Source of the DNA: an uncultured Acidobacteriota bacterium
GTDB taxonomy: Bacteria > Acidobacteriota > Terriglobia > UBA7540
NCBI GenBank assembly: GCA_963804995.1
Contig: CAWDSK010000005.1
Location: forward strand, 288,001-352,000
Length of the DNA stretch: 64,000 nt
Direction of reading: 5' to 3'
Part shown: piece after piece, positions 1-64,000 of the stretch
Numbering within the stretch: position 1 is the stretch's first letter
Layout: the number at the start of each line of letters is the position of its first letter
The notes under the pieces: model-generated
Seen by the model: the letters and a program-made list of their open reading frames with translations, nothing else
Database searches by the model: none
Told to the model about the DNA's origin: nothing
Program-made: the position numbers and the translations under genes

Positions 1-422
1 CTGACTGCCGCGAAGATGGTCGCCACCTGCGCGGCGGTGGAGGCTTTCCCGAGCAAGGTAGGATAGAAGGGACGGTACCCGGCCACCAGGCTGATCAGCA
101 GCGTGGTCATGATGATGCCGATGTCGCGGGAGAGCACCAGGATGGTGAGCCACCAGGGCAAAGCGCCTTGGAACGCCAGGGTCAGATACGCAGTGGTCAT
201 CAGAATCTTGTCGGCAATCGGGTCAAGCGCCACGCCCAGCGCGCTTTCCTGCTTTAACAGGCGAGCCAGCGTGCCATCCAGAGCATCGGAGACAGCCGCC
301 GCCATCAACACTGCCAGCGCCGCACGATAGCTGTGATCGACCACCAGGATGGCAAACACCGGCACAAATGCCAGGCGCAAAAGGGTGATTTGATTCGAGG
401 CTGTAAGGATCTTAGAGGTCAT
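1..422 (-). CDS. CDP-alcohol phosphatidyltransferase family protein (runs off the window start)
   Basis: Manual translation of the reverse strand from ATG 422: MTSKILTASNQITLLRL...SDALDGTLARLLKQESALGVALDPIADK, the DGxxAR...G...D...D signature. Confidence 0.85.
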   Translation of the reverse strand, partial: MTSKILTASNQITLLRLAFVPVFAILVVDHSYRAALAVLMAAAVSDALDGTLARLLKQESALGVALDPIADKILMTTAYLTLAFQGALPWWLTILVLSRDIGIIMTTLLISLVAGYRPFYPTLLGKASTAAQVATIFAAV

Positions 423-569
423 CACTTTTCAGTTAATATAGCCAGGAAGGTCAAAGACTGTCAATGCGGGGTGGGTCCGGCAGTGGGTCGGTTTGAGGGT
501 GTAGCGGCGAGTTCACCTCGCCATATGGCGGCGTCCCGATACGATCGGGGCGCCGCCTCTACTTGCGAG

Positions 570-1553
570 CTAGGAAATGACGGCCTGCACGTGCTCCACA
601 TTCTCCGTGATCTGGTCGGTGAATTTCGGGAACATGCCCACGATGACGGCGTCTTGGGGCTTCAGATTATCGAAGGCGTAGGCGAAGCAGTTGCGCACAT
701 CCTGCTTGGAGTTGCAGCGGCGGCCCGCGCCAAGAATCTTGAATCCCAGGCAGCGGGGCTTGGCCTGGCGCAACACCTTGGTCATGCGGTCGGGGTCGGT
801 TGCGAGGTAGGTCTCACCCACGGGCGGCATGCCGATTTCCTTCTTGAATTCCTCCTCGGTGCGCGTGATGCGATAAAAGCACCCCATGTAGAAATCGATG
901 GGCCAGCCCTTGGTTTCAAGCGCCGCAATCACGTCGGGATTGTGCGTGGAGACGCCCGCGGGGAATCCCAGGTCGTGGACTTTGTTAAGGAAGTCACGGA
1001 TGAGGTCAATAGAGCCTGCCACCCAGTGTTTGTCGGTCGCCACGCCGTGGTGCGCGATACCGATGGGTTTCACCTGGGCGGCAACCGAGGCACACTTCAG
1101 GGCGCCCTGGATGAGCGCCTTCGGATCTTTGGGATCGCTCACGTCCCAGGGGTCGGCGAGGCAGAGCCAATGCATCGTGCAGCCGGCGTCGCGAATTTTG
1201 GGAAACTGGCGCTGCGCCTCGACGCGGTAGTTGCTTTGCCAGGTGTTGATGCCCGCTTTCTCGCAGGCGAGCAGGTACTTCACCACTTGCTCGTCGGTAA
1301 AGTATTCACGCATCAGGTTGTCGAGCAGGCCATTAAAGTGCGAATAGCCGTAAAGCGGGTTACCGCCGGAAATCAATCGTGTGACTTGGTGGGAGCCGAG
1401 CGCAACCGTCGGCAAGGTATGCGATGTTTCGGCTGCCACCAGCGGCGTCGCCACCAGCCCAGCCGCTGCGGCCACCGCGCCTTTCATAAAATCGCGGCGC
1501 GAGGCGCTGGCTAAGAGTGGGAAAGAGGAATCAGAATTTGCGTGCTTCGACAT
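570..1553 (-). CDS. Tat-exported protein, aldo/keto-reductase-like fold
   Basis: SRRDFMK twin-arginine signal; LPTVALG...VTRLISGGN; KILGAGR near the C-terminus. Confidence 0.6.
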   Translation of the reverse strand: MSKHANSDSSFPLLASASRRDFMKGAVAAAAGLVATPLVAAETSHTLPTVALGSHQVTRLISGGNPLYGYSHFNGLLDNLMREYFTDEQVVKYLLACEKAGINTWQSNYRVEAQRQFPKIRDAGCTMHWLCLADPWDVSDPKDPKALIQGALKCASVAAQVKPIGIAHHGVATDKHWVAGSIDLIRDFLNKVHDLGFPAGVSTHNPDVIAALETKGWPIDFYMGCFYRITRTEEEFKKEIGMPPVGETYLATDPDRMTKVLRQAKPRCLGFKILGAGRRCNSKQDVRNCFAYAFDNLKPQDAVIVGMFPKFTDQITENVEHVQAVIS

Positions 1554-2411
1554 CAGGGATCACCAGGGCGAGGGAGTGATCCAGGGGACGAACTACGGAT
1601 ATTCCTTTCTCGAGTGCTTGTCAACTGTCAATGTGTCCGAGGGGAAAATAACGCCGCTCCTCTACTCCCTTGTCAACACCACCCTGGCGCTCGGCCCCGA
1701 TGATCAATTTGGAAATAACGCGCTATCGGGGCTCGGCGCGCTGCTGGTAACCTCCCCGGCGCTCAGAGCGCCACGGAAATCAGGAGGGGAGTTTTGGCCA
1801 AAGAACTCCCCTCCTCAGATTGAGGAGGGGTGGCGCCCCGAGCGCCGGGGTGGTGCTGACAAGGAAATACCGGGGCGGTGCTGACAAAGGATAAGGGGTG
1901 GTGAGAAATCCGGTGTCCCTCAGCCCAAGCCCGGCGCGATAATTTTGCCATGTAGAATTGACAATGTTCTTTGGCGCAGGTAGAACTATAGAGCCCCGGG
2001 AAACCCGAAGGCAGGTTCCGGCGGAGTTGCATTTTGGTCCTGGGTTCTGCAGCGCACACAGTGCTCACCGCTTCAGGGGCGCCCATCCTATCCGGGGGTG
2101 CCACGAGCGTCGTTTGCTTTCATGCCATTCGACCACGCGTCTCCACTCTGGTGGAGGGCGGGGAGCGACGCGCCATACCCCCGGTAGCTTGGGCGCCAGG
2201 ATCCACAGCGTTTTCTTCCCAGTGCCGGAGGCAGCGTTAGGCAGACTTCCACCATCAAGGCTAAGATGGGATTTTTCACCGGGGGTCGCGGGGCGATGTT
2301 ACAGTTATGCTTTACAAGCCGGAATAAATCATTAGTAAGCTTGGATGTATTATTGCAGGCGTACCTTACACGACGAAACAACTGGGTGAGAGCTCGGAGG
2401 GAAAGTCAGAA

Positions 2412-5060
2412 ATGAAGCGATTTGCGGCCATATTGTCGGGTTTGGTGTTGATGTGCGCTTGCGGTGGAGGTGGCGGCGGAGGCGGCACTACGCCCCCTCC
2501 CACATCGCCTATTTCGGTAACCCTGTCACCCTCCAACCAGTCCAACCTCGACCAAGGGCAGAGCCTGAACCTTACCGCGACCTTGACAAATGACTCCGGC
2601 AGTCAGGGTGTAAGTTGGAGTGCCACTGGAGCAGGCTGCGCGGGCACGGCTTGCGGTACCTTCACCAACACCACCAAAACCACGGCAACCTACGTAGCTC
2701 CCGCTCACCTTACCAGCAACTTGAACGTTTCAGTGATTGCCACCTCCGTTGCTGACTCCACCAAGTCGGCATCCTCCCCGGTCATGGTCACCCCCCCGCC
2801 GAGCATCTTGACCACCACGCTTCCCGCTGCCACGCCCAGCCAACCCTACAACGCGGCCCTCGGAGCCTCCGGGGGAGCCGGAACGCTGACTTGGAGCCTG
2901 GCGGCCGGCTCGTTACTCCCGTCAGGTTTGCAGTTGAACGGCGCGGGGCAGATTTATGGCACTCCTACGGATTCCGGAACTACGACCTTCACCGTAAAGG
3001 TGAGCGACTCATCTTCGGGCTCGGGCGGGTCGGCTTCCGCACAGCAACAACTCCACATCACCGTGGTCGGTATATTGGACGTCACCACGCAATCCCTGCC
3101 AAACGGCACGGTGGGTGTGACCTATGGCGCCAGTATCCAAACGATCGGCGGCACACTTCCTGTTGTCTGGAGTTTATGCAGCACCTGCGTAGACGGAGGG
3201 ACGCTGCCCCCGGGGCTGGTACTCCAGGGCTTTAACACCAGTGCGGGAGCGGTCTCAGGCACGCCCACCGCGGCGGGGACCTATTACTTCACCGTAACGG
3301 CGTTGGATTCGGGCACTCCGCAACAGACCATGAATCAGCCCCTGGAAATCACCATCAATCCCCCTGGCCCCTTGACCATCACCACCACGTCGGTGCTCGA
3401 CGGCACACTCGACGTCCCGTACAGTGCCACGCTGGTGGCCACGGGTGGTACGCCGCCTATCAGTTGGAGTAACACGGGCGGCGCGCTGCCCACGGGGTTG
3501 TCGCTTAACCCGCTCACCGGCGTGATCTCCGGCACTCCCACTGCGACCGGAACGTTCAACTTTTCGGTGACGGCCACGGATACTACCGGCGCGCACCTGA
3601 CCCAGCAGTTGACCATCACTATCAACCCCTCGATCGCGGCTTGCAGCAGCTCCGGGAATAATGGCGTGCTCTCCGGCCAATATGCCTTTAGCCTGAGCGG
3701 GTATAACGGCAGCGGCTTCCTGGGCGTGGTAGGCTCTTTCACCGCCAACGGGCAGGGTGGGATTACGGCGGGTGAGGCTGACACCAATGGGGTCCTGGGC
3801 GGGCAGCAAGGCAGCATTATTCCCGCTGTCAGCTCCTACTCCGTGGGGCCGGACAACCGCGGCTGCGCCACCATCGCCACGTCCTTTGGGACCTTCATCA
3901 CGCGCTTCGCGCTGGGGGCCCTGACTTCCGGCGTCGCCACGAATGGCCAGATGATCGAATTTGACACTCCCAACCCCAGCGCCTTTATCGCCACGGGGCA
4001 GATCCTGCAACAGACCCCCGTTGACTTTACTGCTTTCCTCAACGGCAGCTTTGTTTTTCGTACCGTGGGCTGGGATTCGGGTGCCGGGGGCGGCCGCGAC
4101 GTTTGCGTGGGCGTCCTGACCGCGTTCAAAGGCATCTTCAGCAACCTGGACGAGGAATGCAACGACAACGGGACCGCGGCCAACCTCACAGGTGGAACCG
4201 GGACCTACACAAATTTCGACATCACCACGGGTCGCGCTACCTCGACAGAGCTGGTGGGGACAGGTACGTCCCACCTTACAATCTACCTGGTGTCGAACAC
4301 GCAATTCCTGATGATCAACTCTGATCCCACCCCCACCGTGAGCGGCTTCGCACAGCAGCAGCTCGTGCCGAATGGCGGATTCAGGCCTAGCTCACTCACT
4401 GGCAAGCTCGTCTTCTATCTCAGTGGGTTGACTGGTGGCGGCTCAGGTGCGGATGGGTCCATAGACCTCATCAGTTCCGATGGAGTGAGCGCCTTGAGTA
4501 TCACCAGCTACGAGAATTATCTGGGCGTCTGGCAAGGTACTCCCCCTCCCATAACTCTCACCTGCATTTACACTGTCGTCTCCAACGGCAGGGTAACGCT
4601 CAGTAGCAGTGGCGGCGGGAATAGTTGCGGAATGAATCCCCCCGTCATCTACTTGACCGCCCCTAACACCGGCTTTGCAGTTGACACTGCCGCCGCAGTT
4701 GACACGGGATCGCTCTTTGCACAAACGGGCAGCCCTTTTGCCAATACCTCCCTGTCCGGCGTCTTCGCGACGGGTCTGGCTGAGGTGGTCAGCCAGGACA
4801 TTGGAAGACTATCCGTCGGTGCCCTTACGCTGGACGGAGGCGGCCATGTTAGTGGCCTTAATGACTTGATGTCGACCAGCGGCCAGTTTTTAGACAACCA
4901 CTTTGCCGACACCTACTCGGTTAATTCCGACGGGACCTTCACCTTTGGATCAACGGGCCCGACGATTGTTGGTGTCGTGATATCCAATAGCCAGTTCGTG
5001 ATGTTCGATACCTCCAGCATCCCCACATCGTTCCCGATTCTGCTGCTAGGGTCTAAATAG
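2412..5060 (+). CDS. Ig-repeat (He_PIG-like) surface lipoprotein
   Basis: GGAGG RBS; lipobox-like LMCAC followed by poly-Gly; three LPxGL.L...G.ISGTPT..GT..FTV repeats. Confidence 0.8.
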   Translation: MKRFAAILSGLVLMCACGGGGGGGGTTPPPTSPISVTLSPSNQSNLDQGQSLNLTATLTNDSGSQGVSWSATGAGCAGTACGTFTNTTKTTATYVAPAHLTSNLNVSVIATSVADSTKSASSPVMVTPPPSILTTTLPAATPSQPYNAALGASGGAGTLTWSLAAGSLLPSGLQLNGAGQIYGTPTDSGTTTFTVKVSDSSSGSGGSASAQQQLHITVVGILDVTTQSLPNGTVGVTYGASIQTIGGTLPVVWSLCSTCVDGGTLPPGLVLQGFNTSAGAVSGTPTAAGTYYFTVTALDSGTPQQTMNQPLEITINPPGPLTITTTSVLDGTLDVPYSATLVATGGTPPISWSNTGGALPTGLSLNPLTGVISGTPTATGTFNFSVTATDTTGAHLTQQLTITINPSIAACSSSGNNGVLSGQYAFSLSGYNGSGFLGVVGSFTANGQGGITAGEADTNGVLGGQQGSIIPAVSSYSVGPDNRGCATIATSFGTFITRFALGALTSGVATNGQMIEFDTPNPSAFIATGQILQQTPVDFTAFLNGSFVFRTVGWDSGAGGGRDVCVGVLTAFKGIFSNLDEECNDNGTAANLTGGTGTYTNFDITTGRATSTELVGTGTSHLTIYLVSNTQFLMINSDPTPTVSGFAQQQLVPNGGFRPSSLTGKLVFYLSGLTGGGSGADGSIDLISSDGVSALSITSYENYLGVWQGTPPPITLTCIYTVVSNGRVTLSSSGGGNSCGMNPPVIYLTAPNTGFAVDTAAAVDTGSLFAQTGSPFANTSLSGVFATGLAEVVSQDIGRLSVGALTLDGGGHVSGLNDLMSTSGQFLDNHFADTYSVNSDGTFTFGSTGPTIVGVVISNSQFVMFDTSSIPTSFPILLLGSK

Positions 5061-5269
5061 GCCTGAGAACAGGGAATAGGGACTAGCGACCGTAGCGCGG
5101 ACCTCCGTCTTTGAGGTCCGCGGTTCTTCATAGGCCCTTTGAGCAAATTGGTCGTGGCGAAGCGGCCGCCCATATATGGGGGTTTGCGGTTGTTTCAAAC
5201 GAAGTGCCGCGGACCATATAACCTCGCCGCTGCAGGTGGCGGGGATGCCCACCCTGATGGGCGGTGACG

Positions 5270-6720
5270 CCTTCCCCACCGCCTCGAACCGGGGAATGGT
5301 TCCAAATCGCTACTATCGTGGGTGGCAACCGCGATTGGGGGTTGCTTACCAGTTGAACGACAAGACGGTGGTGCGCGCTGGCGCCGCGGTATTCTTTAGC
5401 TTTTATCAGTTTGGAGCGGCCACCCCGGATTCGACCCCTAGTCTGGATGGGTTCACAAGTACAACTCCATGGTTTAGCACGTATCAGAACAACGGAACCA
5501 CGCCCGCCAATACCCTCAGTAATCCCTGGCCGGCCGGTATCCAACTTCCCACCGGTAGTTCGCTGGGGGCGCTCACCAATATTGGCCTTTCCGTAACCGG
5601 TGGGGTGAACGCGCCGGGCTGGGACAACCAACCCTATCTCCAAGCCTGGAACTTCGGCATTCAGCGCAACCTTCCTGGAGGAATCCTGCTGGAGGTCAAC
5701 TATGTCGGCCAGAAAGGAACCCACCTGCTTTACGGTGGTTACACTAGCCTTCAATACCTAGGTCCTCAGGTCGAAAAAGAATCCGTGCAGCAACTGACGG
5801 CGCTCACTTCCTACGTGCCCAACCCGTTTGCTTCCGTTATCACCAATCCGGCCAGTTGTCTGTCCGGGCCTACGATTGAGGCTGCCAATCTTCAGTGGCC
5901 TAACCCCCAGTTTTGCGGCGAGGACTTTGTCGAGCCTCCGTGGTCCAATACCAACTACAACGCACTGCAAGTCCGCGTGGAAAAACGCCTTTCGCACGGC
6001 TTACAATTCCTGGTTAACTACACGTGGTCCAAGTCGCTCGACAACACCTCTTGTAACGGGGACAACGTCTGTTGGATCGGCGGGTTCAATCGCATGGAGG
6101 ATCCCAATAATTTCTCGAAACTGCCGTACGGTGTCTCCGAATTCAATTTGCCCCAAGTCCTGAACGTCAGCTATGTGTACCATCTGCCCTTCGGCAAGAC
6201 AGGGCAATGGGGCAGAAGCTGGAATCAGTGGGTCAATGGGGCTCTCGGCGGCTGGGAGACAACCGGCATCTGGGTTTTCACTACGGGCCAGCCCCTACCG
6301 TTGAACTGGATGTCCTGCGGGGTCACCTTTCCCAGCTATGGTTGCCAGCAGCCCAACTTGATCGCACCGCTGCAGAAAACTGGCGGACCCGTAAACAACT
6401 GGATCAACAATTACTTCACCAATGAGAATTCGGCGCTTGCCGAGCCCGCCCCGTTCACACTAGGGACGGCCCCTCAGGTGCTGCCCAATACCTACGGCCC
6501 GGGCACATTCAATGCCAACCTCGCGGTGTACAAGAACTTCCCCTTGGGTCGACTGCGCGAGGGCGCATCTTTGCAGGTGCGCGCTGAAACCATCAATGGC
6601 TTCAATCATCCGAAGTTTGGCAACCCGAACACGACGTTCGAGAGCCCGAATTTTGGACTTATCGACAATCAGTTGAACTCGGCTCGGCAGGTCTAGCTCG
6701 GGATGAAGCTGTACTTCTAA
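5270..6720 (+). pseudogene. 3' remnant of an Oar-like TonB-dependent receptor
   Basis: PRLGVAYQLNDKTVVRAG, YNALQVRVEKRLSHGLQFLVNYTWSKSLD and LQVRAETINGFNHP motifs. The N-terminal half is absent, and a TAG at 6694 interrupts the terminal RQV*LGMKLYF motif. Confidence 0.8.
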
Positions 6721-6739
6721 TTAACTCGTCATCTACCCT

Positions 6740-6776
6740 GCCTGGGCTGGCGTCAACACCTAGCGCCAGCCCAGGC
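6740..6776. terminator. GC-rich hairpin between convergent genes
   Basis: gcctgggctggcg ... cgccagcccaggc, 13-bp inverted repeat. Confidence 0.5.
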
Positions 6777-6967
6777 TCCTGCATCCGCAGCCTCCATCTT
6801 CAATTCTCCCCCCTCGGTCGCCGCGGTGACAGAGGGGCCGGGGGGTAAGGGGATTGTAGTGTCTAGCGGAAAACTACCGCCAGCAGAGAATTCTACCTTT
6901 GCCTTTTGATTTTCTTTGCGGATGCGCCGCACTCTGCTACCCGGTAACGGGGGCGTAAGGGGCGGGG

Positions 6968-9466
6968 CTAATCCTGAGCTTTCAAACCCACACCGTCGCA
7001 CGGATCGACGTGCCAGATCTCGGAGGTATATTCCCGGATGGTACGATCGGAGGAGAACTTTCCCGCCCGGGCCACATTCAGAATGGCTTTTCGATCCCAA
7101 CCCTCCACGTCGCGATAGGCGGCATCGACGCGTTCCTGGGTTTGAATGTAATCCCGCAGGTCGGCAAGCAGCATGTAATGGTCTCCACCGTCCAAGAGGG
7201 ATTGCACGAGCGGTCTGAAAATTCCGGGTTCCAGGATGCTGAAAAAATCCTTCTCGATCAGCGTAAACGCCCATCGGATCTCTTCGTCACTGTTATAAAC
7301 ATCCCAGGGATTGTAAGAAGCGCGGCGCTGCCTGACCTCCTCGGTCTTCAGGCCGAAGATGAAGATATTCTCCTCCCCAACCTCCTCCAGGATTTCTATG
7401 GTGGCGCCATCCAGGGTCCCAATCGTGACCGCGCCGTTGAGCTGCATTTTCATGTTGCCCGTCCCGGAGGCTTCCGTCCCGGCCAAGGAGATCTGTTCGC
7501 TCAGGTTCGCCGCGGGGATAATCCTCTCTGCCAAGGACACCCGGTAATTGGGCAGGAATACGACCTTTATTTTTTCGCAAATCTGCGGGTCCCGGTTGAT
7601 GACTTCCGCAACCTGGTGGATCAGCTTGATGATCAGCTTGGCCATGGCATAGCCGGGGGCGGCTTTGGCTCCAAAGATGAATGTGCGGGGCACGATGTCC
7701 AAGGCCGGGTTTTTCTTCAGGCGGCTGTATAGCATGATGATGTAAAGGACAAGCAGCATCTGGCGCTTGTATTCATGCAGGCGCTTCACCTGGACGTCAA
7801 ATAGCGAATCCGGTGAAACGTTGATCCCCGTCTCATGCGCGATGAGTTGAGCCAAGAGCGCCTTGTTGTGCTGCTTGGCGGCGCGGAATCCCTTCCGGAA
7901 GGCGGCATCGTCCACGAACGGCTCCAATTTCCTGAGCTGGTCGAGATCCGTGATCCATTTGTCACCGATGGCTTTCGTAATCAGCTTGGCGAGAGCGGGA
8001 TTGGCGTTCAATAACCAGCGCCGCGGGGTGATGCCGTTGGTCTTGTTGTTAAACTTCTCCGGCCACATTTCAGCGAAATCCCTCAGGATTTCGCGCTTCA
8101 GAAGCTCTGTGTGGAGCCGCGCCACGCCATTCACCGAACGGGAACCCACGATGGCCAGGTTGGCCATGCGCACGTATTTCTCCCCTTTCTCGTCGATGAT
8201 GCTCATGCGCCGCAGCCGCGAATCGTCTAAGGGCCAGCGCGTCGCCACGTCGCGCATAAACCGGGCGTTTATTTCGTAGATAATCTGCAAGTGGCGAGGG
8301 AGCAACCGCCCGAACATTTTCAGCGGCCACTTCTCCATCGCTTCCGGCAGAATCGTATGGTTGGTGTAACCGGTGGATTCCGTGGTGATCCGCCATGCCT
8401 GGTCCCAGCCCAGACCCTCGCGATCGATCAGCAGGCGCATCAATTCCGGGATGACCAGCGAAGGATGGGTGTCATTGAGTTGGATGAAGGCCTTGCTGGG
8501 AAAGGCGTCCCAGGCATTCTTGTCTCTCTTGAAGCGGCGCAGGATATCCTGAATCGAGCACGAAACGAAAAAATACTGCTGTTTGAGGCGGAGTTCCTTC
8601 CCTTCGAACACGGTGTCATTCGGGTAGAGAACCTTGGTCAGGTTCTCCGCCAGAACTTTGTTGGCCACCGCATCTACATACGACCCGCGATTGAAATCAT
8701 CCAGGTCAAACTCTTCCGCCGCCTTGGCTGACCAGAGCCGCAAGGTGTTGACGGTGTGCCCGCCATACCCCACCACCGGCAGGTCGTGGGGCATGCCCAC
8801 CACCGCCTTGGTATCCACCCAGTGCCATTCCAAACCATTCGGGCCCGGCCGGGCTTCGACCTGGCCTTCGAACTGCACTTGAAAAGAATATTCCGGATGA
8901 ACGATTTCCCAAGGGTAGCCGAGCTTCAACCACTCATCGGGAACCTCCACTTGATAACCGTTCACGATGCGCTGGTTGAAGATGCCGAAGTCGTAGCGCA
9001 GGCCGTAACCGACCGAGGGAATGTCGAGCGTGGCCATCGAATCCAGGAAGCAGGCGGCCAGGCGGCCCAATCCGCCATTGCCCAGGCCCGCATCCACTTC
9101 CTGGTCGCGCAGGTCTTCCCAATTCAGCCCCACGTCGGCCAATGCCTGGCGGCAGGGATCCTCCAAGCGCAGATTGATGACGTTGTTGTCGAGCAACCGG
9201 CCGATCAGGAACTCCAGCGACAGGTAGTAGGCCCGTTTGACGTTCCGGTCGTGATGCGCCTGCTGCGTGGCAAGCCAGCGCTCAATCAGACGGTCTCGGA
9301 CGGCCAGCGCAAACGCATAGTAACGGTCCCGATTGGTGGCGGTGTAGCGATCCTTGGCGAGCGTCCGGCGAAGGTGATTCTCGAATGACCTCCGCACTTC
9401 CTTGGGAGAGGTGAAAGTTTCCGTCCCCGCGGCGGCGTGCTCGACAACCTTGGTTTTAGATTCCAT
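6968..9466 (-). CDS. glgP: Glycogen/starch phosphorylase
   Basis: GLGNGGLGRLAACF, QLNDTHP, KRLHEYKRQ and EASGTGNMK (PLP lysine) motifs; start placed at MESK after a GGAGG-like RBS. Confidence 0.95.
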   Translation of the reverse strand: MESKTKVVEHAAAGTETFTSPKEVRRSFENHLRRTLAKDRYTATNRDRYYAFALAVRDRLIERWLATQQAHHDRNVKRAYYLSLEFLIGRLLDNNVINLRLEDPCRQALADVGLNWEDLRDQEVDAGLGNGGLGRLAACFLDSMATLDIPSVGYGLRYDFGIFNQRIVNGYQVEVPDEWLKLGYPWEIVHPEYSFQVQFEGQVEARPGPNGLEWHWVDTKAVVGMPHDLPVVGYGGHTVNTLRLWSAKAAEEFDLDDFNRGSYVDAVANKVLAENLTKVLYPNDTVFEGKELRLKQQYFFVSCSIQDILRRFKRDKNAWDAFPSKAFIQLNDTHPSLVIPELMRLLIDREGLGWDQAWRITTESTGYTNHTILPEAMEKWPLKMFGRLLPRHLQIIYEINARFMRDVATRWPLDDSRLRRMSIIDEKGEKYVRMANLAIVGSRSVNGVARLHTELLKREILRDFAEMWPEKFNNKTNGITPRRWLLNANPALAKLITKAIGDKWITDLDQLRKLEPFVDDAAFRKGFRAAKQHNKALLAQLIAHETGINVSPDSLFDVQVKRLHEYKRQMLLVLYIIMLYSRLKKNPALDIVPRTFIFGAKAAPGYAMAKLIIKLIHQVAEVINRDPQICEKIKVVFLPNYRVSLAERIIPAANLSEQISLAGTEASGTGNMKMQLNGAVTIGTLDGATIEILEEVGEENIFIFGLKTEEVRQRRASYNPWDVYNSDEEIRWAFTLIEKDFFSILEPGIFRPLVQSLLDGGDHYMLLADLRDYIQTQERVDAAYRDVEGWDRKAILNVARAGKFSSDRTIREYTSEIWHVDPCDGVGLKAQD

Positions 9467-9861
9467 CCATCCCCTCCCCGCCTGCTGCGGTCCCAATCAA
9501 ACGGTAACTTCCCCTGTGGGTCGGCATCGTGACACCCGGAATTGGCTCTGCTGGTTGGCTGCCCCAGAAGGAGGTAGTGCGGCCCCGCCCTGCCGGACTG
9601 CGTTGTTCTAAGGTTCAAGCTTACTCGCCTGGGGAGTGGTTCGCAACTGATTGTGGTGGCGGGTGAGTCTCGAGTCGCTCACATATCTTGTGAAAACGCG
9701 GACGCCGATGGATGAGCTAAGGGTTCCCATGGGAGACGTCCTTGCGTGATAACGCGGAAAATTTCCCCGTTAACTTTAAGTTGCGATTCGGCCGGGCGAC
9801 GCTTTATGCTTCAGGTTGTAAACGGGGCTTACAAACGTAAAGGAAACCAAGGTGCTCTGCC

Positions 9862-10040
9862 ATGGCTCCAGAACCCATCTATGATGTGATTGTTGTGGGT
9901 TCCGGCGCTGCGGGCGGCATCAGCGCTTACGTGCTGGCGACGCAGGGACTGAAGGTGCTTTGTCTCGAAACGGGACGCATACTTGACCCCGGCAAGGATT
10001 TTTACACGCACAAAATGAGCTACGAGTGGCCGTACCGTGG
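9862..10040 (+). pseudogene. N-terminal remnant of a GMC-type FAD oxidoreductase
   Basis: YDVIVVGSGAAGG...GLKVLCLETG Rossmann motif, which stops after about 60 aa. Confidence 0.65.
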
Positions 10041-10143
10041 CGTGGTGGATGCCTCGTGCCTTGTAACTCACCCTGAGAAGCCGATAACAGAATTGTTCCG
10101 AGATAATGCAAACCCAATCGTCCAAACAAAAGGAGAAACCCAC

Positions 10144-10608
10144 ATGCGATTTCCTAAAACGCTCGCCGTACTCCTGGCGGTCGGCGGAGTTCTGGTTGCC
10201 GCGCAGCCCGGACAGAAACCCATGAAGCAATTCTTGAATCCGGAGGGAGTACAAAGGGCAGTTCACAGCTATACCTCGGTTGTGACCTCCGGCCCGGGGC
10301 GGATGATCTTCATTTCCGGGCAGGGGGGCGCCGCTGCCGACGGCAAACTGCCGGAAGATTTTACTTCGCAAGCCACGAACACTTTTGAGAACTTGGGGCG
10401 ATGCCTCCATGCGGCCGGCGCGAAATTTGATGATATCGTCAAGATCAACTACTACCTTACGGACATTCACAACCAGGCAGAGCTTCGCCGCATTCGCGCC
10501 AAGTACCTGAACCAATCGGCGCCTCCGGCATCGACGATTGTGCAAGCCGGGCTGGGGGAAAAGGGTACGCTGCTCGAGGCTGAAGTGATCGCGGTCATTC
10601 CAGAATGA
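10144..10608 (+). CDS. RidA/YjgF family protein with signal peptide
   Basis: AGGAGA RBS before ATG 10144; IFISGQ, DIVKINYY, PPASTIVQ, LLEAEVIA motifs. Confidence 0.8.
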   Translation: MRFPKTLAVLLAVGGVLVAAQPGQKPMKQFLNPEGVQRAVHSYTSVVTSGPGRMIFISGQGGAAADGKLPEDFTSQATNTFENLGRCLHAAGAKFDDIVKINYYLTDIHNQAELRRIRAKYLNQSAPPASTIVQAGLGEKGTLLEAEVIAVIPE

Positions 10609-10707
10609 GAGTCAGATGAGTCGAAGAAGGTAGCCACGGTGTCGCCGCGGCAACCCATGACTACTCGCACCTGACGCAGGACACTACACGCTGGTCCCGG
10701 TCATCTG

Positions 10708-11140
10708 ATGATGCGACGGACCGGTCACCAGATCGTATTCACGGAGCCTCCCTTGTTCATGGTTACGAATTCAACATGTTTCATCCGGGTGAGTGTGGCG
10801 GCCTTGTTAGTGGCGGTGCTGGGCGGAACAGCGATGACGCGGCTTTCCGCGCCACGGCGTCGAAGGACCAAGGTACTGGGCCTGGATAAGGTGATTGCTT
10901 TTGCCTACAGCCCCACAAAAGGTTTTGATCCTAAACAACTGCGCTCCGTGACGTTCTTCGGACCCACGGACCCGGACGCTTGGCGGTATTGGCAGACACG
11001 TAAGGTAGTGACGGGTGTCGTGCGCACCTGGATGGATCTGCTGCGCCCACCCATCGACAAGGCCGTGGAGAACCTCGTGGGCATGAACTACGGCGGAAAT
11101 CCGCGACCCGTAGTCATGATCGACGAGTTCGGTGGGAAGA
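10708..11140 (+). pseudogene. Probable truncated hypothetical exported protein
   Basis: Protein-like sequence up to PVVMIDEFGG, then runs out of frame into the nitrilase start. Confidence 0.35.
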
Positions 11141-11251
11141 CGGCGCTTGCGGGAAGGAACGGGCTTGAGACAAGGCGGTGTATACTTTCATGCGCCGGGG
11201 CCGAACGATCGATTTCCCGAGTCCTCGCCCCGATACCGCGGGGTCTGAGCC

Positions 11252-12292
11252 ATGCAGGATACGAACCCGAAAGGGAACATCACAGTCGTAGGCGCGCAAC
11301 GAGTCAAAGTCGCAGTCGTGCAGGCGGCTCCGGTGATGTTCGATCGTGAACGGACGCTCGAAAAAGTTCACGCCCTCGCGAGGCAAGCGGCCGGCGCGGG
11401 TGCGCAGTTGGTGCTCTTCCCCGAGGCATTCGTTTCAGCTTATCCACGCGGTCTCGATTTCGGTGCGGTGGTCGGCTCGCGCACGGAGCAGGGTCGCGAC
11501 GATTTTCGCCGCTATTGGCAGAGCAGTGTGGATGTTCCCGGTCCCGCGGTGGAGGAACTTGGCCGGGCCGCATGCGACAACCGGATCTATCTCGTTATCG
11601 GAGTGATCGAACGGGACCGCGGCACTCTTTATTGTTCCATCTTGTTCTTTGCGCCCGATGGCAGCTTCATGGGGAAGCATCGAAAGATAATGCCCACGGG
11701 TTCCGAGCGCCTGGTTTGGGGCTTCGGCGATGGTTCGACGCTCCCGGTGTTCGATACTCCGCTGGGGAAGTTGGGCGCGGTCATCTGCTGGGAGAATTAC
11801 CTGCCTCTGATGCGGGCTGCAATGTATGCGAAGGGCATCCAGATTTATTGCGCTCCGACTGCCGACGCGCGTGACAATTGGATTGCTTCGATGCGCCACA
11901 TTGCAGTCGAGGGCCGCTGCTTTGTGCTTTCCGCGAACCAGTTCAGCCGCCGCACCGATTTTCCTTCCGACTACCACGCGTTTGTTGGCGAAACTCCGGA
12001 CACCATCGTCTGTAGAGGCGGAAGTTGTATCGTCGATCCTTTCGGCAATTTCCTGGCCGGACCGAACTACGACGGCGAAGTGATTCTCAGTGCCGAAATC
12101 GATCGCGCGCAAATCGTCCGGGGCAAGTTCGACCTCAACGTGGTGGGCCACTACGCGCGACCGGACATCTTCCAACTCCATGTGGACGAAACGCCGAAAC
12201 GGCCGGTAACTCTGCATGGCGTGGAAGCTGCGAATCCACCGGAACCTTCCCGCCACGACGATAATGAGGTGTCTGCTTGTGGCGACAAATGA
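11252..12292 (+). CDS. Nitrilase (carbon-nitrogen hydrolase)
   Basis: Catalytic E-K-C motifs: FPEAF, HRKIMPT, ICWENY. Confidence 0.92.
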   Translation: MQDTNPKGNITVVGAQRVKVAVVQAAPVMFDRERTLEKVHALARQAAGAGAQLVLFPEAFVSAYPRGLDFGAVVGSRTEQGRDDFRRYWQSSVDVPGPAVEELGRAACDNRIYLVIGVIERDRGTLYCSILFFAPDGSFMGKHRKIMPTGSERLVWGFGDGSTLPVFDTPLGKLGAVICWENYLPLMRAAMYAKGIQIYCAPTADARDNWIASMRHIAVEGRCFVLSANQFSRRTDFPSDYHAFVGETPDTIVCRGGSCIVDPFGNFLAGPNYDGEVILSAEIDRAQIVRGKFDLNVVGHYARPDIFQLHVDETPKRPVTLHGVEAANPPEPSRHDDNEVSACGDK

Positions 12293-12711
12293 GGGGGGTG
12301 TTTTAGCCGGGAGGTTGACGGATTAAGTGGGACCTCGCTCGCTATGCCCCGCGGAGACCAACATCTGGGACAGTTTCATAGCAGGATCACGCAACCCTTT
12401 TCCCCCCTATATCCATGACGAAAGATCATGATTGCCACGTCTTGAAGCGAAGGATGGGGCGCCGTCGCGAAGGTTGAATTTTCGACACATCAATGATTCC
12501 GCCTCCACTTCCGAGACGCCAGCCGAGGGCAAAAGTCATAAACCCGACTCCCCCAGCACTCATCCCTAGATAACCCGATCTGCCTCTCGTACCCTTCCGC
12601 GCACAATTGCGGGCTCCAAGCGCCGCTTCGCGTACGTATTTCAAACCCATCCCGCAAAACTTCAGCCTCGCCGTCAGGGTGTCCCAGGGCGCCACGGCGT
12701 GAGGTAAGTCA

Positions 12712-12832
12712 CTTTTGGGCTACCGGTAGCCCAAAAGCGACGTCGTCCCGCCAGATAATTCATTTTTGGGCTACCGGTAGCCCAAAAGTGACGTTACCCT
12801 ATTGACATCATCCAGTATAGGGATGCTAATCT
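12712..12832 (+). promoter_or_regulatory. Operator pair plus promoter-like site 1
   Basis: TTTTGGGCTACCGGTAGCCCAAAA perfect palindrome at 12713-12736 and 12764-12787; TTGACA at 12802; TGcTAATCT at 12824-12832. Confidence 0.6.
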
Positions 12833-13060
12833 GTAAACGTGATGAGTGGCGAACCGACAACCCGATGGAATGTGCCTCGCGGCGGCCTGTCGGGAACCCT
12901 TCCGAATCAAAATTGGGACCTTTTTGCCGCGTGGTCGCAGGGTAATGGCGGCAGCCGCACCTCAAAAGCCGCTGCGTGGAGCGTCCTGCGGCCCTGTCAC
13001 GCCGTGTCCCAGCGTCCCACCCAAAGATTTATCGGACAGTTTTGCGTTGCCCCCTTCAGA

Positions 13061-13158
13061 TTTGGGCTACCGGTAGCCCCGCCCTGCATTTTTGGGCTAC
13101 CGGTAGCACAACTGGTTAATTATTCTCTTGACAACACCCCATGCAGTAATGTTACCCT
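13061..13158 (+). promoter_or_regulatory. Operator pair plus promoter-like site 2
   Basis: TTTGGGCTACCGGTAGC at 13061 and 13091; TTGACA at 13128; TGtTACCCT at 13150-13158, just upstream of ATG 13168. Confidence 0.6.
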
Positions 13159-13167
13159 GTATATGTC

Positions 13168-13551
13168 ATGAGCGACGTGTCCACCACCGGAACCAAACGC
13201 GAACGCCGAGGGGCCCCACCTGAGCAAGGCTCAGATCCGAGGGCGCCACGCATCCGCATTGAAGTTCCGCTGGGTACACCGTTCCAGGAGATTCAAGAGT
13301 ACGTTTATCGCCAAGCCTGGCAACTGGCCGGAACGCAGCTCAAGGCCGCGGTTTCTCTGGGGATCACCCCCGAAACGATTTCGCGGTTTTTAAAACGTTG
13401 TGAACGAGACAGGCTTGACTACCCCGGCGCTCAGACGCGTTGGGGCAAAGGCTGCCCGAAGGGGGCGCCGCTCGAAGCGGCGCTTACCCCCGCCCCGGAG
13501 GGCAGCGAAGACTCGACCCTTGTTTCCCCTGGTAAGTGGGGAGGGGAATAA
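13168..13551 (+). CDS. Small Fis-type HTH protein
   Basis: YVYRQAWQLAGTQLKAAVSLGITPETISRFLK resembles a Fis/HTH_8 helix-turn-helix. Confidence 0.6.
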   Translation: MSDVSTTGTKRERRGAPPEQGSDPRAPRIRIEVPLGTPFQEIQEYVYRQAWQLAGTQLKAAVSLGITPETISRFLKRCERDRLDYPGAQTRWGKGCPKGAPLEAALTPAPEGSEDSTLVSPGKWGGE

Positions 13552-13633
13552 GAGTCAAGAAGCGGCGGCGATCAGCCGCCAGAATTTAACCTATTGCTCG
13601 TACGGGACGCTGTGCGAGTGAGGGCGGCGGTGG

Positions 13634-14374
13634 GTGCACACGCTGCCGCTGCCCAAAGTGACCAGGCAACAAATACAATTTCTTCTCCGGGTCGCACCCC
13701 CGGCCCTCCAAAGCGAGCGCGAGTACGAAATCCCGGCCTGCATCACCCTGGCGCAAGCGATTCTGGAAAGCGCCACACCCAGGTTCGGCTGGGGAAGTTC
13801 CCGCCTGTTCCGCCTGGCGAATAATCCGTTCGGGATCAAGTACAGCCACAGGCCGGGGGTCGAAAGTCAAAAGTTGAAAGTTGAAAGTGCGCTTGAAAGT
13901 TCGAATTTGAAAGTTCAAAGCCAGGGCGCGGTTGTCAGCGCGGTTTCAACTTTAAACTCTCAACCTTTAACCTCTTCCCTCAACTCTCAACTTTCAACTT
14001 CCGCCCCCGAAGACTACGGCCACTTCGATGTGGCGACCTGGGAATTCATCAACGGGCAAAAGAAAGAAGTTTTTGCACAGTTTCAGCGCTTCCCCGACCT
14101 GACCGAGGCCTTCAAGGCGCACGCGCGGTTGCTTCTTTCGCCGCACTACCGGCCGGCGTACGAGGTGCGTCACGACTGGAAACAGTTTGCGGAGCGGCTG
14201 GGTCCTAAAAAGTCGCAGCAGGACACCGACCATTGTGGGTATTCCACAAACCCCAGCTACTCCGCCTTGCTTATTAATTTGGTTAATACCTATCGTCTGG
14301 ACGACCCCCGCGCACAAGAGTGGCTGTCAACCGGAAAGGATCCCGGTCCGGTGCTGGAGCAACTGTTGGCGTGA
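13634..14374 (+). CDS. Endolysin, glucosaminidase (GH73/FlgJ-like)
   Basis: ITLAQAILES..GWG.S.L...ANNPFGIK, T.E, F..F and GYSTNPSY motifs; contains an in-frame hairpin insert. Confidence 0.85.
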   Translation: MHTLPLPKVTRQQIQFLLRVAPPALQSEREYEIPACITLAQAILESATPRFGWGSSRLFRLANNPFGIKYSHRPGVESQKLKVESALESSNLKVQSQGAVVSAVSTLNSQPLTSSLNSQLSTSAPEDYGHFDVATWEFINGQKKEVFAQFQRFPDLTEAFKAHARLLLSPHYRPAYEVRHDWKQFAERLGPKKSQQDTDHCGYSTNPSYSALLINLVNTYRLDDPRAQEWLSTGKDPGPVLEQLLA

Positions 14375-14537
14375 TTAGACATAGCTATCAGCTATCAGCT
14401 TTCAGCTCTCAGCTAGGGCGTTGGCCCGAAGGGTGAACCCTGATACCTGAAAGGCGAAGGTTGAACGTTGATAGGTGAAAGCTGATGACTGAAAGCTGAT
14501 AGCTGAAAGCTGACGACTGAAAGCTGATGGAGGTCTT

Positions 14538-15089
14538 ATGAAGTTTCGCAATCTTATTCTTGCAACGGTTTTAGGTATGGTCACTCTCAGCCTGGCCTGC
14601 ACGCCTCCTTCCTGGGCCGTGGAGGCGGAGAACATCGCCAAAGTGGCGCTCCCCATCGTCGAAGGCATTGCCACGATTGTGGGCGCGGGGCCGGCCGTTA
14701 CCCAGGTTGCAAATGACATCAATCTGCTTATCACCTTGTTTGATAGATACCAGTCCACACCAAGCGCCGGCGCGCTGCAGCAGATTCAGGCGGGCCTTGC
14801 CACCGCGAACGCGGATATCCAGCAGATTCTAGCCGCGACGCACATCCAGAATACGGCTACGCAGAACAAAGTGACCGCGATTCTCCAGCTTGTCTTGAGC
14901 GAGTTTTCGAGTATTGCAAGTCTGGTGCCAGAGGCAGTAGGCAGTGGGCAAAAGGCAGTAGGCAGCAAGCCGGCCCCGGAACTTCCGTTCACCGCCTCGC
15001 AGTTCAAGGCCCAGTACAACCGCATCGTGAAGGCGAAGACCGGCGATGCGGAATGCGACAGAGTGTTTGCAGGCAAGGAACTGAAGTAA
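14538..15089 (+). CDS. Lipoprotein in the lysis module
   Basis: GGAGG RBS; signal peptide with lipobox SLAC. Confidence 0.65.
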   Translation: MKFRNLILATVLGMVTLSLACTPPSWAVEAENIAKVALPIVEGIATIVGAGPAVTQVANDINLLITLFDRYQSTPSAGALQQIQAGLATANADIQQILAATHIQNTATQNKVTAILQLVLSEFSSIASLVPEAVGSGQKAVGSKPAPELPFTASQFKAQYNRIVKAKTGDAECDRVFAGKELK

Positions 15090-15194
15090 TCGGCTCATCT
15101 TTTCATCGGCTCATCGGGCCATCTAAGAACAAAGCCCGTGAGCGGCCGATGAACCGATGAACCGATGGGTCGATGAACCGATAAGAGACTAACT

Positions 15195-16379
15195 ATGGCA
15201 GCCAACCACTCCACAATGCGACTCGGCAAGCGTCCCCGGCGCGACGACCCGCGCACGCTGAAACTGGCAAGGTATCTCCTGCCGGGCGCCTGGGCGGCGG
15301 CGATCGCTCCTCCCTCGAGCTGTGATTACACCCGCGGCATCAAGGGTTGGGGAATGATGCTCAACGACAAGCTCGGCTGCTGCACGATTGCCGCCGTCGG
15401 CCATGCCGTACAGATTTGGACCGCCAATGCCAGCAAGGAAATTACCGTTCCGGACTCTACCATCCTTAGTTATTACGAACGATGGGATGGCTACAATCCC
15501 CAGGATGCATCGACCGACCGGGGTGGCGTTGAGCTCGACGTGCTGAACGATTGGCGGCAGCAGGGATTTAGTGGGCATTCTCTTGATGCCTATGTTTCTG
15601 TCGGGTTAGGGAACAGGGAACAGGGAACAGGAAACAAAGGCCAGGGAACAGGGAATAGGGAACAGGGAACAGGAAACAAAGGCCAGGGAATAGGGAATAG
15701 GGAACAGGGAACAGGAAACAAAGGCCAGGGAACAGGGAATAGGGAACAGGGAACAGGAAACAAAGGCCAGGGAATAGGGAATAGGGAACAGGGAACAGGA
15801 AACAAAGGCCAGGGAACAGGGAATAGGGAACAGGGAACAGGAAACAAAGGCCAGGGAATAGGGAACAAAGGCCAGGGAATAGGGAACAGGGAACAGGGAA
15901 TAGAGGCGGAAGTACAGAACCCAACCCCCAGCACCCAGGGCCCCGTCCCTAGCCCCCAGCCCCCAACCGCCAACTCCGATATTGCTTTGGCCATCTGGCT
16001 TTTTGGCGGGGCTTACATCGGCGTGCAATTGCCCATCACGGCCCAGAACCAGAATGTCTGGGACGTGCCGCAAAATCCCGGACCGAATGACGAGCCCGGC
16101 TCGTGGGGCGGGCACGCGATCTATCTGGTGGGGTATGACACACGGGATACGGGTAGTGTTTTTCCTAACCCCCAGTCCCCAGCCCCCAGCACCCAGTCCC
16201 CAACTTTCACTTGCATCACCTGGGGCAAATTGAAACGCCTGACCTGGGCCTGGCTGGAGAAGTATTGCGACGAAGCCTATGCACTGGTTTCGAAGGATTG
16301 GATCAAGGCGAACGGAATCGCGCCTTCGGGATTCGATTTCGCCACGCTGGAAGCGGACCTGAAGTTAGTCACTGCGTAG
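15195..16379 (+). CDS. Papain-like (C1-type) cysteine peptidase with repeat inserts
   Basis: NDKLGCCTIAA, GGHAIYLVGYD and ITWG motifs. Confidence 0.65.
   Translation: MAANHSTMRLGKRPRRDDPRTLKLARYLLPGAWAAAIAPPSSCDYTRGIKGWGMMLNDKLGCCTIAAVGHAVQIWTANASKEITVPDSTILSYYERWDGYNPQDASTDRGGVELDVLNDWRQQGFSGHSLDAYVSVGLGNREQGTGNKGQGTGNREQGTGNKGQGIGNREQGTGNKGQGTGNREQGTGNKGQGIGNREQGTGNKGQGTGNREQGTGNKGQGIGNKGQGIGNREQGIEAEVQNPTPSTQGPVPSPQPPTANSDIALAIWLFGGAYIGVQLPITAQNQNVWDVPQNPGPNDEPGSWGGHAIYLVGYDTRDTGSVFPNPQSPAPSTQSPTFTCITWGKLKRLTWAWLEKYCDEAYALVSKDWIKANGIAPSGFDFATLEADLKLVTA
15609..15902 (+). repeat. Coding tandem repeat, 42-bp unit built from GGGAA(C/T)A-type heptamers
   Basis: About 6-7 copies encoding GNREQGTGNKGQG(T/I). 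Confidence 0.95.
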
Positions 16380-16486
16380 GAGCTTCACCACCAAGGCACA
16401 AAGGCACCAAGAAATGCCTTGGGTTTCTAACTCATTCAGCTTGGTGTCTTGGTGCCTTGGTGGTTTGACTTTTTCTCGGAGAATTT

Positions 16487-16834
16487 ATGGACCCGCAATC
16501 ATTGCAAGTACAAGCCCTGATCACTTTTCTAACTCCGCTCTTGATTCAGCTCGCCAAGCGCAGCCGGTCACGGGCGCTGGCTTGGATCGATCAGAGCAAA
16601 CCGAATATTTGTATTTTGACCAGCGCTGTGACGGCCCTTTTGACCTGTACGGAGATTGAGGTCATTCACGCTCCTCACAGCCTGACGATTACCTGGCCGG
16701 ACGAGGCCACGCTGGTGCGGGGGATTCTGACTTTCCTGGTGGCGGCGGCAGTGCAATTTGGCGGCCAGCATGTCTTTTACGATTCCTTCTGGCGGCATGT
16801 GGTGCCGACGGAGAAGTTAGAAGCGAGGAGCTAG
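16487..16834 (+). CDS. Holin-like small membrane protein
   Basis: 115 aa with about 3 hydrophobic segments, located in the lysis block. Confidence 0.5.
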   Translation: MDPQSLQVQALITFLTPLLIQLAKRSRSRALAWIDQSKPNICILTSAVTALLTCTEIEVIHAPHSLTITWPDEATLVRGILTFLVAAAVQFGGQHVFYDSFWRHVVPTEKLEARS

Positions 16835-17056
16835 GAGTTAGAAACGAGAAGTGAGAAGTCAGGAGTGTGTAGTGAGGAGTTAGAAGTTAGAAGTGAGGAG
16901 TTAGGAGTGAGGAGTCAGGAGTGAGTAGTTTTGAGCGAGGAGTGAGGAGTGAGAAGTAAGGAGTAAGCAGTGAGAAGCGAGAGGCGAGAATGAAAGTGTC
17001 TTCTAACTCCTAGCTCCTAACTTCTAACTCCTAGCTTCTCGCTCCTAACTCCTAGC
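16813..17056. repeat. Heptamer-repeat hairpin (GGAGTGA/GAAGTTA versus CTCCTAG/CTTCTAA)
   Basis: Long degenerate 7-mer array followed by a reverse-complement array. Confidence 0.9.
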
Positions 17057-17070
17057 CTTTGGAAACTTCC

Positions 17071-17424
17071 ATGATTTCTGCAGCGGAAATTCAAGCGATG
17101 TTGATCGGCGCCGGGGGGTTTGTGGGCACCAGCGTGGCGGGAATAGGAGCCTTTCGATTTTTCTCCCGCGCCTCGCATGGGGTCCTCACGATTCCCTCCA
17201 GCCTGGAGAGGGGCGCCGAGGCGCTGGAGCGATCGGTAAAAGTCGCCGAGACGCACAACGCCCTCAGCACGACGGTCATGGAGCTGAAGGGCATGCTGAC
17301 CGCGACGCGCGAGGATATCCAGAAAGTGATGCTAGAACGCCAGGAGATCGGCCGTGAACTTCGAATCATGTCACGAAAGATTGAGGGTTTTTCCTGCTAT
17401 GCCGAAGACCAAGAGCAAAGTTGA
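17071..17424 (+). CDS. Membrane-anchored coiled-coil phage protein
   Basis: N-terminal TM segment plus coiled coil; position just before the Mu gp26/27/28-like genes. Confidence 0.55.
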   Translation: MISAAEIQAMLIGAGGFVGTSVAGIGAFRFFSRASHGVLTIPSSLERGAEALERSVKVAETHNALSTTVMELKGMLTATREDIQKVMLERQEIGRELRIMSRKIEGFSCYAEDQEQS

Positions 17425-17704
17425 ATTCGAACTCAACCGCACTGAGATTCTCCGCTACCTGAATGAATGCGGCTTTCAGCCCGTGACCCCGCGGAGCATC
17501 TTGATTTACTTGGACGATAGCCTCCGCCCCGTTTCCGACCAGGCCGTGGAGTTTCAATTGCGCTACATGCGCGATCGGAACTGGGTGGAGCTGGGCAGTG
17601 AGAAACGTATCGGCCGCCCGGAAGTCATCCGTTGGGCGCGCATCACCGCCGACGGCGTCGATGAATATGACCGGCGGGCCGCGGCGCTGGGAGAGGTCAG
17701 ATGA
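17399..17704 (+). CDS. Winged-helix protein, Mu gp26-like
   Basis: R.EILRYL...V..QLRYM....WVE...ARITADGVD pattern; synteny. Confidence 0.55.
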   Translation: MPKTKSKVEFELNRTEILRYLNECGFQPVTPRSILIYLDDSLRPVSDQAVEFQLRYMRDRNWVELGSEKRIGRPEVIRWARITADGVDEYDRRAAALGEVR

Positions 17705-17823
17705 TCGGCTCATCGGTTCATCTTTCCATCGGCTCATCGAATCATTAGCTCTTAGATGACCCGATGACCCGATGGCCCGATGACCCGATAGTCCGATGAC
17801 CCGATTCGGAAAGATTTCAAATT

Positions 17824-18108
17824 ATGACCAGACCGACCCATATCGAAGCACTTGACCGGCGCCTTCCGGGTCTTGCGGACGCGGTGAAAGCCTGGTTCAA
17901 CCAGGGTGTACCCGTGCGCCAGGTCGTGGAGCTGATCCGCCGGCAGTATCACATCGCGGTGCCTCGGTCGACGCTCGGCAACTTTCGGGCCCGGCGCTGG
18001 GCGCGCGATCGCGAGCTTAGGCTGGAGAAGGAACCCGAGGCCAGGGCCACTGCCGATGGGGCCGATGAGTCTATCCGGCAGGCCGCGGCGCCCGAAGCGA
18101 TTCGATGA
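17824..18108 (+). CDS. DUF3486 / Mu gp27 (small terminase)-like HTH, short paralog 1
   Basis: IEALDRRLPGL...VPRSTLGNFR...W. Confidence 0.55.
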   Translation: MTRPTHIEALDRRLPGLADAVKAWFNQGVPVRQVVELIRRQYHIAVPRSTLGNFRARRWARDRELRLEKEPEARATADGADESIRQAAAPEAIR

Positions 18109-18185
18109 GTAAGTGATTTAGCCATGGCGTGATGGAGCAATTGTAAAGCCCCAAATCACTCATTGCCAGGAACCGATTAAGGGAG

Positions 18186-18458
18186 TTGAAACTCGTGGGA
18201 CGAAAAGGGGTCACCAAGCTGCATTCGCTTGACGCTCGACACCCCGGGTTGTGCCAGAAGGTGGATGCGATGTTTGCGGCTTTCGCGAGCATCGATGCTG
18301 TCGCGGCAATGATCCGGGCCGAATTTGGCGAGCCCATCGGCCACGCCACCGTTTGGGAGTACAAGAGGCAAATCTGGAGCGTGCGGCGCAGGAGGGATCA
18401 GGCGGCCAGAGCGGCCCTGACCGCCTATGAGGAATTGGCAAGCGAGGGGAGAAACTAA
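18186..18458 (+). CDS. DUF3486-like HTH, short paralog 2
   Basis: KLHSLDARHPGL...IGHATVWEYK...W; GGGAG RBS. Confidence 0.55.
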   Translation: MKLVGRKGVTKLHSLDARHPGLCQKVDAMFAAFASIDAVAAMIRAEFGEPIGHATVWEYKRQIWSVRRRRDQAARAALTAYEELASEGRN

Positions 18459-19049
18459 GTGCCCAAAGATCAGGCATGCAAACTGCAAATCCTGAGCGTC
18501 AAACACCCGGGCCTCCTGCAGGTTGTGGACACGATGTTCGAGAAGTTTGCGACTGTCGCGCAAGTCCAGCGGATGATCGAGCAAAAGTATCACGAAGACG
18601 TCGGCACGACCGCCGTCAGGAGCTACAAGCAAAAACATTGGCAGGTTCACAAGGATCAGATCTGCGAGCTGAAAACGGCCATGAAAGCCGTCTCGGAGCT
18701 GGTCGGCGAAGACGGCCTAACTGCCGGTGTGAACGCCTTGCTCTGGGAAGGCCTGCAGGAGATGACGGTGCCGCAATTGATGGCCTTTAAGAAAGTCTTG
18801 AACGACGGCGAGAAGGTCAGGCTGATGAAAAAGCACTTCGCCCTCTACGCTCAGGAGCACCGCCAGAAGATGCGGGAACGCACCAGCATGCAAGCGGGCA
18901 AGGGGAACATCGAGGTCGTCGAGGATTTCGACGCGGCCCGGCGAATGGTGGAACAAGCAAAGGAAATTTTCGGGATCGGGACAACGGTCATCGTCCCGCC
19001 CGTGCCGAAGCTGGAGGCGGTCGCCGCCGCCGGCGACGTGAACGCGTAA
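18459..19049 (+). CDS. DUF3486 / Mu gp27-like small terminase, full length
   Basis: KLQILSVKHPGL...VGTTAVRSYK...W, then a coiled coil ending in KEIFGI; lies upstream of TerL. Confidence 0.6.
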   Translation: MPKDQACKLQILSVKHPGLLQVVDTMFEKFATVAQVQRMIEQKYHEDVGTTAVRSYKQKHWQVHKDQICELKTAMKAVSELVGEDGLTAGVNALLWEGLQEMTVPQLMAFKKVLNDGEKVRLMKKHFALYAQEHRQKMRERTSMQAGKGNIEVVEDFDAARRMVEQAKEIFGIGTTVIVPPVPKLEAVAAAGDVNA

Positions 19050-19127
19050 GAAATTCGGAATGATGAATACGAAATGATAAAGGCGAATCCTGAGAAATGC
19101 GCACTTCATCACGACCGTCAGGTCGGT

Positions 19128-19480
19128 TCCCCGCAGGGGATAAATTTAATAGCCGGGGGCAACGCCCCCGGTGGGCGGAAATCCTCATCTTTGCTGACCC
19201 TGAAGGGGTCACATTGGAATCGAGGGGCAGGGAACGAACTCGACACGGATTATCGACCCCTTCAGGGTCGGCTCGTGGCTCGTTGCGTTTCCGGGGGCGT
19301 TGCCCCCGGCTATTATCTTGCGCCCTTGCAGGGCTCAGGAACGAGCACGGACCTCTTTTCTAGGTCCGCGGCCCTTCGGCAGGGTCGATAAGAAAAGCCG
19401 CAGACCCTGAAAGACAAGCGCTACGCCGATGGAGCGTCCCGATTTATCGGGACGGCGGCGGTCGCAGACCGCCGCTACAG
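19128..19480. repeat. Stack of REP/MITE-like palindromic elements
   Basis: About 205-bp nested inverted repeat (taatagccgggggcaacgcccccgg...gaccctgaaggggtc / gaccccttcagggtc...ccgggggcgttgcccccggctatta), then cggacct..aggtccg (also at 5097) and gcggcggtcgcagaccgccgctac. Confidence 0.75.
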
Positions 19481-19504
19481 ACGAAAGAGCAAGGCAAAAG
19501 GTAA

Positions 19505-21100
19505 ATGGCAAAACGGAAAGGTTCCAATTCGCCGATCACCCGATCTCCGATTTCGGGAGTCCGATGGACTCCCTCGGAGTCCGCAGATCGGACACCCGAT
19601 CTCCGATTTCAGGAGTCCGATGGGCTCCCTCGGAGTCCGCAGATCGGACACCCGATCACCGGATCGCCCGACGCGGTGCCTGAGACCCCAATGGACCGGC
19701 TTCGGACTCTGGCGAAGAAATCGATCCCCGTTCTCCCTTACCAGGACCGCTGGATTATGGACGACTCGCAATTGAAGATCGCGGTTTGGAGCCGGCAGAG
19801 CGGCAAGAGTTTTGCCGCCGCGCTGCGGGCCGTGCTCAAGTGCCTGGGCTCCCGCACCCAATACATCATTCTCTCCAAGGGCGAGCGCCAGTCGCGGCTG
19901 TTTATGGAAAAGGTCAAAGACTTCTGCGTGTTCTTCAAGAGACTGAAGGCATTGCCGGCCTTTGCTGAGTTGGACTCGGACGAGAAAACCATGGAGGTCT
20001 ATTTCCCGCACAACCGCTCGCGCATCATCGGCCTGCCGGCCAATCCGGACACGGCGCGCGGCTACAGCGGAAACATCGTGCTCGACGAGTTTGCCTTCCA
20101 CGGCGACGCCCGCAAAATCTATGCTGCCTGCTTTCCTATTATCACGCGCGGGTATTCGATTGAAGTTATTTCCACGCCTAATGGCACGGCGGGGAAGTTT
20201 TATGAGATTGCGAAGGCGGCCGGATTGACGGGCGGGCAGTGGGCAGGTGGGCAGGTAGGCAGTTGAGATATTTCCCATCTGCCCATCTCCCCATCTGCCC
20301 ATCTGCCTAATCTTTGGTCCGGCCACCGAGTGGACATCCACGAAGCGGTCGCGCAGGGCCTGCCCGCCAACATCAATCTGCTCCGTTCCGGCTGCGACGA
20401 CGAAGAGACCTGGCTCCAGGAATACTGCTGCCAATTCCTTTCCGACGCCGCGAACTACATTCCGATTGAGCTGATTCTGACCTGCGTGCATGAAGCGGCC
20501 ACGACGGACCTGAGCGCGGTGGACCTGGCGGGGCTCGAGGGCAAGGAACTTTACCTGGGGATCGATATCGGGCGGAAGCGCGACCTCACCATCGCCTGGC
20601 TCTTTGAAAGGCGCGACGGGGTGCTGTGGTCGCGGGTCCTCCTGGCTCTGAAGGACATGACCTTTGACGCGCAGGAAAAACTCCTCTTCAGCCTTATGGA
20701 TTTGGGAGTGCGGCGCGCGGGGATTGACGCTTCCGGCCTCGGCATGATGCTGGCGGAACACGCCGTCGAAAAGTACGGCGCAGTGGTGGAGCCCACCACT
20801 TTCACCATGCAATTGAAGGAACGCCTGGCGCCGATGGTGAAACAGGCTTTCGAGGATCGCACCGTGCGGATTCCGGATTCGCGGGAGGTGCGCGCCGACA
20901 TCAACTCCGTCAAGCGCTTCGTAACGCCCTCCGGAAACGTGCGCTTTGATGCTGAGCATACCGACCGGGGACACGCCGACCGCTTCTGGGCGCTGGCGCA
21001 GGTCATCAGCACCGCCACCCAGCCGGTGGCGCACTTTGAAGAAGCCGCCTCCCTGGTGGGCGCGCCGGTGACGGCGGGAATAATGGATGCGATCTTGTAG
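19505..21100 (+). CDS. Terminase large subunit, Mu gp28-like; interrupted by an in-frame TGA at 20264
   Basis: LPYQ..W, Walker A SRQSGKS, Walker B VLDEFAF, STPNG, LGIDIGRKRDLT and GHADRFWA. ORFs 19505-20266 and 20330-21100 are in the same frame. Confidence 0.9.
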
Positions 21101-21306
21101 CGCCGCCGTCCCGGCGGCACAGGCCACAGGCCGGCAAGATGCCGGCGTTACGGTGGGCGCTCCGGTGACGGCGGGGCTGATGGAGCAGATTTTGTAATCG
21201 GGCCATTCACGGATCGGGTCATCGGATCATCGGGCCATCTGACAACAACGATGAACCGATCAATCGAGGGTTTGATGAACCGATGGACCGATGGAAAGAT
21301 GAACCG

Positions 21307-23080
21307 ATGATTAAGGCTCACAGCTCGGGAAACGGTCACCAGATGAAGCATTTAATCCGCGAGGGCAAATCGGTCTCCAAAGCGCTGCAGGCGCAAATCG
21401 ATACGGCCGTAGCGCTGGCGGATAAGGAACTGGGCATTGGGCAGATAGGCAGTAGGCAGATGGAAATGTTATCCACTGCCCAACTGCCTGCGGTTGGCCG
21501 TCAACCGCTTCTCACCCCCGCTCCGCTGACTACCACGGGCGGTTTGCCGGTCGCGTCCACGCGGGCCATTCCACCTCCGCCTCCGCCGGAGCCCATCTCC
21601 GTGGCGGATTACACGGAACGAATCCGGCAGGGCTGGGTTCCGGTCATGGGCGTCCCCGGCACTCCCATCACGGCGGGCTTCCTGCGCGAACTGGGTGAAT
21701 ACAATCCCAAGCTCGAAGGGCTGAACGGAATCTGGACTTATCAGGAAATGCGGCGCGGCGACGGCCAGGTGGCCGGTACCTTGCGCGCGTGCAAGATGCC
21801 GATTCTTTCCGCGCAGTGGCAGGTGAAGCCGCCCCCCGATCAGGAATTGCGCAAAGGCCAGACGGCGGAGAAGGCCAAAGAGGTCGCCCACTTTGTTCGC
21901 GAGAATTTCTTCGGCGGCCTGGAATGGCAGACCCACACGGGAAGCTGGGTGACGCAGAACTGGAAAGACGTGGTGCGTTTCGCGCTGCGCATGCAGGACT
22001 TTGGCGCGGCGTGTTACGAAGAAGTGATGGCCGTGGACGGCGATCAGATCCGCGTGCGCCGCTTGTGCGACCGCCAAGCGCTGACGTTTTACCGCTGGCA
22101 CACGGACCCGCATTCCGTCGATCCCACTCTGCCGCCTTTTATCTACGACGATGGCGAAACGCTTTACGGGCTCGAACAGTGGGGCTACCGCGGCAATCGC
22201 TTCGAGTATGTGATGCTGCCCACCGACAAGGCCTGCATCTTTACGCATGACCAGGAGGGGGCGAATTTCTGGGGTATCCCGCTGACCCGCGCCATGTACC
22301 CGCACTGGTACATGAAGAAACATCTGGAGCGGATCGACGCCATCGCCTGCGAACGTAACTCGCTGGGCGTGCCGATGATCCTGCTGCCGCCTAATCCCTC
22401 GAAGCAAGACGTTCTCGACCGCCCAGAATTGGGTGACCCAATTGGCCGCGCATGAAAAGACCGGGCTCGCACTGCCCAACGGCGCGGAGTTCAAGTTGGT
22501 CGGCATCGAGGGACGGATTCGCGAGATATTACCTTCGCTCGAATATCACAAACAGCAAATCGCCACTTCCTGCCTGGCCATGTTCATGGAACTCGGCCAG
22601 ACACGGACGGGCTCACGCTCCCTGGGCGAATCGCAAACCGACTTCTTCCTGCTGGCCACGCAGAATACTGCGGACCATATTGCGCACCAGATCCGCAACT
22701 CAACGATTCGCCGATTGACCCAGTGGAATTTCGGACCGGACGCGCCCGTGCCCTACCTCATTCCCGCCAACGTGCAGGCCCGGTCGATCGAGACCATGTC
22801 GGGCATCATTGCCCAGCTTGCCCAGGCCGGCGCGTGGATCTCCGATCGCTCCAGCGTGAATCAGGTGCGGCACGAGCTCGGGTTTGCGGACTTCACGGAT
22901 GATGACGTTGTCTCCATCCGCGGCGAGACCATTGCCACAGCCGGGGGTGAGATCAGCGGCAAGGGCGGAGAGGCGATCAGCATCGGCTCCCCGAATGGCC
23001 GTGCCTTTGAGCCAGCGAAGAAACAGAACGAGGGTGAATACGGCGAGGGGGCGGGCGGCGCGGACGATGACGAAGCGTAA
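21307..23080 (+). CDS. Portal protein, Mu gp29/DUF935-like; +1 frameshift near 22415
   Basis: YQEM...DGQVAG.L..CK.PIL, NFWGIPLTRAMY..WYMK, ERNSLGVP; continues in the next frame with LALPNG, GSRSLGE. Start is uncertain. Confidence 0.85.
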
Positions 23081-23245
23081 GGGTGGGCGTCAGGAGCGGG
23101 AAAACAGCAGTCAGGAGACACGCAACCGGCTGTGCCTGCTGAGGGCAAAGACGAAAAGCAAGGCAGGTGAAGTGATCAGCAAGACCCAGCGGTCCGCCGA
23201 ATGTTGGATGGAGGCGGAGGGCTGGCAGCTTGAAATGGAGAGGCT

Positions 23246-23764
23246 ATGACAACCTTACGGAATTCCTTGGTTCTTTCTTTCTCGATCGCGGTCCTGATCG
23301 TGCTGATGGCGCTTCCGACCTGGCGCCCGCCGCAGGTGAGGGCTGATTCCTACAGCTCGCATCGCTTCCCGGCGTTCGGGTACATTCTGGACAATCCCAT
23401 CCTGACAATTGCCGGGGCGACCACGACGACCAGCCCCACATCTACCACCGGCTCGACGACGGCGCACCTGACCTGGGTCTTCGGGACGGTATCCGGCACC
23501 TACACGACTTGCACGGTGCAGGCAAGAACCAGCTTCGACGGTGTCACTTGGCTGAATCTCGGGAGCGCGGCTTCGGTAACCGTCACCAGCAATGCCGTCA
23601 ACGCCTGGGATATCTATCAACAGGCGCCCGTAACTACCGGCGTGACCACCACTACGGTCAGTAACTCCGCGGCGGCGGGATTCGGCCAGTTGAGCGAGTA
23701 CACCTTCGCCTGCTCCGCCTACGGAACCAGCGCGCCGGTCACGATCACGGCGATCTATAAGTGA
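23246..23764 (+). CDS. Thr/Ser-rich beta protein with signal peptide (possible head decoration)
   Basis: GGAGAGG RBS; hydrophobic N-terminus ending VRA-D; TVQARTSFDGVTW. Confidence 0.65.
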   Translation: MTTLRNSLVLSFSIAVLIVLMALPTWRPPQVRADSYSSHRFPAFGYILDNPILTIAGATTTTSPTSTTGSTTAHLTWVFGTVSGTYTTCTVQARTSFDGVTWLNLGSAASVTVTSNAVNAWDIYQQAPVTTGVTTTTVSNSAAAGFGQLSEYTFACSAYGTSAPVTITAIYK

Positions 23765-23845
23765 AGCCGACAGTTGACAGCGCACTGTTCATCGTCGGCT
23801 GTTAGCTGAGAGCGGTAAGCCCAATAAAAACGATAAGGAGCACAC

Positions 23846-24856
23846 ATGACAAAGTTCAAGGCAAGTCTGCTGATAACACTTCTGTTTACGGTCTTGGGTT
23901 CATTGCCTTCCAGCCTTTTTGGCCAAGGATCGGCTGGGCCAGTCTTGGGCGGCACCAACTACTCAAGCCTCGAGGGGAGTTTTGGCATCCCTAGCGTTTC
24001 CTGGGCTGCGACAGGCCTGACGCTCAACTACACAGCCGGCACCGTCTATCAGAAAGGCGCCGCAAACTCCATTAACTTAGGAAGCCTAACCTTAACGACG
24101 AACATGACCTCCTGTTCTCTCGCGGGGATCCTGGCGGGCTCCTGCAACCTGGTGTACTGGTCAGGATCGGGCAGCGCGCTCGCCTCCACCACGTCCTATC
24201 CGACCGCCGCCGCGAGCGGCAGCACGATTCTCTATTTCTGTACGGCGAACGTCAGCGGCAACATCACCGGCTGCGTCGTCGCAACGGAAGACGTGCTGGG
24301 TGCGATCCCGGCCACTTACAACGATGGCCTGCTCATGGTGCCAGTCACCAATTGCAGCTTTACCCCGGTCACCACAGCATTTACGGGTACACCGGGGCTG
24401 GTGCGATTGGTGGCAAATCAGACCACCTGGAGCGGCACAACCAACACCACGGCCGGAACGATTTACATGAGCTGCGATTTGGGCCTCGAAGGTCGCGTCA
24501 CTCCCGGTTTGGGATTTGTGGTCAAGGATATCGCCGTTCAGTACGGCGTCCAAGGCGTGGCCTTGTCTTCCATTACCACGCCCACGCTCAAGACCAATAC
24601 CTTCCCGGCCTACGGCGGCTCGGCCGGCGACACCCTGGCCGCGGTCGGTGGCACGATTACCAGCAACCCCGGCGTGCTGCAACTGGCCACAACGACTTCG
24701 GGCAACTTCTATAACGCAGACTTTATTTGCGGGACCCCATTCACCCTGACGGATCAAACCAAGGTGAATTTCGAAGTGGCCCTCAACACCCCGGGCACGA
24801 CCGGCCTGACTTTGCAGGTCAGCGGACTGCTAGTGCATGGGAACTGGATTCAGTAG
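23846..24856 (+). CDS. Beta-rich protein with signal peptide (possible head fibre or decoration)
   Basis: AAGGAG RBS; MTKFKASLLITLLFTVLG...LFG-Q. Confidence 0.65.
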   Translation: MTKFKASLLITLLFTVLGSLPSSLFGQGSAGPVLGGTNYSSLEGSFGIPSVSWAATGLTLNYTAGTVYQKGAANSINLGSLTLTTNMTSCSLAGILAGSCNLVYWSGSGSALASTTSYPTAAASGSTILYFCTANVSGNITGCVVATEDVLGAIPATYNDGLLMVPVTNCSFTPVTTAFTGTPGLVRLVANQTTWSGTTNTTAGTIYMSCDLGLEGRVTPGLGFVVKDIAVQYGVQGVALSSITTPTLKTNTFPAYGGSAGDTLAAVGGTITSNPGVLQLATTTSGNFYNADFICGTPFTLTDQTKVNFEVALNTPGTTGLTLQVSGLLVHGNWIQ

Positions 24857-24947
24857 ATCGGTAGGGCGTGGATGGCAGGTCGCATACAGGGGGAAACCCC
24901 AGCTACTACCTGCCACGCACCACACAACCTTTTTGGAGAGCGCTACG

Positions 24948-26357
24948 ATGTCAGACGACACAAAGAATTTTCACTTCATCTCCCAGCTTAGTGCGATGCC
25001 GGCCGCGGGCCTGGCGCGCCTTCCGATTCTCGTCACGGGCAGTTGGGTAAAAAACGGGCGGGAGGTTTCCTTCACACTGGATGAGCTGCGCGCTGCAGTC
25101 TCGAACTTCCGGAAACTCGCAAACCACGACATCAACGTTGACTATGACCACGCCTGCGAGGATCTGGAACGAGCTGCTGGCGAGCCTACGCCCAGCGCCG
25201 GGCGCGTCGTGGCACTTCTTGAGCCAGCGCCCTTCGAATCGGGTGATCAGGTGATCGCGAGATCAGGTGAAGAGGAAAGCCGATCACCGGATCACCAGAT
25301 CACCGGATCATCCGATCGTTGGATTCTATATGGCCGCTACGAGCCCACGGACCGCGCCCGCGAACTTATTAAGAACCGGGAATATCGGTATGTTTCAGCG
25401 GCCTTTGCGAAAGACTACCCGGACCGGAAGACCGGTGAGTCCCAGGGCCTGACGCTGACCAGTGTGGCCCTCACCAATCAACCTTTTCTCGACGAACTGC
25501 CGGAAATTTGGCTGGCAACTACAAGTCCGGGGTCCGAAGTTCGGAGTCCGAAATCCCAACCCCGAATTGCAGATCCCGAATCCCTGAACACAGACCGCCG
25601 TCAGGCGGGGAACGGAGGAAGAATTGAAATGGCGAAGCTAACCCTCAGGTGCTCCGCGGACGGCAAACACGAAGCCTACGACGGAGACAACAAGCTCGGT
25701 GAAATCGAACACGACCACCTCTGCCAGTATGCTGCACAGCATTTGGGCATGGCGGCGGGTTCCGAAAAGGACGAAACGGGCGCGCAACTGGCCGCGAATT
25801 TTGCCAGGGAAATCGGCGCAGAAGGCAGATCCCGCGAAGAGATCCGCGGCCTGCTGACGCTCGCGCTCCATCCACTCAAAGCCGAGGTGACACTGCTGTG
25901 CGAAACCATCGGCGCGGACGGCAAGCTCAACAATAGCCGGCTGGACGCGCTCGACGACGGCGGCAAAATCTCCCGCACGGCCTGGCGCCGCGCTAAGGAC
26001 GCCGAGCAGCGCGTGCAGAATGCCTTCCAGCGTGGCCAGATTACTCCGGCCATGATGGCGACGGGCGCGCCGCTGCGTCTGGCGCTTTCCGACGGTGCGG
26101 CCTTCAAATCGCTTATCGAAGACCGTCCGGCCATGGTCAAGCTGAACTCGGTAGTGGGCATCGGCGGCACAGGCACAGAAACTGGTGAGTCGCCGCGTCA
26201 CCTCTTCTCACGCATGGTCGAGGAGAAAAAGCGGCAGCTCATGCAGACGGACAACAGGCTCAGCGAGCTCGAGGCGCACCGCCAGGCGAACGCCCTGGTG
26301 GCCAAGGAAAACCCCGACCTGCTCAAGAACTATCGTGCCGACGCCAAGTCGGCGTGA
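24948..26357 (+). CDS. Prohead protease/scaffold, Mu gpI-like
   Basis: INVDYDH, PSAG, T.RA.ELIKNREYRYVS and SVALTNQPFL motifs. Confidence 0.88.
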   Translation: MSDDTKNFHFISQLSAMPAAGLARLPILVTGSWVKNGREVSFTLDELRAAVSNFRKLANHDINVDYDHACEDLERAAGEPTPSAGRVVALLEPAPFESGDQVIARSGEEESRSPDHQITGSSDRWILYGRYEPTDRARELIKNREYRYVSAAFAKDYPDRKTGESQGLTLTSVALTNQPFLDELPEIWLATTSPGSEVRSPKSQPRIADPESLNTDRRQAGNGGRIEMAKLTLRCSADGKHEAYDGDNKLGEIEHDHLCQYAAQHLGMAAGSEKDETGAQLAANFAREIGAEGRSREEIRGLLTLALHPLKAEVTLLCETIGADGKLNNSRLDALDDGGKISRTAWRRAKDAEQRVQNAFQRGQITPAMMATGAPLRLALSDGAAFKSLIEDRPAMVKLNSVVGIGGTGTETGESPRHLFSRMVEEKKRQLMQTDNRLSELEAHRQANALVAKENPDLLKNYRADAKSA

Positions 26358-26531
26358 CGACGGCAGCGCTCAGCAAGGACTAGCCGTCAGCGGCCAGCAT
26401 TGAACTTTGCCTTGCCGCTGATAGCAAATGAAAGAAGTGCTCAACTGGAACCAGCGATCAGCAGTCAGCTAGAGATTTAGCTGAACACTGAAAGCTGAGA
26501 GCTTACAGCTTCATTTTGACAAGGAGGAAAC

Positions 26532-27035
26532 ATGCTTGGAAACCAAGGATTGACAGCGGCCAAGTTCGACACCAATATTCGCGCCTTGCGCGGTACGGTC
26601 ATGGGCTTGCCGGTCACGAATCTCTCAACGGAATCCGATTTCTACGCCGGCCTGCCTTCCGGCTTCAATGTCGTGCCAACGGGTGTTCTGGCTCAGGATG
26701 TGGTTGAGCCCGGCTACCCCCTGACCTCGGAATTGTGGCTCGATCCGAACACGGGCAATCCCATTAACGGCTCCGTGCCTCCGGCGCCTTTCATTTCGCA
26801 AGGCCGCGCCTGGGGATTGATTGTCTTCGCCCCGGAAGCGGAAGTGATCGCGGCGGATACCACCATCCAGGCCGAGGACGACGTGGTCATCGCCGACGCC
26901 TACGGGCGAGTCACGTCGATTCGCAACGTCACAACTGGGAATACTGCCTACGTGGTGGGCAAGGCGAAGTACCCGCCCACCGCGCAAAACCAGAAGATCC
27001 GCATTCAGGTGAATTTGCGGCAAGTGAAGGTCTAA
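26532..27035 (+). CDS. Capsid cement/decoration protein
   Basis: AAGGAGG RBS; GVLAQD...I.A.D.V..ADA.GRV...VVGKA; lies between protease and capsid. Confidence 0.6.
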   Translation: MLGNQGLTAAKFDTNIRALRGTVMGLPVTNLSTESDFYAGLPSGFNVVPTGVLAQDVVEPGYPLTSELWLDPNTGNPINGSVPPAPFISQGRAWGLIVFAPEAEVIAADTTIQAEDDVVIADAYGRVTSIRNVTTGNTAYVVGKAKYPPTAQNQKIRIQVNLRQVKV

Positions 27036-27243
27036 GAACGCGGGACTGGGGAAACGGGACACGGGAAGAACAAGTCCCGCGCTCCGCGGCCCCTGTTCCG
27101 CGCCCCGGCGTTTCAGCGCCCGCTGTTGAATCCCGCGGCTACGGGACAACGACAGTGCGCGCAATTAGGGATCAACGATTCGTGTAAGGGATTCGGGCCT
27201 TCCCGTGTCCCGAGTCCCGAGTCCCGTATCCCGAGGAAAGAAC

Positions 27244-28185
27244 ATGGAAGTTTCCTTAGCGCATCTTGATCAATTTCTGACCAATTATTCAATCGTGTAC
27301 CGCAACAACGATTTTGTGGCGGGCCGGCTCTTCCCCGACTTCCCGGTCTCGAAACAAAACGATCGCTACCCGATGTTCGGATTCGAACGTTTCAAGGCTT
27401 ACAACACCGAACGCGCCCCGGGCAGCGAGGCCAACGAGATGCCCGGGTGGCGCATGTCGAACGATGAGTATTACTGCGACGGCAAGGCCCAGAAGCAGCT
27501 TATCCCCGACGAACTGCGCGCCAAGTGGGATTTCTCAACGGGACCCGAAGTTTTCACGACCGAGACCCTGGCCGACATCATCGACAAACAACGTGAAATC
27601 CAGGTCTTCAACCTGGTTATGAATTCGGCATCGATCCCCAGCACCACGCTGGCGGGCACGGGCCAGTGGAGTGATTTTCAGAACTCGGATCCCGTGGCTG
27701 CCATTACGGCACAACGCTCCACGATTCTGCTCTCCTGCACCAAGGAGCCGAACACCCTTCTGGTCGGCTACCCCGTCTGGTTGCAGCTCATCCAGCACCC
27801 CATCATTCTTGACCGCTTCAAGAACCACGCCCTGCCGCTCGGCTATCCCACCGATCAGCAGTTGGCCGGGCTCTTCAATGTTGACAACTTTGTGGTTGCC
27901 AAGACGCTGTATGACACTGCCCAACAGGGTATGGCTCACAGCCTCAACTATATCTGGGGCAAGAACGCCGTCCTGGCCTACGTACCGCCGGGACAGGGCC
28001 AGTTGATGATCACCCCGGGCACCACTTTCCGCTGGCTTTATGGCGTTCCTCAGAACGGCGGCATGCTGGTGAAGCGCTATCGGGTGGAGGAGCGCAGCGG
28101 GGACATGATCGAATACCAGACGTACTACTGCGTAAAACTTGTCGTGCCGGGCGCGATGTACGTGTTTAAGAGCGCTGTAGCATAG
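27244..28185 (+). CDS. Major capsid protein
   Basis: H.D..LTNYS..Y.N..FVA..LFP..PV, W....SDPV, PNTLLVG..VW..L..HP, IWGKNAVL. Confidence 0.85.
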   Translation: MEVSLAHLDQFLTNYSIVYRNNDFVAGRLFPDFPVSKQNDRYPMFGFERFKAYNTERAPGSEANEMPGWRMSNDEYYCDGKAQKQLIPDELRAKWDFSTGPEVFTTETLADIIDKQREIQVFNLVMNSASIPSTTLAGTGQWSDFQNSDPVAAITAQRSTILLSCTKEPNTLLVGYPVWLQLIQHPIILDRFKNHALPLGYPTDQQLAGLFNVDNFVVAKTLYDTAQQGMAHSLNYIWGKNAVLAYVPPGQGQLMITPGTTFRWLYGVPQNGGMLVKRYRVEERSGDMIEYQTYYCVKLVVPGAMYVFKSAVA

Positions 28186-28272
28186 CGACGGAAGGAAGTG
28201 AGGAGTGAGAAGCTAGAAGTGAGAATGGTTTGCTTCTAGCTTCTACCTCCTAGCTCCTAGCTTCTGGAGGTT

Positions 28273-28620
28273 TTGATGCCCAAGTTTCAAGTTCTACAAC
28301 CTATTGAGAAAAACAATGTGATGTACGTTCCCATCGCCAGTAGTGGGCCAAAGCAATTGCCCAGCGCTTGTCATGGGAAGCTCATCCCGGTGGATGCCTC
28401 GGGTGAGATCGAGCTAACCGAAGATGAAGCCAGCATCCTCGTCTACGGCCAAGTTCCCCTGTTCCAGGGCAAGCCGGACCGGATCGGCGGCTCGGAGATC
28501 CGGGAGAAGAAGGCCAAAGAGGATGCGAAGGCGGCCGCCACCAAGGCGGCGGCCGAGAAAGCGGAGTACGAAGAGTTTCAAGCCTTCAAGGCAGCGAAGG
28601 CAGGAAAAAGCAAGAAATAG
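28273..28620 (+). CDS. Hypothetical head-associated protein
   Basis: GGAGG RBS; Lys/Ala-rich tail; follows the capsid gene. Confidence 0.6.
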   Translation: MMPKFQVLQPIEKNNVMYVPIASSGPKQLPSACHGKLIPVDASGEIELTEDEASILVYGQVPLFQGKPDRIGGSEIREKKAKEDAKAAATKAAAEKAEYEEFQAFKAAKAGKSKK

Positions 28621-28721
28621 GTTGAAAGTCGAGGGTTGAAAGTCGAAAGGTACTTGCCTTCAACTTTTAACATTCACCTTTTGACCTCCGACTAATTGGA
28701 AGTTCTTGAAAGGAGCCAAAA

Positions 28722-29012
28722 ATGGCAGCTTCAGCAACATTCACGACGCTCTTCACCTACCGCTTGGATCGCCGCCAGCTTGTGAGGCGGATCCGGGTGG
28801 ACATCACGGGGCTCGCCAACGGTGCGAACACAATCCCCCACGGAATTGTGGCCCCCAATAATCCGGCGGTGGGCCAAATGCCCAAAGAGGAGATTGTTCT
28901 CCTGACGTCCAACGTGGCCGTACACCGCACCCAGCCGGCCGATGCTACGAATGTGTATTACACAGTCGATTCGGGTGCGGGTACGACGATCTCAGTATAT
29001 GTGACCGTATAG
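28722..29012 (+). CDS. Small beta-rich virion protein
   Basis: AAGGAG RBS; TIPHG...P...DATNVY motif. Confidence 0.6.
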   Translation: MAASATFTTLFTYRLDRRQLVRRIRVDITGLANGANTIPHGIVAPNNPAVGQMPKEEIVLLTSNVAVHRTQPADATNVYYTVDSGAGTTISVYVTV

Positions 29013-29106
29013 GGTGAGCGGCCCTCGCCCATTTGTGATCGCGTGATTGGTGATTTGCGATTTTCAATCACCAATCACCGATCGCCAAATCGCTAATTGA
29101 GGTCTT

Positions 29107-29640
29107 ATGTCCTACACAACTGTAACCAATGTCGCGGCAATGTTCCCCACCTTCACCCGCAACGGGCCGAAGGGACCCTCGGACACGCTCATCCAGACCT
29201 TTATAGATGACGTGGCGGCGGAAATCGATGCGGTCCTACAGCGCCGCTTCCAGGAAGCTTACGCCAGCCTGGGATTCTATGTCTGGCAGGCGGCCTTCAG
29301 CACCGACCAATTGAACCTGTTGGAGAAAATGAACCGTTACGGTGCCTGTGCCCAGCTCGCGGAGGTATTCGAAACTGCCGGGATTGCGTCCGCGTTGCGC
29401 GTCGCGAAGGGTTTTGAGGATAATTTCCAGGAATCGTACAACAAGCTCAACGCTCGCGACCAAGCGGGCAAGCCGCTCCCGCAGGGTGGGGACTTCGATT
29501 ATCTGTTTGATCCGCAGGCCAAAGTCGAAACGCCACGCCCGCAATTGGGTGGCATTGCCGGAGGCGATCAACAACCCAGTGAGACCGATCACGAAGGAAC
29601 GAATGTGAATTTTCGGAAGTGGGACCGGAAAGAATTTTAA
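29107..29640 (+). CDS. Head-tail adaptor, Mu gp36-like
   Basis: MSYTTVTNV...I..FIDDVAAEIDAVL..RF. Confidence 0.7.
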   Translation: MSYTTVTNVAAMFPTFTRNGPKGPSDTLIQTFIDDVAAEIDAVLQRRFQEAYASLGFYVWQAAFSTDQLNLLEKMNRYGACAQLAEVFETAGIASALRVAKGFEDNFQESYNKLNARDQAGKPLPQGGDFDYLFDPQAKVETPRPQLGGIAGGDQQPSETDHEGTNVNFRKWDRKEF

Positions 29641-29728
29641 AGGGTAAAGGATAAAGGGTAAAGGATGAACCTGGCGTCGTTCGCTTTAGCCTTTAACCTT
29701 TACACTTTAACCTTTTGGATAACAAATC

Positions 29729-30301
29729 ATGTCCTGGCAACAAGCTTACCAAGCCCAATTCGCAAAACCGCTGGTCAACCAGCTTATCGCCATCATCCAG
29801 CGTGATCAGGCTGCGGCGCTCGCGATCATCAACACCGCGCGCGCCACTGACGGCAATCAGCCGCTTTACCCTATCGCGGAATTTCACAAGGGTCCCGGTG
29901 CGCGGATGGGCTGGCCCTGGCTCTTCGTGGAGGTCGGCCCCACGAACTTCAATCGCAACAGTGACAAGGCTACCCGGCATCATGAGGTGCGCATCAATTT
30001 GGCGCTCGACACCGGGCAATACGACCAGGAGATGGCCCAGGAAGATGCGCAGGACTACGCGCGCATGCTCGACATGATTATCGCGAGCGCCGGGCCGTGG
30101 CCGTCTCTCGCCGACTGGACGACGGCGTTGCCGATTCAGCATGAGACCGTACAAAGCGGAACCACGGTGCCGAATGCTGGCGGGTCAGTTAGCGATGTCT
30201 TTATTGAATCGCATGTGCCGGCGAAGATCAACGTCCCCGGTGTGGATGCCCCCGTGATGCGCATCACGCTGACGGTACTTTTCGAATTGGAAGAAGTGTA
30301 G
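29729..30301 (+). CDS. Tail terminator-like protein
   Basis: Position before the tail tube gene; WP.LFVE motif and terminal beta strand. Confidence 0.5.
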   Translation: MSWQQAYQAQFAKPLVNQLIAIIQRDQAAALAIINTARATDGNQPLYPIAEFHKGPGARMGWPWLFVEVGPTNFNRNSDKATRHHEVRINLALDTGQYDQEMAQEDAQDYARMLDMIIASAGPWPSLADWTTALPIQHETVQSGTTVPNAGGSVSDVFIESHVPAKINVPGVDAPVMRITLTVLFELEEV

Positions 30302-30397
30302 AGAAAGAAGCGGTTAGCAAGGACTGGCAGCCAGCGCTCGGCTTAAGGTTTTAGCTGATTGCTGAAAGCTGACAGCAGTCCTTGAAAGGAGCTGAAA

Positions 30398-31186
30398 ATG
30401 CCTCTCGGAACTCCCAGCCCGACCCTGATTCATCAAGGCCCTGGCTGGCTCTATTTGAATGTCTGTGCGCCGGCCACGGGCAAGCGGCACATCATTGTCT
30501 CAGACGGGACGCCCACGCAGCCGGTGTGGTCGGCGTCGCAAGGGGTCACCCCCGGGCAGATGATTGTGGATACCAACGGCAACCTTCAGGAGTGCACAAC
30601 AGGCGGCACAACGGGAAGCCTCGCGCCCGGCACCTGGTGCAACGCAGTTGGCGCCACCACCTCCGATGGTGCGAACGTGATCTGGACTTGCATGGCCGTG
30701 GGCCCGGCTTATCTTTTTGCCGGCGCACTGGAGGGCGCTACCGATCTCGATATCGGAGCTAAGGTGGAAGAAACGACCGCCGACCAGGAAACCCTTCCCA
30801 TCGATGCGGTGATGACCGGCGAAGTGGACTCAGTCGCCGTGACGCTGAAGGAATCCGATTGCGCCAAGTTGCAGCTTTTGGTTCCCCACGGCACGTACGC
30901 CTCAGGCTCTGACAGTGCCTTGCCCACGGGCGCACAGACTTATGAAGAAATCGCCTTTGGCGGCCTCAAGCCTGTGCCCAAGTTCGGAGTGCTGCTCATC
31001 TCGAAGCGCAAGGACCAGAACTCCAAGTTCGTCATCTCCCAAATCTACCGCGCCTATCAAAAGGAGACGGTGAAGCTTCCCTTCCAACGCGGTAAGGAGA
31101 CGACTTTCAAGGTTACCTTCCAAGCCATCGCGGACCAGAACCGTCCAGTTGGCGATCGGGGCGGGAAGGTTTATCGGCAGACGTAG
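30398..31186 (+). CDS. Major tail tube protein (non-contractile) with an inserted small domain
   Basis: IHQGPGWLY, GALEGAT, V.VTLKE, VTFQAIAD; AAGGAG RBS. Confidence 0.72.
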   Translation: MPLGTPSPTLIHQGPGWLYLNVCAPATGKRHIIVSDGTPTQPVWSASQGVTPGQMIVDTNGNLQECTTGGTTGSLAPGTWCNAVGATTSDGANVIWTCMAVGPAYLFAGALEGATDLDIGAKVEETTADQETLPIDAVMTGEVDSVAVTLKESDCAKLQLLVPHGTYASGSDSALPTGAQTYEEIAFGGLKPVPKFGVLLISKRKDQNSKFVISQIYRAYQKETVKLPFQRGKETTFKVTFQAIADQNRPVGDRGGKVYRQT

Positions 31187-31250
31187 TGCGCGGAACAACA
31201 GCATCCGTTGTCAATTCCTGATGACTGATAGCTGAGAACTGAGAACCACC

Positions 31251-31894
31251 ATGACTGAAAACGGAATTGCCAAACCCGAAGATTTCAAGCGGGCCGTCGC
31301 AACGCTCAATGTTCGAGCGGGTGATGCTGCCCGCCTCCGGACTCACCGTGCTGCTTTGCCGGCCACCCATTTTCGCGGCGCTGCGGCTGGGCCGCGAAGG
31401 CACGGAACTTCAAGCCAAGATTACGGAAGCCAAGCCGGAGGAGATTAGGCCCGAGGACATCACGGCGTTCTCCGACTGGGTCACGGCAACACTTTCTCGG
31501 CTTTTTGTGCAACCGCGCTTCTCCGGCGCACCCACGTCCGATGAGATCGGCCTGGGCGATATTCTCGTGGAGGATCTGAAATACATATTTCGTTGGCTGA
31601 GGGGCGAGGTCTTTAGTGCAGGGAATAGGGAATCGGGAATGGGGAGTGGGGAAGGTCCCAACTCCCAACTCCCGACTCCCGACTCCCACACTGAAGACCT
31701 CGCGCCCTTTCCTGGCGGACCGCGATCGGCTTCTGTATCTGGCGGAGGTAGCGAAACGCAGCCAGTGCCGGCCCAGCCAGTTGCTGGAACTCAAGGGGAT
31801 GCCGGCCTACTTGCTGGACTGCACCGCGGCTGAAATGGTTGTAGCGCGTGACCGAGGCGAGTTTGAGACGGAAGGGAATGTGGTGGAGTGGTGA
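31251..31894 (+). CDS. Tail assembly chaperone G/GT pair
   Basis: ATG 31251, apparent +1 indel near 31305, G frame to 31833; overlapping +1 frame (LLYLAEVAKRSQCRPSQLL) to 31894 via CCCTTTC at 31705. Confidence 0.65.
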
Positions 31895-32046
31895 AGAAAG
31901 CCATCAGCTCTCAGCCGTGAGCGATCAGCTCGTACCCCTCAGCCCCAGCCATCTCCTCCGGGGAGAGGGTGGCTGACGAAGGAGACTGGTGAAGAGTTTC
32001 GAAAGCTGATAGCTGAAAGCTGGGAGCTTGGAGCTGCGAGTTAAAA

Positions 32047-32877
32047 ATGGAACAAGGTAATAACAGCGTACTCAATCTACTTCTGGGGCTAAGTGCTGAT
32101 CCCCAACGCGCGAACTCAGCGCTCAATCTCTTTGCAGCCGCCACAGCCGGTTTGGAAAAAAGCACCAAGGCAACGAGTGAGCACACGGTGGAACTCGTGA
32201 AGGCCAACAAGGCCGAGCAAGACGCCATCGCGGCCTTTTCCCACCTGCACCAGCAGAGCCAAATGGCGGTGGTGCCGATTCGGCAGATGCATGAAGCCTT
32301 CCGAAGGCTCGCGCCGGAAATTACTAATTCCACGGACCAGACCGAGCAAAACACCAATGCCGTCCAGCGTGCGGCGCTTGCCCTGCGCACGCAGACCGCC
32401 GCGGGCGCAGAACTGGCCAGCAGTGGGCTGGCGGGATTAATCGCTGGCCGCAAGGCCCAGGCGGGCATGGAAGCCGTCTGGGAAACTGCACGGGGCATCG
32501 CTCTGCTCGCGGAGGGAACCTGGCCGCCCAACCCTGCCGCCATCATGGCCGCGGGCCTGCACTTTGAAGCCGCAGCGCAATACGCGCTCCTGGCCGGAAC
32601 CGGCAGCCACCGTCACAGCGTGGCGTCGGGGGGAGGCGGGGGGGGGTACGAGCACGGGCCTGCCTACGCCGGCGGCACATCCCCTTACGGGTCACCCGCA
32701 CAAACCTTGGCCCAGGGCGCGGCCGTGCATTCACCGGCCGCCGGCAGCGGAGTGGTCATCATCCGCGGCACGCAGGCTTTCGAGGATTTCGTGGCGGGCG
32801 CGGTTAATGGAGCCGTCTCGCGGGGTGTCACGGTGACCGCAACGACGTTGCAGAGAGGCAGCCCGGTAGGACATTGA
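32047..32877 (+). CDS. Short tape-measure-like protein
   Basis: Ala-rich helical protein of 276 aa located between the chaperone and distal tail genes. Confidence 0.6.
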   Translation: MEQGNNSVLNLLLGLSADPQRANSALNLFAAATAGLEKSTKATSEHTVELVKANKAEQDAIAAFSHLHQQSQMAVVPIRQMHEAFRRLAPEITNSTDQTEQNTNAVQRAALALRTQTAAGAELASSGLAGLIAGRKAQAGMEAVWETARGIALLAEGTWPPNPAAIMAAGLHFEAAAQYALLAGTGSHRHSVASGGGGGGYEHGPAYAGGTSPYGSPAQTLAQGAAVHSPAAGSGVVIIRGTQAFEDFVAGAVNGAVSRGVTVTATTLQRGSPVGH

Positions 32878-32962
32878 ATTGACGATTGAATGATTGACAT
32901 TGGGGCGATTGAAACCGGCCACCGTTAATCTTCAATCGAGAATTGTCAATCGGCAATCAACA

Positions 32963-33346
32963 ATGGCTAACCCAGCAATCGTCTATCCCGTCTCCGGTGG
33001 TACAGCGACGCTCAATTTTCTGCGCCCGCCACGCCACGTACCGGCTTACTCACAAGCGGCCCTCCGTCACGACAATGTCGCCTCGAGCGGCGTGCGCGAA
33101 TCGATATTGGAACGCATCGACAATTATCTCGACCTCGATCTGGAGTGGGTCGGCCTGGGCGCCGACGCGCAGGCGTGGGCGCAGTTCATGGCCTATGCAC
33201 TTCAAGGCGGAGCCTTTGCCTATTATCCAGATAGTTCACAACTGGCCTTCACGAATTACTGGCTGGAAGACACCAACTGGACGGCGGCCTATAAGGCGCC
33301 GGGACAGTATACGTTTCACCTGAAGTTTCGACAGGTAATCACATGA
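32963..33346 (+). CDS. Distal tail (Dit)-like protein
   Basis: 127 aa after the TMP; GGAFAYYPD...Y...LKFRQV. Confidence 0.55.
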   Translation: MANPAIVYPVSGGTATLNFLRPPRHVPAYSQAALRHDNVASSGVRESILERIDNYLDLDLEWVGLGADAQAWAQFMAYALQGGAFAYYPDSSQLAFTNYWLEDTNWTAAYKAPGQYTFHLKFRQVIT

Positions 33347-33438
33347 ATCGGGTCACCGGGCCATCGGATCATCGGGTCATTGAACGCCAAACCCCGGGAC
33401 GATCCGATGAGCCGATGAACCGATGAACGGATAAACCG

Positions 33439-33621
33439 ATGATCTCAGGAAACCAGACCTGGCAACAGGGTTTGAATTCGCTGCAAAAGCAAGCGCTCTA
33501 CGTGCTGCAGATCCCGCAGTTCGGGATCGTCCTCGCCAGCTTCACACAAGCGCAAATCCAATCGCTCACCCAGTCCGGCTGGGGTGTGGGGCGCTGGGGG
33601 ATCAACGGCTGGGGAACATAG
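33439..33621 (+). CDS. Small tail protein
   Basis: 60-aa ORF bracketed by hairpins; ends in a GWG..RWG..GWG motif. Confidence 0.5.
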   Translation: MISGNQTWQQGLNSLQKQALYVLQIPQFGIVLASFTQAQIQSLTQSGWGVGRWGINGWGT

Positions 33622-33767
33622 CGGATCAGGTGATCGCGTGATCCGATGGTCGGGTGAAAAAGGCTTGGGATGATCGGGTTTTCCGCTGCTCACCCGATCT
33701 CCCGATCACCTGATTCGAGAAGAACAGTTTCAGCCATCAAGTCTGTTGGAAGGAAGTTAAACGGGAA

Positions 33768-36700
33768 ATGCCAACCGTCTCCTCATATTGGCCGGGAAAT
33801 TACTGGCAAGCAATGAATCAGTCACTTGCCTGGCTCTATGGCCGTCAGTCAGGCCCCGCCGGTGACTGGCTGGCCAACGCCCTGTTCACGGCGGGCGCGA
33901 CCAGCACGCTAGAGACGCAGCAGCCTGCCTCCGGGCTCGTCGAATGCGGCCTCACCTCGTTGGTCAATTTCCTCACCGGTTTGACGGCGAGTGGCGCGCA
34001 AGAGGCCCCCCTAGCGATGACGCAGATCGAATCCATTGTCGCCACCCTCCCCCCAGGTCTCTTGCCCGACAACCAGCTTGGCCCGGACGGCTACCCGGTC
34101 AATGAATCCGGGGTAGCACTCGCGTGGGGCAATCTGCTAGTGAACGGTTACACGGTCAGTTCCGCAATGCAGCAGTCGATCAACACGCTACTCTATAGTG
34201 CCAATGCCACTCAGATCACTCCCGGCCCGCCCCAAACACCTGGGGTCATCGCCAAGTGGACGGCCAACAGCTACTATCCGTTCGGCACGCTCATTGTCGA
34301 CAGCAACGATAATACCCAGATCGCTCTTTACAACGGTGTGACAGTCAACACTAGCGCCGCACCCAATTGGCCGATGCAGCCCGGCGCTCTTACGGCTGAC
34401 AACACACAGGTCTGGAAGCTCATCGCGCTTGGGTACCAGAACATCGGCTGGGTGGCGACAGGCTATGTTTTCAATCTCCTTCAAGCTCTCGGTTCCTACC
34501 GCGTTGACGTATTCGTATATGGCGACGTGTGGTATTACCAAGGGAGCTCCAGCCTCCAAACCACCGCCCCGGGCGGTAATGCCATTCCCAACGCCGGTAC
34601 TTGGAGCCTGGGGAGCGTCCATCCGGGGCAACTGCTGGCGGTGCTCTATCCCACTAGTGTTTCACGGCCTGCCACGGGCTGGTATGGCTCGACAATTCCT
34701 GGCGGCTGGGTGGCACATACGAACACGGGAGTTGCGGAGACGCCCGGCCCCAACCAACTGGGAGGCAAGCTCCTCGGCTACAAGGCACAAATTTACGTTA
34801 AGACTGATATCGAATACCTGCAGGAAGACAATATCCCCATCGTCGTACAAAGTGACGGCTTTCACGCCCGCGTCGGGTTGAGTGTGGTTCCTTCCAGCGG
34901 TACGCCTGCGGTCCACATTCTTTTTGACGACCCCGTGGCCGGCTGGACCGAGGTATACGATTCCCTCCAGTCCGAACTCGTCTACCAGGACTTGCCGCGC
35001 TCTTACGACATACCGACCAGTGATCCTCTCTTTGTCGCCAATCCAGGCGCGACGAATCTCCCCGCCCTCCAGAATCGCAGCTACATCTATGATTGCGCCC
35101 TGGCCCTGATTGCTTACAGCTCGGCGGGGAATTTTGCGGCGGCAGAAAAAGTCATCAAGCAGTTGAACGCTTTTCTTGCCACGTCAGGATATCTGGCCTC
35201 GATGGTGCTTGAGAACGCCGAAGACGGATCGACAGCGCGGTGGTCGAAGAGTGGCAGCGGAGCGACGGTCACGAACGTCGCGGCCAGCGCCGTGTCGCCG
35301 CAGGAGCCGCCCTACGGCACGGGAAATATTTTGGATTTTCATGCCGGCTCGGCCAATGCCATTTTTACCTTTACCGGTAGCGGCTTCCCTGACACGACGG
35401 ACACTCACCTCAGTTTTGAGCACATGGAAGCCGCCGCGGTGGGTCTCCTTTTCGACATCAGCATTGCGACGGCACTGGGCCTCGTGACCGACATTCAAGT
35501 CACGAGCGCCCCAGCGGGTCCGGCCACTCTCGCGGGCAGAGTGATCACCATACCCATCGGTCCGGGGTCCAGTACCTGGCGCACCACGTTGGTTGATCTT
35601 CCGGCGCTCCTTTCTTCGCTCACGTCCGACACGCTCGTGAAGGTCACCGGCTTCAAGCTCACCCTCACCGCGGCGAATACCGATCTTTACTTTGATAACT
35701 TCAGTGTAGGAACCCCACAGCCCGCCAACTCCCTGAGCTTCAGTTACGACACTTACAACGGCCAGGTGGATCAGCCTTACATCCGCGCGGGGGCGATGGC
35801 CTGGGTGGTTTACGCCTACTGCATCTACATGCAGACCAGCCAGGACTACAGCTCCTGGCTGCAGTTGCAGGGCATGATCGACTTCCTGCTGAGCCTGCAA
35901 TCGAGCGCCAGCGACCTTACGAATGGCCTCTTCTACGAGGGCTATGGCGAGTACGTCGACCCAGGCTACCAGTTTGTCCCCGGGCTGACCGAGACAGTTG
36001 CGACCGAGCACCAGGTGGACTTGTGGTTTGCTTTTATGCGCGCCGCCGGCGTGCTGAGCAACGCCGCAGTGCAACTTCTGAAGACCGGCCAAATCACCAA
36101 TACGCAAGCCACGTCGATCACTTCAACTGTGGCCACTATCGAGACGGCTGCCAGCACGATCTGGACGAACTTGCTCGCGAACCTTTACATCGCACCCTCC
36201 GGCTCTGTGCCCGGCCACTTCGCCCAGGGCGCGAGCGCCCCTGTTCCCTGGACCCTGCGCCGAGCGGCCGGGTTGACGGCCTGGTACGAGGCGGACGCCA
36301 TTGCGGGGCTGACGGATGGACAACCGCTCACTCTGTGGGCAGACCAAAGTGGCAACGGCAACAGCCTCACAGCATCGGGAAGCCTCGCGCCGACCTATCA
36401 AACTGACGCCTTGAATGGTCTCCCTGTAGTGAGCTTCAACGGCTCAAACTCCATGCAATCGGCCGTCTTGGCGTTAAATCAGCCCACCACGGTTTTCATC
36501 GTCGGCAACTCGGCTGTCGACTCCATTCTCATAGACGGGCTCTCGCAGCCGTTTAGCATGAGCATGTTCGGAAACGGTGGGCTTACGAACCTTGCGCTTT
36601 CTGCGGGAGCAGGTGTGACCCTCCAGCAGAATGTCGCCAGCCTCAGCAATTATGCGGTGATGGGAGGGATTTTCAACGGCGCATCCAGCCTCAATAGTTA

Positions 36701-38939
36701 CAACGGTACGGTGGTGACAGGGAATGCGGGAGATAGAAACGCCTCAGGGTTGGTGGTCGGGTCCTCTCCAGGGCCCCTGTATGAGCTGACCGGCTCCATT
36801 GCTGAAGTGCTGGTTTTCAATTCCGTGCTCACCACCACAGAGCGTCAACAAGTTGAGGGTTACCTGGCCTGGAAGTGGGGCTTGCAGGCGAACCTGCCCT
36901 CCGGCCATCCCTACAAAAGCGCCGCGCCAGGCGGTTCCCGTGACACCAGCGAAGCCCTGGACGCTTCTGGCCACTGGGCGGCGCTGCTGGCCCACGCCAA
37001 CGGCCGCGATGACATTGCGCTTCAGTGCGCCGAGTTTGCCTACCAAAACTTCCTGCTGACTAACCAGACCATCGCCAAGTCGAACGCCGCGAACAGCTAC
37101 AACGAAACCTACCAGCTCGCGACGCCCTTTGCAGGTATGAAGCCCTACAACGATTCGCCCGGCGGCTATGCGGGTTCGCCCGCGTCCGTCTGGCAGGAAG
37201 GCACCTGGGGCATGATCCTGGTGCTCCTCGATCTCTACAACGTTCCGGGCCTCGCCAGCTTCTTCACAGGACTCGGGACCACGATTGACGCGGTCTTGAC
37301 GCAACTGATCCAAGGGCAAGCTACCATCCTGCCCGCCACGGGCAACGGCTCGTTGCTGGCCTATTCACTCGCCGCGCGCAGCCTACCCTATGAGTTCGAA
37401 GTGTGGCCGGCGCTTGCCCCCACAGCTTGGATGTGGCTGGTGGCCACGAATCCCAGTGTCTTACTTACTGTGGCCGGCCAGCCACAACTACTGCCTTATA
37501 TGTACATTCCCTCGGGAGCGGAACAATCCATCGATGACAAGAATGGCTCGAGCTCGGTGGGGCAGATGGAAATTCGCTGCATCGATCCGGGCGGATTGCT
37601 CCACACCCTGGCGGCGCAAGAAGAACTAATTGGCCAAATTGCTACTTTCAGCATGGGTTTTCCCGGCAATGCGCTGGGCGATTTCGTTCCGCTACATGTC
37701 CTGCAAATTTCCGAAATTGGGTTCGACGCTGATGGCCGCGTGATCATCAAGGCGAGCGATGTGAAACGTTTCGCGCAGGGTGCCTTTGTGTGGGCTAACG
37801 GGGGCCCCGAGGAATGGCTGCCGGGGCAGAAAAATACGTGGCAGCCCGGCGGCGCCCAGTGGCTGGCGAATGCGTTCCCGGTATCGAACGACAATCCCCG
37901 TTGGGTAAGTGGCAACCCGCTGGACATCTTCCTGGCCGCAATGCAAAACGAATTGGGCGTGGGCCAGGATCAGGCGCTGAGCGCGGTGGTGCAAGTGGGC
38001 GGTGCGGGCGAACTGGTGGCTGCGGTGAATCCATTTTGGGCCAAGTACCTGCCCGCTTCGACACTTTCGACGGAGGGCAATCAGTCCACGCTGATTAATC
38101 CGAATTTCTTTCTCGATGTTCCTAGCATTACGGCCCTGCGCGACAACATGTTCTCCGGCGACTGGTTTGAATTCAAAATCACCTCAACACAGCAAGCTCG
38201 CAGTTGGCTGGAAGATCAGATCCTGAAGCCGCTCGGCCTGGTCATGGTGGTGACAGCGAACGGCCAACTTACGCTCAAGCCCTTGAAGAATCCGGTCAAC
38301 CAAAGCCCGGTGTTTGCTTTCACGCAGCGCAACATCCAAGGAATCCCGCAGGTTTCACTTGCGCCGATTATTAATGCCCTGGCCTACCGGCTCAACGTGG
38401 ACGAGACCATGACCAATACCAGCGCGCGTACCTATAACACCACCGTTACCATGCTCCAGCAGGATAGCTATAACCTCTTCCGCTATCTTTACAACCAGCA
38501 GGTCGAGGCCACAGGCCTGCGCACCGCCCGCGGGGGCTTCTTGCGCGCCTTTCTGTTGGGTGACCAACTGTTCCGGCGCTACGGCTTCGCAACACCTGTT
38601 TATCAAATTGCGACGCACCTTGCGGCACTCCGGCCCGAGTTGAAGGACTGGGTTTCCCTTACGCATCCCTTGGTGCCCGATTACATCGGCGGCGGGCGCG
38701 GTGTGCTGAATGTACCGTGTGAAATTATTGGCCGGTCACCAGACTACGCGAACGGGCAGGTGCGGTTCACGCTCCTCAACATGCGGCGGGCTAACACCAC
38801 TACGCCTTATGAGATCGCGTCTGGATCAAGTGGGATGCCGCCTTACTCCCAAGCGACGGAAGAGCAGCAGCAGACTTTCTTCTTTATCTCACCCTCTTCG
38901 GGCGGGGTGGCAACACAGGAGTTGGGCACGATCTTTTGA
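33768..38939 (+). CDS. Large multidomain tail hub/tip protein
   Basis: 1723 aa with glycosidase-like helical motifs, a LamG-like insert (WYEAD...W.DQSGNGN...G.IAEVLVFN..L...ERQQVEGYL..KWG) and a C-terminal hub-like region. Confidence 0.75.
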   Translation: MPTVSSYWPGNYWQAMNQSLAWLYGRQSGPAGDWLANALFTAGATSTLETQQPASGLVECGLTSLVNFLTGLTASGAQEAPLAMTQIESIVATLPPGLLPDNQLGPDGYPVNESGVALAWGNLLVNGYTVSSAMQQSINTLLYSANATQITPGPPQTPGVIAKWTANSYYPFGTLIVDSNDNTQIALYNGVTVNTSAAPNWPMQPGALTADNTQVWKLIALGYQNIGWVATGYVFNLLQALGSYRVDVFVYGDVWYYQGSSSLQTTAPGGNAIPNAGTWSLGSVHPGQLLAVLYPTSVSRPATGWYGSTIPGGWVAHTNTGVAETPGPNQLGGKLLGYKAQIYVKTDIEYLQEDNIPIVVQSDGFHARVGLSVVPSSGTPAVHILFDDPVAGWTEVYDSLQSELVYQDLPRSYDIPTSDPLFVANPGATNLPALQNRSYIYDCALALIAYSSAGNFAAAEKVIKQLNAFLATSGYLASMVLENAEDGSTARWSKSGSGATVTNVAASAVSPQEPPYGTGNILDFHAGSANAIFTFTGSGFPDTTDTHLSFEHMEAAAVGLLFDISIATALGLVTDIQVTSAPAGPATLAGRVITIPIGPGSSTWRTTLVDLPALLSSLTSDTLVKVTGFKLTLTAANTDLYFDNFSVGTPQPANSLSFSYDTYNGQVDQPYIRAGAMAWVVYAYCIYMQTSQDYSSWLQLQGMIDFLLSLQSSASDLTNGLFYEGYGEYVDPGYQFVPGLTETVATEHQVDLWFAFMRAAGVLSNAAVQLLKTGQITNTQATSITSTVATIETAASTIWTNLLANLYIAPSGSVPGHFAQGASAPVPWTLRRAAGLTAWYEADAIAGLTDGQPLTLWADQSGNGNSLTASGSLAPTYQTDALNGLPVVSFNGSNSMQSAVLALNQPTTVFIVGNSAVDSILIDGLSQPFSMSMFGNGGLTNLALSAGAGVTLQQNVASLSNYAVMGGIFNGASSLNSYNGTVVTGNAGDRNASGLVVGSSPGPLYELTGSIAEVLVFNSVLTTTERQQVEGYLAWKWGLQANLPSGHPYKSAAPGGSRDTSEALDASGHWAALLAHANGRDDIALQCAEFAYQNFLLTNQTIAKSNAANSYNETYQLATPFAGMKPYNDSPGGYAGSPASVWQEGTWGMILVLLDLYNVPGLASFFTGLGTTIDAVLTQLIQGQATILPATGNGSLLAYSLAARSLPYEFEVWPALAPTAWMWLVATNPSVLLTVAGQPQLLPYMYIPSGAEQSIDDKNGSSSVGQMEIRCIDPGGLLHTLAAQEELIGQIATFSMGFPGNALGDFVPLHVLQISEIGFDADGRVIIKASDVKRFAQGAFVWANGGPEEWLPGQKNTWQPGGAQWLANAFPVSNDNPRWVSGNPLDIFLAAMQNELGVGQDQALSAVVQVGGAGELVAAVNPFWAKYLPASTLSTEGNQSTLINPNFFLDVPSITALRDNMFSGDWFEFKITSTQQARSWLEDQILKPLGLVMVVTANGQLTLKPLKNPVNQSPVFAFTQRNIQGIPQVSLAPIINALAYRLNVDETMTNTSARTYNTTVTMLQQDSYNLFRYLYNQQVEATGLRTARGGFLRAFLLGDQLFRRYGFATPVYQIATHLAALRPELKDWVSLTHPLVPDYIGGGRGVLNVPCEIIGRSPDYANGQVRFTLLNMRRANTTTPYEIASGSSGMPPYSQATEEQQQTFFFISPSSGGVATQELGTIF

Positions 38940-39011
38940 GAACAGTCGACAGTTGAAGGTTGAACGGGAGCAATCGTGGCCTTTTAACTTTCAACCTCCA
39001 ACGAGGCCCCC

Positions 39012-39509
39012 ATGTCCCAAATGTTGATGTCCGGAATTCCGGGTTTCTTTGATCTGGCTGACAGCACGATCGCTGGAGGCCAGCCGCTAACCGACTACGC
39101 GCTTGCCAAGATCAGCCACAACGCGAAATTTGGCGCCGTGCGCTGCGAGATCATCTCGATGGGCTTCTACGGACCCGGCGATACTGTGCAACCACCGGTT
39201 TCTCCGGTGGACGGCTATGATTACAGCTATCAGGAATGCCTTTTCATTCCCATTCATTTTTCCTCGCGCTCCCCAGCGGCAGGTTACGTGCCGGGGCAGG
39301 CCTCGCCGCCAGGACTCGCCAACAACGACCCGGGGCAGGGCAATCTCATCGTCTGTCCGTACCAACTTGATGTGAACGATGCGAATGGAAAGGTTTTGAT
39401 GCAGACCTACTGGTCGACGAGCGGGGCGGAAAACCAGGGAACCGTGAAAGTCATGGCCATTTGCCAGAGGCTAAGCGTGAATCTACCCGCGGGAGTGTCA
39501 GGTGATTAA
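39012..39509 (+). CDS. Tail tip-associated protein
   Basis: GAGG RBS; co-oriented ORF of 165 aa. Confidence 0.6.
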   Translation: MSQMLMSGIPGFFDLADSTIAGGQPLTDYALAKISHNAKFGAVRCEIISMGFYGPGDTVQPPVSPVDGYDYSYQECLFIPIHFSSRSPAAGYVPGQASPPGLANNDPGQGNLIVCPYQLDVNDANGKVLMQTYWSTSGAENQGTVKVMAICQRLSVNLPAGVSGD

Positions 39510-39607
39510 TTTCTCAGTTTACTCCGCTCGCGAGGAGCGGGGCTGGCTCATCGCTTCATTAATTGACTTCGGACTCCGGACCCGGACTCCGGACTCGGGG
39601 TGTCGCT

Positions 39608-40264
39608 ATGGCAATAACACGCACTGTGCTGCCTCGCAAAGGTCTTGTCCAGCCGCAGCACGGGATCACTCAATACGAGTCGGATATGGACGCGAACATG
39701 GCGGTGATCGATGCCAATGTCGCCTTCATGAGCGACCTGTCATCTGTCGTTGACACCTTGGTCGGTGACCTAGGATTGAACGGTCTGGTCACAGGCTTTC
39801 AGCTAACTACTTCCAACACGCTTAATCCCGGCCTGACCAACGGCGTCCTCTATGCGAACGGCTCGCGCTACGCGCCCTCTGAAGCTAGTGCAGGTTTGGC
39901 ACCTGCGAGCGCGACCTCCTATCTGTTCTACCAGGAGGAGAGCTGGCCCAACAGCTACTATTATCGACCGGTTCTAGCCTCCCTTAATCCCGGGGACGCC
40001 TTCATTGGTATCGTGGTTACAAACACTACCCAAGTCGTGAGTGTGACAACGGCGTCGAGCCTTTTCAGCCAAATCCCCGTGTCGGCCGCGGCCCCCGGCA
40101 ATTTCAGCGTGCCACACTTGCTGGGACGTACTCCCGTCGGAGCGCACATACGCATGACGAGCCCTGGTGCAATCTGGTGGCAGTCGCCAGTGGACACGGA
40201 CGGCGTAAACCTCTATCTGGTCGCTTCGGATGCCGGGGTGACCGCGAAGGTGCAGGTATGGTGA
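39608..40264 (+). CDS. Fibre adaptor / short fibre protein
   Basis: MDANMAVIDA coiled coil, beta domain, and C-terminal VPHLLGRTP...DGVNLYL. Confidence 0.6.
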   Translation: MAITRTVLPRKGLVQPQHGITQYESDMDANMAVIDANVAFMSDLSSVVDTLVGDLGLNGLVTGFQLTTSNTLNPGLTNGVLYANGSRYAPSEASAGLAPASATSYLFYQEESWPNSYYYRPVLASLNPGDAFIGIVVTNTTQVVSVTTASSLFSQIPVSAAAPGNFSVPHLLGRTPVGAHIRMTSPGAIWWQSPVDTDGVNLYLVASDAGVTAKVQVW

Positions 40265-43200
40265 AAAAACAGCAATCAGCAGTCAGCCGTCAGTGTTCAG
40301 TGAAAAAGTATCTGAACATCCTGGGCTTTATCCTATCTGTTACGTTTGGGATACCGTCTGTTGCTCTTCCGCAGCAGCCGCAGACGCAGACTGATCCGAT
40401 CTATGCCGTTAATGCCAAGTACGTGCAAGGGGTCGGGCCCGGGTACTGGCCGACGGCCGGATCAAATCTCACGTTGAACCTCACATCCGGGACGGCCGTC
40501 TGTGGCAACACAGTTCAGACGTATGCCGGTGGCACGCTCACCTTGGCGGCCAATGCCACGAATTACGTGTATCTCAACACTGCGCAGAGCTGCATTCCTG
40601 CCTCCAACACGACCGGCTTCAATTCCACGACGATCCCCATCGCTATAGTCGGGACCAACACCAACTCCATCACCTCGATCACGGACGTCAGAACCATGTT
40701 CGTTTCAGGCGCTACCGGGACCCTCACCAGTGTCGCAATGACGGGCGACGGGGTGATTTACAACACGGCGGTTCCGGGCTCGCCGATCACTACGAGTGGA
40801 ACGCTCGCGCCTCAGCTTCTATCCCAGACTGCCAACACCCTGCTGGCCGGACCAGGCTCGGGGGTTGCCGCTCTGCCGACTTTCCGCACTTTGGTGTCTG
40901 CCGACCTGCCCACCATCGCCATCTCCGGAGGTGGCACCGGCCAGACCACTGCAGCGGCTGCGTTCAATGCCCTTTCGCCCCTTACCACGGAAGGTGACCT
41001 AAACTATTACCACACCGGCGCAAACATCCGCTTGGGTATAGGCGGTAGCGGCCAATGTCTGACCTCCAATGGCACGGATCCTGCTTGGGGTTCATGCGGT
41101 GGCGGGGGGGCTTGGAGCGCGATCGGCAATCCCACTGCCAATCTCACTCTCTCGATGTCCACTTACACAACGACATACAACCACACGTCGGCAGCGAACT
41201 GGACCTGGGCGAACACGACCGCAGCAACTTCCGGCACAGCTCAGTCCAGCCCCATTTTCAATCTTTCTGGCACCTATTGGACAGGTGCTGCCTCCGGCGC
41301 GGATAGCTGGTCGCTTCAAGACCTCATAGCCAGCGGCACCAACGGAAACTCGATACTGACTTTAGCCCATGCTGGGTCGACCACCGGGATAGTTTCAGTC
41401 AGTGTTCCAAACCTGATCAATACGAGCACCACCCAATATGGGGTGGAGTACGGCGGTGGAGCGTCGGCCGTCATCAGATCGACAGCGGCAGGAGGTAGTG
41501 GAGTTCCTTTGCTGGGCCAGGGGGCAAGTGCGGCTCCGATTTTCGGTGCCCTGAATCTTGCGGGCGGCTCATCTATCGTTACCGGAACTCTTCCCTTTGG
41601 GTATGGCGGGACAAACTCCACTTCGTTTACGCAGTATGGCGTAGTGGTGGCCGGTGCGAGTTCCTTGAGCACAGTCGGCCCAAACGCCTCAAGCGGATTG
41701 CCGTTGCTTTCACAGGGTGCCTCTGCGAACCCGGCCTTTGCTGTGTTGGGTATCGTCGGCGGTGGCACCGGCCAAACCACTGCCACCGCTGGCTTCAACG
41801 CCTTGTCCCCTCTCACTACTGAGGGTGACCTGCTTTACTACCATACTTCAGCGAACGCCCGCCTGGCCCGGGGCACGAATGGCCAATGTTTGACTTCGAA
41901 CGGTACGGATCCTGTTTGGGGCTCCTGTAGCACTGGAAGCGGAACCGTAACCAGCGTGGCTCTCGCGATGCCTTCGATCTTCTCCGTCTCCGGTTCACCG
42001 GTGATAAACTCCGGCACGCTGACGGCGAGCTTGACGAGTCAGACTCAAAACCTGGTTTTTGCGAGCCCGAGTGGAAGTTCGGGCAACCCGAGCTTTCGAT
42101 CCCTCGTAGGAGCTGACCTGCCCGCTCCGACATCATCCACCTTAGGCGGAGTCAAATCCCTCACTTGTTCGGCCAGCCAGTTTGTTAATCAGATTTCCAC
42201 CGCAGGCGCACCAGTATGCGCTACCCCCAGCGGTGGTGGTTCGGGCCTGGGCAACGGGGGAACCGTCATCGACGCCAGCTTGCAAGCAGGGTCAGACTTT
42301 GGAGCTAAGGTCAACGCAGCCCTTGCCCTATTGCCAGCGACGGGAGGGGTAGTGGACGCACGGGGTCTGGTGGGAACTCAATCATCCTCTTCAAGTATCA
42401 CCATTCCGCGAGCGGTCACTGTGCTTCTAGCCTGCGGGCTAAACGTAACCTTCACTGTGGCCCCTATGTTCACAGTTTATGGCAATCTGGTTGGGTGTGG
42501 CGGCCATATGGCTGGCCCGCAGACTTCGCTCAGCTTGAGCGGAACCACCGGAGGCAGCGCGATCGTTGGGGGAAGTGTGACCGGTGTCGCCATCTACGGG
42601 GTCTCAACTTCTGACGGGTCAATTGGCTTTGACTGGAGCAGCGGACCCTCAACCTCACAGTTGACAAATAGCTCAGCCTCAAACTTTCAGTATGACTACA
42701 AGATTGGTGGCGGAGGTTCGGAGTCATCCTACAATCACTTGGAAGATGACGCTGCCTACGGGGCTGGAACATATGGGTTTTGGGTCACGGGGAACGCGGC
42801 TTTCAATGAACTTGAACATCTGAATTGCGCGGGCCTGCAAACCTGCTACGAGTTTGATGCGCAGGTAGGTACGGCGGTCAACCTGAGTGCGGAGAGCTTC
42901 ACTGTCGATGCGTTTGCCTTCAATAATTCTGGGAGTCAAGTTTTTGGGGCCTACATCGAAAACGGTCCAGTGCCCGTCCATTACAAGGGGGGCTATAACA
43001 ATATTGTTATGGGTGGCACTGCCAGAATCGTCGGGTCGGGAGTAGTCTACGACGCAGGCGTAGACCAAATATCCAATTACCTCCAGGGCGTGGATTTCGG
43101 TGGAGGTCCGGCATACATGGGCTACTGGGCCATGACTTACCCTCTCTTTAACTTCCCCGCCCTGAATGACCCATTCACGACTGAATTGGACCCTAGCGTG

Positions 43201-45120
43201 TCTTGGGGCGGTACTTGGCAGGCACTCCAGTATAGCCCGAAGGGAAGTCACGGCCCCACGCAGGGCTACTCGGGTTATGCGCCCATCGGTCTAGGCGGCA
43301 TCGAGAATCGCGGCGGCATTACCACTTGGGGCAGCCTTGTGGTTAATGGCCTTCCCAGCGGATCAAACATTCCAGCGCCCACCATGGCGTGCACGGGAAG
43401 CGGTACAGGAACCACGTATACGGCGTCTCTGGTAATTAGCGACTGGAACGGCAATAAGACAACGCCCAGCACTGCCGCCACAATCAAGTGTCCCAATCCG
43501 CCATCTGGGACGTACCCGATTACTGTCACCCCCGTAACATCTTGGTATGGTAGTCCGGCAAATGGCGTCAAGTCCTACGACTACCTTTGGGGCGACACCG
43601 CGCACAGCTTCGCGCTTGCAACCCTTGGGACTCAGAGTTACACAGGTGGAAGCCTTGGTGCCTACACCGCAGCCGCGCGCAACGCAACGGGGGATGGCTA
43701 CGTTAACGGGTGGCTTGGGGTGGGCACCTCCACGCCAGGACGAGCCTTGGAGTTAAGTTTCAATGCCATCTCCTTGGGAGATCAGGGATTTAGGTTATCC
43801 TACAGCCCCTCCCCGACTAGTTATTACGGTGAGATGGTCCAACACTATAACGGCTCCGGAAACGGGTTTAACTACAACTTCAACCTGCATGATGCCGATA
43901 CCGCATACTCGGGAACTCCATTTTCGATCTCTTCGCACGGCCAGGTTGGAATTGGAACGGCCAACCCCGGACAACAGCTTGATGTTGCGGGCGGTTACGT
44001 CCGCTCCGACACGGGTTTTTGCATCACGTCGAACTGTGTGACCTCGCTGTGGTCAAATCCCATGACCACCCTGGGTGACATTGTTTACGCTGGTGCGGGC
44101 GGAGCCGGCACGCGGCTGGCGGGCAACACTTCCGCAACGACGTATTTCCTCGGTCAGACCGGGACTGGCAGCGCCTCCGCAGCCCCCATATGGTTGCAGC
44201 TCAACTTTGGGAACATCTCGGGCACTGTCCAGCCCGGGCAGCTTTTGACACCCGTGAACGCGCAGGCGGGCACGAGCTACACAATTGCCATAAGTGACCA
44301 GAACAATCTCGTCACCTTCAACAACAGTTCCAGTGTTGCCCTAACCCTGCCACAGCCTGGAGGCTCCTTTCCGGCGGGTTTCGCGATCGAGATTGAAAAT
44401 CTTGGAGCGGGTGTCGTGACTGTGACACCGACTGCGAGTACCTTGAATGGGCAAACCAGCCTGACCTTTGTGCAGAATCAGGGCGCTACGCTCGTCAGCG
44501 ACGGCACAAATTGGAAGGCCAACCTCGGGTACGGAATTCAAGGGGCAACGAACTTGCTTACCCAGTACGCCGTTCCCTTTGTGACCTCCCAGGGCACGAT
44601 CAATCAGATCAGCAACAACACCACCACTACCCCCATGTATCTAAAGATGACCGGCACTGGTGTAACAGGACAGCTTCCCGCCTGGGGAACACTTACTACT
44701 GGAGATTTGCCGTCGCACTTGGCCACCCTCTTGACTCTGTGGTGCTACAGCGCCTTGAGCGCAACCTCCGGGACATACTATTTCGGTGGCTTCGGGGGGG
44801 TGCAGACAGCTTGTAATTCGCTTACTACCACCCTGACGGGCGGGATGCCGGTTGGCGTGGGCGGCACAATCAAGAACCTCCGTTGCGCCGCGGGAGCAGC
44901 AGGGCACGCTGCGGGAAGCGGAGTAATCAAAATCTACGACGGCGGATCCGCCAAAAGCCCCACCTGCACGATCGGTACAGGGACAACGTGTAGTGACACA
45001 TCTAATTCCTTCACCTATGCTGCTGGTGATCTGATTCAATTCTCTGTGGCGAGTGGGGGCGCCGGCGAAACTTTGGCCAACGTCTCCTGTTCGGCTGAAG
45101 TTTGGGTCAGTGCTAACTGA
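40258..45120 (+). CDS. Tail fibre / adhesin with signal-peptide-like N-terminus
   Basis: Gly/Thr/Ser-rich; GGTG fibre repeats; beta-helix-like centre; VGIGT..P...LDV motifs. Confidence 0.8.
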   Translation: MVKKQQSAVSRQCSVKKYLNILGFILSVTFGIPSVALPQQPQTQTDPIYAVNAKYVQGVGPGYWPTAGSNLTLNLTSGTAVCGNTVQTYAGGTLTLAANATNYVYLNTAQSCIPASNTTGFNSTTIPIAIVGTNTNSITSITDVRTMFVSGATGTLTSVAMTGDGVIYNTAVPGSPITTSGTLAPQLLSQTANTLLAGPGSGVAALPTFRTLVSADLPTIAISGGGTGQTTAAAAFNALSPLTTEGDLNYYHTGANIRLGIGGSGQCLTSNGTDPAWGSCGGGGAWSAIGNPTANLTLSMSTYTTTYNHTSAANWTWANTTAATSGTAQSSPIFNLSGTYWTGAASGADSWSLQDLIASGTNGNSILTLAHAGSTTGIVSVSVPNLINTSTTQYGVEYGGGASAVIRSTAAGGSGVPLLGQGASAAPIFGALNLAGGSSIVTGTLPFGYGGTNSTSFTQYGVVVAGASSLSTVGPNASSGLPLLSQGASANPAFAVLGIVGGGTGQTTATAGFNALSPLTTEGDLLYYHTSANARLARGTNGQCLTSNGTDPVWGSCSTGSGTVTSVALAMPSIFSVSGSPVINSGTLTASLTSQTQNLVFASPSGSSGNPSFRSLVGADLPAPTSSTLGGVKSLTCSASQFVNQISTAGAPVCATPSGGGSGLGNGGTVIDASLQAGSDFGAKVNAALALLPATGGVVDARGLVGTQSSSSSITIPRAVTVLLACGLNVTFTVAPMFTVYGNLVGCGGHMAGPQTSLSLSGTTGGSAIVGGSVTGVAIYGVSTSDGSIGFDWSSGPSTSQLTNSSASNFQYDYKIGGGGSESSYNHLEDDAAYGAGTYGFWVTGNAAFNELEHLNCAGLQTCYEFDAQVGTAVNLSAESFTVDAFAFNNSGSQVFGAYIENGPVPVHYKGGYNNIVMGGTARIVGSGVVYDAGVDQISNYLQGVDFGGGPAYMGYWAMTYPLFNFPALNDPFTTELDPSVSWGGTWQALQYSPKGSHGPTQGYSGYAPIGLGGIENRGGITTWGSLVVNGLPSGSNIPAPTMACTGSGTGTTYTASLVISDWNGNKTTPSTAATIKCPNPPSGTYPITVTPVTSWYGSPANGVKSYDYLWGDTAHSFALATLGTQSYTGGSLGAYTAAARNATGDGYVNGWLGVGTSTPGRALELSFNAISLGDQGFRLSYSPSPTSYYGEMVQHYNGSGNGFNYNFNLHDADTAYSGTPFSISSHGQVGIGTANPGQQLDVAGGYVRSDTGFCITSNCVTSLWSNPMTTLGDIVYAGAGGAGTRLAGNTSATTYFLGQTGTGSASAAPIWLQLNFGNISGTVQPGQLLTPVNAQAGTSYTIAISDQNNLVTFNNSSSVALTLPQPGGSFPAGFAIEIENLGAGVVTVTPTASTLNGQTSLTFVQNQGATLVSDGTNWKANLGYGIQGATNLLTQYAVPFVTSQGTINQISNNTTTTPMYLKMTGTGVTGQLPAWGTLTTGDLPSHLATLLTLWCYSALSATSGTYYFGGFGGVQTACNSLTTTLTGGMPVGVGGTIKNLRCAAGAAGHAAGSGVIKIYDGGSAKSPTCTIGTGTTCSDTSNSFTYAAGDLIQFSVASGGAGETLANVSCSAEVWVSAN

Positions 45121-45328
45121 ATAGCTGGCGGGCGAGAGGAAGAGGACCCCCTTCACGACTTCACGGGGAGTGTCGGATGCGTATGACGGCATCACACATA
45201 GCCGTTGGGGTTGCCCTCTGGCTCGCCCCGCCGATTATCGCGCTTGAAGATGGATGTTGCATCGCCCCCACCCCTGTCGCACCTGACCCTCCTGCGCAAT
45301 CTGTCTCGGCTATACCATTAGATCATCG

Positions 45329-46666
45329 CTAAAGGCCTGCGGGATTATCCAACCAATAGATTGTTAATCCAGATAACAACTTAGGGTAGAAGTCGGTGGA
45401 TTTCTGTGGCAGGGGGCGGTCAGCCAATGCGTTGTCGCGCACCGCTTCCACCGGTGTAGGGTTAAGCAGGAATGCTACCTGGCCTCGGCCTTTTTCCACC
45501 TGTTCTGCCGCCAGAGGCAATTCACGGTAATACGACAAGTTTCTTTCCTCGCGTACGGCCAGTTGATCGATGCCAAGTAGCCGCTCGAGTACTAGGCGGT
45601 GCAGCAGGACCACGTCGAGTCGGCGCAGTGTTGGGGAGAGGTCCGAAAGCGCCCTGTCAAGATCGAATTCGCCGCGGAGACGCAGCAGTGCTAGTTTACC
45701 CGGCCCCGCATAGGCGGCGAGGGTCGGCCGCTCGAGGCCTGCCTCTCGGAGGCGCCGGAGGATTCGCCCTTCCCAACCGCTCGCCGGGGGTCGCACGCCT
45801 ACTTCTTCCCAATCGAACATAGCACGGGCATCGGAGGAGAATTTCGCCCAGTCGAAACCCGCAAGGTTGTGCACCAAGCGATGCGTGGGGAGGATGGTAA
45901 GGCCGTCTGTCTCCATGCGGATAAGAGTCACCATCAGGAATTCAGCGCGGTCGTCTAAGCGGTCGAGCGCACGGCAATGGTCGCGATAGGCGAGTGCCGT
46001 CTCGTAGCGATGGTGGCCGTCTGCGATGACGAGTTGCTTGTCCTTCATCGCTCCCACTACTTCCGCGAGGATCTTGGGGTCGCCGACGCGCCACACAGAA
46101 TGACGTGTGCCGTACTCATCAATGACCCGTTCCCATGGTTGGGACGAGGTGTGCAGGGCCAGCAGGTTTTCCACCTCGCCAGATGGGTCGCTATAGAGCA
46201 TGAATATTTGTCCGAAGTGCGCGCGAGTGGCCTTCAACAATTCCAGGCGATCGGCCTTGGGGCCTGAGAGCGTCTCCTCGTGCCGGTGCACAACCCGCGC
46301 TGCATAGTCTTCGAGGCGCAGCAGGGCAACGAAGCCGCGCCGTTGCTTTCGCATTCCGGGCTGGCCCGGCAGCTCATATTCCTGGTAATAAGGATAGATC
46401 GCCGGTTCGGCCTCGCCGGTGACCACGTCTTTCGCTATCCACTCGTGAAAATCGCGCGCTGCGCCCGCGTAGACCTTGTCCGCAGAGCCATCCTCCGGTT
46501 CCGTACGCCGGCGAATGATGCGCGCCAGATTGTGGGGGCTCATCTCGTAATAGCGCGACTGCATTTCTGCTGAAATCTTATCGTAGGGTTGCGTTACTAC
46601 GGCCGCGAGGGCAACGTTTTTACCCGGGTTATAATGGAACGCACGGAATGGGTGAATATCAGCCAT
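45329..46666 (-). CDS. DUF1015 family protein
   Basis: PFRA, PYDKI, HEET, IADGHHRYETA and PQKSTDFYPKL motifs. Confidence 0.9.
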   Translation of the reverse strand: MADIHPFRAFHYNPGKNVALAAVVTQPYDKISAEMQSRYYEMSPHNLARIIRRRTEPEDGSADKVYAGAARDFHEWIAKDVVTGEAEPAIYPYYQEYELPGQPGMRKQRRGFVALLRLEDYAARVVHRHEETLSGPKADRLELLKATRAHFGQIFMLYSDPSGEVENLLALHTSSQPWERVIDEYGTRHSVWRVGDPKILAEVVGAMKDKQLVIADGHHRYETALAYRDHCRALDRLDDRAEFLMVTLIRMETDGLTILPTHRLVHNLAGFDWAKFSSDARAMFDWEEVGVRPPASGWEGRILRRLREAGLERPTLAAYAGPGKLALLRLRGEFDLDRALSDLSPTLRRLDVVLLHRLVLERLLGIDQLAVREERNLSYYRELPLAAEQVEKGRGQVAFLLNPTPVEAVRDNALADRPLPQKSTDFYPKLLSGLTIYWLDNPAGL

Positions 46667-47025
46667 GAGTATCTCATCCAATCGAATGGGAGTTGAATTC
46701 CTAAAACTATCATACCGCTCGCGATGCGTTGAGGCTTGTCGCAAAAGGGCGCACACAGAATGGAGACAGTCGGCGAGTCTGAGGGGCTTGTGGACGAATC
46801 TCATGCGCTGTCGACCGGATCGGCCACAACTAGGACAAGCCTCAGGTGAGATCTTTACTGCAAAACCAAACCTTGCCACACTCGGAACGGATGACACCCT
46901 TGGTAGGTTCTCAAGCAAACTGCTAGAATGGCAGGTTCTTGAATACTGGTGTAGCTTCTCCGGGTGGCCTTACACGCACCTGAGGCCGCGCTGAATACAG
47001 GCTCTCGTCCGAAAGGCCCGCGCCC

Positions 47026-48042
47026 ATGGCTGAACTCCGCTTGGATTCCTTCACTCGCCGCTGGGTGGTCACCGGCAAGCGCCCGGTGATGCCGGATGTG
47101 CAGGACGCCAGCGGCTTGTGTCCCTTCTGCCCGGGCAACGAGCATCTGACCCCCCGGCCAATACGGGAGGTCCGGGGTGCAAGTGGCGCTTGGACGGCAC
47201 GCGTCTTTCACGATCGCGCCCCACTCTTCCTGGTGGAAGGTGGCGCCGATCGCCGTGCTGAGGGAATGTTTGACCGTATGAACAGCCTTGGCGCGCATGA
47301 AATCGTGGTGGAAACTCCCCGCCACGGTGAGACGCTGGCGCAAAGTCCGGAGGCTCAGATTACCCGCGTGTTGGAACTTTTCCGTGACCGTATCCTGGAC
47401 CTGAAGCAAGACCATCGCCTCCGTTATGTCTCACTTTTCAAGGATCAGCGTGCGCCGTCGGAAACGTTACATGGTCACAGCTACTCCCAGGTTGTTGCAA
47501 CTCCCGTGCTGCCGCAACTCCTGGAAATTGAATTCCGCTGGAGCCGTGCGCATTTCCTGAAGCGTGACCGCTGCCTTTACTGTGACGCCTTGCAGCAGGA
47601 TCTGCGGGAGGAGAAACGCGTCGTAGATCAGACTGCGGATTTCGTAGCGGTCTGCCCCTTTGCTTCGCGCTCGCCCTATGAGCTGTGGGTGCTGCCGATG
47701 CGCCATTCGTCCTCATTCGAAACCGATCTGGCGGAACCAGGGCGGACCGCTTCGCTTGCGCCCTTTCTCAAGTCCTGCCTTCAGAGGATGGAAAAGGTGT
47801 CGGAGACTCTCCACATGGTCGTGCATACTGAACCCAACTTGCAGGCTTGGAAGCACACCCAAGACTGGTGGACAACCCTGCGCGATGATTATCATTGGCA
47901 CATCGAGATTCAACCGGATGTTGAGGGGCAGCGCCGTTTTCTGGGCCCCGGAGGTTTCCACTTTAATCCCATCCCGGCTGAGCAGGCCGCGCTGGTGCTG
48001 CGCGCCCTGGAGCCTGGAGCTCAACCGCCACCTTCAGCGTGA
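47026..48042 (+). CDS. GalT-family protein with a degenerate active site
   Basis: ELR.D.....WV, CPFCPGNE, GAHEIVVETPRH, HWHIEI; HSYSQ in place of HxHxQ. Confidence 0.85.
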   Translation: MAELRLDSFTRRWVVTGKRPVMPDVQDASGLCPFCPGNEHLTPRPIREVRGASGAWTARVFHDRAPLFLVEGGADRRAEGMFDRMNSLGAHEIVVETPRHGETLAQSPEAQITRVLELFRDRILDLKQDHRLRYVSLFKDQRAPSETLHGHSYSQVVATPVLPQLLEIEFRWSRAHFLKRDRCLYCDALQQDLREEKRVVDQTADFVAVCPFASRSPYELWVLPMRHSSSFETDLAEPGRTASLAPFLKSCLQRMEKVSETLHMVVHTEPNLQAWKHTQDWWTTLRDDYHWHIEIQPDVEGQRRFLGPGGFHFNPIPAEQAALVLRALEPGAQPPPSA

Positions 48043-48056
48043 GGACGTAACAGCCT

Positions 48057-48728
48057 GTGACCGTAACTTGGAGTCAAATTCGGCTGATTGTGTTTGACCT
48101 TGACGGCACCTTGGTGGACAGCAAGCAGGACCTGGCATTGAGTGTGAACGCCATGCGGTGCGAATTGGGCCTTGCCCCCCTGCCGCTTGATCTAGTTGCC
48201 TCATACGTGGGCCACGGGGTTGCAGTGTTGGTGCGCCGCGCCCTGGGGGACCTTGCCACAGAGAAGAATATTGAGAAGGGTATAGCATTTTTCCTGAACT
48301 ACTACCGGGATCACATGCTCGACCATACAGCGCCCTACCCGGGGGTTCCGGAGGCGCTCGAAAGGCTGCGACCCCACAAGCTTGCGGTGCTGACTAATAA
48401 ACCGGTCAACTTCAGTCGGGAGATGTTGACGCGGTTGGGGTTCGCCCCATACTTTACGTATGTTTACGGGGGCAATAGTTTTCCGCTTAAGAAACCTGAT
48501 CCCATGGGCTTAAATAAGTTGATGGCAGATCTCGAAATCCCGGCCACCCAGACCCTTATGGTTGGAGATTCTGACACAGATGTTCTCACAGGGCGGAACG
48601 CGGGCGTGTGGACTTGCGGAGTCTCCTACGGATTTGGAGCGCATACGCTGAAGGATGCGCCACCAGATATCGTTCTCGATGATTTGCGAGATTTGCCTCC
48701 GTTGTTGGATGGTCAACCCCAAGCGTGA
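48057..48728 (+). CDS. HAD phosphatase (phosphoglycolate phosphatase-like)
   Basis: FDLDGTLVDS, LTNK, KPDP and VGDS..D motifs. Confidence 0.88.
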   Translation: MTVTWSQIRLIVFDLDGTLVDSKQDLALSVNAMRCELGLAPLPLDLVASYVGHGVAVLVRRALGDLATEKNIEKGIAFFLNYYRDHMLDHTAPYPGVPEALERLRPHKLAVLTNKPVNFSREMLTRLGFAPYFTYVYGGNSFPLKKPDPMGLNKLMADLEIPATQTLMVGDSDTDVLTGRNAGVWTCGVSYGFGAHTLKDAPPDIVLDDLRDLPPLLDGQPQA

Positions 48729-48837
48729 AACTGGAGGGTGAGGTTTCGGCGGGGCGCGTCAAGGTGTTCTGTAGCTTCTAGTACCCCCTCCAACTTGTCA
48801 TGGGACTCTCGCATCCAAACGAAGACGGAATTAGTTT

Positions 48838-49941
48838 ATGACATATCCCTCGGATGCAAAGCTGTCCACATCGTCTCGTGGCCGGCTAGAAACGACTCGG
48901 CTGGCGTTCAAGTGCGCCGGCATGCTCTGCTTACTGGTGAGCCTGTGTATGTTTGCGGGCACTTCCGGTTTTTCTCAGCACCCCCCTTCGGAACCACAGA
49001 AGGAAAGTGCCCCATCTCCCGCCAATCCACCGGCTTCGCCTGATCAGGAAGAACCTCTTCCGGGTGATTGGGGTCCGGAGTTGCTATACGGCATGTTGAG
49101 TTCGCCCAATGAGGAAGCTCAGTATGCCCTCCTGCGTGCCACCTTCGCGGCGGGGCCGGCCATCATTCCGCAACTTGTCGCGGCGCTCAAGGACGATCGC
49201 ACTGCAGAATTCGCGGCCCAGTCTTTGGCTTTCATCGGCGGGAAGCAGGCTTTGGATAGCCTTTGGAAATTGCTCTCCGACCCTCGCGACCTCAATCTGC
49301 GGCGCTTCACTTACGGAGCGCTCGCGGAATATGATTCGCCCCAGGCCACGGATGTTCTCTTCGACGTCATCAACAAATCTGATGATGAGCCGGACCGCAC
49401 GGTGACGGAAACCGCGGTCATTGCGCTTACAGCTCGCACCGACGCCAAACTGCTTCCCCGCTTACGCGAGGCGGAAAGCAAACTGCAAGACGTGGTCATT
49501 CGCGACGATCTGGACAATGCCCGTGCGGTACTTGAGGCCCGTGCCAAATACCTGGCATCACCTCAAGGGAAGGGAGTGGGTGGTTCGGTAGAGTCCGCTG
49601 TCCGGGCATACTTCATGCCGGCGCTTGAGCTGCCGACACCCCCGGAGACGGCGCCGATCCCCGCCGCCAATAAGGCCCCAGCGAAGCCCACGCCTCCACC
49701 CGCCCATCCGCCTTTCAAGTCCCTGGTTTCGGTAGAAGTCCGCGACGTCACGCTCTCGCCTGATAAAAGCCGCGCCCTCACCCGCGTGGTGTTCGAAGAT
49801 CCCACTGCGATGGCCTTCTACGATATCGTCTTACAAAGGCACGACGGTAACTGGACAATCGCCAGCGTTTGGCTGGGCCCTGAGGTCGAGAGACCCCAGC
49901 CGGCTGCCATACCTCCCGCAACTGGGTCCAAACCCCATTAA
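48838..49941 (+). CDS. HEAT-repeat exported protein
   Basis: Hydrophobic N-terminus; IPQLVAALKD...AAQSLAFIG repeats. Confidence 0.65.
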   Translation: MTYPSDAKLSTSSRGRLETTRLAFKCAGMLCLLVSLCMFAGTSGFSQHPPSEPQKESAPSPANPPASPDQEEPLPGDWGPELLYGMLSSPNEEAQYALLRATFAAGPAIIPQLVAALKDDRTAEFAAQSLAFIGGKQALDSLWKLLSDPRDLNLRRFTYGALAEYDSPQATDVLFDVINKSDDEPDRTVTETAVIALTARTDAKLLPRLREAESKLQDVVIRDDLDNARAVLEARAKYLASPQGKGVGGSVESAVRAYFMPALELPTPPETAPIPAANKAPAKPTPPPAHPPFKSLVSVEVRDVTLSPDKSRALTRVVFEDPTAMAFYDIVLQRHDGNWTIASVWLGPEVERPQPAAIPPATGSKPH

Positions 49942-50037
49942 CACGGTGCCCAACCCCAATTGGTTTTTGCGGGACTCGAAACCATAGCGAAGGGAAGGAT
50001 TGCCACGCCCGTGCCCTTACCCCATAATCGGAATTTC

Positions 50038-51952
50038 ATGAAGCACATCATTGTTGGAACCGCAGGTCACATCGATCATGGCAAATCGGCGCTGGTCCTG
50101 GCGCTCACGGGCACGGACCCTGATCGCTGGGAGGAAGAGAAGCGGCGCGGTATCACGATCGATCTGGGTTTCGCCCACCTGGACCTGGACAAGGATTTGC
50201 GCGTCGGGTTCATCGACGTTCCCGGCCACGAGCGCTTTGTGCGCAACATGCTGGCGGGAGTGGGCGGCATCGATATCGTCCTGATGGTCGTGGCCGCTGA
50301 TGAGTCGATCAAACCTCAAACGCGGGAGCACTTCGACATCTGCAAGCTGCTGGGCATTCGCAAGGGTCTGGTGGTGATCACCAAGGCGGACCTGGTGGAT
50401 CAGGACATGGCGGACCTGGTTCGTTTGGAGGTGCAGGAGTTTGTCGCGGGCTCATTTCTAGAAGGCGCGCCAATTCTTGCCGTGAGTGCGCGTACAGGCG
50501 AGGGGTTGGAAGAGCTGAAGAGTGAGATTCGCCGGCTGAGCCTGGAGCTGCCTCCCCGGCCGGTTGATCTTCCCTTTCGACTTCCCATCGACCGCTCTTT
50601 CGTCATCAAGGGATTTGGAGCGGTTGTGACCGGGACGCTCATCGCCGGCACAGTTGAGAAGGAAGCTGAGGTTGAGATCTTCCCCTTGGGCCGGCGCGTG
50701 CGCGTGCGCGGAATCGAGGTATACGATGCGCCCACCGACTGCGCCAGGGCAGGCCAGCGCACCGCTCTCAACCTGGCCGCTATCGAGGCCAAGCAGATCA
50801 CGCGGGGCATGGTGCTGGCGGCGCCGGGATTGTTTCAGCCCACCACGCGCCTGGATTGCACCCTCAGCATGCTGCCCCGGGCTCGGCCACTCAAGAACCA
50901 CACGCAGGTGCATTTCCATTGCGGAACCGCGGAGATGCTGGCTCGGGTCGTGCTTACTCGAGGGCAAAGAACTGCAGCCCGGCGTCACGGGTTTTGTGCA
51001 GTTGCAGTTGGCGGAGCATGGCTTGTTCGTTCCGGGTGACCGCTTCATTGTCCGGCAGTTTTCGCCCGTCACCACCATTGGCGGCGGCAGCGTGCTCGAC
51101 AATCAGCCGCTCAAGCATCCCGCCGGTGACGCGGCCACACTCGAAGCCCTGCGGGTGTTGGAATGCGGGGAACCGGATGCCCGGCTGGAGCTCCTTGCGC
51201 AGCAGGCCGGGGAAGCCTCGCTGGCCGCGCTTGCCGCCCGCACGGGCTGGAAACCTGCTGACGTTCTCCGCGTTGCAAAATCCCTCGAAACCAGGAAATG
51301 CCTCGTGCTTCTCGGACAACCACCCCATCTGGTGGTTCATAAGAAACACTTCGACCAACTTGCCAAGCTCGCTGTAGAGCAGCTCGGAAAATTTCATGCC
51401 GCGAACCCGCTGGTGGCTGGGTTACAGAAAGAGGAGCTTCGCGCCAAACTGGTCCCTGCCGGCAAATCGGTTCCCGTGCCTTCACCGATGTTGCTCAATG
51501 GATTGCTGCAATCCCTGGCCGCGCAGGGCAGGGTTGACGTACAGGGCGAAACGGTTCGCCTGGGTGGGCGGCAGGTTCAGCTATCACCGGAGGAGATCGC
51601 CGCGCGCGACGCCATCACGGCGGCTTTCGAAAAGGCAGGCTTGGCCGTGCCCAGCGCCGGAGAAGTCCTGGCGGGTTTGCGCATCGACCGGACGCGCGCC
51701 GAGAAGCTGCTGAGAATCCTGCTCAAGGAAAACGCCCTGCACAGAATTACGGAGGACTTGATCTTCCATCCGGCGGCCCTCCGAGACCTTCGCCAAATCC
51801 TAGCCCGTCGCAAGACGCAGAATGCCCGCCTGAGCGTTACGGATTTCAAACAACTGACGGGGTTGACTCGGAAGTACGCCATCCCCCTGCTCGAATACCT
51901 CGATCGCGAGCGTGTGACTCGGCGCGAGGGCGACGAGCGTGTCATCCTCTAA
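50038..51952 (+). CDS. selB: Selenocysteine-specific elongation factor; +1 frameshift near 50955
   Basis: [26 protein letters not shown]; second frame GDRFIVR..SP..TIGGG...[13 protein letters not shown]...VTRR.GD.R. Confidence 0.92.
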
Positions 51953-51978
51953 GGAGCGCAGGTCTTCGAACCCCCGGA

Positions 51979-52569
51979 TCAAGTTTTGACTTGGGTAGCC
52001 TGTTTTGAGACCGCCTTCAGAAGATCGTTCAGAAGTGAGAGGGGAAGCCCCACGACATTGAAATAGCAACCGGAGATACGCGTCACAAACCGCGAAGCCA
52101 ATCCCTGAATGGCATACGCGCCGGCCTTGTCGAAAGGCTCCGGGCTGGCCACGTAGCTGCGAATCTCGTCGTCGCTAAGGTCGTTGAAAGTTACATAGGT
52201 GATTTCGTGATTGAGTGCCTCGATCGAATCGGGTGCCCGGACCAGGCAGATTCCCGTGATCACCGCGTGCGTCTGGCCGGAAAGCAGGCGGAGCATGCGG
52301 GTGGCGTCGTAGGGCCCGTTGGGTTTTCCCAGGATCAAGCCGTGGATCGTCACGACAGTATCCGCTCCCAACACCAGGCTGCCGGGCGGTGAAATCGCGG
52401 CCACGCGCAGGGCTTTGGCGCTGGCAGCGCGACGGGCGAACTGCTCGGGTGATTCGCCGGACTGGGGGGCACCCTCCTCCACCCCGCTGGGACAAACCTC
52501 GAAATCAAAACCGGCGCTGCGCAGCAGCTCCTTGCGGCGGGGTGAGCCGGAGGCGAGAATCAACCTCAT
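51979..52569 (-). CDS. maf: Maf nucleoside triphosphate pyrophosphatase
   Basis: LILASGSPRRKELL, GADTVV, DKAGAYAIQG, NVVGLP. Confidence 0.92.
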   Translation of the reverse strand: MRLILASGSPRRKELLRSAGFDFEVCPSGVEEGAPQSGESPEQFARRAASAKALRVAAISPPGSLVLGADTVVTIHGLILGKPNGPYDATRMLRLLSGQTHAVITGICLVRAPDSIEALNHEITYVTFNDLSDDEIRSYVASPEPFDKAGAYAIQGLASRFVTRISGCYFNVVGLPLSLLNDLLKAVSKQATQVKT

Positions 52570-52689
52570 GGGTGTGGCATTATAGAAGAGTAATCGCTTC
52601 CTCTCAAGCAAAAGTGGCGGGCTTAAGCTTGCCGCCGTCCGCGCCTCTCTACTATAATAAGAAGGTTTCGGCCGAATACAGGAGCAATT

Positions 52690-54621
52690 ATGTATCGATT
52701 CTTCCGCAGGAACCGTGAGGCAGTTAAGAAATACCTCCTCATCTTTTTCCTGAGCATCGTGTCTATCGGCATGGTGATTACGCTGGCGCCCCTTCCTTCC
52801 ATGGACAGCGCCCGCAACGATTCCACCGTGCTGGCTTCGATCAATGGTTCCAATATCACCACCCAGGAACTTTCCCAATCGATTCGCACCCGGTTCCAAA
52901 ATTCGCCCATGGGCTTCGACTCGCGGATGGTGCCGATCGTAGCTGGCAGCGTCCTTGACGATATGGTGATCCAGCAGGCGCTGGTTGCGCAGGCCAAGAA
53001 AATGGGGCTGGAAGTTTCCGACCAGGAGCTTCTCCAGACTTTGCAGCGTATCCCGTGGCTTTATCCGGGAGGCAATTTTGTAGGTGTGGATCGCGCCACG
53101 GATATTGTGCAGCAGCAGGCCGGCATGGCGCTCCCCCAGTTTGAGCAAATGCTCCGCCAAAGCCTGCTGGTCGAGAAGATCCGCAGCGTGGTAACGGATG
53201 GCGTTCAGACCACGCCCGACGAGCTCCTGGCGGAGTTCCGGCATCGCAACGCCAAGGCCAAGATTGATTACGTGCTCTTTGACCCCAGCAAGTTCATCAA
53301 GGATGTCAAAGTGACCCCGGAGGCGCTTGAGGGGTACTTCAAGAAAGATCCTTCGCGTTACAAACTCCCCGAGCAGCGCCAGGTGCGCTACGTGTTGATC
53401 GATCCCGATCAGGTGCGCGCGCAAGTGAAGATCGACGAGCCTGAATTGCGTCAGTATTATGCTCAGCACCTTTCTGATTACCGGGTGCCTGACCGCGTCA
53501 AGGTGGCCCACATCCTCTTCAAGACTACCCAGAAGACCCCCGCGGAAGTCACGACTATTGAGAAGACTGCTGCCGATGTCCTGAATCAGATCCGCGCGGG
53601 CGGCAACTTTGGAGAACTAGCCAAGAAGTACTCCGAGGACTCGACCGCCCAGCAGGGAGGGGAACTCGGCTGGATCGTGCGCGGTCAGACGGTGAAGGAG
53701 TTCGAAAGCACGGCTTATTCCTTGAAGCCCGGTGAGGTCAGCGGGCTCGTCAAGACTGTTTATGGAATACATATTCTCAAACTTGAAGATAAGCAAATCG
53801 CTCATCTGCAATCGTTCGACGAGGTCAAGGATTCCATTCGCACCGAGCTCGAAAAGCAACGCGTGGCGGACGCGCAGGAGAAATTGGCCCACGAGCTTCA
53901 AACCCAGCTCAAGGCAAATCCTGAGCAGTTTGAGGCCGCCGTCCGCAAACTGGGGCTGGAGCCCAAGGAATCGCCGCTCTTCAAATACGGCCAGGCTGTG
54001 CCCGACATGGGCAATGCCGACGCCTTTGAAAACCTCTCTTTTCAGCTTCGGGAGGGGGAGGTCGGCACACCGATTGCCGTTCCCAAAGGTGAAGCGATCA
54101 TCCAGTTAAGCAAGATTGTGCCTGAGCACGTTCCCACCCTGGAGGAAGTAGGCGCGCGTGTGGAGGAGGACTTCCGCCACGACCAATCAATTGCTAGCGC
54201 CTCGGACAAGGCCAAGCAGCTTGCCCAGCAGGCAAAAACTGGGGACTTTGACAAGCTGGCGAAGGCTGCCGGGTTGACTCCCAAAGAGAGTAAGGACTTC
54301 TCCGCGTCGGATTACGTGGAAGGCGTGGGAAATGGCAGCCAGCTCGCGGCCGCTTTCACATTGAACCCTGGACAAACCAGCGACGTGGTTTCCGTCGGTA
54401 CCAATAACGTGGTGTTCAAGGTTGTCGCCCACTCTCCCGCCAACGAGGCGGACTTCGCCGCGCAGAGCGATCAGATTCGCGAAGAATTGCTCGATCAGAA
54501 ACGCAACTTGGAGTTCGAGATCTTCCGCCAAAATTTAAAGCAGCAACTCCAGCGCACGGGCGAACTTAAAATTTATGAGGCGTCCATGAAGCAGTTCCTC
54601 GCTGCTTATCAAACGAAGTAG
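52690..54621 (+). CDS. ppiD: PpiD-like peptidyl-prolyl isomerase (SurA-N plus rotamase)
   Basis: N-terminal TM; AHILF, FGELAKKYSED, GGELGW, YGIHI. Confidence 0.8.
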   Translation: MYRFFRRNREAVKKYLLIFFLSIVSIGMVITLAPLPSMDSARNDSTVLASINGSNITTQELSQSIRTRFQNSPMGFDSRMVPIVAGSVLDDMVIQQALVAQAKKMGLEVSDQELLQTLQRIPWLYPGGNFVGVDRATDIVQQQAGMALPQFEQMLRQSLLVEKIRSVVTDGVQTTPDELLAEFRHRNAKAKIDYVLFDPSKFIKDVKVTPEALEGYFKKDPSRYKLPEQRQVRYVLIDPDQVRAQVKIDEPELRQYYAQHLSDYRVPDRVKVAHILFKTTQKTPAEVTTIEKTAADVLNQIRAGGNFGELAKKYSEDSTAQQGGELGWIVRGQTVKEFESTAYSLKPGEVSGLVKTVYGIHILKLEDKQIAHLQSFDEVKDSIRTELEKQRVADAQEKLAHELQTQLKANPEQFEAAVRKLGLEPKESPLFKYGQAVPDMGNADAFENLSFQLREGEVGTPIAVPKGEAIIQLSKIVPEHVPTLEEVGARVEEDFRHDQSIASASDKAKQLAQQAKTGDFDKLAKAAGLTPKESKDFSASDYVEGVGNGSQLAAAFTLNPGQTSDVVSVGTNNVVFKVVAHSPANEADFAAQSDQIREELLDQKRNLEFEIFRQNLKQQLQRTGELKIYEASMKQFLAAYQTK

Positions 54622-55479
54622 ATCCCCCGGCCACGCTCGGCTCCCCTTATCCCCCACAGGACCGAGTGGTCACTCCATGCCGCCGATTAAACATAGCAGA
54701 AATCAGCCACCCCTGCGACCGGGGCAGGCGGCAGTGCGGCAGTTTGATTTGCAGGGTCCTCATCGGGCCGGGCAGGGAAAGCGCTGAGAGCTTACATATG
54801 TAGCCTATAGATGGGGGCGCCGGGGTTCCCGGTTCGGACCTGGGTTCGTGGTCGCCCCAGCGGCATTCTCTTTATAGCGATCGTCGGACGGTCCCTCTGC
54901 ACCAGGGAATTCTCATGGGTCACGAAGCGGTGGTTCTGGGCTTTTCGGCCCTCATCAACTGGACACATTGTCATCCTGTTTTACCATTTTTCATATCGTT
55001 GCTAACCATATTTGTTTTCAATAACCTCTCAGCTTTGGCAAACAGAAATCGCGAGTTGACGCGCTTTGTTTTCAACATGTTCTCAGCTTTGGGCGTTTTG
55101 GGCATCCTGCGACACATTGTCGGCTAAGAATGGATAGCTCGAAAGGTCTGTTTTCAGTCTCACTTTTCAGTCCTCCCTGTGCCGCGACTCAAGCCGGGCC
55201 CTTTGGACCGTTGAGGCAGTCTAGATTATACGACTTTGTAACGCTCAATGTAAAGCCTAATCTTTCCTGGGGCTGAGTTCGAGGGACGTAGGGCGCCCAA
55301 CCTCGCCGGGAACATTGCCATTTGAAATCACGCGCCCTTGCGGCGAGCGATGCGACTACCGGACAGGCGGTAGTGACTCATTTTGAAGTGCCACGGCCGA
55401 CCTGCCCCGATGCATCGGGGTCCTGGCCGTGACCGGGCACGGGGGGGAGAAGGTGTGAAAAAATCCCCGCATAACTTTC

Positions 55480-55656
55480 ACCGCAGAGGCGCGAAGGCGC
55501 AGAGAAAAGGACCTTTATTTTCATTCCTCTGCGCCTCAGCGTCTGCGCTATGAAAATGAATGTGGCAAAGGCACCTTGGAGTGCGGCGGCTCGCCGCCGC
55601 CTTGAATTTACGCCGAGGACGATGACGAAGGCGGCGTCGAGCCGCCGCACTCCAAG
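55480..55656. repeat. Nonamer hairpin plus REP-like pair
   Basis: cgcagaggcgcgaaggcgcagaga / ctctgcgcctcagcgtctgcg; ttggagtgcggcggctcg...cgagccgccgcactccaa. Confidence 0.7.
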
Positions 55657-55840
55657 GTGCTTCGCACATTTTCATGTACAGTGGCGAGCCGAAGTCTCAT
55701 GGGAATCTGCGGTGAAAATTGCATTTTTTCACAGCTTCGGATGCCCGTGGCACGTCAAAATGCGTCACTACCGGACAGGCGGCTTCCTACCCATCTCGCC
55801 CCGCGTTGTTATAGAATGCGCCTTTACCCAAGTCCGGGAT

Positions 55841-56608
55841 GTGAACCCAGTGGCTCCCTCGCTCGACCCGCAACCCGCCGCCAGTCGCAGTCATGCTTCG
55901 GAGAGAATCGACGAACCCCAGTGCGCGTTGGTACCGGCCGGTGAATTCCTGATGGGCTGCAACGAGGGTCGCGATGAAGAGCGGCCCGTGCATCGTGTGT
56001 GGATTGCGGCATTTGAGATGGCGGTCTATCAGGTGCGCAATCGTGACTTTGCCGCATTCATGCAAGCCACCGGTCATCCCGCCCCGCCCAACTGGGGTCA
56101 GCACGATTTCGCTGATCCAAACTTTCCTGTGGTTTCCGTGAGTTGGGTCGAAGCGCAAAAGTATTGCGACTGGCTGAGTGGCGTGACGGGCCACCGTTAT
56201 CGCCTGCCGACCGAAGCAGAATGGGAGCGTGCCGCGCGCGGAGGGGAGGAGGGCCAGCTCTATCCCTGGGGCGACGAGCCTCCGCAATCGCGAGCGGAAT
56301 ATCAGAAGCGTTGGGGCGGGGAAGTGTGCGGGCCGCTCGCGGTGGGCCAGGGACAAGCGAACGCGTACGGGATTTACGATTTGTGCGAAAACGTGCATGA
56401 GTGGTGCGCGGATTGGTATCAGGCGGATTACTACGCACACTCACCGGAACAACAACCCCGCGGGCCCGAGGCGGGCGAGCGGCGGGCCTCGCGAGGCGGT
56501 TCCTGGCGGCACCACATCAAGGTCAGCCGTTTGGCCGCACGTTCCAGCATCCCCCCGGCATTCCAGTACGCGGATTACGGTTTTCGCGTGGTCCGTGAGA
56601 TCGTTTAG
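55841..56608 (+). CDS. FGE-sulfatase (SUMF1/EgtB/PvdO) domain protein
   Basis: GEFLMG, E.P.H.V, PVV.VSW, RLPTEAEWE.AARGG, RGGSW, GFR. Start is approximate. Confidence 0.85.
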   Translation: MNPVAPSLDPQPAASRSHASERIDEPQCALVPAGEFLMGCNEGRDEERPVHRVWIAAFEMAVYQVRNRDFAAFMQATGHPAPPNWGQHDFADPNFPVVSVSWVEAQKYCDWLSGVTGHRYRLPTEAEWERAARGGEEGQLYPWGDEPPQSRAEYQKRWGGEVCGPLAVGQGQANAYGIYDLCENVHEWCADWYQADYYAHSPEQQPRGPEAGERRASRGGSWRHHIKVSRLAARSSIPPAFQYADYGFRVVREIV

Positions 56609-56634
56609 AAAAGGTTCGCCCCTGGAGGACCAGC

Positions 56635-57642
56635 ATGCCTGAGTTGCGCCACAACGTCCTGACTCGCGAGTGGGTGATCATTGCCACCGAGCGCGCCAAA
56701 CGTCCGGAGGAATTTGCCAAGAAGAATAGCGAGAAGAAGGTCGTTCCGGCCTACGTCGCCACCTGTCCATTCTGTCCAGGGAACGAAAAGCTGACGCCGC
56801 CGGAAACTTACGTGGTTCCCGGCGACTCGGGCTGGCGGGTGCGCGTCACACCCAACAAGTTCGCGGCGCTATCGTACCAGGGCGAACGCCGCCGCTCGAT
56901 TCAGGGCATCCGGCGGACCGTGACGGGCGTGGGCATTCATGAAGTCATTGTGGACTCGCCCGACCACAGCAAAACGACCGCGCTGATGGAGGACGCACAG
57001 GTTGAGATTATCATTGAGACCTATCTCAACCGCTTTAACTTCGCCTCGCGCGACCCCCGCATCGAGCAGGTGACGTTGTTCAAGAATCAGGGGGAGTCTG
57101 CCGGGACCTCGCTTGAGCACACGCACTCCCAGATGATTGCCGCTCCCGTCATCACCGCGCAGCTTCGCGACCGCTTCATCAACGCGCTCCAGCATTTCGA
57201 TGAGTTCGGCGAGTGCATCTACTGCCACGTGCTCGAGCAGGAGCTCCAGGACGGCGCGCGCATCGTGTACGAGTCCGAACACTTTGTGGCCTTCGTGCAG
57301 TTCGCGGCGCTCACCCCATTTTCCATGCTCATCATGCCACGCCGGCACATGGCGTGCTTTTCGGAGATCAAAGACGCGGAGGCGGTCGACCTGGCGCACA
57401 ACCTGCGCCGCACCCTCGCCAAGCTCTATCACGGGCTCGACGATCCGGATTACAACTACACCATCCGCACCGCCCCCTCGGAATACGTGGGGGTGAGGTA
57501 CACCCACTGGTACTTGAGCATCATTCCGCGCCTGACCCGCATGGCGGGCTTCGAACTCGGCTCCGGCATGTTCATCAACGTGTCTCTGCCGGAAGAAAAC
57601 GCCAGCTTCCTGCGCGGTATCAATGTAAAGGAGGAAGTATGA
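56635..57642 (+). CDS. galT: Galactose-1-phosphate uridylyltransferase
   Basis: RAKRP, CPFCPGNE, NKF.AL and AGTSLEHTHSQ motifs. Confidence 0.88.
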   Translation: MPELRHNVLTREWVIIATERAKRPEEFAKKNSEKKVVPAYVATCPFCPGNEKLTPPETYVVPGDSGWRVRVTPNKFAALSYQGERRRSIQGIRRTVTGVGIHEVIVDSPDHSKTTALMEDAQVEIIIETYLNRFNFASRDPRIEQVTLFKNQGESAGTSLEHTHSQMIAAPVITAQLRDRFINALQHFDEFGECIYCHVLEQELQDGARIVYESEHFVAFVQFAALTPFSMLIMPRRHMACFSEIKDAEAVDLAHNLRRTLAKLYHGLDDPDYNYTIRTAPSEYVGVRYTHWYLSIIPRLTRMAGFELGSGMFINVSLPEENASFLRGINVKEEV

Positions 57643-58613
57643 TTCGCCGTGAGTTTCTGACTCGGTTCGCTACGGCCGCCGCGGCCGCTCGCCTGTTGCC
57701 GGGAGACGGCACGCTGGCTTTTGCCCAGCAGAAGGGGGGCACACCCGCCCATCCTGTGCATCAGCATCCCCACCCCCCGAGTCCGCCGAGCAAGCTCGAT
57801 CGAATTTCAATTTCCACCTGGAGTCTTCATAACTATTTCCAGACTACCCGCGACAAAGAGTTTAACCTGCCTGGTTCTATGCTGGCCTTGCTCGATTTCC
57901 CGGAAATGATTGTCGACAAGTACAAGGTCCACCATTTCGAATTCTGCGCCCCGCACCTGGCGTCGATTGAACCATCCTACCTGCAGGAACTCAAGAGCCG
58001 TCTGGTGCGCGCGCACTCCCAGCTTGTCAACATTCCGGTCGATATCCCGGAATTGGAGATCGAAGGCGGGCTCTCCGATCCCGACAAGAAAGTTCGCGAC
58101 ACAGGGGTGAATGCTTGTAAGAAGTGGATCGACATCGCCGCCACGCTGGGCTCGAAGTCCGTGCGCTGCGATCCGGGGAAAATGAATCCCGAAGACCTCG
58201 AACCGACGGCGCAGTCCTACCGGGCGCTCGCGGCTTACGGGAAGACGAAGGGAATCCACGTAATCGTCGAAAACCACGGCGGCGTGGGTTCGGAGCACCC
58301 TGAGGAACTCGTCAAACTCTTCAAATTGGTGGGAGCGAATTTCGGAGCGCTGCCGGACTTCGGGAATTTTCCCGATGAGGATACCCGCGAGAAGGGGTTG
58401 CCCCTTCTCTTCCCCTACGCGCCGGTGGTCTGTCACGCCAAAGGGCTCGACATTGGCGAGGATGGCGTTGAGAAACAGTACGATTTTCCGAAGGCCATTG
58501 CCGCCTCGAAGAAAGCGGGCTTCAAGGGGATCTACTCAATTGAATACGAAGGGCCCGGCGATCCTTACGTGGGCGTCCAGAGGACCTTGGATGAGTTGCT
58601 GAAGTATTTGTGA
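57639..58613 (+). CDS. Tat-exported sugar phosphate isomerase/epimerase (xylose isomerase-like TIM barrel)
   Basis: MIRREFL; VENHGG, DFGN, HAK, SIEYEG; ATGA overlap with galT. Confidence 0.85.
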   Translation: MIRREFLTRFATAAAAARLLPGDGTLAFAQQKGGTPAHPVHQHPHPPSPPSKLDRISISTWSLHNYFQTTRDKEFNLPGSMLALLDFPEMIVDKYKVHHFEFCAPHLASIEPSYLQELKSRLVRAHSQLVNIPVDIPELEIEGGLSDPDKKVRDTGVNACKKWIDIAATLGSKSVRCDPGKMNPEDLEPTAQSYRALAAYGKTKGIHVIVENHGGVGSEHPEELVKLFKLVGANFGALPDFGNFPDEDTREKGLPLLFPYAPVVCHAKGLDIGEDGVEKQYDFPKAIAASKKAGFKGIYSIEYEGPGDPYVGVQRTLDELLKYL

Positions 58614-58670
58614 CGGCGGCGTGAAGGTTTCGTCTGGGGGGTGGCGATGTGTATCGCCACACTATGCTCA

Positions 58671-59519
58671 TCACTTGATGAAATACATTGTGAAGTAGCT
58701 GGTCACGTTGGGCTGGTGGAGGTTCCCCGTCAGCCGGGCGGAGTTTGTGTGTTCACTGATTTGGACTCTGACATGCCCCTGATCTCCGAGAGCTGCTAAG
58801 AGGAGCCACAATCCCTTCCGGCAATCAACTTGAAGCTCCCCCACCTTATTGGCATCCAGAGCAGAAATCGCCTGCTGTGAGCGTTCATCTCTTGAATCCG
58901 CGATGGCGGCCGTGGAATCATGTGAGAAATCCATACTTAGCAAAACGAGCACATTCGGGTTGGCTAGATATCCCGCCAGCAACGCCCGTAATTGCTTCAG
59001 TGGCTTTTCTTGTGCATTGATATCCACCAGGATGGGAACGACCCGGCTGTGTGGGAAGTAATACTTCAAAAACGGAACGAGCACTCCCACGGAATGCTCT
59101 CCCGTGAAAGCCTCCGGGTCTTCCGGCTGTCCCGTCGCGGCTTTTAGCTGCTGCACCATGCCTCGGTTGGTTTCCACGACCCCGAAAGGAGTCTTCCAAA
59201 GCAGGGAAGAGAGACTGATGTTGGCCGAACCATGATGAAAGTGATTGGGGCCGATCAGGATGATGGTTTCCGGGGAGGACTCGGCGCGCAGGGTTTCAAA
59301 GAACCTCACCATCAATCCGCTGGCGAGAAAATGATGGGTCACAATGCCGGCACGAATCCTCTCGCCCGGCGCAAGCTTGAGCGGAATGGCGGGGCTCGCT
59401 TGCTTTATGGCTTCGAGATAAGGCTGGGGATTATCGCTCCACCAGGAGTAGTGGCAGACACGCACCGACGCAGGCGTGGTGAGCAGAAAACAGAACGCTG
59501 CGACTTGCCACCGCCGCAT
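58671..59519 (-). CDS. MEMO / AmmeMemoRadiSam protein B-like, with signal peptide
   Basis: IVTHH, IGPNH, EHS and SMDFSH motifs. Confidence 0.8.
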   Translation of the reverse strand: MRRWQVAAFCFLLTTPASVRVCHYSWWSDNPQPYLEAIKQASPAIPLKLAPGERIRAGIVTHHFLASGLMVRFFETLRAESSPETIILIGPNHFHHGSANISLSSLLWKTPFGVVETNRGMVQQLKAATGQPEDPEAFTGEHSVGVLVPFLKYYFPHSRVVPILVDINAQEKPLKQLRALLAGYLANPNVLVLLSMDFSHDSTAAIADSRDERSQQAISALDANKVGELQVDCRKGLWLLLAALGDQGHVRVQISEHTNSARLTGNLHQPNVTSYFTMYFIK

Positions 59520-62290
59520 CAAGACCTTCCGCCAGCAGTCTTCAGGAAATTGGAATACCAACTTGGCGGCGTGATGCCTTGCTGCTTCCTGGTCTGCTCA
59601 TCGCCGCCATAAATGATTTTCTTCCACTCCGCATCACTCCAGCGCCGGGTGGAACTGAATTCGAACCATGAATAAACAAAACCCACGGTAAGCCGCGTTC
59701 CGCCGGAAGCATCCTTGACCACCACGATGATCCTTTGGGGCGTGCCAATGCCCTCCTCCAGAACCTGGCCGCTTACGGCATCCGTAGCGACATCAGCGAT
59801 CAAAGCCATTTGCAGGAGGGATTGATCCTTGATGATGTCCGCGCCTCGAGGCAGCAACAGCGAACTGTCAAAACTGTTGGGCAGCTTTCTGATCCAGTCA
59901 TAGTTTTCGCGGCTGAGGGGGGCGCCGGAAACTTCCTGTTGCGCAATCTCTTCCGCTCGATGCGCGAGCCCTCTAAACAGTGTGAATTTATCCGCATATT
60001 CATCCGTGATAAAACCTGAACCCTTCAGCGACGCCAGCATCTGGTCAATTGATGCGGTCAGTTGATGGAAGAAGGCTGGATTGGGTTCGACGTATCCTTT
60101 GGGTTCCGGCGGGATGTAGGGAGGAATCTCAAATTCTCCACCTCCACCCATCTCTGCGGCGGACTGCTCGGCATAAAGGATGGTGTCGTGCTTGAGTTCT
60201 GTCCAGGCAGAGGCCGCGGTGTTCAGACTCTTGTCCTGCCAGGGATCTCCCAACGCAAACTTTTGCTTGCTGGAGGTGGGCTGAAAGAGGGTCTTGAGGC
60301 TGTACAAGCACTGGTCGTAAAAAGTTGAGCGCTTGGCCATCTGCTCTTCGGTAGCCCCCTTGAGCTTGGCAACTTGACTGTCATAGTTGGGCCATTTGTG
60401 TTCTTTTTGCGTCTTCTGCTGCAATTCCGTGGCAGCCTTTGAGCCAAGCAGCATCATCACGTCAAGCGCTGAGGGAAGATTGCGCGGATTCCGGTCGTCA
60501 CCCACGCTGGGAGAAGTCAGTTGATTCAGGATGAAAGCATCGAGCACATAGCGCTGGCCCATGAACTTCAATCCCGCCGTCTCGTGAAGGCGCTGCTCCT
60601 GGGTTAAGCCGGTTCCAGTTTGCACCGAAACAATCTGTGGTGCGGGGAGGTCGCTCCAAGCCGTGCGTTGGAAGGCCGCGAGGTTGTCGTCCGGATTCGC
60701 GCTGAGCTCGTGAAAAGCGGGGGCCTCCGTGCCGAAGACTTTGCGATTGACAGAGCGGTACCCGGCGAGCGTGTATTTATCCTGGCGGCCAATGAGATAC
60801 GTGACCAACGCGTCCAGGCTGTCGAACCGGCTTCCCTCGTGTGCTCCTTCCACTAAGTGCGGTAGTAAAATTGCAGCCAGCGTTTGGGTCTTGTCGGAGA
60901 GGAGAAAATTGTGGCGGCCGTACCACATCATGCCGCGAAAATATCTTTGTAACGCCTGGTTCTTCGCGTAATGCCCGCGGACCTTGTATTGCGTGAAGTC
61001 TTCTTTGCCGGGCCCCAGGAAGTTTTGGGTCGAGGGCAACTCGCCTCCCCCCGCGTTGATGCGCTCAAGCAATGCCGCAGCTTGCGGGCGAATGGCCGTA
61101 GGAACTGCGAACGAAGGGTCAAACAGTTTGGCCGCCACTGAAAAATAGACCAGATCACAAAGCAATGCCTCACGAAGAGCGGGCACAGACGGAGGCGCAG
61201 CCTGGAGCTCTTCTTCCGCAGTCTTGGCGAGCGCTTTGGATAGGCTCGAAACTGCCGGCAGGAACTTCTTTTCTTCGATGTCCTGGAGCATGCGATCAAA
61301 AATCAAATGATAACAGTGCAGAAAAAGATCCGAGGTCACGAAGAGTTGACCGCCACTGATGGGAACCATTGGTACGCTTCTGCCATGTCATCAAGTGTCA
61401 GGGACTTCTCCGGAGGCACAGGCTCGATGTAAAACCCGTTCTGGGATAGGCGTTGCCGGTCGACTTCCGAAAACTTCAAATCCGATTTGCGAATCCGCCT
61501 GGAGATCTCTTCCACCGTAACTTCCGACTGATTGACGGAGGCGAAGCTCAAGGGCTTCAAATCACTTCCCTGAATGAAGCCATAGCGCGGCGTCTCTGGA
61601 GCGTTGAAGCGCCCTTTGATCCAACTCTGCCCTTGGAAGTTGAGTTGGCCAACAGTTTCCACTACCTCTCCCTGCAAGATCGTCAGGACCGGCGGGCTGG
61701 CGGGGTCGGGAACCACATGTACTGAAGCGGCTTCCCCTACCGCCATGTAGCGATCGCTTTCGGCAGGGTCGAGCGGCGGCTCCAGCCACAACTTGCGGGC
61801 ATCCATGTAGCCTTTAACTTCCTTGTCATGGAAGTTGGCGCGGACGGCGATGCTGGCGGGCCGTGCCGGGTCGTATTTCCCCAACACGTTTTCACCGAAG
61901 TAAACACGCGGAAGCATGTAATCCACGCCCCGTTCCTGAAGAACACTATACGACAGGCTCTCCTCGGGAAGCTTGGCAGCGGGCGTGCTTCTCAGAAAGT
62001 CCACCTGGTATGTGACTACGTATGTTCGGTCGTGGCCCGCCGATTCTGGCGTTCCTCCGGGCGCGAGTGTGCCCAAGAAGTTGGCCACCTTATTGGGTAT
62101 CTCCTCGGGGTCCACCTCTTTGACGGTTTGCGGCGCGACTATCGGACTGATTGCTGTCCGCGCAGAGGATCGATTCGAAATGCGGGGTGCTAGTGGTTTT
62201 CGGTTTCCGCGTTGTGATATAGACCGTGCCGGAAATCACCAAGACGAGGAGAAACCCCGTCAGGATATAAATTAATTTGCCTTGTTTCAT
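59519..62290 (-). CDS. DUF3160-domain protein with N-terminal TM and SH3-like domain; two frameshifts (near 62170 and 61370)
   Basis: FVTSD..LH.YH, DFTQYKVRGHY, WTELKHDTILY, GYVEP and ALIADV, spread over three consecutive ORFs. Confidence 0.8.
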
Positions 62291-62359
62291 CGCGCTGCGC
62301 TCCTCGGTCCGAGGATGAAAATCAGGATGGGAATACGCTTGTCAATTCGTTCGACCTTC

Positions 62360-62433
62360 TGGTAGCGGGGGGAGGATCGAACTCCCGACCTAGGGATTAT
62401 GAGACCCTCGCTCTACCACTGAGCTACCCCGCC
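62360..62433 (-). tRNA. tRNA with CAT anticodon (probably elongator Met)
   Basis: GGCGGGG TA GCTC AGTGGTA GAGC G AGGGT CTCATAA TCCCT AGGTC GGGAG TTCGATC CTCCC CCCGCT ACCA. Confidence 0.92.
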
Positions 62434-62547
62434 ACGGTTTTGCGAGTCAAACCCGCGCGCGACACCACTATAAATCATACTAGGGTATCCGGGCGCAAGA
62501 GGTCAAGAAAGGCGGTGGGGGTTCAATTTGATGTTATTGCGGCGAGT

Positions 62548-63540
62548 TTATCTCGTTAATAGGCGGCGCTTGGTGAGCGAGAGCAAAAGCTCAGCGAGGT
62601 GGCGCGAGTCGTGCCGCGCGACGCGATCTTCGTTGAGGAGTTCCGCGCACAGGGGTTTGACGCCCAGTTTGCGCACTTCGTCCAAGTCAAGCCGCACAGG
62701 TTCCGAGCGTTCGGCAGCGTAACGCTTCAGCACCGCGCGTGAAAGCGGCTGGGTGTTGAGAACAATGTGGTCAAAAATTTTATGCCCCGCGTGCTCAATC
62801 AGCGCGCGCACATGGTCGGCGGCAGAGTAGCCCCGCGATTCCCCCGGCTGCGTCATCAGATTGCAGACCAGCACCTTCACGGCCCGCGCCCGAGAGATTT
62901 CTTCGCGGATGCCGTGCACGAGCAGGTTGGGAACGAGCGAGGTATAAAGCGAGCCGGGGCCGAGCGTGATGAGGTCAGCCTCGCGAATCGCCGTCAGCGT
63001 TTCCGGCAGTGGCCGGCAGCGGCTGGGGACAATCTGCAATCGCCGGATGGGAACCCGCGTTTTGTTGATGCTGTGCTCGCCGCGAAGGACCACGCCATCC
63101 ACGCGCTCGGCCTTCAGGTGCACGTCGGAGAGCGTGGCGGGAAAAATTTCGCCGCGAATAGCCAGGACTTCGCTTGAGACGCGCACCGCTTTGGCGAAAT
63201 CATGAGTCAAGTGCGTGAGCGCCGCCAGAAAGAGGTTGCCCAGGCTGTGACCGCGCAGGCCGTGGCCGCTGGCGAAGCGGTAGTTGAAGAGTTTGGTGAG
63301 GAGTTGTTCGTCTTCGGCCAGCGCCACCATGCAGTTGCGGATGTCCCCGGGTGGCAGAATGCGGAAATCGCGGCGCAGGCGCCCGGAGCTTCCGCCCTCG
63401 TCGGTGACCGTAACGATGGCGGTGAGGCGAGCAATCTCCGGCCGAAACTGGGCGGGGCGCGCGGGCTCAACGACGTGGTGTTTGAGTCCTCGCAGGACCG
63501 TCGAAAGGCCCGTACCTCCGCCGATGGCGACGACTTTCAT
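62548..63540 (-). CDS. yvcK: YvcK/UPF0052 gluconeogenesis factor
   Basis: VVAIGGGTGL, DEGGSSGRLR, PPGDIRNC, GPGSLYTS, NLMTQPGE, RHD. Confidence 0.9.
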   Translation of the reverse strand: MKVVAIGGGTGLSTVLRGLKHHVVEPARPAQFRPEIARLTAIVTVTDEGGSSGRLRRDFRILPPGDIRNCMVALAEDEQLLTKLFNYRFASGHGLRGHSLGNLFLAALTHLTHDFAKAVRVSSEVLAIRGEIFPATLSDVHLKAERVDGVVLRGEHSINKTRVPIRRLQIVPSRCRPLPETLTAIREADLITLGPGSLYTSLVPNLLVHGIREEISRARAVKVLVCNLMTQPGESRGYSAADHVRALIEHAGHKIFDHIVLNTQPLSRAVLKRYAAERSEPVRLDLDEVRKLGVKPLCAELLNEDRVARHDSRHLAELLLSLTKRRLLTR

Positions 63541-63672
63541 TGTGGGCTGCAACCTTTCAGGGTACCGGCAACCTGCCGAGACGTGAGGGGGGCCTGTCCG
63601 TGGCGAATCATGGCCAGAAGTGCCATGCACCTCCTTGGGGATAGTTCGGCGTGGCGGGGTTCAGCAGGAGGC

Positions 63673-64000
63673 CTAAGCGCCTGCCGCATAGATCAGACGC
63701 CGGAAGCGGGGATCAGCGGCCAGCCCGTGGAGGTCCTCATCACGACGCGCATGGAAGCGGTTTTCAGGACGCAGCGTGATGGCAGCTTCAAGGTGCTCGA
63801 TGGCAACGTCCACATTGCCCAGCAGCGCCTGCACGGCCGCCAAAGCGTAACGGATGTAGTCCTGGTTGGACTTAAGCTTGTCGGCCTTGCTCAGTTGCTC
63901 GATGGCAAGTTCCAGCTTGCGTTCGTTCAAAGAGGCAATGCCCAGCGTGTAGTAGTCTTCCGCCGACTTGGCCGGCACCGCACGGCCCGTTCTATGCCGG
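63673..64000 (-). CDS. TPR protein (C-terminal part)
   Basis: YYTLGIASLN...YALAAVQA...AI.L.P......ARRDEDL. Confidence 0.7.
   Translation of the reverse strand, partial: RHRTGRAVPAKSAEDYYTLGIASLNERKLELAIEQLSKADKLKSNQDYIRYALAAVQALLGNVDVAIEHLEAAITLRPENRFHARRDEDLHGLAADPRFRRLIYAAGA

Follow-up and report, generated by a model that had tools for sequence, protein, structure and literature searches.

A vertically inherited cluster of Mu-type phage late genes, very probably domesticated, in uncultured Acidobacteriota

The window, a 64-kb stretch of the genome (92% complete) of an uncultured peat/soil acidobacterium (G000), contains at positions 13168-45120 of the plus strand a co-oriented run of lysis, packaging, head and tail genes (Table 1). 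The 40 ORFs of this cluster were scanned against Pfam and PHROGs. The matches to an endolysin, a large terminase (TerL), a PF06074 portal, a PF10123 protease and a phrog_1005 capsid protein bear out the sequence-only reading of the DNA, in which a co-oriented operon of ~32 kb with lysis and Mu-type packaging and head genes had been described. That reading had also placed the cluster directly between a nitrilase and a DUF1015 gene, both of which were found, and had seen no tRNA site beside it; the sole tRNA of the window lies at 62361-62434. An NCBIfam search of the cluster proteins added nothing beyond the endolysin, and many of the ORFs have no family match in Pfam, PHROGs or NCBIfam. The cluster is present as a single copy per genome.

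Table 1. Features of the cluster and its flanks in the window (positions are those of the window).
Feature	Position	Strand	Evidence or remark
Nitrilase	11252-12292		Left flank; PF00795
Regulatory region	12700-13167	+	Four palindromes (TTTGGGCTACCGGTAGCCCAAA type) in two pairs, TTGACA promoter-like box after each pair
o127, small protein with HTH-like segment, first cluster gene	13168-13551	+	HTH read by eye
Endolysin (glucosaminidase)	13634-14374	+	PF01832, 1.5e-20
Six small/medium ORFs of unassigned role: o183, phrog_19005 protein, o115, o121, phrog_436 protein, o94	14538-18108	+	Order conserved among relatives
Candidate small terminase (Mu gp27-like)	18459-19049	+	G026 orthologue compared with PF11985
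Inverted repeat, 43-nt arms	19129-19335	+	Right arm matches Rfam Acido-Lenti-1 (RF01687), 41.6 bits (gathering score 37)
Large terminase TerL, single frame with interruption	19505-21100 (pieces 19505-20266 and 20330-21100)	+	PF03237, PF17289
Mu-type portal, two pieces	21283-22455 and 22433-23080	+	PF06074 on both pieces
o172 (conserved) and o336 (accessory)	23246-24856	+	o336 in only 3 of the loci
Mu I-type head protease/scaffold	24837-26357	+	PF10123 at 5e-20, phrog_328
o167 (head-associated, 80-92% conserved) and major capsid (27205-28185)	26532-28185	+	Capsid phrog_1005, 6e-68
Four small conserved ORFs, candidate head-tail connectors	28273-30301	+	Position and conservation
Candidate tail tube with inserted domain	30398-31186	+	phrog_2175 Ig-domain match
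o188 (chaperone candidate), o276 (short tape-measure candidate), o150	31267-33346	+	
Multidomain tail hub / gpJ-like, 1723 aa	33768-38939	+	phrog_10356 virion structural protein, 5e-24
o165, o233, 1647-aa fibre-like protein	39012-45120	+	Far end variable between species
DUF1015	45329-46918	-	Right flank; PF06245

Orthologues of o127 occupy the same position in relatives at 39-72% identity, and the protein matches nothing in Pfam or NCBIfam; it may be a late activator of the genes that follow. The left arm of the cluster differs between species: the small ORFs X1-X3 and a zinc-ribbon ORF were each found in 9 of 13 flanks, and several relatives carry additional small upstream genes. The inverted repeat next to the small terminase gene is absent from relatives, and an ORF at 19074-19391, which spans that repeat with its Acido-Lenti-1 match and lacks an orthologue, was rejected as a gene.

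The sequence-only reading had credited the cluster with an operator/promoter block of its own. Four palindrome copies with TTGACA promoter-like boxes are indeed present within 12708-13109, and five relatives have a paired variant, TTCCTACCGGTAGGAA, ahead of their o127 orthologue (a sixth has one copy). However, the 12-nt core occurs 62 times in the G000 genome, so the palindrome is not the cluster's own; it is a genome-wide host feature that is also conserved as pairs ahead of the cluster. Each of four relatives has 6-16 exact sites, and many of the G000 sites sit within multi-copy repeats. SOS control was considered and rejected, as the palindromes do not adjoin lexA (C3:409828, C6:1048754) or recA (C9:106117), the nearest sites being 7.6 kb and 2.6 kb away. 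The ORF at 12839-13171 is unlikely to be a gene, since its translation crosses the palindromes and lacks homologues.

The candidate small terminase was assigned through its G026 orthologue, which scored 25.2 bits (2.5e-5) against PF11985, below the 28-bit cut-off. Among species this protein has two divergent forms, with identities to relatives that are bimodal (24-36% or 49-83%), and the forms do not follow the host tree, which points to recombination between lineages. In G026 the o172/o336 slot is filled by a 1541-aa ORF. The four candidate connector ORFs found no family match in Pfam, PHROGs or NCBIfam.

An earlier description of the tail as short and sheath-less agrees with the gene content, in which the tube and tape measure are candidates: no sheath family was found among the cluster ORFs, and the ORFs that separate the capsid gene from the tube candidate are all 190 aa or shorter. 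The AlphaFold model of the tube was weak (pLDDT 57), and the top rows of a Foldseek search with it were tail tubes and Hcp, none at E<=0.001; the tube assignment is thus a lead from a predicted structure. Among named Atlas clusters, those closest to o276 (score 0.91-0.92) consist of tape-measure proteins, a lead only towards a short tape measure. The nearest named Atlas clusters of the C-terminal 494 aa of the hub have PF13550 in 15-33% of their members.

The capsid gene was found in 23 of 28 genomes of the same genus (90-95% identical in 22 of those) and in six of eight other genera of the family (39-47% identity); it is absent from five genomes of the genus, and completeness is 92% or more in two of these. 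Every carrier is a MAG of an uncultured organism. A search for a syntenic cluster in related genomes recovered the same gene order in five fully retrieved relatives and 17 loci (L051-L067). A member of another family, G037, was rejected as a carrier, because only TerL and a 26-28% capsid match are common to both and G037 has a CI-like repressor. In two other genera (G036 and G031) the cluster has dtd upstream and ornithine cyclodeaminase, hydrolase and E1 dehydrogenase genes downstream, and the G030 and L068 clusters likewise adjoin dtd. Within the genus the locus differs (G000, G026 and the G005/G018/G008 group), and in G000 the dtd/cyclodeaminase site of the family, 150 kb away from the cluster, is unoccupied. 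The cluster has therefore moved at least once. The public sequencing runs listed were two DNA runs, with 0.05-0.06 of the words, and no RNA run.

Selection on the cluster was compared with that on host genes. Median dN/dS for 15 cluster genes was 0.05-0.22 (0.053 for the major capsid), with values of 0.055 for RpoB and 0.072 for GlgP; median dS was 0.69-1.19, against 0.91 and 1.20 for these two host genes. Pairwise dS of the cluster tracked that of RpoB (Spearman 0.84; 0.78 for dN; Mantel p=2e-4, 78 pairs, 13 genomes), and every strongly supported clade was common to the cluster and host trees. The cluster is inherited vertically with its host and held under purifying selection; both the low dN/dS and the host-congruent phylogeny had been proposed as checks on the sequence-only reading.

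The copy in G000 is interrupted. A hairpin inserted in frame into TerL has a TGA (20264-20266) in its loop, and alignment of the portal to five relatives located a surplus base near 22416-22420; there is no homopolymer at either site. If both interruptions are real, the G000 copy would be dead. They are what an ordinary decaying prophage remnant, conserved merely for lack of time, would show, as are the two-frame TerL genes of three relatives and a portal stop in one. That account is very improbable, since dS of ~0.7-1.2 between species has left ample time for decay, yet dN/dS has stayed well below 1 (0.05-0.22), a single uninterrupted TerL frame (488-586 aa) is present in 14 of 17 relatives and the portal is one frame without stops in 16 of 17; in G026 the portal, protease/scaffold and capsid genes are each intact. 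The cluster is moreover conserved into other genera, and the relatives with a two-frame TerL include G013, the cluster copy of which is full of frameshifts. In G000 itself 5-6 of 76 host orthologues, among them UvrD and SelB, are split, which points to assembly indels.

None of the 40 cluster ORFs matched a transposase, integrase or replication family in Pfam or PHROGs, and neither a repressor/early region nor element ends were found in the window. The sequence-only reading, which had listed transposase, integrase, repressor and replication genes as missing, thus stands with one weak exception on the repressor point: o94 has a weak match to phrog_3929, 'transcriptional repressor' (E=8e-5). The MuA and MuB families (PF02316, PF09299, PF02914 and PF09077) had no match in the whole G000 genome, and the MuA core (PF02914), for which a positive control scored 173 bits, was above cut-off in none of 41 relatives. 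The flanks are made up of host genes, with integrases and transposases absent from both flanks in G005, from 90 upstream ORFs of 12 loci, from the upstream flanks of G036, G031 and G030, from the downstream flanks of G036 and G031, and from the cluster-side rest of the G030 contig, which ends before the flank. An integrase near the G026 cluster was rejected as part of the element, being absent from the sister genome G015 and located beside a Phage_CRI (filamentous-phage replication) gene. The consistent absence of early genes, which the earlier reading had proposed as a check, held for MuA, MuB and cluster-associated integrases in every relative examined.

An autonomous temperate phage that co-speciates with its hosts, with early genes that are unrecognisably divergent or located in the variable left arm, would account for this absence in another way. 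The differing loci within the genus, the empty ancestral site in G000, the left-arm variation (including the zinc-ribbon ORF and a Cro/CI-type HTH (HTH_3) gene found only in G026 and G015, upstream of the cluster), the small-terminase forms that depart from the host tree and the many ORFs without a family match would all suit such a phage. However, host genes abut the cluster on both sides in G000 and G005, leaving no room for a transposase (~650 aa) or an integrase, and the G026 integrase belongs elsewhere. Cluster dS equals and tracks host dS, and each genome has one copy. A still-autonomous phage is on this evidence improbable. Together, the synteny in related genomes, host-tracking divergence, low dN/dS and lack of MuA, MuB and cluster-associated integrases support the earlier description of a long-resident, domesticated element, and we consider it very probable that the cluster is domesticated and selected.

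By TerL, the nearest isolates are phages of 33-39 kb, including Pseudomonas phage B3, at 31-37% identity, and IMG/VR relatives at 25-36% TerL identity carry MuA, MuB and GemA. With the Mu-like transposable siphoviruses (B3, phages of 35-39 kb and the IMG/VR entries L080 and L085) the cluster has in common a homologous TerL (25-37%), a PF06074 portal, a PF10123 protease, lysis genes upstream of the packaging genes and an identical late gene order. L080 has MuA, MuB, GemA, DUF3164 and a repressor, none of which the cluster possesses. The cluster differs from the Mu-like siphoviruses generally in lacking element ends, in being fixed in host lineages and in its capsid protein, which is closest (30-31%) to those of other siphoviruses, among them Ralstonia phage YO107_2 and roseophage RDJL Phi 1. 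On balance, the cluster is probably the late half of a Mu-like transposable siphovirus that lost its transposition and early genes before the family diversified and that has since been host-inherited and kept functional.

Domestication could have served a use other than DNA transfer: killing by a PBSX-like particle, release of DNA through programmed lysis, or, as a helper, the supply of heads and tails to satellites. The spread, dN/dS and co-divergence of the cluster fit such uses equally well, and the fibre and hub genes are the most variable between species, a pattern that would suit a targeting device. A second capsid lineage (79-85% identity) bears on the helper role; it was found in G013, G018, G017 and G009 at contig ends, in multi-copy repeats of 2-5 kb that are 99.8-99.9% identical within a genome and carry no other head genes. 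However, G000 has no copy of this element, and selection on the terminase, portal and capsid genes is as strong as on those of the tail, which implies that DNA filling of the heads matters; a pure killing device would not need that. A non-transfer particle is accordingly considered rather unlikely. A tailocin, which would have a tail but no head or packaging genes, was rejected, as the cluster has capsid, portal, protease and terminase genes and these are selected. It is likely that the cluster still makes DNA-filled particles in most species.

Gene transfer agents (GTAs), such as RcGTA of Rhodobacter, BaGTA, VSH-1, Dd1 and VTA, are phage-derived structural and lysis clusters without replication or integration genes. 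They are vertically inherited, single-copy, host-regulated and under purifying selection, have a non-contractile tail, a short tape measure and a large multidomain hub, and form particles that carry essentially random pieces of host DNA into recipient cells. As far as its genes tell, the cluster resembles them in being structural and lysis only, vertically inherited, under purifying selection, single-copy and perhaps host-wired, and in its putative non-contractile tail, short tape-measure candidate and large multidomain hub. It differs from GTAs in its Mu-type head module, its Acidobacteriota host and its movement within a genus. No RcGTA-associated Pfam family was found on any window protein, in contrast to the matches of the head module to Mu families; PF11351 (the 'GTA holin' family) occurs only in the orthologous region of G031. 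The DNA packaged by classical GTAs is too short to include their own whole gene cluster, whereas a Mu-size head could hold all 32 kb (related Mu-like phage genomes are 35-39 kb).

PBSX of Bacillus and the vertically inherited enterobacterial defective prophages are likewise defective for propagation, conserved, under purifying selection and in principle capable of forming host-DNA particles. The cluster is conserved and propagation-defective too and, going by its genes, could in principle form such particles, but it differs from them in its conservation across the genera of a family with both host flanks in common and in its transposable-phage origin. To our knowledge, GTAs are known from few lineages, each of independent origin. 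In the literature on GTAs in Acidobacteria/Acidobacteriota, Mu-like GTAs and prophage domestication, covered mainly by titles and abstracts, no such element is described; the accessible part of one paper (PMC5900883) reports prophages in Acidobacteria and no GTA.

We infer particle production, the packaged content and the regulatory wiring, the most likely mechanism being as follows. A host-wide regulator would bind the CTACCGGTAG-core palindromes and thereby control two promoters ahead of the small HTH protein, o127, which would switch on one long rightward operon. A subpopulation of cells would then assemble capsids, from the Mu-type portal, protease/scaffold and capsid protein, and non-contractile tails. 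Since the element can neither replicate nor excise, the terminase would load the heads in headful mode with chromosomal DNA, and the endolysin would free the particles. Host DNA would thereby pass between relatives in a GTA-like or lateral-transduction-like manner.

The cluster is very probably a domesticated particle locus of new origin, for which a GTA function is plausible but unproven. That transfer of host DNA is the selected function is possible, though somewhat short of probable. The fuller model, in which a true GTA or chromosomal lateral-transduction platform of independent Mu-like origin, acquired before a Terriglobia family diversified, is run by a host-wide regulon and moves host DNA among abundant uncultured acidobacteria of peat and soil, with the multi-copy capsid elements as satellites that exploit it, is put forward more tentatively still. 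Few soil phyla are as abundant, or as hard to work with, as the Acidobacteriota. A Mu-derived GTA in them, if confirmed, would make phage late-gene capture a general route to host-controlled DNA exchange and would provide a mechanism of gene flow for organisms that lack genetic tools. Even without proof of transfer, the family-wide conservation, common flanks across genera and host-like dS make the locus well suited to work on when and how a prophage becomes domesticated.

The cluster is also rich in repeat hairpins, and had been described as saturated with hairpins that mostly preserve reading frame. It holds 42 merged arrays of 7/8-nt units (25 intergenic, 15 inside eight ORFs and two at annotated starts), and only in TerL does a stop fall within one; to this extent the description was accurate. 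The repeats are, however, a host-lineage class found throughout the genome, and not a property of the element. They are nonetheless concentrated here: of 760 genome bins of 10 kb, with a mean of 1.7 arrays, the two that hold the cluster come first and joint second with 18 and 12, and array density is 4- to 20-fold that of the flanks. Heptamer repeats of Xanthomonas and Nostoc, in the accessible part of Rehm et al. 2015 (PMC4692102), similarly form 7-nt tandem arrays, mostly between co-oriented genes near stop codons, with varying unit number and genome-wide spread. In comparison with that account, the arrays of the cluster differ in being paired as inverted arms, in lying also in frame inside genes and in their enrichment in phage-derived DNA. 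The phrog_19005 gene holds a 294-nt AGGGAAC array, the Mu I-type protease/scaffold gene carries in-frame arrays, and an in-frame hairpin insert in the endolysin (13862-13999) divides the PF01832 profile match around it. In coding genes such as those for the terminase and portal, the in-frame arrays have conserved positions and species-specific sequence, and this combination of fixed position and sequence turnover offers a natural test of the function of the repeat class.

The cluster examined here, a run of phage-derived late genes, is an uninterrupted series of ORFs, all co-oriented on the + strand, over window positions 13168-45120. Gene identities were taken from Pfam and PHROGs (see table). 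The portal, protease, capsid and endolysin families bear out the lysis genes and Mu-type packaging and head genes of the sequence-only reading, and the nitrilase and DUF1015 genes that it proposed as bounds were found on the two sides. In line with the proposed sheath-less tail, no ORF of sheath length lies between the capsid gene and the tube candidate. The model of the 262-aa protein was weak (pLDDT 57), and its structural matches were mainly tail-tube and Hcp chains, none of them at E<=0.001. In the left flank, the ORF at 9862-10608 has a RidA/L-PSP domain behind a 40-residue FAD-binding N-terminus, and may have arisen as a fusion through a deletion next to the cluster.

Features of the cluster, its flanks and related loci (window coordinates unless a contig is named; G000, source genome; other G numbers, relatives' genomes; C, contigs; L, loci)
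Feature	Position	Strand	Basis
Nitrilase, left flank	11252-12292		
Endolysin, glucosaminidase type	13634-14374	+	Pfam/PHROGs
Large terminase (TerL), T4-type, two pieces	19505-20266, 20330-21100	+	Pfam/PHROGs
Portal, Mu-type, two pieces	21283-22455, 22433-23080	+	PF06074
Mu I protease/scaffold	24837-26357	+	PF10123
Major capsid protein	27205-28185	+	phrog_1005, 6e-68
Connector-size small ORFs	3' of capsid gene	+	
262-aa protein with Ig-like insert	after connector-size ORFs	+	
276-aa helical protein	after 262-aa protein	+	tape-measure proteins make up the closest named clusters in the Atlas
1723-aa multidomain protein	after 276-aa protein	+	C-terminal part resembles Phage-tail_3 clusters
1647-aa fibre-like protein	last cluster gene	+	
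DUF1015, right flank	45329-46918	-	
Split host genes	49960-51952; G000 C5:438673-440938, C5:107431-108344, C1:484135-486250, C3:198573-200476		
Second-lineage capsid repeats	G013:C33/C34/C35, G018:C7/C20/C28, G017:C27, G009:C62 (loci L041-L050)		

The nearest isolates by TerL were phages of 33-39 kb, including Pseudomonas phage B3, at 31-37% identity; TerL relatives in IMG/VR (25-36% identity) came from elements of about 37 kb with MuA, MuB, GemA and DUF3164. The capsid protein was closest to those of other siphoviruses (30-31%). Whereas the Mu-like siphoviruses of IMG/VR carry MuA and MuB, neither family had a match anywhere in the source genome (92% complete); the positive control for the MuA search, a true Mu-like record, scored 173 bits. 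Transposase, integrase and replication families were likewise unmatched among the cluster ORFs in Pfam and PHROGs, so this part of the claimed lack of early genes stands. The claimed lack of a repressor is less clear-cut, given a weak match of one small ORF in the left part of the cluster to phrog_3929 (E=8e-5), the sole repressor-type match.

The relatives are uncultured Acidobacteriota of the class Terriglobia. No integrase, transposase or replication match was found among 90 upstream ORFs from 12 loci, and the MuA core family exceeded the cut-off in 0 of 41 relatives; one sub-threshold match came from G007, a genome without the cluster. In G005, M16 peptidase genes immediately precede the cluster, and ordinary metabolic genes immediately follow it. 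An integrase and a filamentous-phage replication gene (Phage_CRI) lie 7 kb upstream of the cluster in G026 (L106:13256-17100, contig C7). The pair is absent from the sister genome G015 and the integrase was therefore rejected as a cluster part, being a separate insertion; the stretch is probably an integrated inovirus-like element. The left arm itself is not uniform: of 13 flanks compared, 9 have three small ORFs, one encoding a zinc-ribbon protein, and a Cro/CI-type HTH gene was present only in G026 and G015. G000 and G005 have none of these.

The capsid protein was present in 23 of the 28 genomes of the genus, at 90-95% identity in 22 of them (G017 has only a second lineage), and in six of eight other genera of the family (39-47%). 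It was not found in the remaining five genus genomes, two of which are at least 92% complete. The order of genes, from the first one through to the fibre, was identical in five relatives (G026, G005, G018, G008 and G020), and 17 loci identified by TerL alignment keep it as well. Median dN/dS for 15 cluster genes (9-16 species) was 0.05-0.22, at a median dS of 0.69-1.19; the host proteins RpoB and GlgP gave dN/dS of 0.055 and 0.072 at dS of 0.91 and 1.20. Pooled cluster dS (11 genes) tracked RpoB dS in pairwise comparison (Spearman 0.84; dN, 0.78), with a Mantel p of 2e-4 (78 pairs, 13 genomes) that is only a guide because related pairs are not independent. Maximum-likelihood trees of cluster and host had every strongly supported split in common, namely (G026,G062), (G067,G071) and {G000,G026,G062} against the rest; both trees were weak at the other nodes. 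Synteny, purifying selection and host-congruent phylogeny were thus all found as the sequence-only reading had anticipated. The small-terminase candidate (18459-19049) occurs in two forms among orthologues, 24-36% or 49-83% identical to that of the window, and their distribution, which is independent of the host tree, suggests recombination between lineages.

The cluster is a vertically inherited set of late genes, maintained by selection and derived from a Mu-like transposable siphovirus. Selection on the terminase, portal and capsid genes would be explained most simply by the making of DNA-filled particles, and it is plausible that such particles transfer host DNA.

The copy in the source genome carries two lesions. 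TerL is in a single frame with a TGA at 20264-20266, in the loop of a hairpin made of 8-nt repeats, and comparison of the portal gene with that of five relatives shows a surplus base near 22416-22420. A single open frame was seen for TerL in 14 of 17 relatives, and for the portal in 16 of 17. The flanking SelB gene has a one-base insertion similar to that of the portal, and neither lies in a homopolymer. Of 76 distinct host orthologues compared with the ORFs of relatives, 62 were intact in G000, eight partial and six frame-split, one of the six being an antisense ORF over rpoB that is to be discounted. The split genes (SelB, UvrD and three others; 5-6 of 76) differ from relatives by single frame changes. 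The split orthologues indicate that indel errors are probably present in the assembly, roughly as often as would account for the portal frameshift; the TerL TGA is left unexplained by this reading.

Relocation of the cluster is the main observation that a simple gene transfer agent picture leaves unexplained. Homologous clusters in three other genera (G036, G031 and G030) and at locus L068, with 30-63% identity and the same order, adjoin a D-Tyr-tRNA deacylase gene, and G036 and G031 share a downstream flank of ornithine cyclodeaminase, hydrolase and E1 dehydrogenase. In G000 only 1 kb separates the deacylase and cyclodeaminase flanks, which do not enclose the cluster (C5:148259-150681); it sits 150 kb away. 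Within the genus the neighbours of the cluster differ between G000, G026 and the G005/G018/G008 group. It follows that the cluster has changed place, by rearrangement or some other route.

The described saturation with repeat hairpins was confirmed: the cluster holds 42 merged arrays of 7/8-nt units, the source genome has 1316 such arrays, and among 760 genome bins the two with the cluster come first and joint second. Other hot spots are ordinary operons, e.g. suf and hydrogenase. Array density in G026, G005, G018 and G008 was 10-18 per 10 kb in the cluster versus 0.8-3.5 in the flanks; the cluster held 26 of 26 arrays in G031 and 73 of 74 in G030, and none were found in G036. TerL carries inserts at matching positions in six species; these keep the frame but differ in sequence. 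A related repeat class appears in a published account of Xanthomonas and Nostoc (PMC4692102). A 294-nt AGGGAAC array (~42 units; 15607-15900) lies within the open reading frame of a phrog_19005 protein. An inverted repeat with 43-nt arms (19129-19335), its right arm matching Rfam Acido-Lenti-1 (41.6 bits), separates the small and large terminase genes and is not in relatives. Elsewhere in G000, heptamer arrays stand on both sides of each of two PF05635 genes, annotated as '23S rRNA intervening sequence protein' (L159:4228-4789, C3; L162:3233-3818, C1).

Four palindromes in two pairs, each pair followed by a TTGACA box, stand at 12708-13109 before the gene for a small HTH-like protein. The sequence-only reading had taken this block to be the cluster's own; however, the 12-nt core of the palindrome TTTGGGCTACCGGTAGCCCAAA occurs at 62 sites in G000, many in a palindrome-plus-promoter module opening multi-copy sequences of unknown function. 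It was not beside lexA or recA. In relatives a variant that shares the CTACCGGTAG core stands before the orthologous gene, paired 42 bp apart, and each genome has 6-16 exact sites of it. With the architecture conserved and the motif host-wide, the cluster may be wired into a host regulon. In G000, a TTTGGGCTACCGGTAGCCCAAA site usually has a TTGACA promoter-like box downstream of it, together with a conserved leader; the multi-copy sequences are 0.6-3 kb long with no recognisable protein family, and one site lies 5' of an IS4-type transposase.

The second capsid lineage, 79-85% identical to that of the cluster, was found in 2-5 kb repeats at contig ends, 99.8-99.9% identical within one genome. 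Besides the capsid gene, each repeat contains three ORFs (one scaffold-tail-like, one HTH_17, one of 568 aa), and neither terminase nor portal is present. Possible readings are a satellite or a transposon with a capsid gene.

Follow-up and report, generated by a model that had tools for sequence, protein, structure and literature searches.

Host seven- and eight-base repeat hairpins at frame-keeping sites of a Mu-type cluster in a family of Terriglobia

The Mu-type cluster and its insert sites

The window, the whole 64,000-nt stretch of DNA that was analysed, derives from a genome of the Terriglobia (Acidobacteriota), designated here G000, and contains a Mu-type cluster of lysis, head, and tail genes (Table 1). 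The ten repeat inserts listed by the first-pass annotation were all found at approximately the positions given in Table 1, each inside an open reading frame. Tandem arrays were detected by TRF at five of the ten, including one with a 42-nt period in the putative peptidase and one at 19537–19661, which corresponds to the 56-bp duplication described earlier in TerL. Of the gene names proposed at that stage, lysin, TerL, portal, and Mu-type protease were confirmed; the peptidase, lipoprotein, and chaperone had no Pfam match and are named from motifs and position. For the peptidase, neither Pfam nor PDB gave a match, the insert-free form included, and the fold search with the protease yielded nothing at E 0.001, only weak herpes and T4 protease rows. 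The tape-measure candidate had no match in Pfam, PHROG, or NCBIfam. No replication or integration gene was seen inside the cluster. The insert of the putative lipoprotein consists of one arm and hardly folds. The first TerL insert and the portal insert lie in N-terminal extensions and are outside the two-flank length measurements given below.

Table 1. Features of the cluster and of its repeat-bearing sites in the window
Feature	Position	Strand	Remark
Mu-type lysis, head, and tail cluster	13168..45120	+	single copy
Glucosaminidase endolysin	13634..14374	+	PF01832, E 1.5e-20
Lysin slot, heptamer hairpin	13858..14001	+	orthologs 57–756 nt, in frame 13/14
Lone repeat arm, putative lipoprotein	14931..14968	+	segment variable across 13 open orthologs
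Putative Cys peptidase slot 1	15603..15970	+	grown by 42-nt steps; missing in G014
Putative peptidase slot 2	16137..16204	+	in frame 11/11
Intergenic heptamer hairpin (example)	16811..17056	.	similar arms in many cluster spacers
Non-heptamer palindrome, Acido-Lenti-1 match	19129..19335	.	upstream of terL
TerL N-terminal extension, repeat-filled	19505..19670	+	contains the 56-bp duplication
TerL slot past ATPase core	20231..20310	+	in frame 30/31; 20 distinct units among 25; phage relatives median 7 residues
In-frame TGA within TerL slot	20264..20266	+	found in the genome of the window alone
Second TerL slot	20500..20548	+	unfilled here; occupied in most relatives
Portal N-terminal extension hairpin	21431..21490	+	in ORF
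Portal frameshift	22405..22425	+	1 base extra vs relatives
Protease slot 1	25237..25318	+	predicted loop linking two strands; in frame 33/34
Protease slot 2	25524..25585	+	linker ahead of likely internal scaffold start; in frame 20/22
Major capsid protein	27244..28185	+	without insert; 87–96% identity inside genus
Chaperone frameshift	31275..31300	+	1 base extra vs relatives
Tail-chaperone slot, 4+4 heptamers	31620..31688	+	81–93 nt in 19/19 rows; directly ahead of overlap with second chaperone frame
Putative tape measure, short (276 aa)	32047..32877	+	named from position alone
Large hub-like protein, two small genes, variable fibre-like gene	33768..45120	+	labels inferred from position

The window copy carries three lesions. 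TerL does not read through because of the in-frame TGA in its slot. The portal and the chaperone each have one base more than their relatives, at about 22415 and about 31285, respectively, and because of the latter, translation from the natural start would, as assembled, be out of frame at the chaperone insert. These lesions are either recent breakage or mis-assembly. Exact matches to short stretches of the window were found in contigs from runs X1 and X2, which belong to a single study that possibly used the source sample; two of these stretches, 25272–25422 and 31389–31667, take in portions of the protease insert and of the chaperone insert. Among the matches listed, none covered the TGA or either frameshift. 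The host genes selB and mfd are also frameshifted in G000, and rpoB is broken in the related genome G025; this damage to host genes points to assembly error. A survey of 53 host loci, with 3 frameshifts and 7 loci containing stops, some of them doubtful, gave only a hint of assembly noise. Cluster genes are broken in G025 and G026.

The capsid gene was found in 86 of 102 genomes of the family, as a single copy in 82 of the 86 carriers, and no stops occurred among the capsid matches listed. Distances between cluster copies follow those of rpoB (Mantel rho 0.85, 16 genomes), and the cores of the cluster proteins are under purifying selection (dN/dS 0.05–0.19). The cluster adjoins dtd in eight genomes of four genera; the flanks are not uniform, those of G000, G014, and G020 being different. 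An integrase is located about 7 kb upstream of the G020 copy and an IstB-like ATPase near the G061 copy; beyond these two, no replication or integration gene was found in the scanned subset of flank ORFs. MuA and MuB were absent from the window and flank scans, and genome searches with PF02914 and PF09299 were blank, as were their positive controls. No lysin was found in the copies of the cluster from other genera. Transposable elements carrying a capsid gene 79–84% identical are present in the same genus. Judged by its sequences, the cluster is likely a domesticated, vertically inherited element resembling gene transfer agents (GTAs), and the Mu-type character of its head genes suggests that it arose separately from RcGTA. 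A family-wide head-tail cluster of this kind is a GTA candidate for soil and peat Acidobacteriota.

Frame, loops, and turnover of the inserts

The reading frame was kept in 166 of 173 ortholog segments, and over 7,661 codons only 3 stops were found in the coding frame, whereas the other two frames contained 193 and 264; the related genomes compared are not independent. Across orthologs the frame is kept, as the first-pass annotation had proposed for the window; in the window copy itself, TerL, portal, and chaperone are broken as assembled. Neither of the two outcomes named in the first-pass annotation as refutations occurred: insert lengths are not random modulo three among orthologs, and the ortholog segments are not conserved in sequence. 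Frame and stop counts agree with the dN/dS values in supporting the earlier proposal that selection keeps the inserted proteins translated. When the inserts were turned around, a stop appeared in 89 of 161, and the hydrophobic share was 33% compared to 17% in the actual orientation.

Phage relatives have short loops at the insert sites. At three TerL sites, the median length in phage TerLs is 7, 22, and 15 residues vs 21–84, 24–82, and 12–50 residues in the family; TerL slot lengths range from 45 to 234 nt. In the lysin and in the peptidase, slot length differs tenfold among orthologs, and a slot may be empty. Predicted models placed the sites in low-confidence loops, as had been expected from the sequence: the TerL slots have a pLDDT of about 45–52 in a model with a pLDDT of 81.7, and the protease slot (residues 94–116) is below 50. 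Such low values are expected for any segment that cannot be aligned. The inserts are likely translated, probably as floppy and dispensable surface loops.

Orthologs bear hairpins at identical sites made of different repeat families, with a different one in almost every species. In the sister genomes G013 and G024, slot identity is 0.33–0.69 vs 0.78–0.91 in the flanks, and chaperone units are more alike within a genome (0.78) than between genomes (0.55). Single slots are 94–95% identical in some close pairs; turnover is therefore episodic. Flank identity at the chaperone slot was 0.81 for pairs sharing a family and 0.79 for pairs of different families. Trees were star-like with many weak nodes, and thus the exchange of tracts between species may explain some of the shared families. 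No boundary sequence common to slots of different repeat families was visible, and the slot edges are highly diverged.

Host repeats and the origin of the hairpins

The host genome contains 2,069 tandem arrays, and periodic elements occur at 160 per Mb vs 24 in a triplet shuffle; 871 of 1,239 repeat elements are intergenic. In-frame inserts were also found in the host genes for PolB, Mfd, BacA, NrdJ, and MiaB-like proteins. The Mfd slot is in frame in 24/24 and filled in 13/24 copies, and that of BacA is filled in about 5 of 18 copies. The inserts are host repeats, not phage repeats.

At first, the inserts had been taken as a feature of lysis and virion genes; the repeats are genome-wide, mostly intergenic, and owned by the host. 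In G000, 13 of 15 genes of the four-helix-bundle family PF05635 lie within inverted arms (2 of 120 control genes), and these arms belong to the same 7/8-mer families as the in-gene inserts. Across six genomes, the number of PF05635 genes (21, 16, 15, 6, 5, and 3) goes along with the number of arrays (84, 74, 40, 12, 27, and 2, respectively). A four-helix-bundle cargo gene in a hairpin loop was absent from all 36 cluster regions searched, with control matches obtained in G000, and no instance of seeding was encountered. Reverse transcriptases, considered as possible writers of the repeats, gave 49 matches, mostly near-identical multi-copy ORFs. Y1 transposases were rejected as partners of the heptamer families: inverted flanks were present in 4 of 14, and none shared heptamer arms.

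We consider it probable that host hairpins of 7/8-base units occupy fixed, frame-keeping sites in a single-copy Mu-type cluster of a Terriglobia family, as loops that are likely translated and likely rewritten in place, the cluster itself being likely domesticated and GTA-like. The hairpins were likely seeded from repeat-armed four-helix-bundle cassettes. An in-gene hairpin would survive only when it is divisible by three in length and lands in a loop in a stop-free, hydrophilic orientation; selection on frame would then freeze the unit count, while slippage, template switching between the arms, and conversion by other copies could renew the unit sequence. The cluster has more slots than host genes, as we propose, because of its long residence and likely rare expression.

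Fold z values below −2 were obtained for 124 of 164 ortholog segments. It is conceivable, though unlikely, that selection at some slots acts on the RNA hairpin as such, which would pace ribosomes ahead of the chaperone frameshift overlap and of the internal scaffold start, where any folding family would serve. In line with such pacing, every row has a hairpin at the chaperone slot, even the three in which a non-heptamer palindrome takes the place of the arrays, and 19 of the 22 copies of protease slot 2 fold. However, coding inserts fold better in antisense (the sense strand is more stable in 40/164), the opposite of intergenic copies (103/156), and the variable, sometimes empty lysin and peptidase slots also argue against pacing.

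A bolder reading, to which we give a similarly low probability, is an undescribed Mu-derived GTA of one Terriglobia family that is parasitised by transposable capsid-encoding satellites and whose slots in packaging, head, and lysis proteins are rewritten wholesale by host machinery linked to the four-helix-bundle genes; this would be an undescribed templated diversification of loops. That the loops are adaptive, their rewriting concealing the terminase, the portal, or the protease from anti-phage sensors or cluster-exploiting satellites, is very unlikely. Defence proteins bind terminases, and one such complex was among the fold matches; most orthologs of the cluster have filled slots, in contrast to the lower proportions in Mfd and BacA, and the genus contains the capsid-bearing transposable elements. 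On the other hand, housekeeping genes behave alike, and no slot is present in the capsid, which is the most exposed of the proteins.

We give very little credit to ordinary prophages that integrated repeatedly and gathered host repeats neutrally during decay. The three window lesions, the broken genes in G025 and G026, and the integrase near the G020 copy would suit them, but the single-copy state, stop-free capsids among the matches listed, low dN/dS, and the dtd neighbourhood do not, and the damaged rpoB, selB, and mfd suggest assembly error. Removal or skipping of the hairpins at the RNA level (intron-like, by ribosome bypass, or by cutting as in intervening sequences), raised in the first-pass annotation, would also neutralise the TGA in mid-hairpin and recall the naming of the linked four-helix-bundle family for 23S rRNA intervening sequences, but has next to no probability: if the hairpins were cut out, stops would not be scarce in just a single frame. 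Lengths are also multiples of three, no common boundary is visible across families, and intervening sequences are excised without religation, which would destroy an mRNA.

Relation to known systems

Compared to Mu-like transposable phages, the cluster shares a PF06074 portal, a PF10123 protease/scaffold, and a TerL named FluMu gp28-like; it differs in its fixed position and in that no transposase or MuB-like gene was seen at the locus and no sheath match was obtained. GTAs are represented by the RcGTA head-tail cluster (PMC9953437, PMC10883770). Like RcGTA, the present cluster is a slowly evolving, vertically inherited set of tailed-phage structural genes with a short putative tape measure and, in G000, a separate locus with a regulatory block; no replication module was seen in it. 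Unlike RcGTA, it has a Mu-type portal, protease, and TerL, lysis genes within it, and an Acidobacteriota host. Cryptic phage contigs are reported from peat Acidobacteriaceae (PMC12142844). Our literature search, with most subscription journals outside its scope, found no account of these slots, this cluster, or the four-helix-bundle link, and no GTA for Acidobacteriota.

The slots share their inverted arm families with the PF05635 cassettes (13/15 genes, G000). Unlike these and the ORF-bearing 23S rRNA intervening sequences, they are gene-less, lie in coding sequence, and are retained rather than excised. A heptamer insert is also known in nifJ of Anabaena. Accounts of the heptamer repeats in Xanthomonas, Nostoc, and Beggiatoaceae deal with a single unit or a few units in each genome (PMC4692102, PMC4679880). 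In common with ours, these repeats have seven-base units, about four per arm, often as inverted pairs and mostly intergenic, and the stop content of the reading orientation restricts their entry into genes; conserved in-frame slots, family switching, and a four-helix-bundle link are absent from the parts of those accounts that were consulted. As the arms in the present cluster are replaced in concert with the unit count frozen, the rise and homogenisation of bacterial heptamer repeats become testable at defined sites, and the slots map naturally where loops of the terminase, the protease, and the lysin tolerate insertions.

Rickettsia palindromic elements form families of about 150 bp, each with a conserved peptide (PMC10969869). 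The analogy with them drawn in the first-pass annotation stands for the way the inserts work and does not extend to a fixed element of such a length with its own conserved peptide. Both are palindromic, occur also in intergenic regions, and lie in frame within unrelated genes in a manner predicted to be compatible with folding; here, in contrast to the elements as described, each arm consists of tandem 7/8-mers, dozens of families are involved, and the family at a given site changes from species to species. In-frame palindromes are already known from Rickettsia; in the present cluster, the replacement of the hairpin can be traced at a single protein site through dozens of species.

Repeat inserts and gene assignments in the window

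The ten repeat inserts listed in the first-pass annotation were recovered at approximately their reported positions, all within ORFs; the one in the lipoprotein consists of a single arm only. Glucosaminidase lysin, TerL, Mu-type portal, Mu-type protease/scaffold, and capsid protein had family matches. The names peptidase, lipoprotein, and chaperone rest only on motif or position, as do the labels tape measure, hub, and fibre. The claim that conserved motifs continue in frame on both sides of the inserts had to be qualified: an in-frame TGA interrupts the TerL insert, and portal and chaperone each carry one extra base compared to relatives. These three lesions within 32 kb are recent decay or assembly error. 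The short-read contigs compared with the window do not span these positions. Most orthologs are intact, and selB and mfd of the same assembly are also disrupted, possibly by assembly errors. We lean towards assembly error for the portal and chaperone indels and in neither direction for the TerL TGA.

Slots across relatives and their probable rewriting

The cluster (Mu-type lysis, head, and tail genes; 13168-45120 of the window) was taken from 31 relatives, all with the same order of matched genes. Nine slots, i.e., fixed in-frame sites that can be filled by host repeat hairpins, were measured wherever both flanks mapped; genomes without a flank match were not counted. The slot rows include the genome holding the window (G000), two viral contigs, and three further loci, and the N-terminal inserts of TerL (19505-19670) and portal (21431-21490) were left out.

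The frame was kept in 166 of 173 segments, and five of the seven exceptions came from two relatives, G025 and G026 (rpoB of G025 is also broken). The coding frame contained 3 stops vs. 193 and 264 in the other two frames. These counts support the proposal that selection has kept the inserts translated, and we conclude with fair confidence that they are real, selected, and translated. The more speculative alternative, removal or skipping of the hairpins at the RNA level, is not supported.

Slot content varied: 25 TerL slots contained 20 distinct units, 29 protease slots also 20, and 16 chaperone slots 11. The folding z was below -2 in 124/164 segments. In database homologs of TerL (n = 120), slot length ranged from 4 to 64 residues. 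The three TerL sites were short in 80 viral loci (medians 7, 22, and 15 for 22, 80, and 78 measurable loci, respectively), 8 of which had three or more arrays. In AlphaFold models, the TerL and protease slots are predicted as low-confidence coil between well-predicted elements, consistent with the expected surface loops; the TerL fold was confirmed. The connection at the lysin site is short in solved glucosaminidases. Among host genes, the Mfd slot was in frame in 24/24 cases (11 empty, 13 filled with varied families) and BacA in 18/18; RpoB was 1,560-1,562 aa long in 16 genomes of the genus, with shorter frames in the others.

In 16 of the 19 rows for the chaperone slot, four heptamers were followed by a short loop and then by four heptamers in inverted orientation, with the register shared among rows; the other three had a different, non-heptamer palindrome. 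Across 15 genomes, the likeness of the chaperone units was 0.78 within a genome and 0.55 for corresponding positions of different genomes. In the sister genomes G013 and G024, slot identity was 0.33-0.69 and flank identity 0.78-0.91, and single slots stay 0.94-0.95 identical in some pairs closer than these sisters. Since one added 7-nt unit shifts the frame, the unit number is either frozen or changes by multiples of three units, the 42-nt period of the peptidase slot being an example. Concerted change of units requires a homogenising process, which probably proceeds via slippage, arm-to-arm template switching, and conversion from other copies; tracts exchanged between species may also be a source.

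The sense strand was the more stable one in only 40/164 coding inserts, i.e., the antisense strand folds better, opposite to intergenic copies (103/156, G000 only). When coding inserts were reversed, 89/161 acquired a stop and hydrophobic residues doubled; protein-level constraint against the reverse orientation is the simplest reason for the bias.

Repeats of the host genome

The insert repeats belong to the host. The assembly holding the window is 7.55 Mb in size, and the closest matches to the window's capsid are titled Acidobacteriota or Terriglobia. TRF detected 2,069 arrays on all contigs, dominated by periods 7, 14, 8, and 21. A periodicity scan found 1,239 elements (871 intergenic), or 160 per Mb vs. 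24 in the shuffle. Only 11 elements of at least 35 nt lay well inside genes. Of these, the 32-kb cluster had 3, and the remaining 8 were spread over seven genes elsewhere: five with specific matches (PolB, MiaB-like, Mfd, BacA, and NrdJ), one beta-propeller repeat protein, and one without a Pfam match.

Inverted arms of the same repeat families bracket 13 of the 15 four-helix-bundle (PF05635) genes and 5/6 PF13366 genes vs. 2/120 control genes. The number of PF05635 genes roughly rises with array density (six genomes). Five of the six PF13366 (GxxExxY-type) genes are flanked by 8/9-mer palindromes. G000 also has 14 matches to Y1 transposase and 49 to reverse transcriptase (e.g., L169-L174), 38 of them 528-aa frames. 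G052 (loci L119-L120) is a family member with the cluster, yet has only 2 arrays in 40 kb; its four-helix-bundle matches are three and weak, and its protease match carries an internal TGA.

The cluster, candidate satellites, and known systems

The cluster looks domesticated. Of 102 family genomes with a completeness of 85% or more, 86 carry its capsid gene, 82 of them as a single copy, and the capsid matches listed are free of stops. The protease profile matched 66/78 family genomes vs. 1/322 from the remaining families in the class sample. Distances were similar for cluster (0.157) and rpoB (0.137) and correlated (rho 0.85 in 16 genomes, exceeded in 0 of 2,000 permutations). Both trees strongly support two clades and contain many weak nodes, and dN/dS was 0.05-0.19 across ten cluster segments. 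In the subset of flank ORFs scanned, dtd precedes the cluster in 8/10 genomes of other genera, and one shared host block follows it in 5/7 genomes of the window's genus. Some observations speak against domestication: G020 has an integrase ~7 kb upstream, G061 has an IstB-like ATPase nearby, and the flanks of G000, G014, and G020 differ. In two relatives, a small HTH block lies directly upstream of the lysin, but in G000 the distance is ~165 kb, so that excision of the window's copy could not include it.

Judged from sequence, multi-copy elements that combine a Mu-like transposase and a MuB-like ATPase with regulators, a scaffold-like gene, and a capsid sharing 79-84% identity with that of the cluster are candidate transposable capsid-forming satellites. 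Several copies occur in some assemblies (99.8-99.9% identical within an assembly), almost without repeats; some contain chaperone or tape-measure pieces, and no terminase or portal match was found in them. If they are satellites, this would indirectly imply that the cluster makes particles.

Coordinates of features in the window, its genome, and relatives
Feature	Location	Remark
Oxidoreductase-like start fused to RidA domain (ORF)	window 9862-10608	may be a scar left by a deletion next to the cluster
Hairpin	window 16387-16464	resembles 8/9-mer palindromes of PF13366 genes
Long palindrome	window 19129-19335	matches Acido-Lenti-1 (Rfam)
TerL halves	window 20231-20330	matched separately by PHROG 7579 and PHROG 5909; phage terminases split near here may exist
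Hub-like protein	window 33768-38939	~87% covered by most relatives, suggesting a putative extra inserted domain
selB	window 49960-51952	split by frameshift
mfd	G000:C3 ~1,263,520	frameshifted
HTH regulator and small membrane genes	L280:9700-14100 (G000:C5 ~131.7-136.1 kb)	upstream of lysin in G014 and G020
Candidate satellite loci	L146, L147, L149-L153, L155-L161	multi-copy elements with cluster-like capsid

In the literature searched, with partial coverage, neither the slots nor the cluster nor the link to four-helix-bundle genes was described. The interest of the system lies in the switching of repeat families in place at fixed protein sites and in the candidate gene transfer agent found across the family. 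The suggested analogy with Rickettsia palindromic elements stands for the way the inserts work; those elements are conserved (PMC10969869), whereas the slot inserts lack such conservation. The repeats match the heptamer arrays described for Xanthomonas, Nostoc, and Beggiatoaceae (PMC4692102, PMC4679880). The cluster is not a complete Mu-like prophage. It has the genomic features of gene transfer agents (PMC9953437, PMC10883770) and is a candidate gene transfer agent present family-wide.
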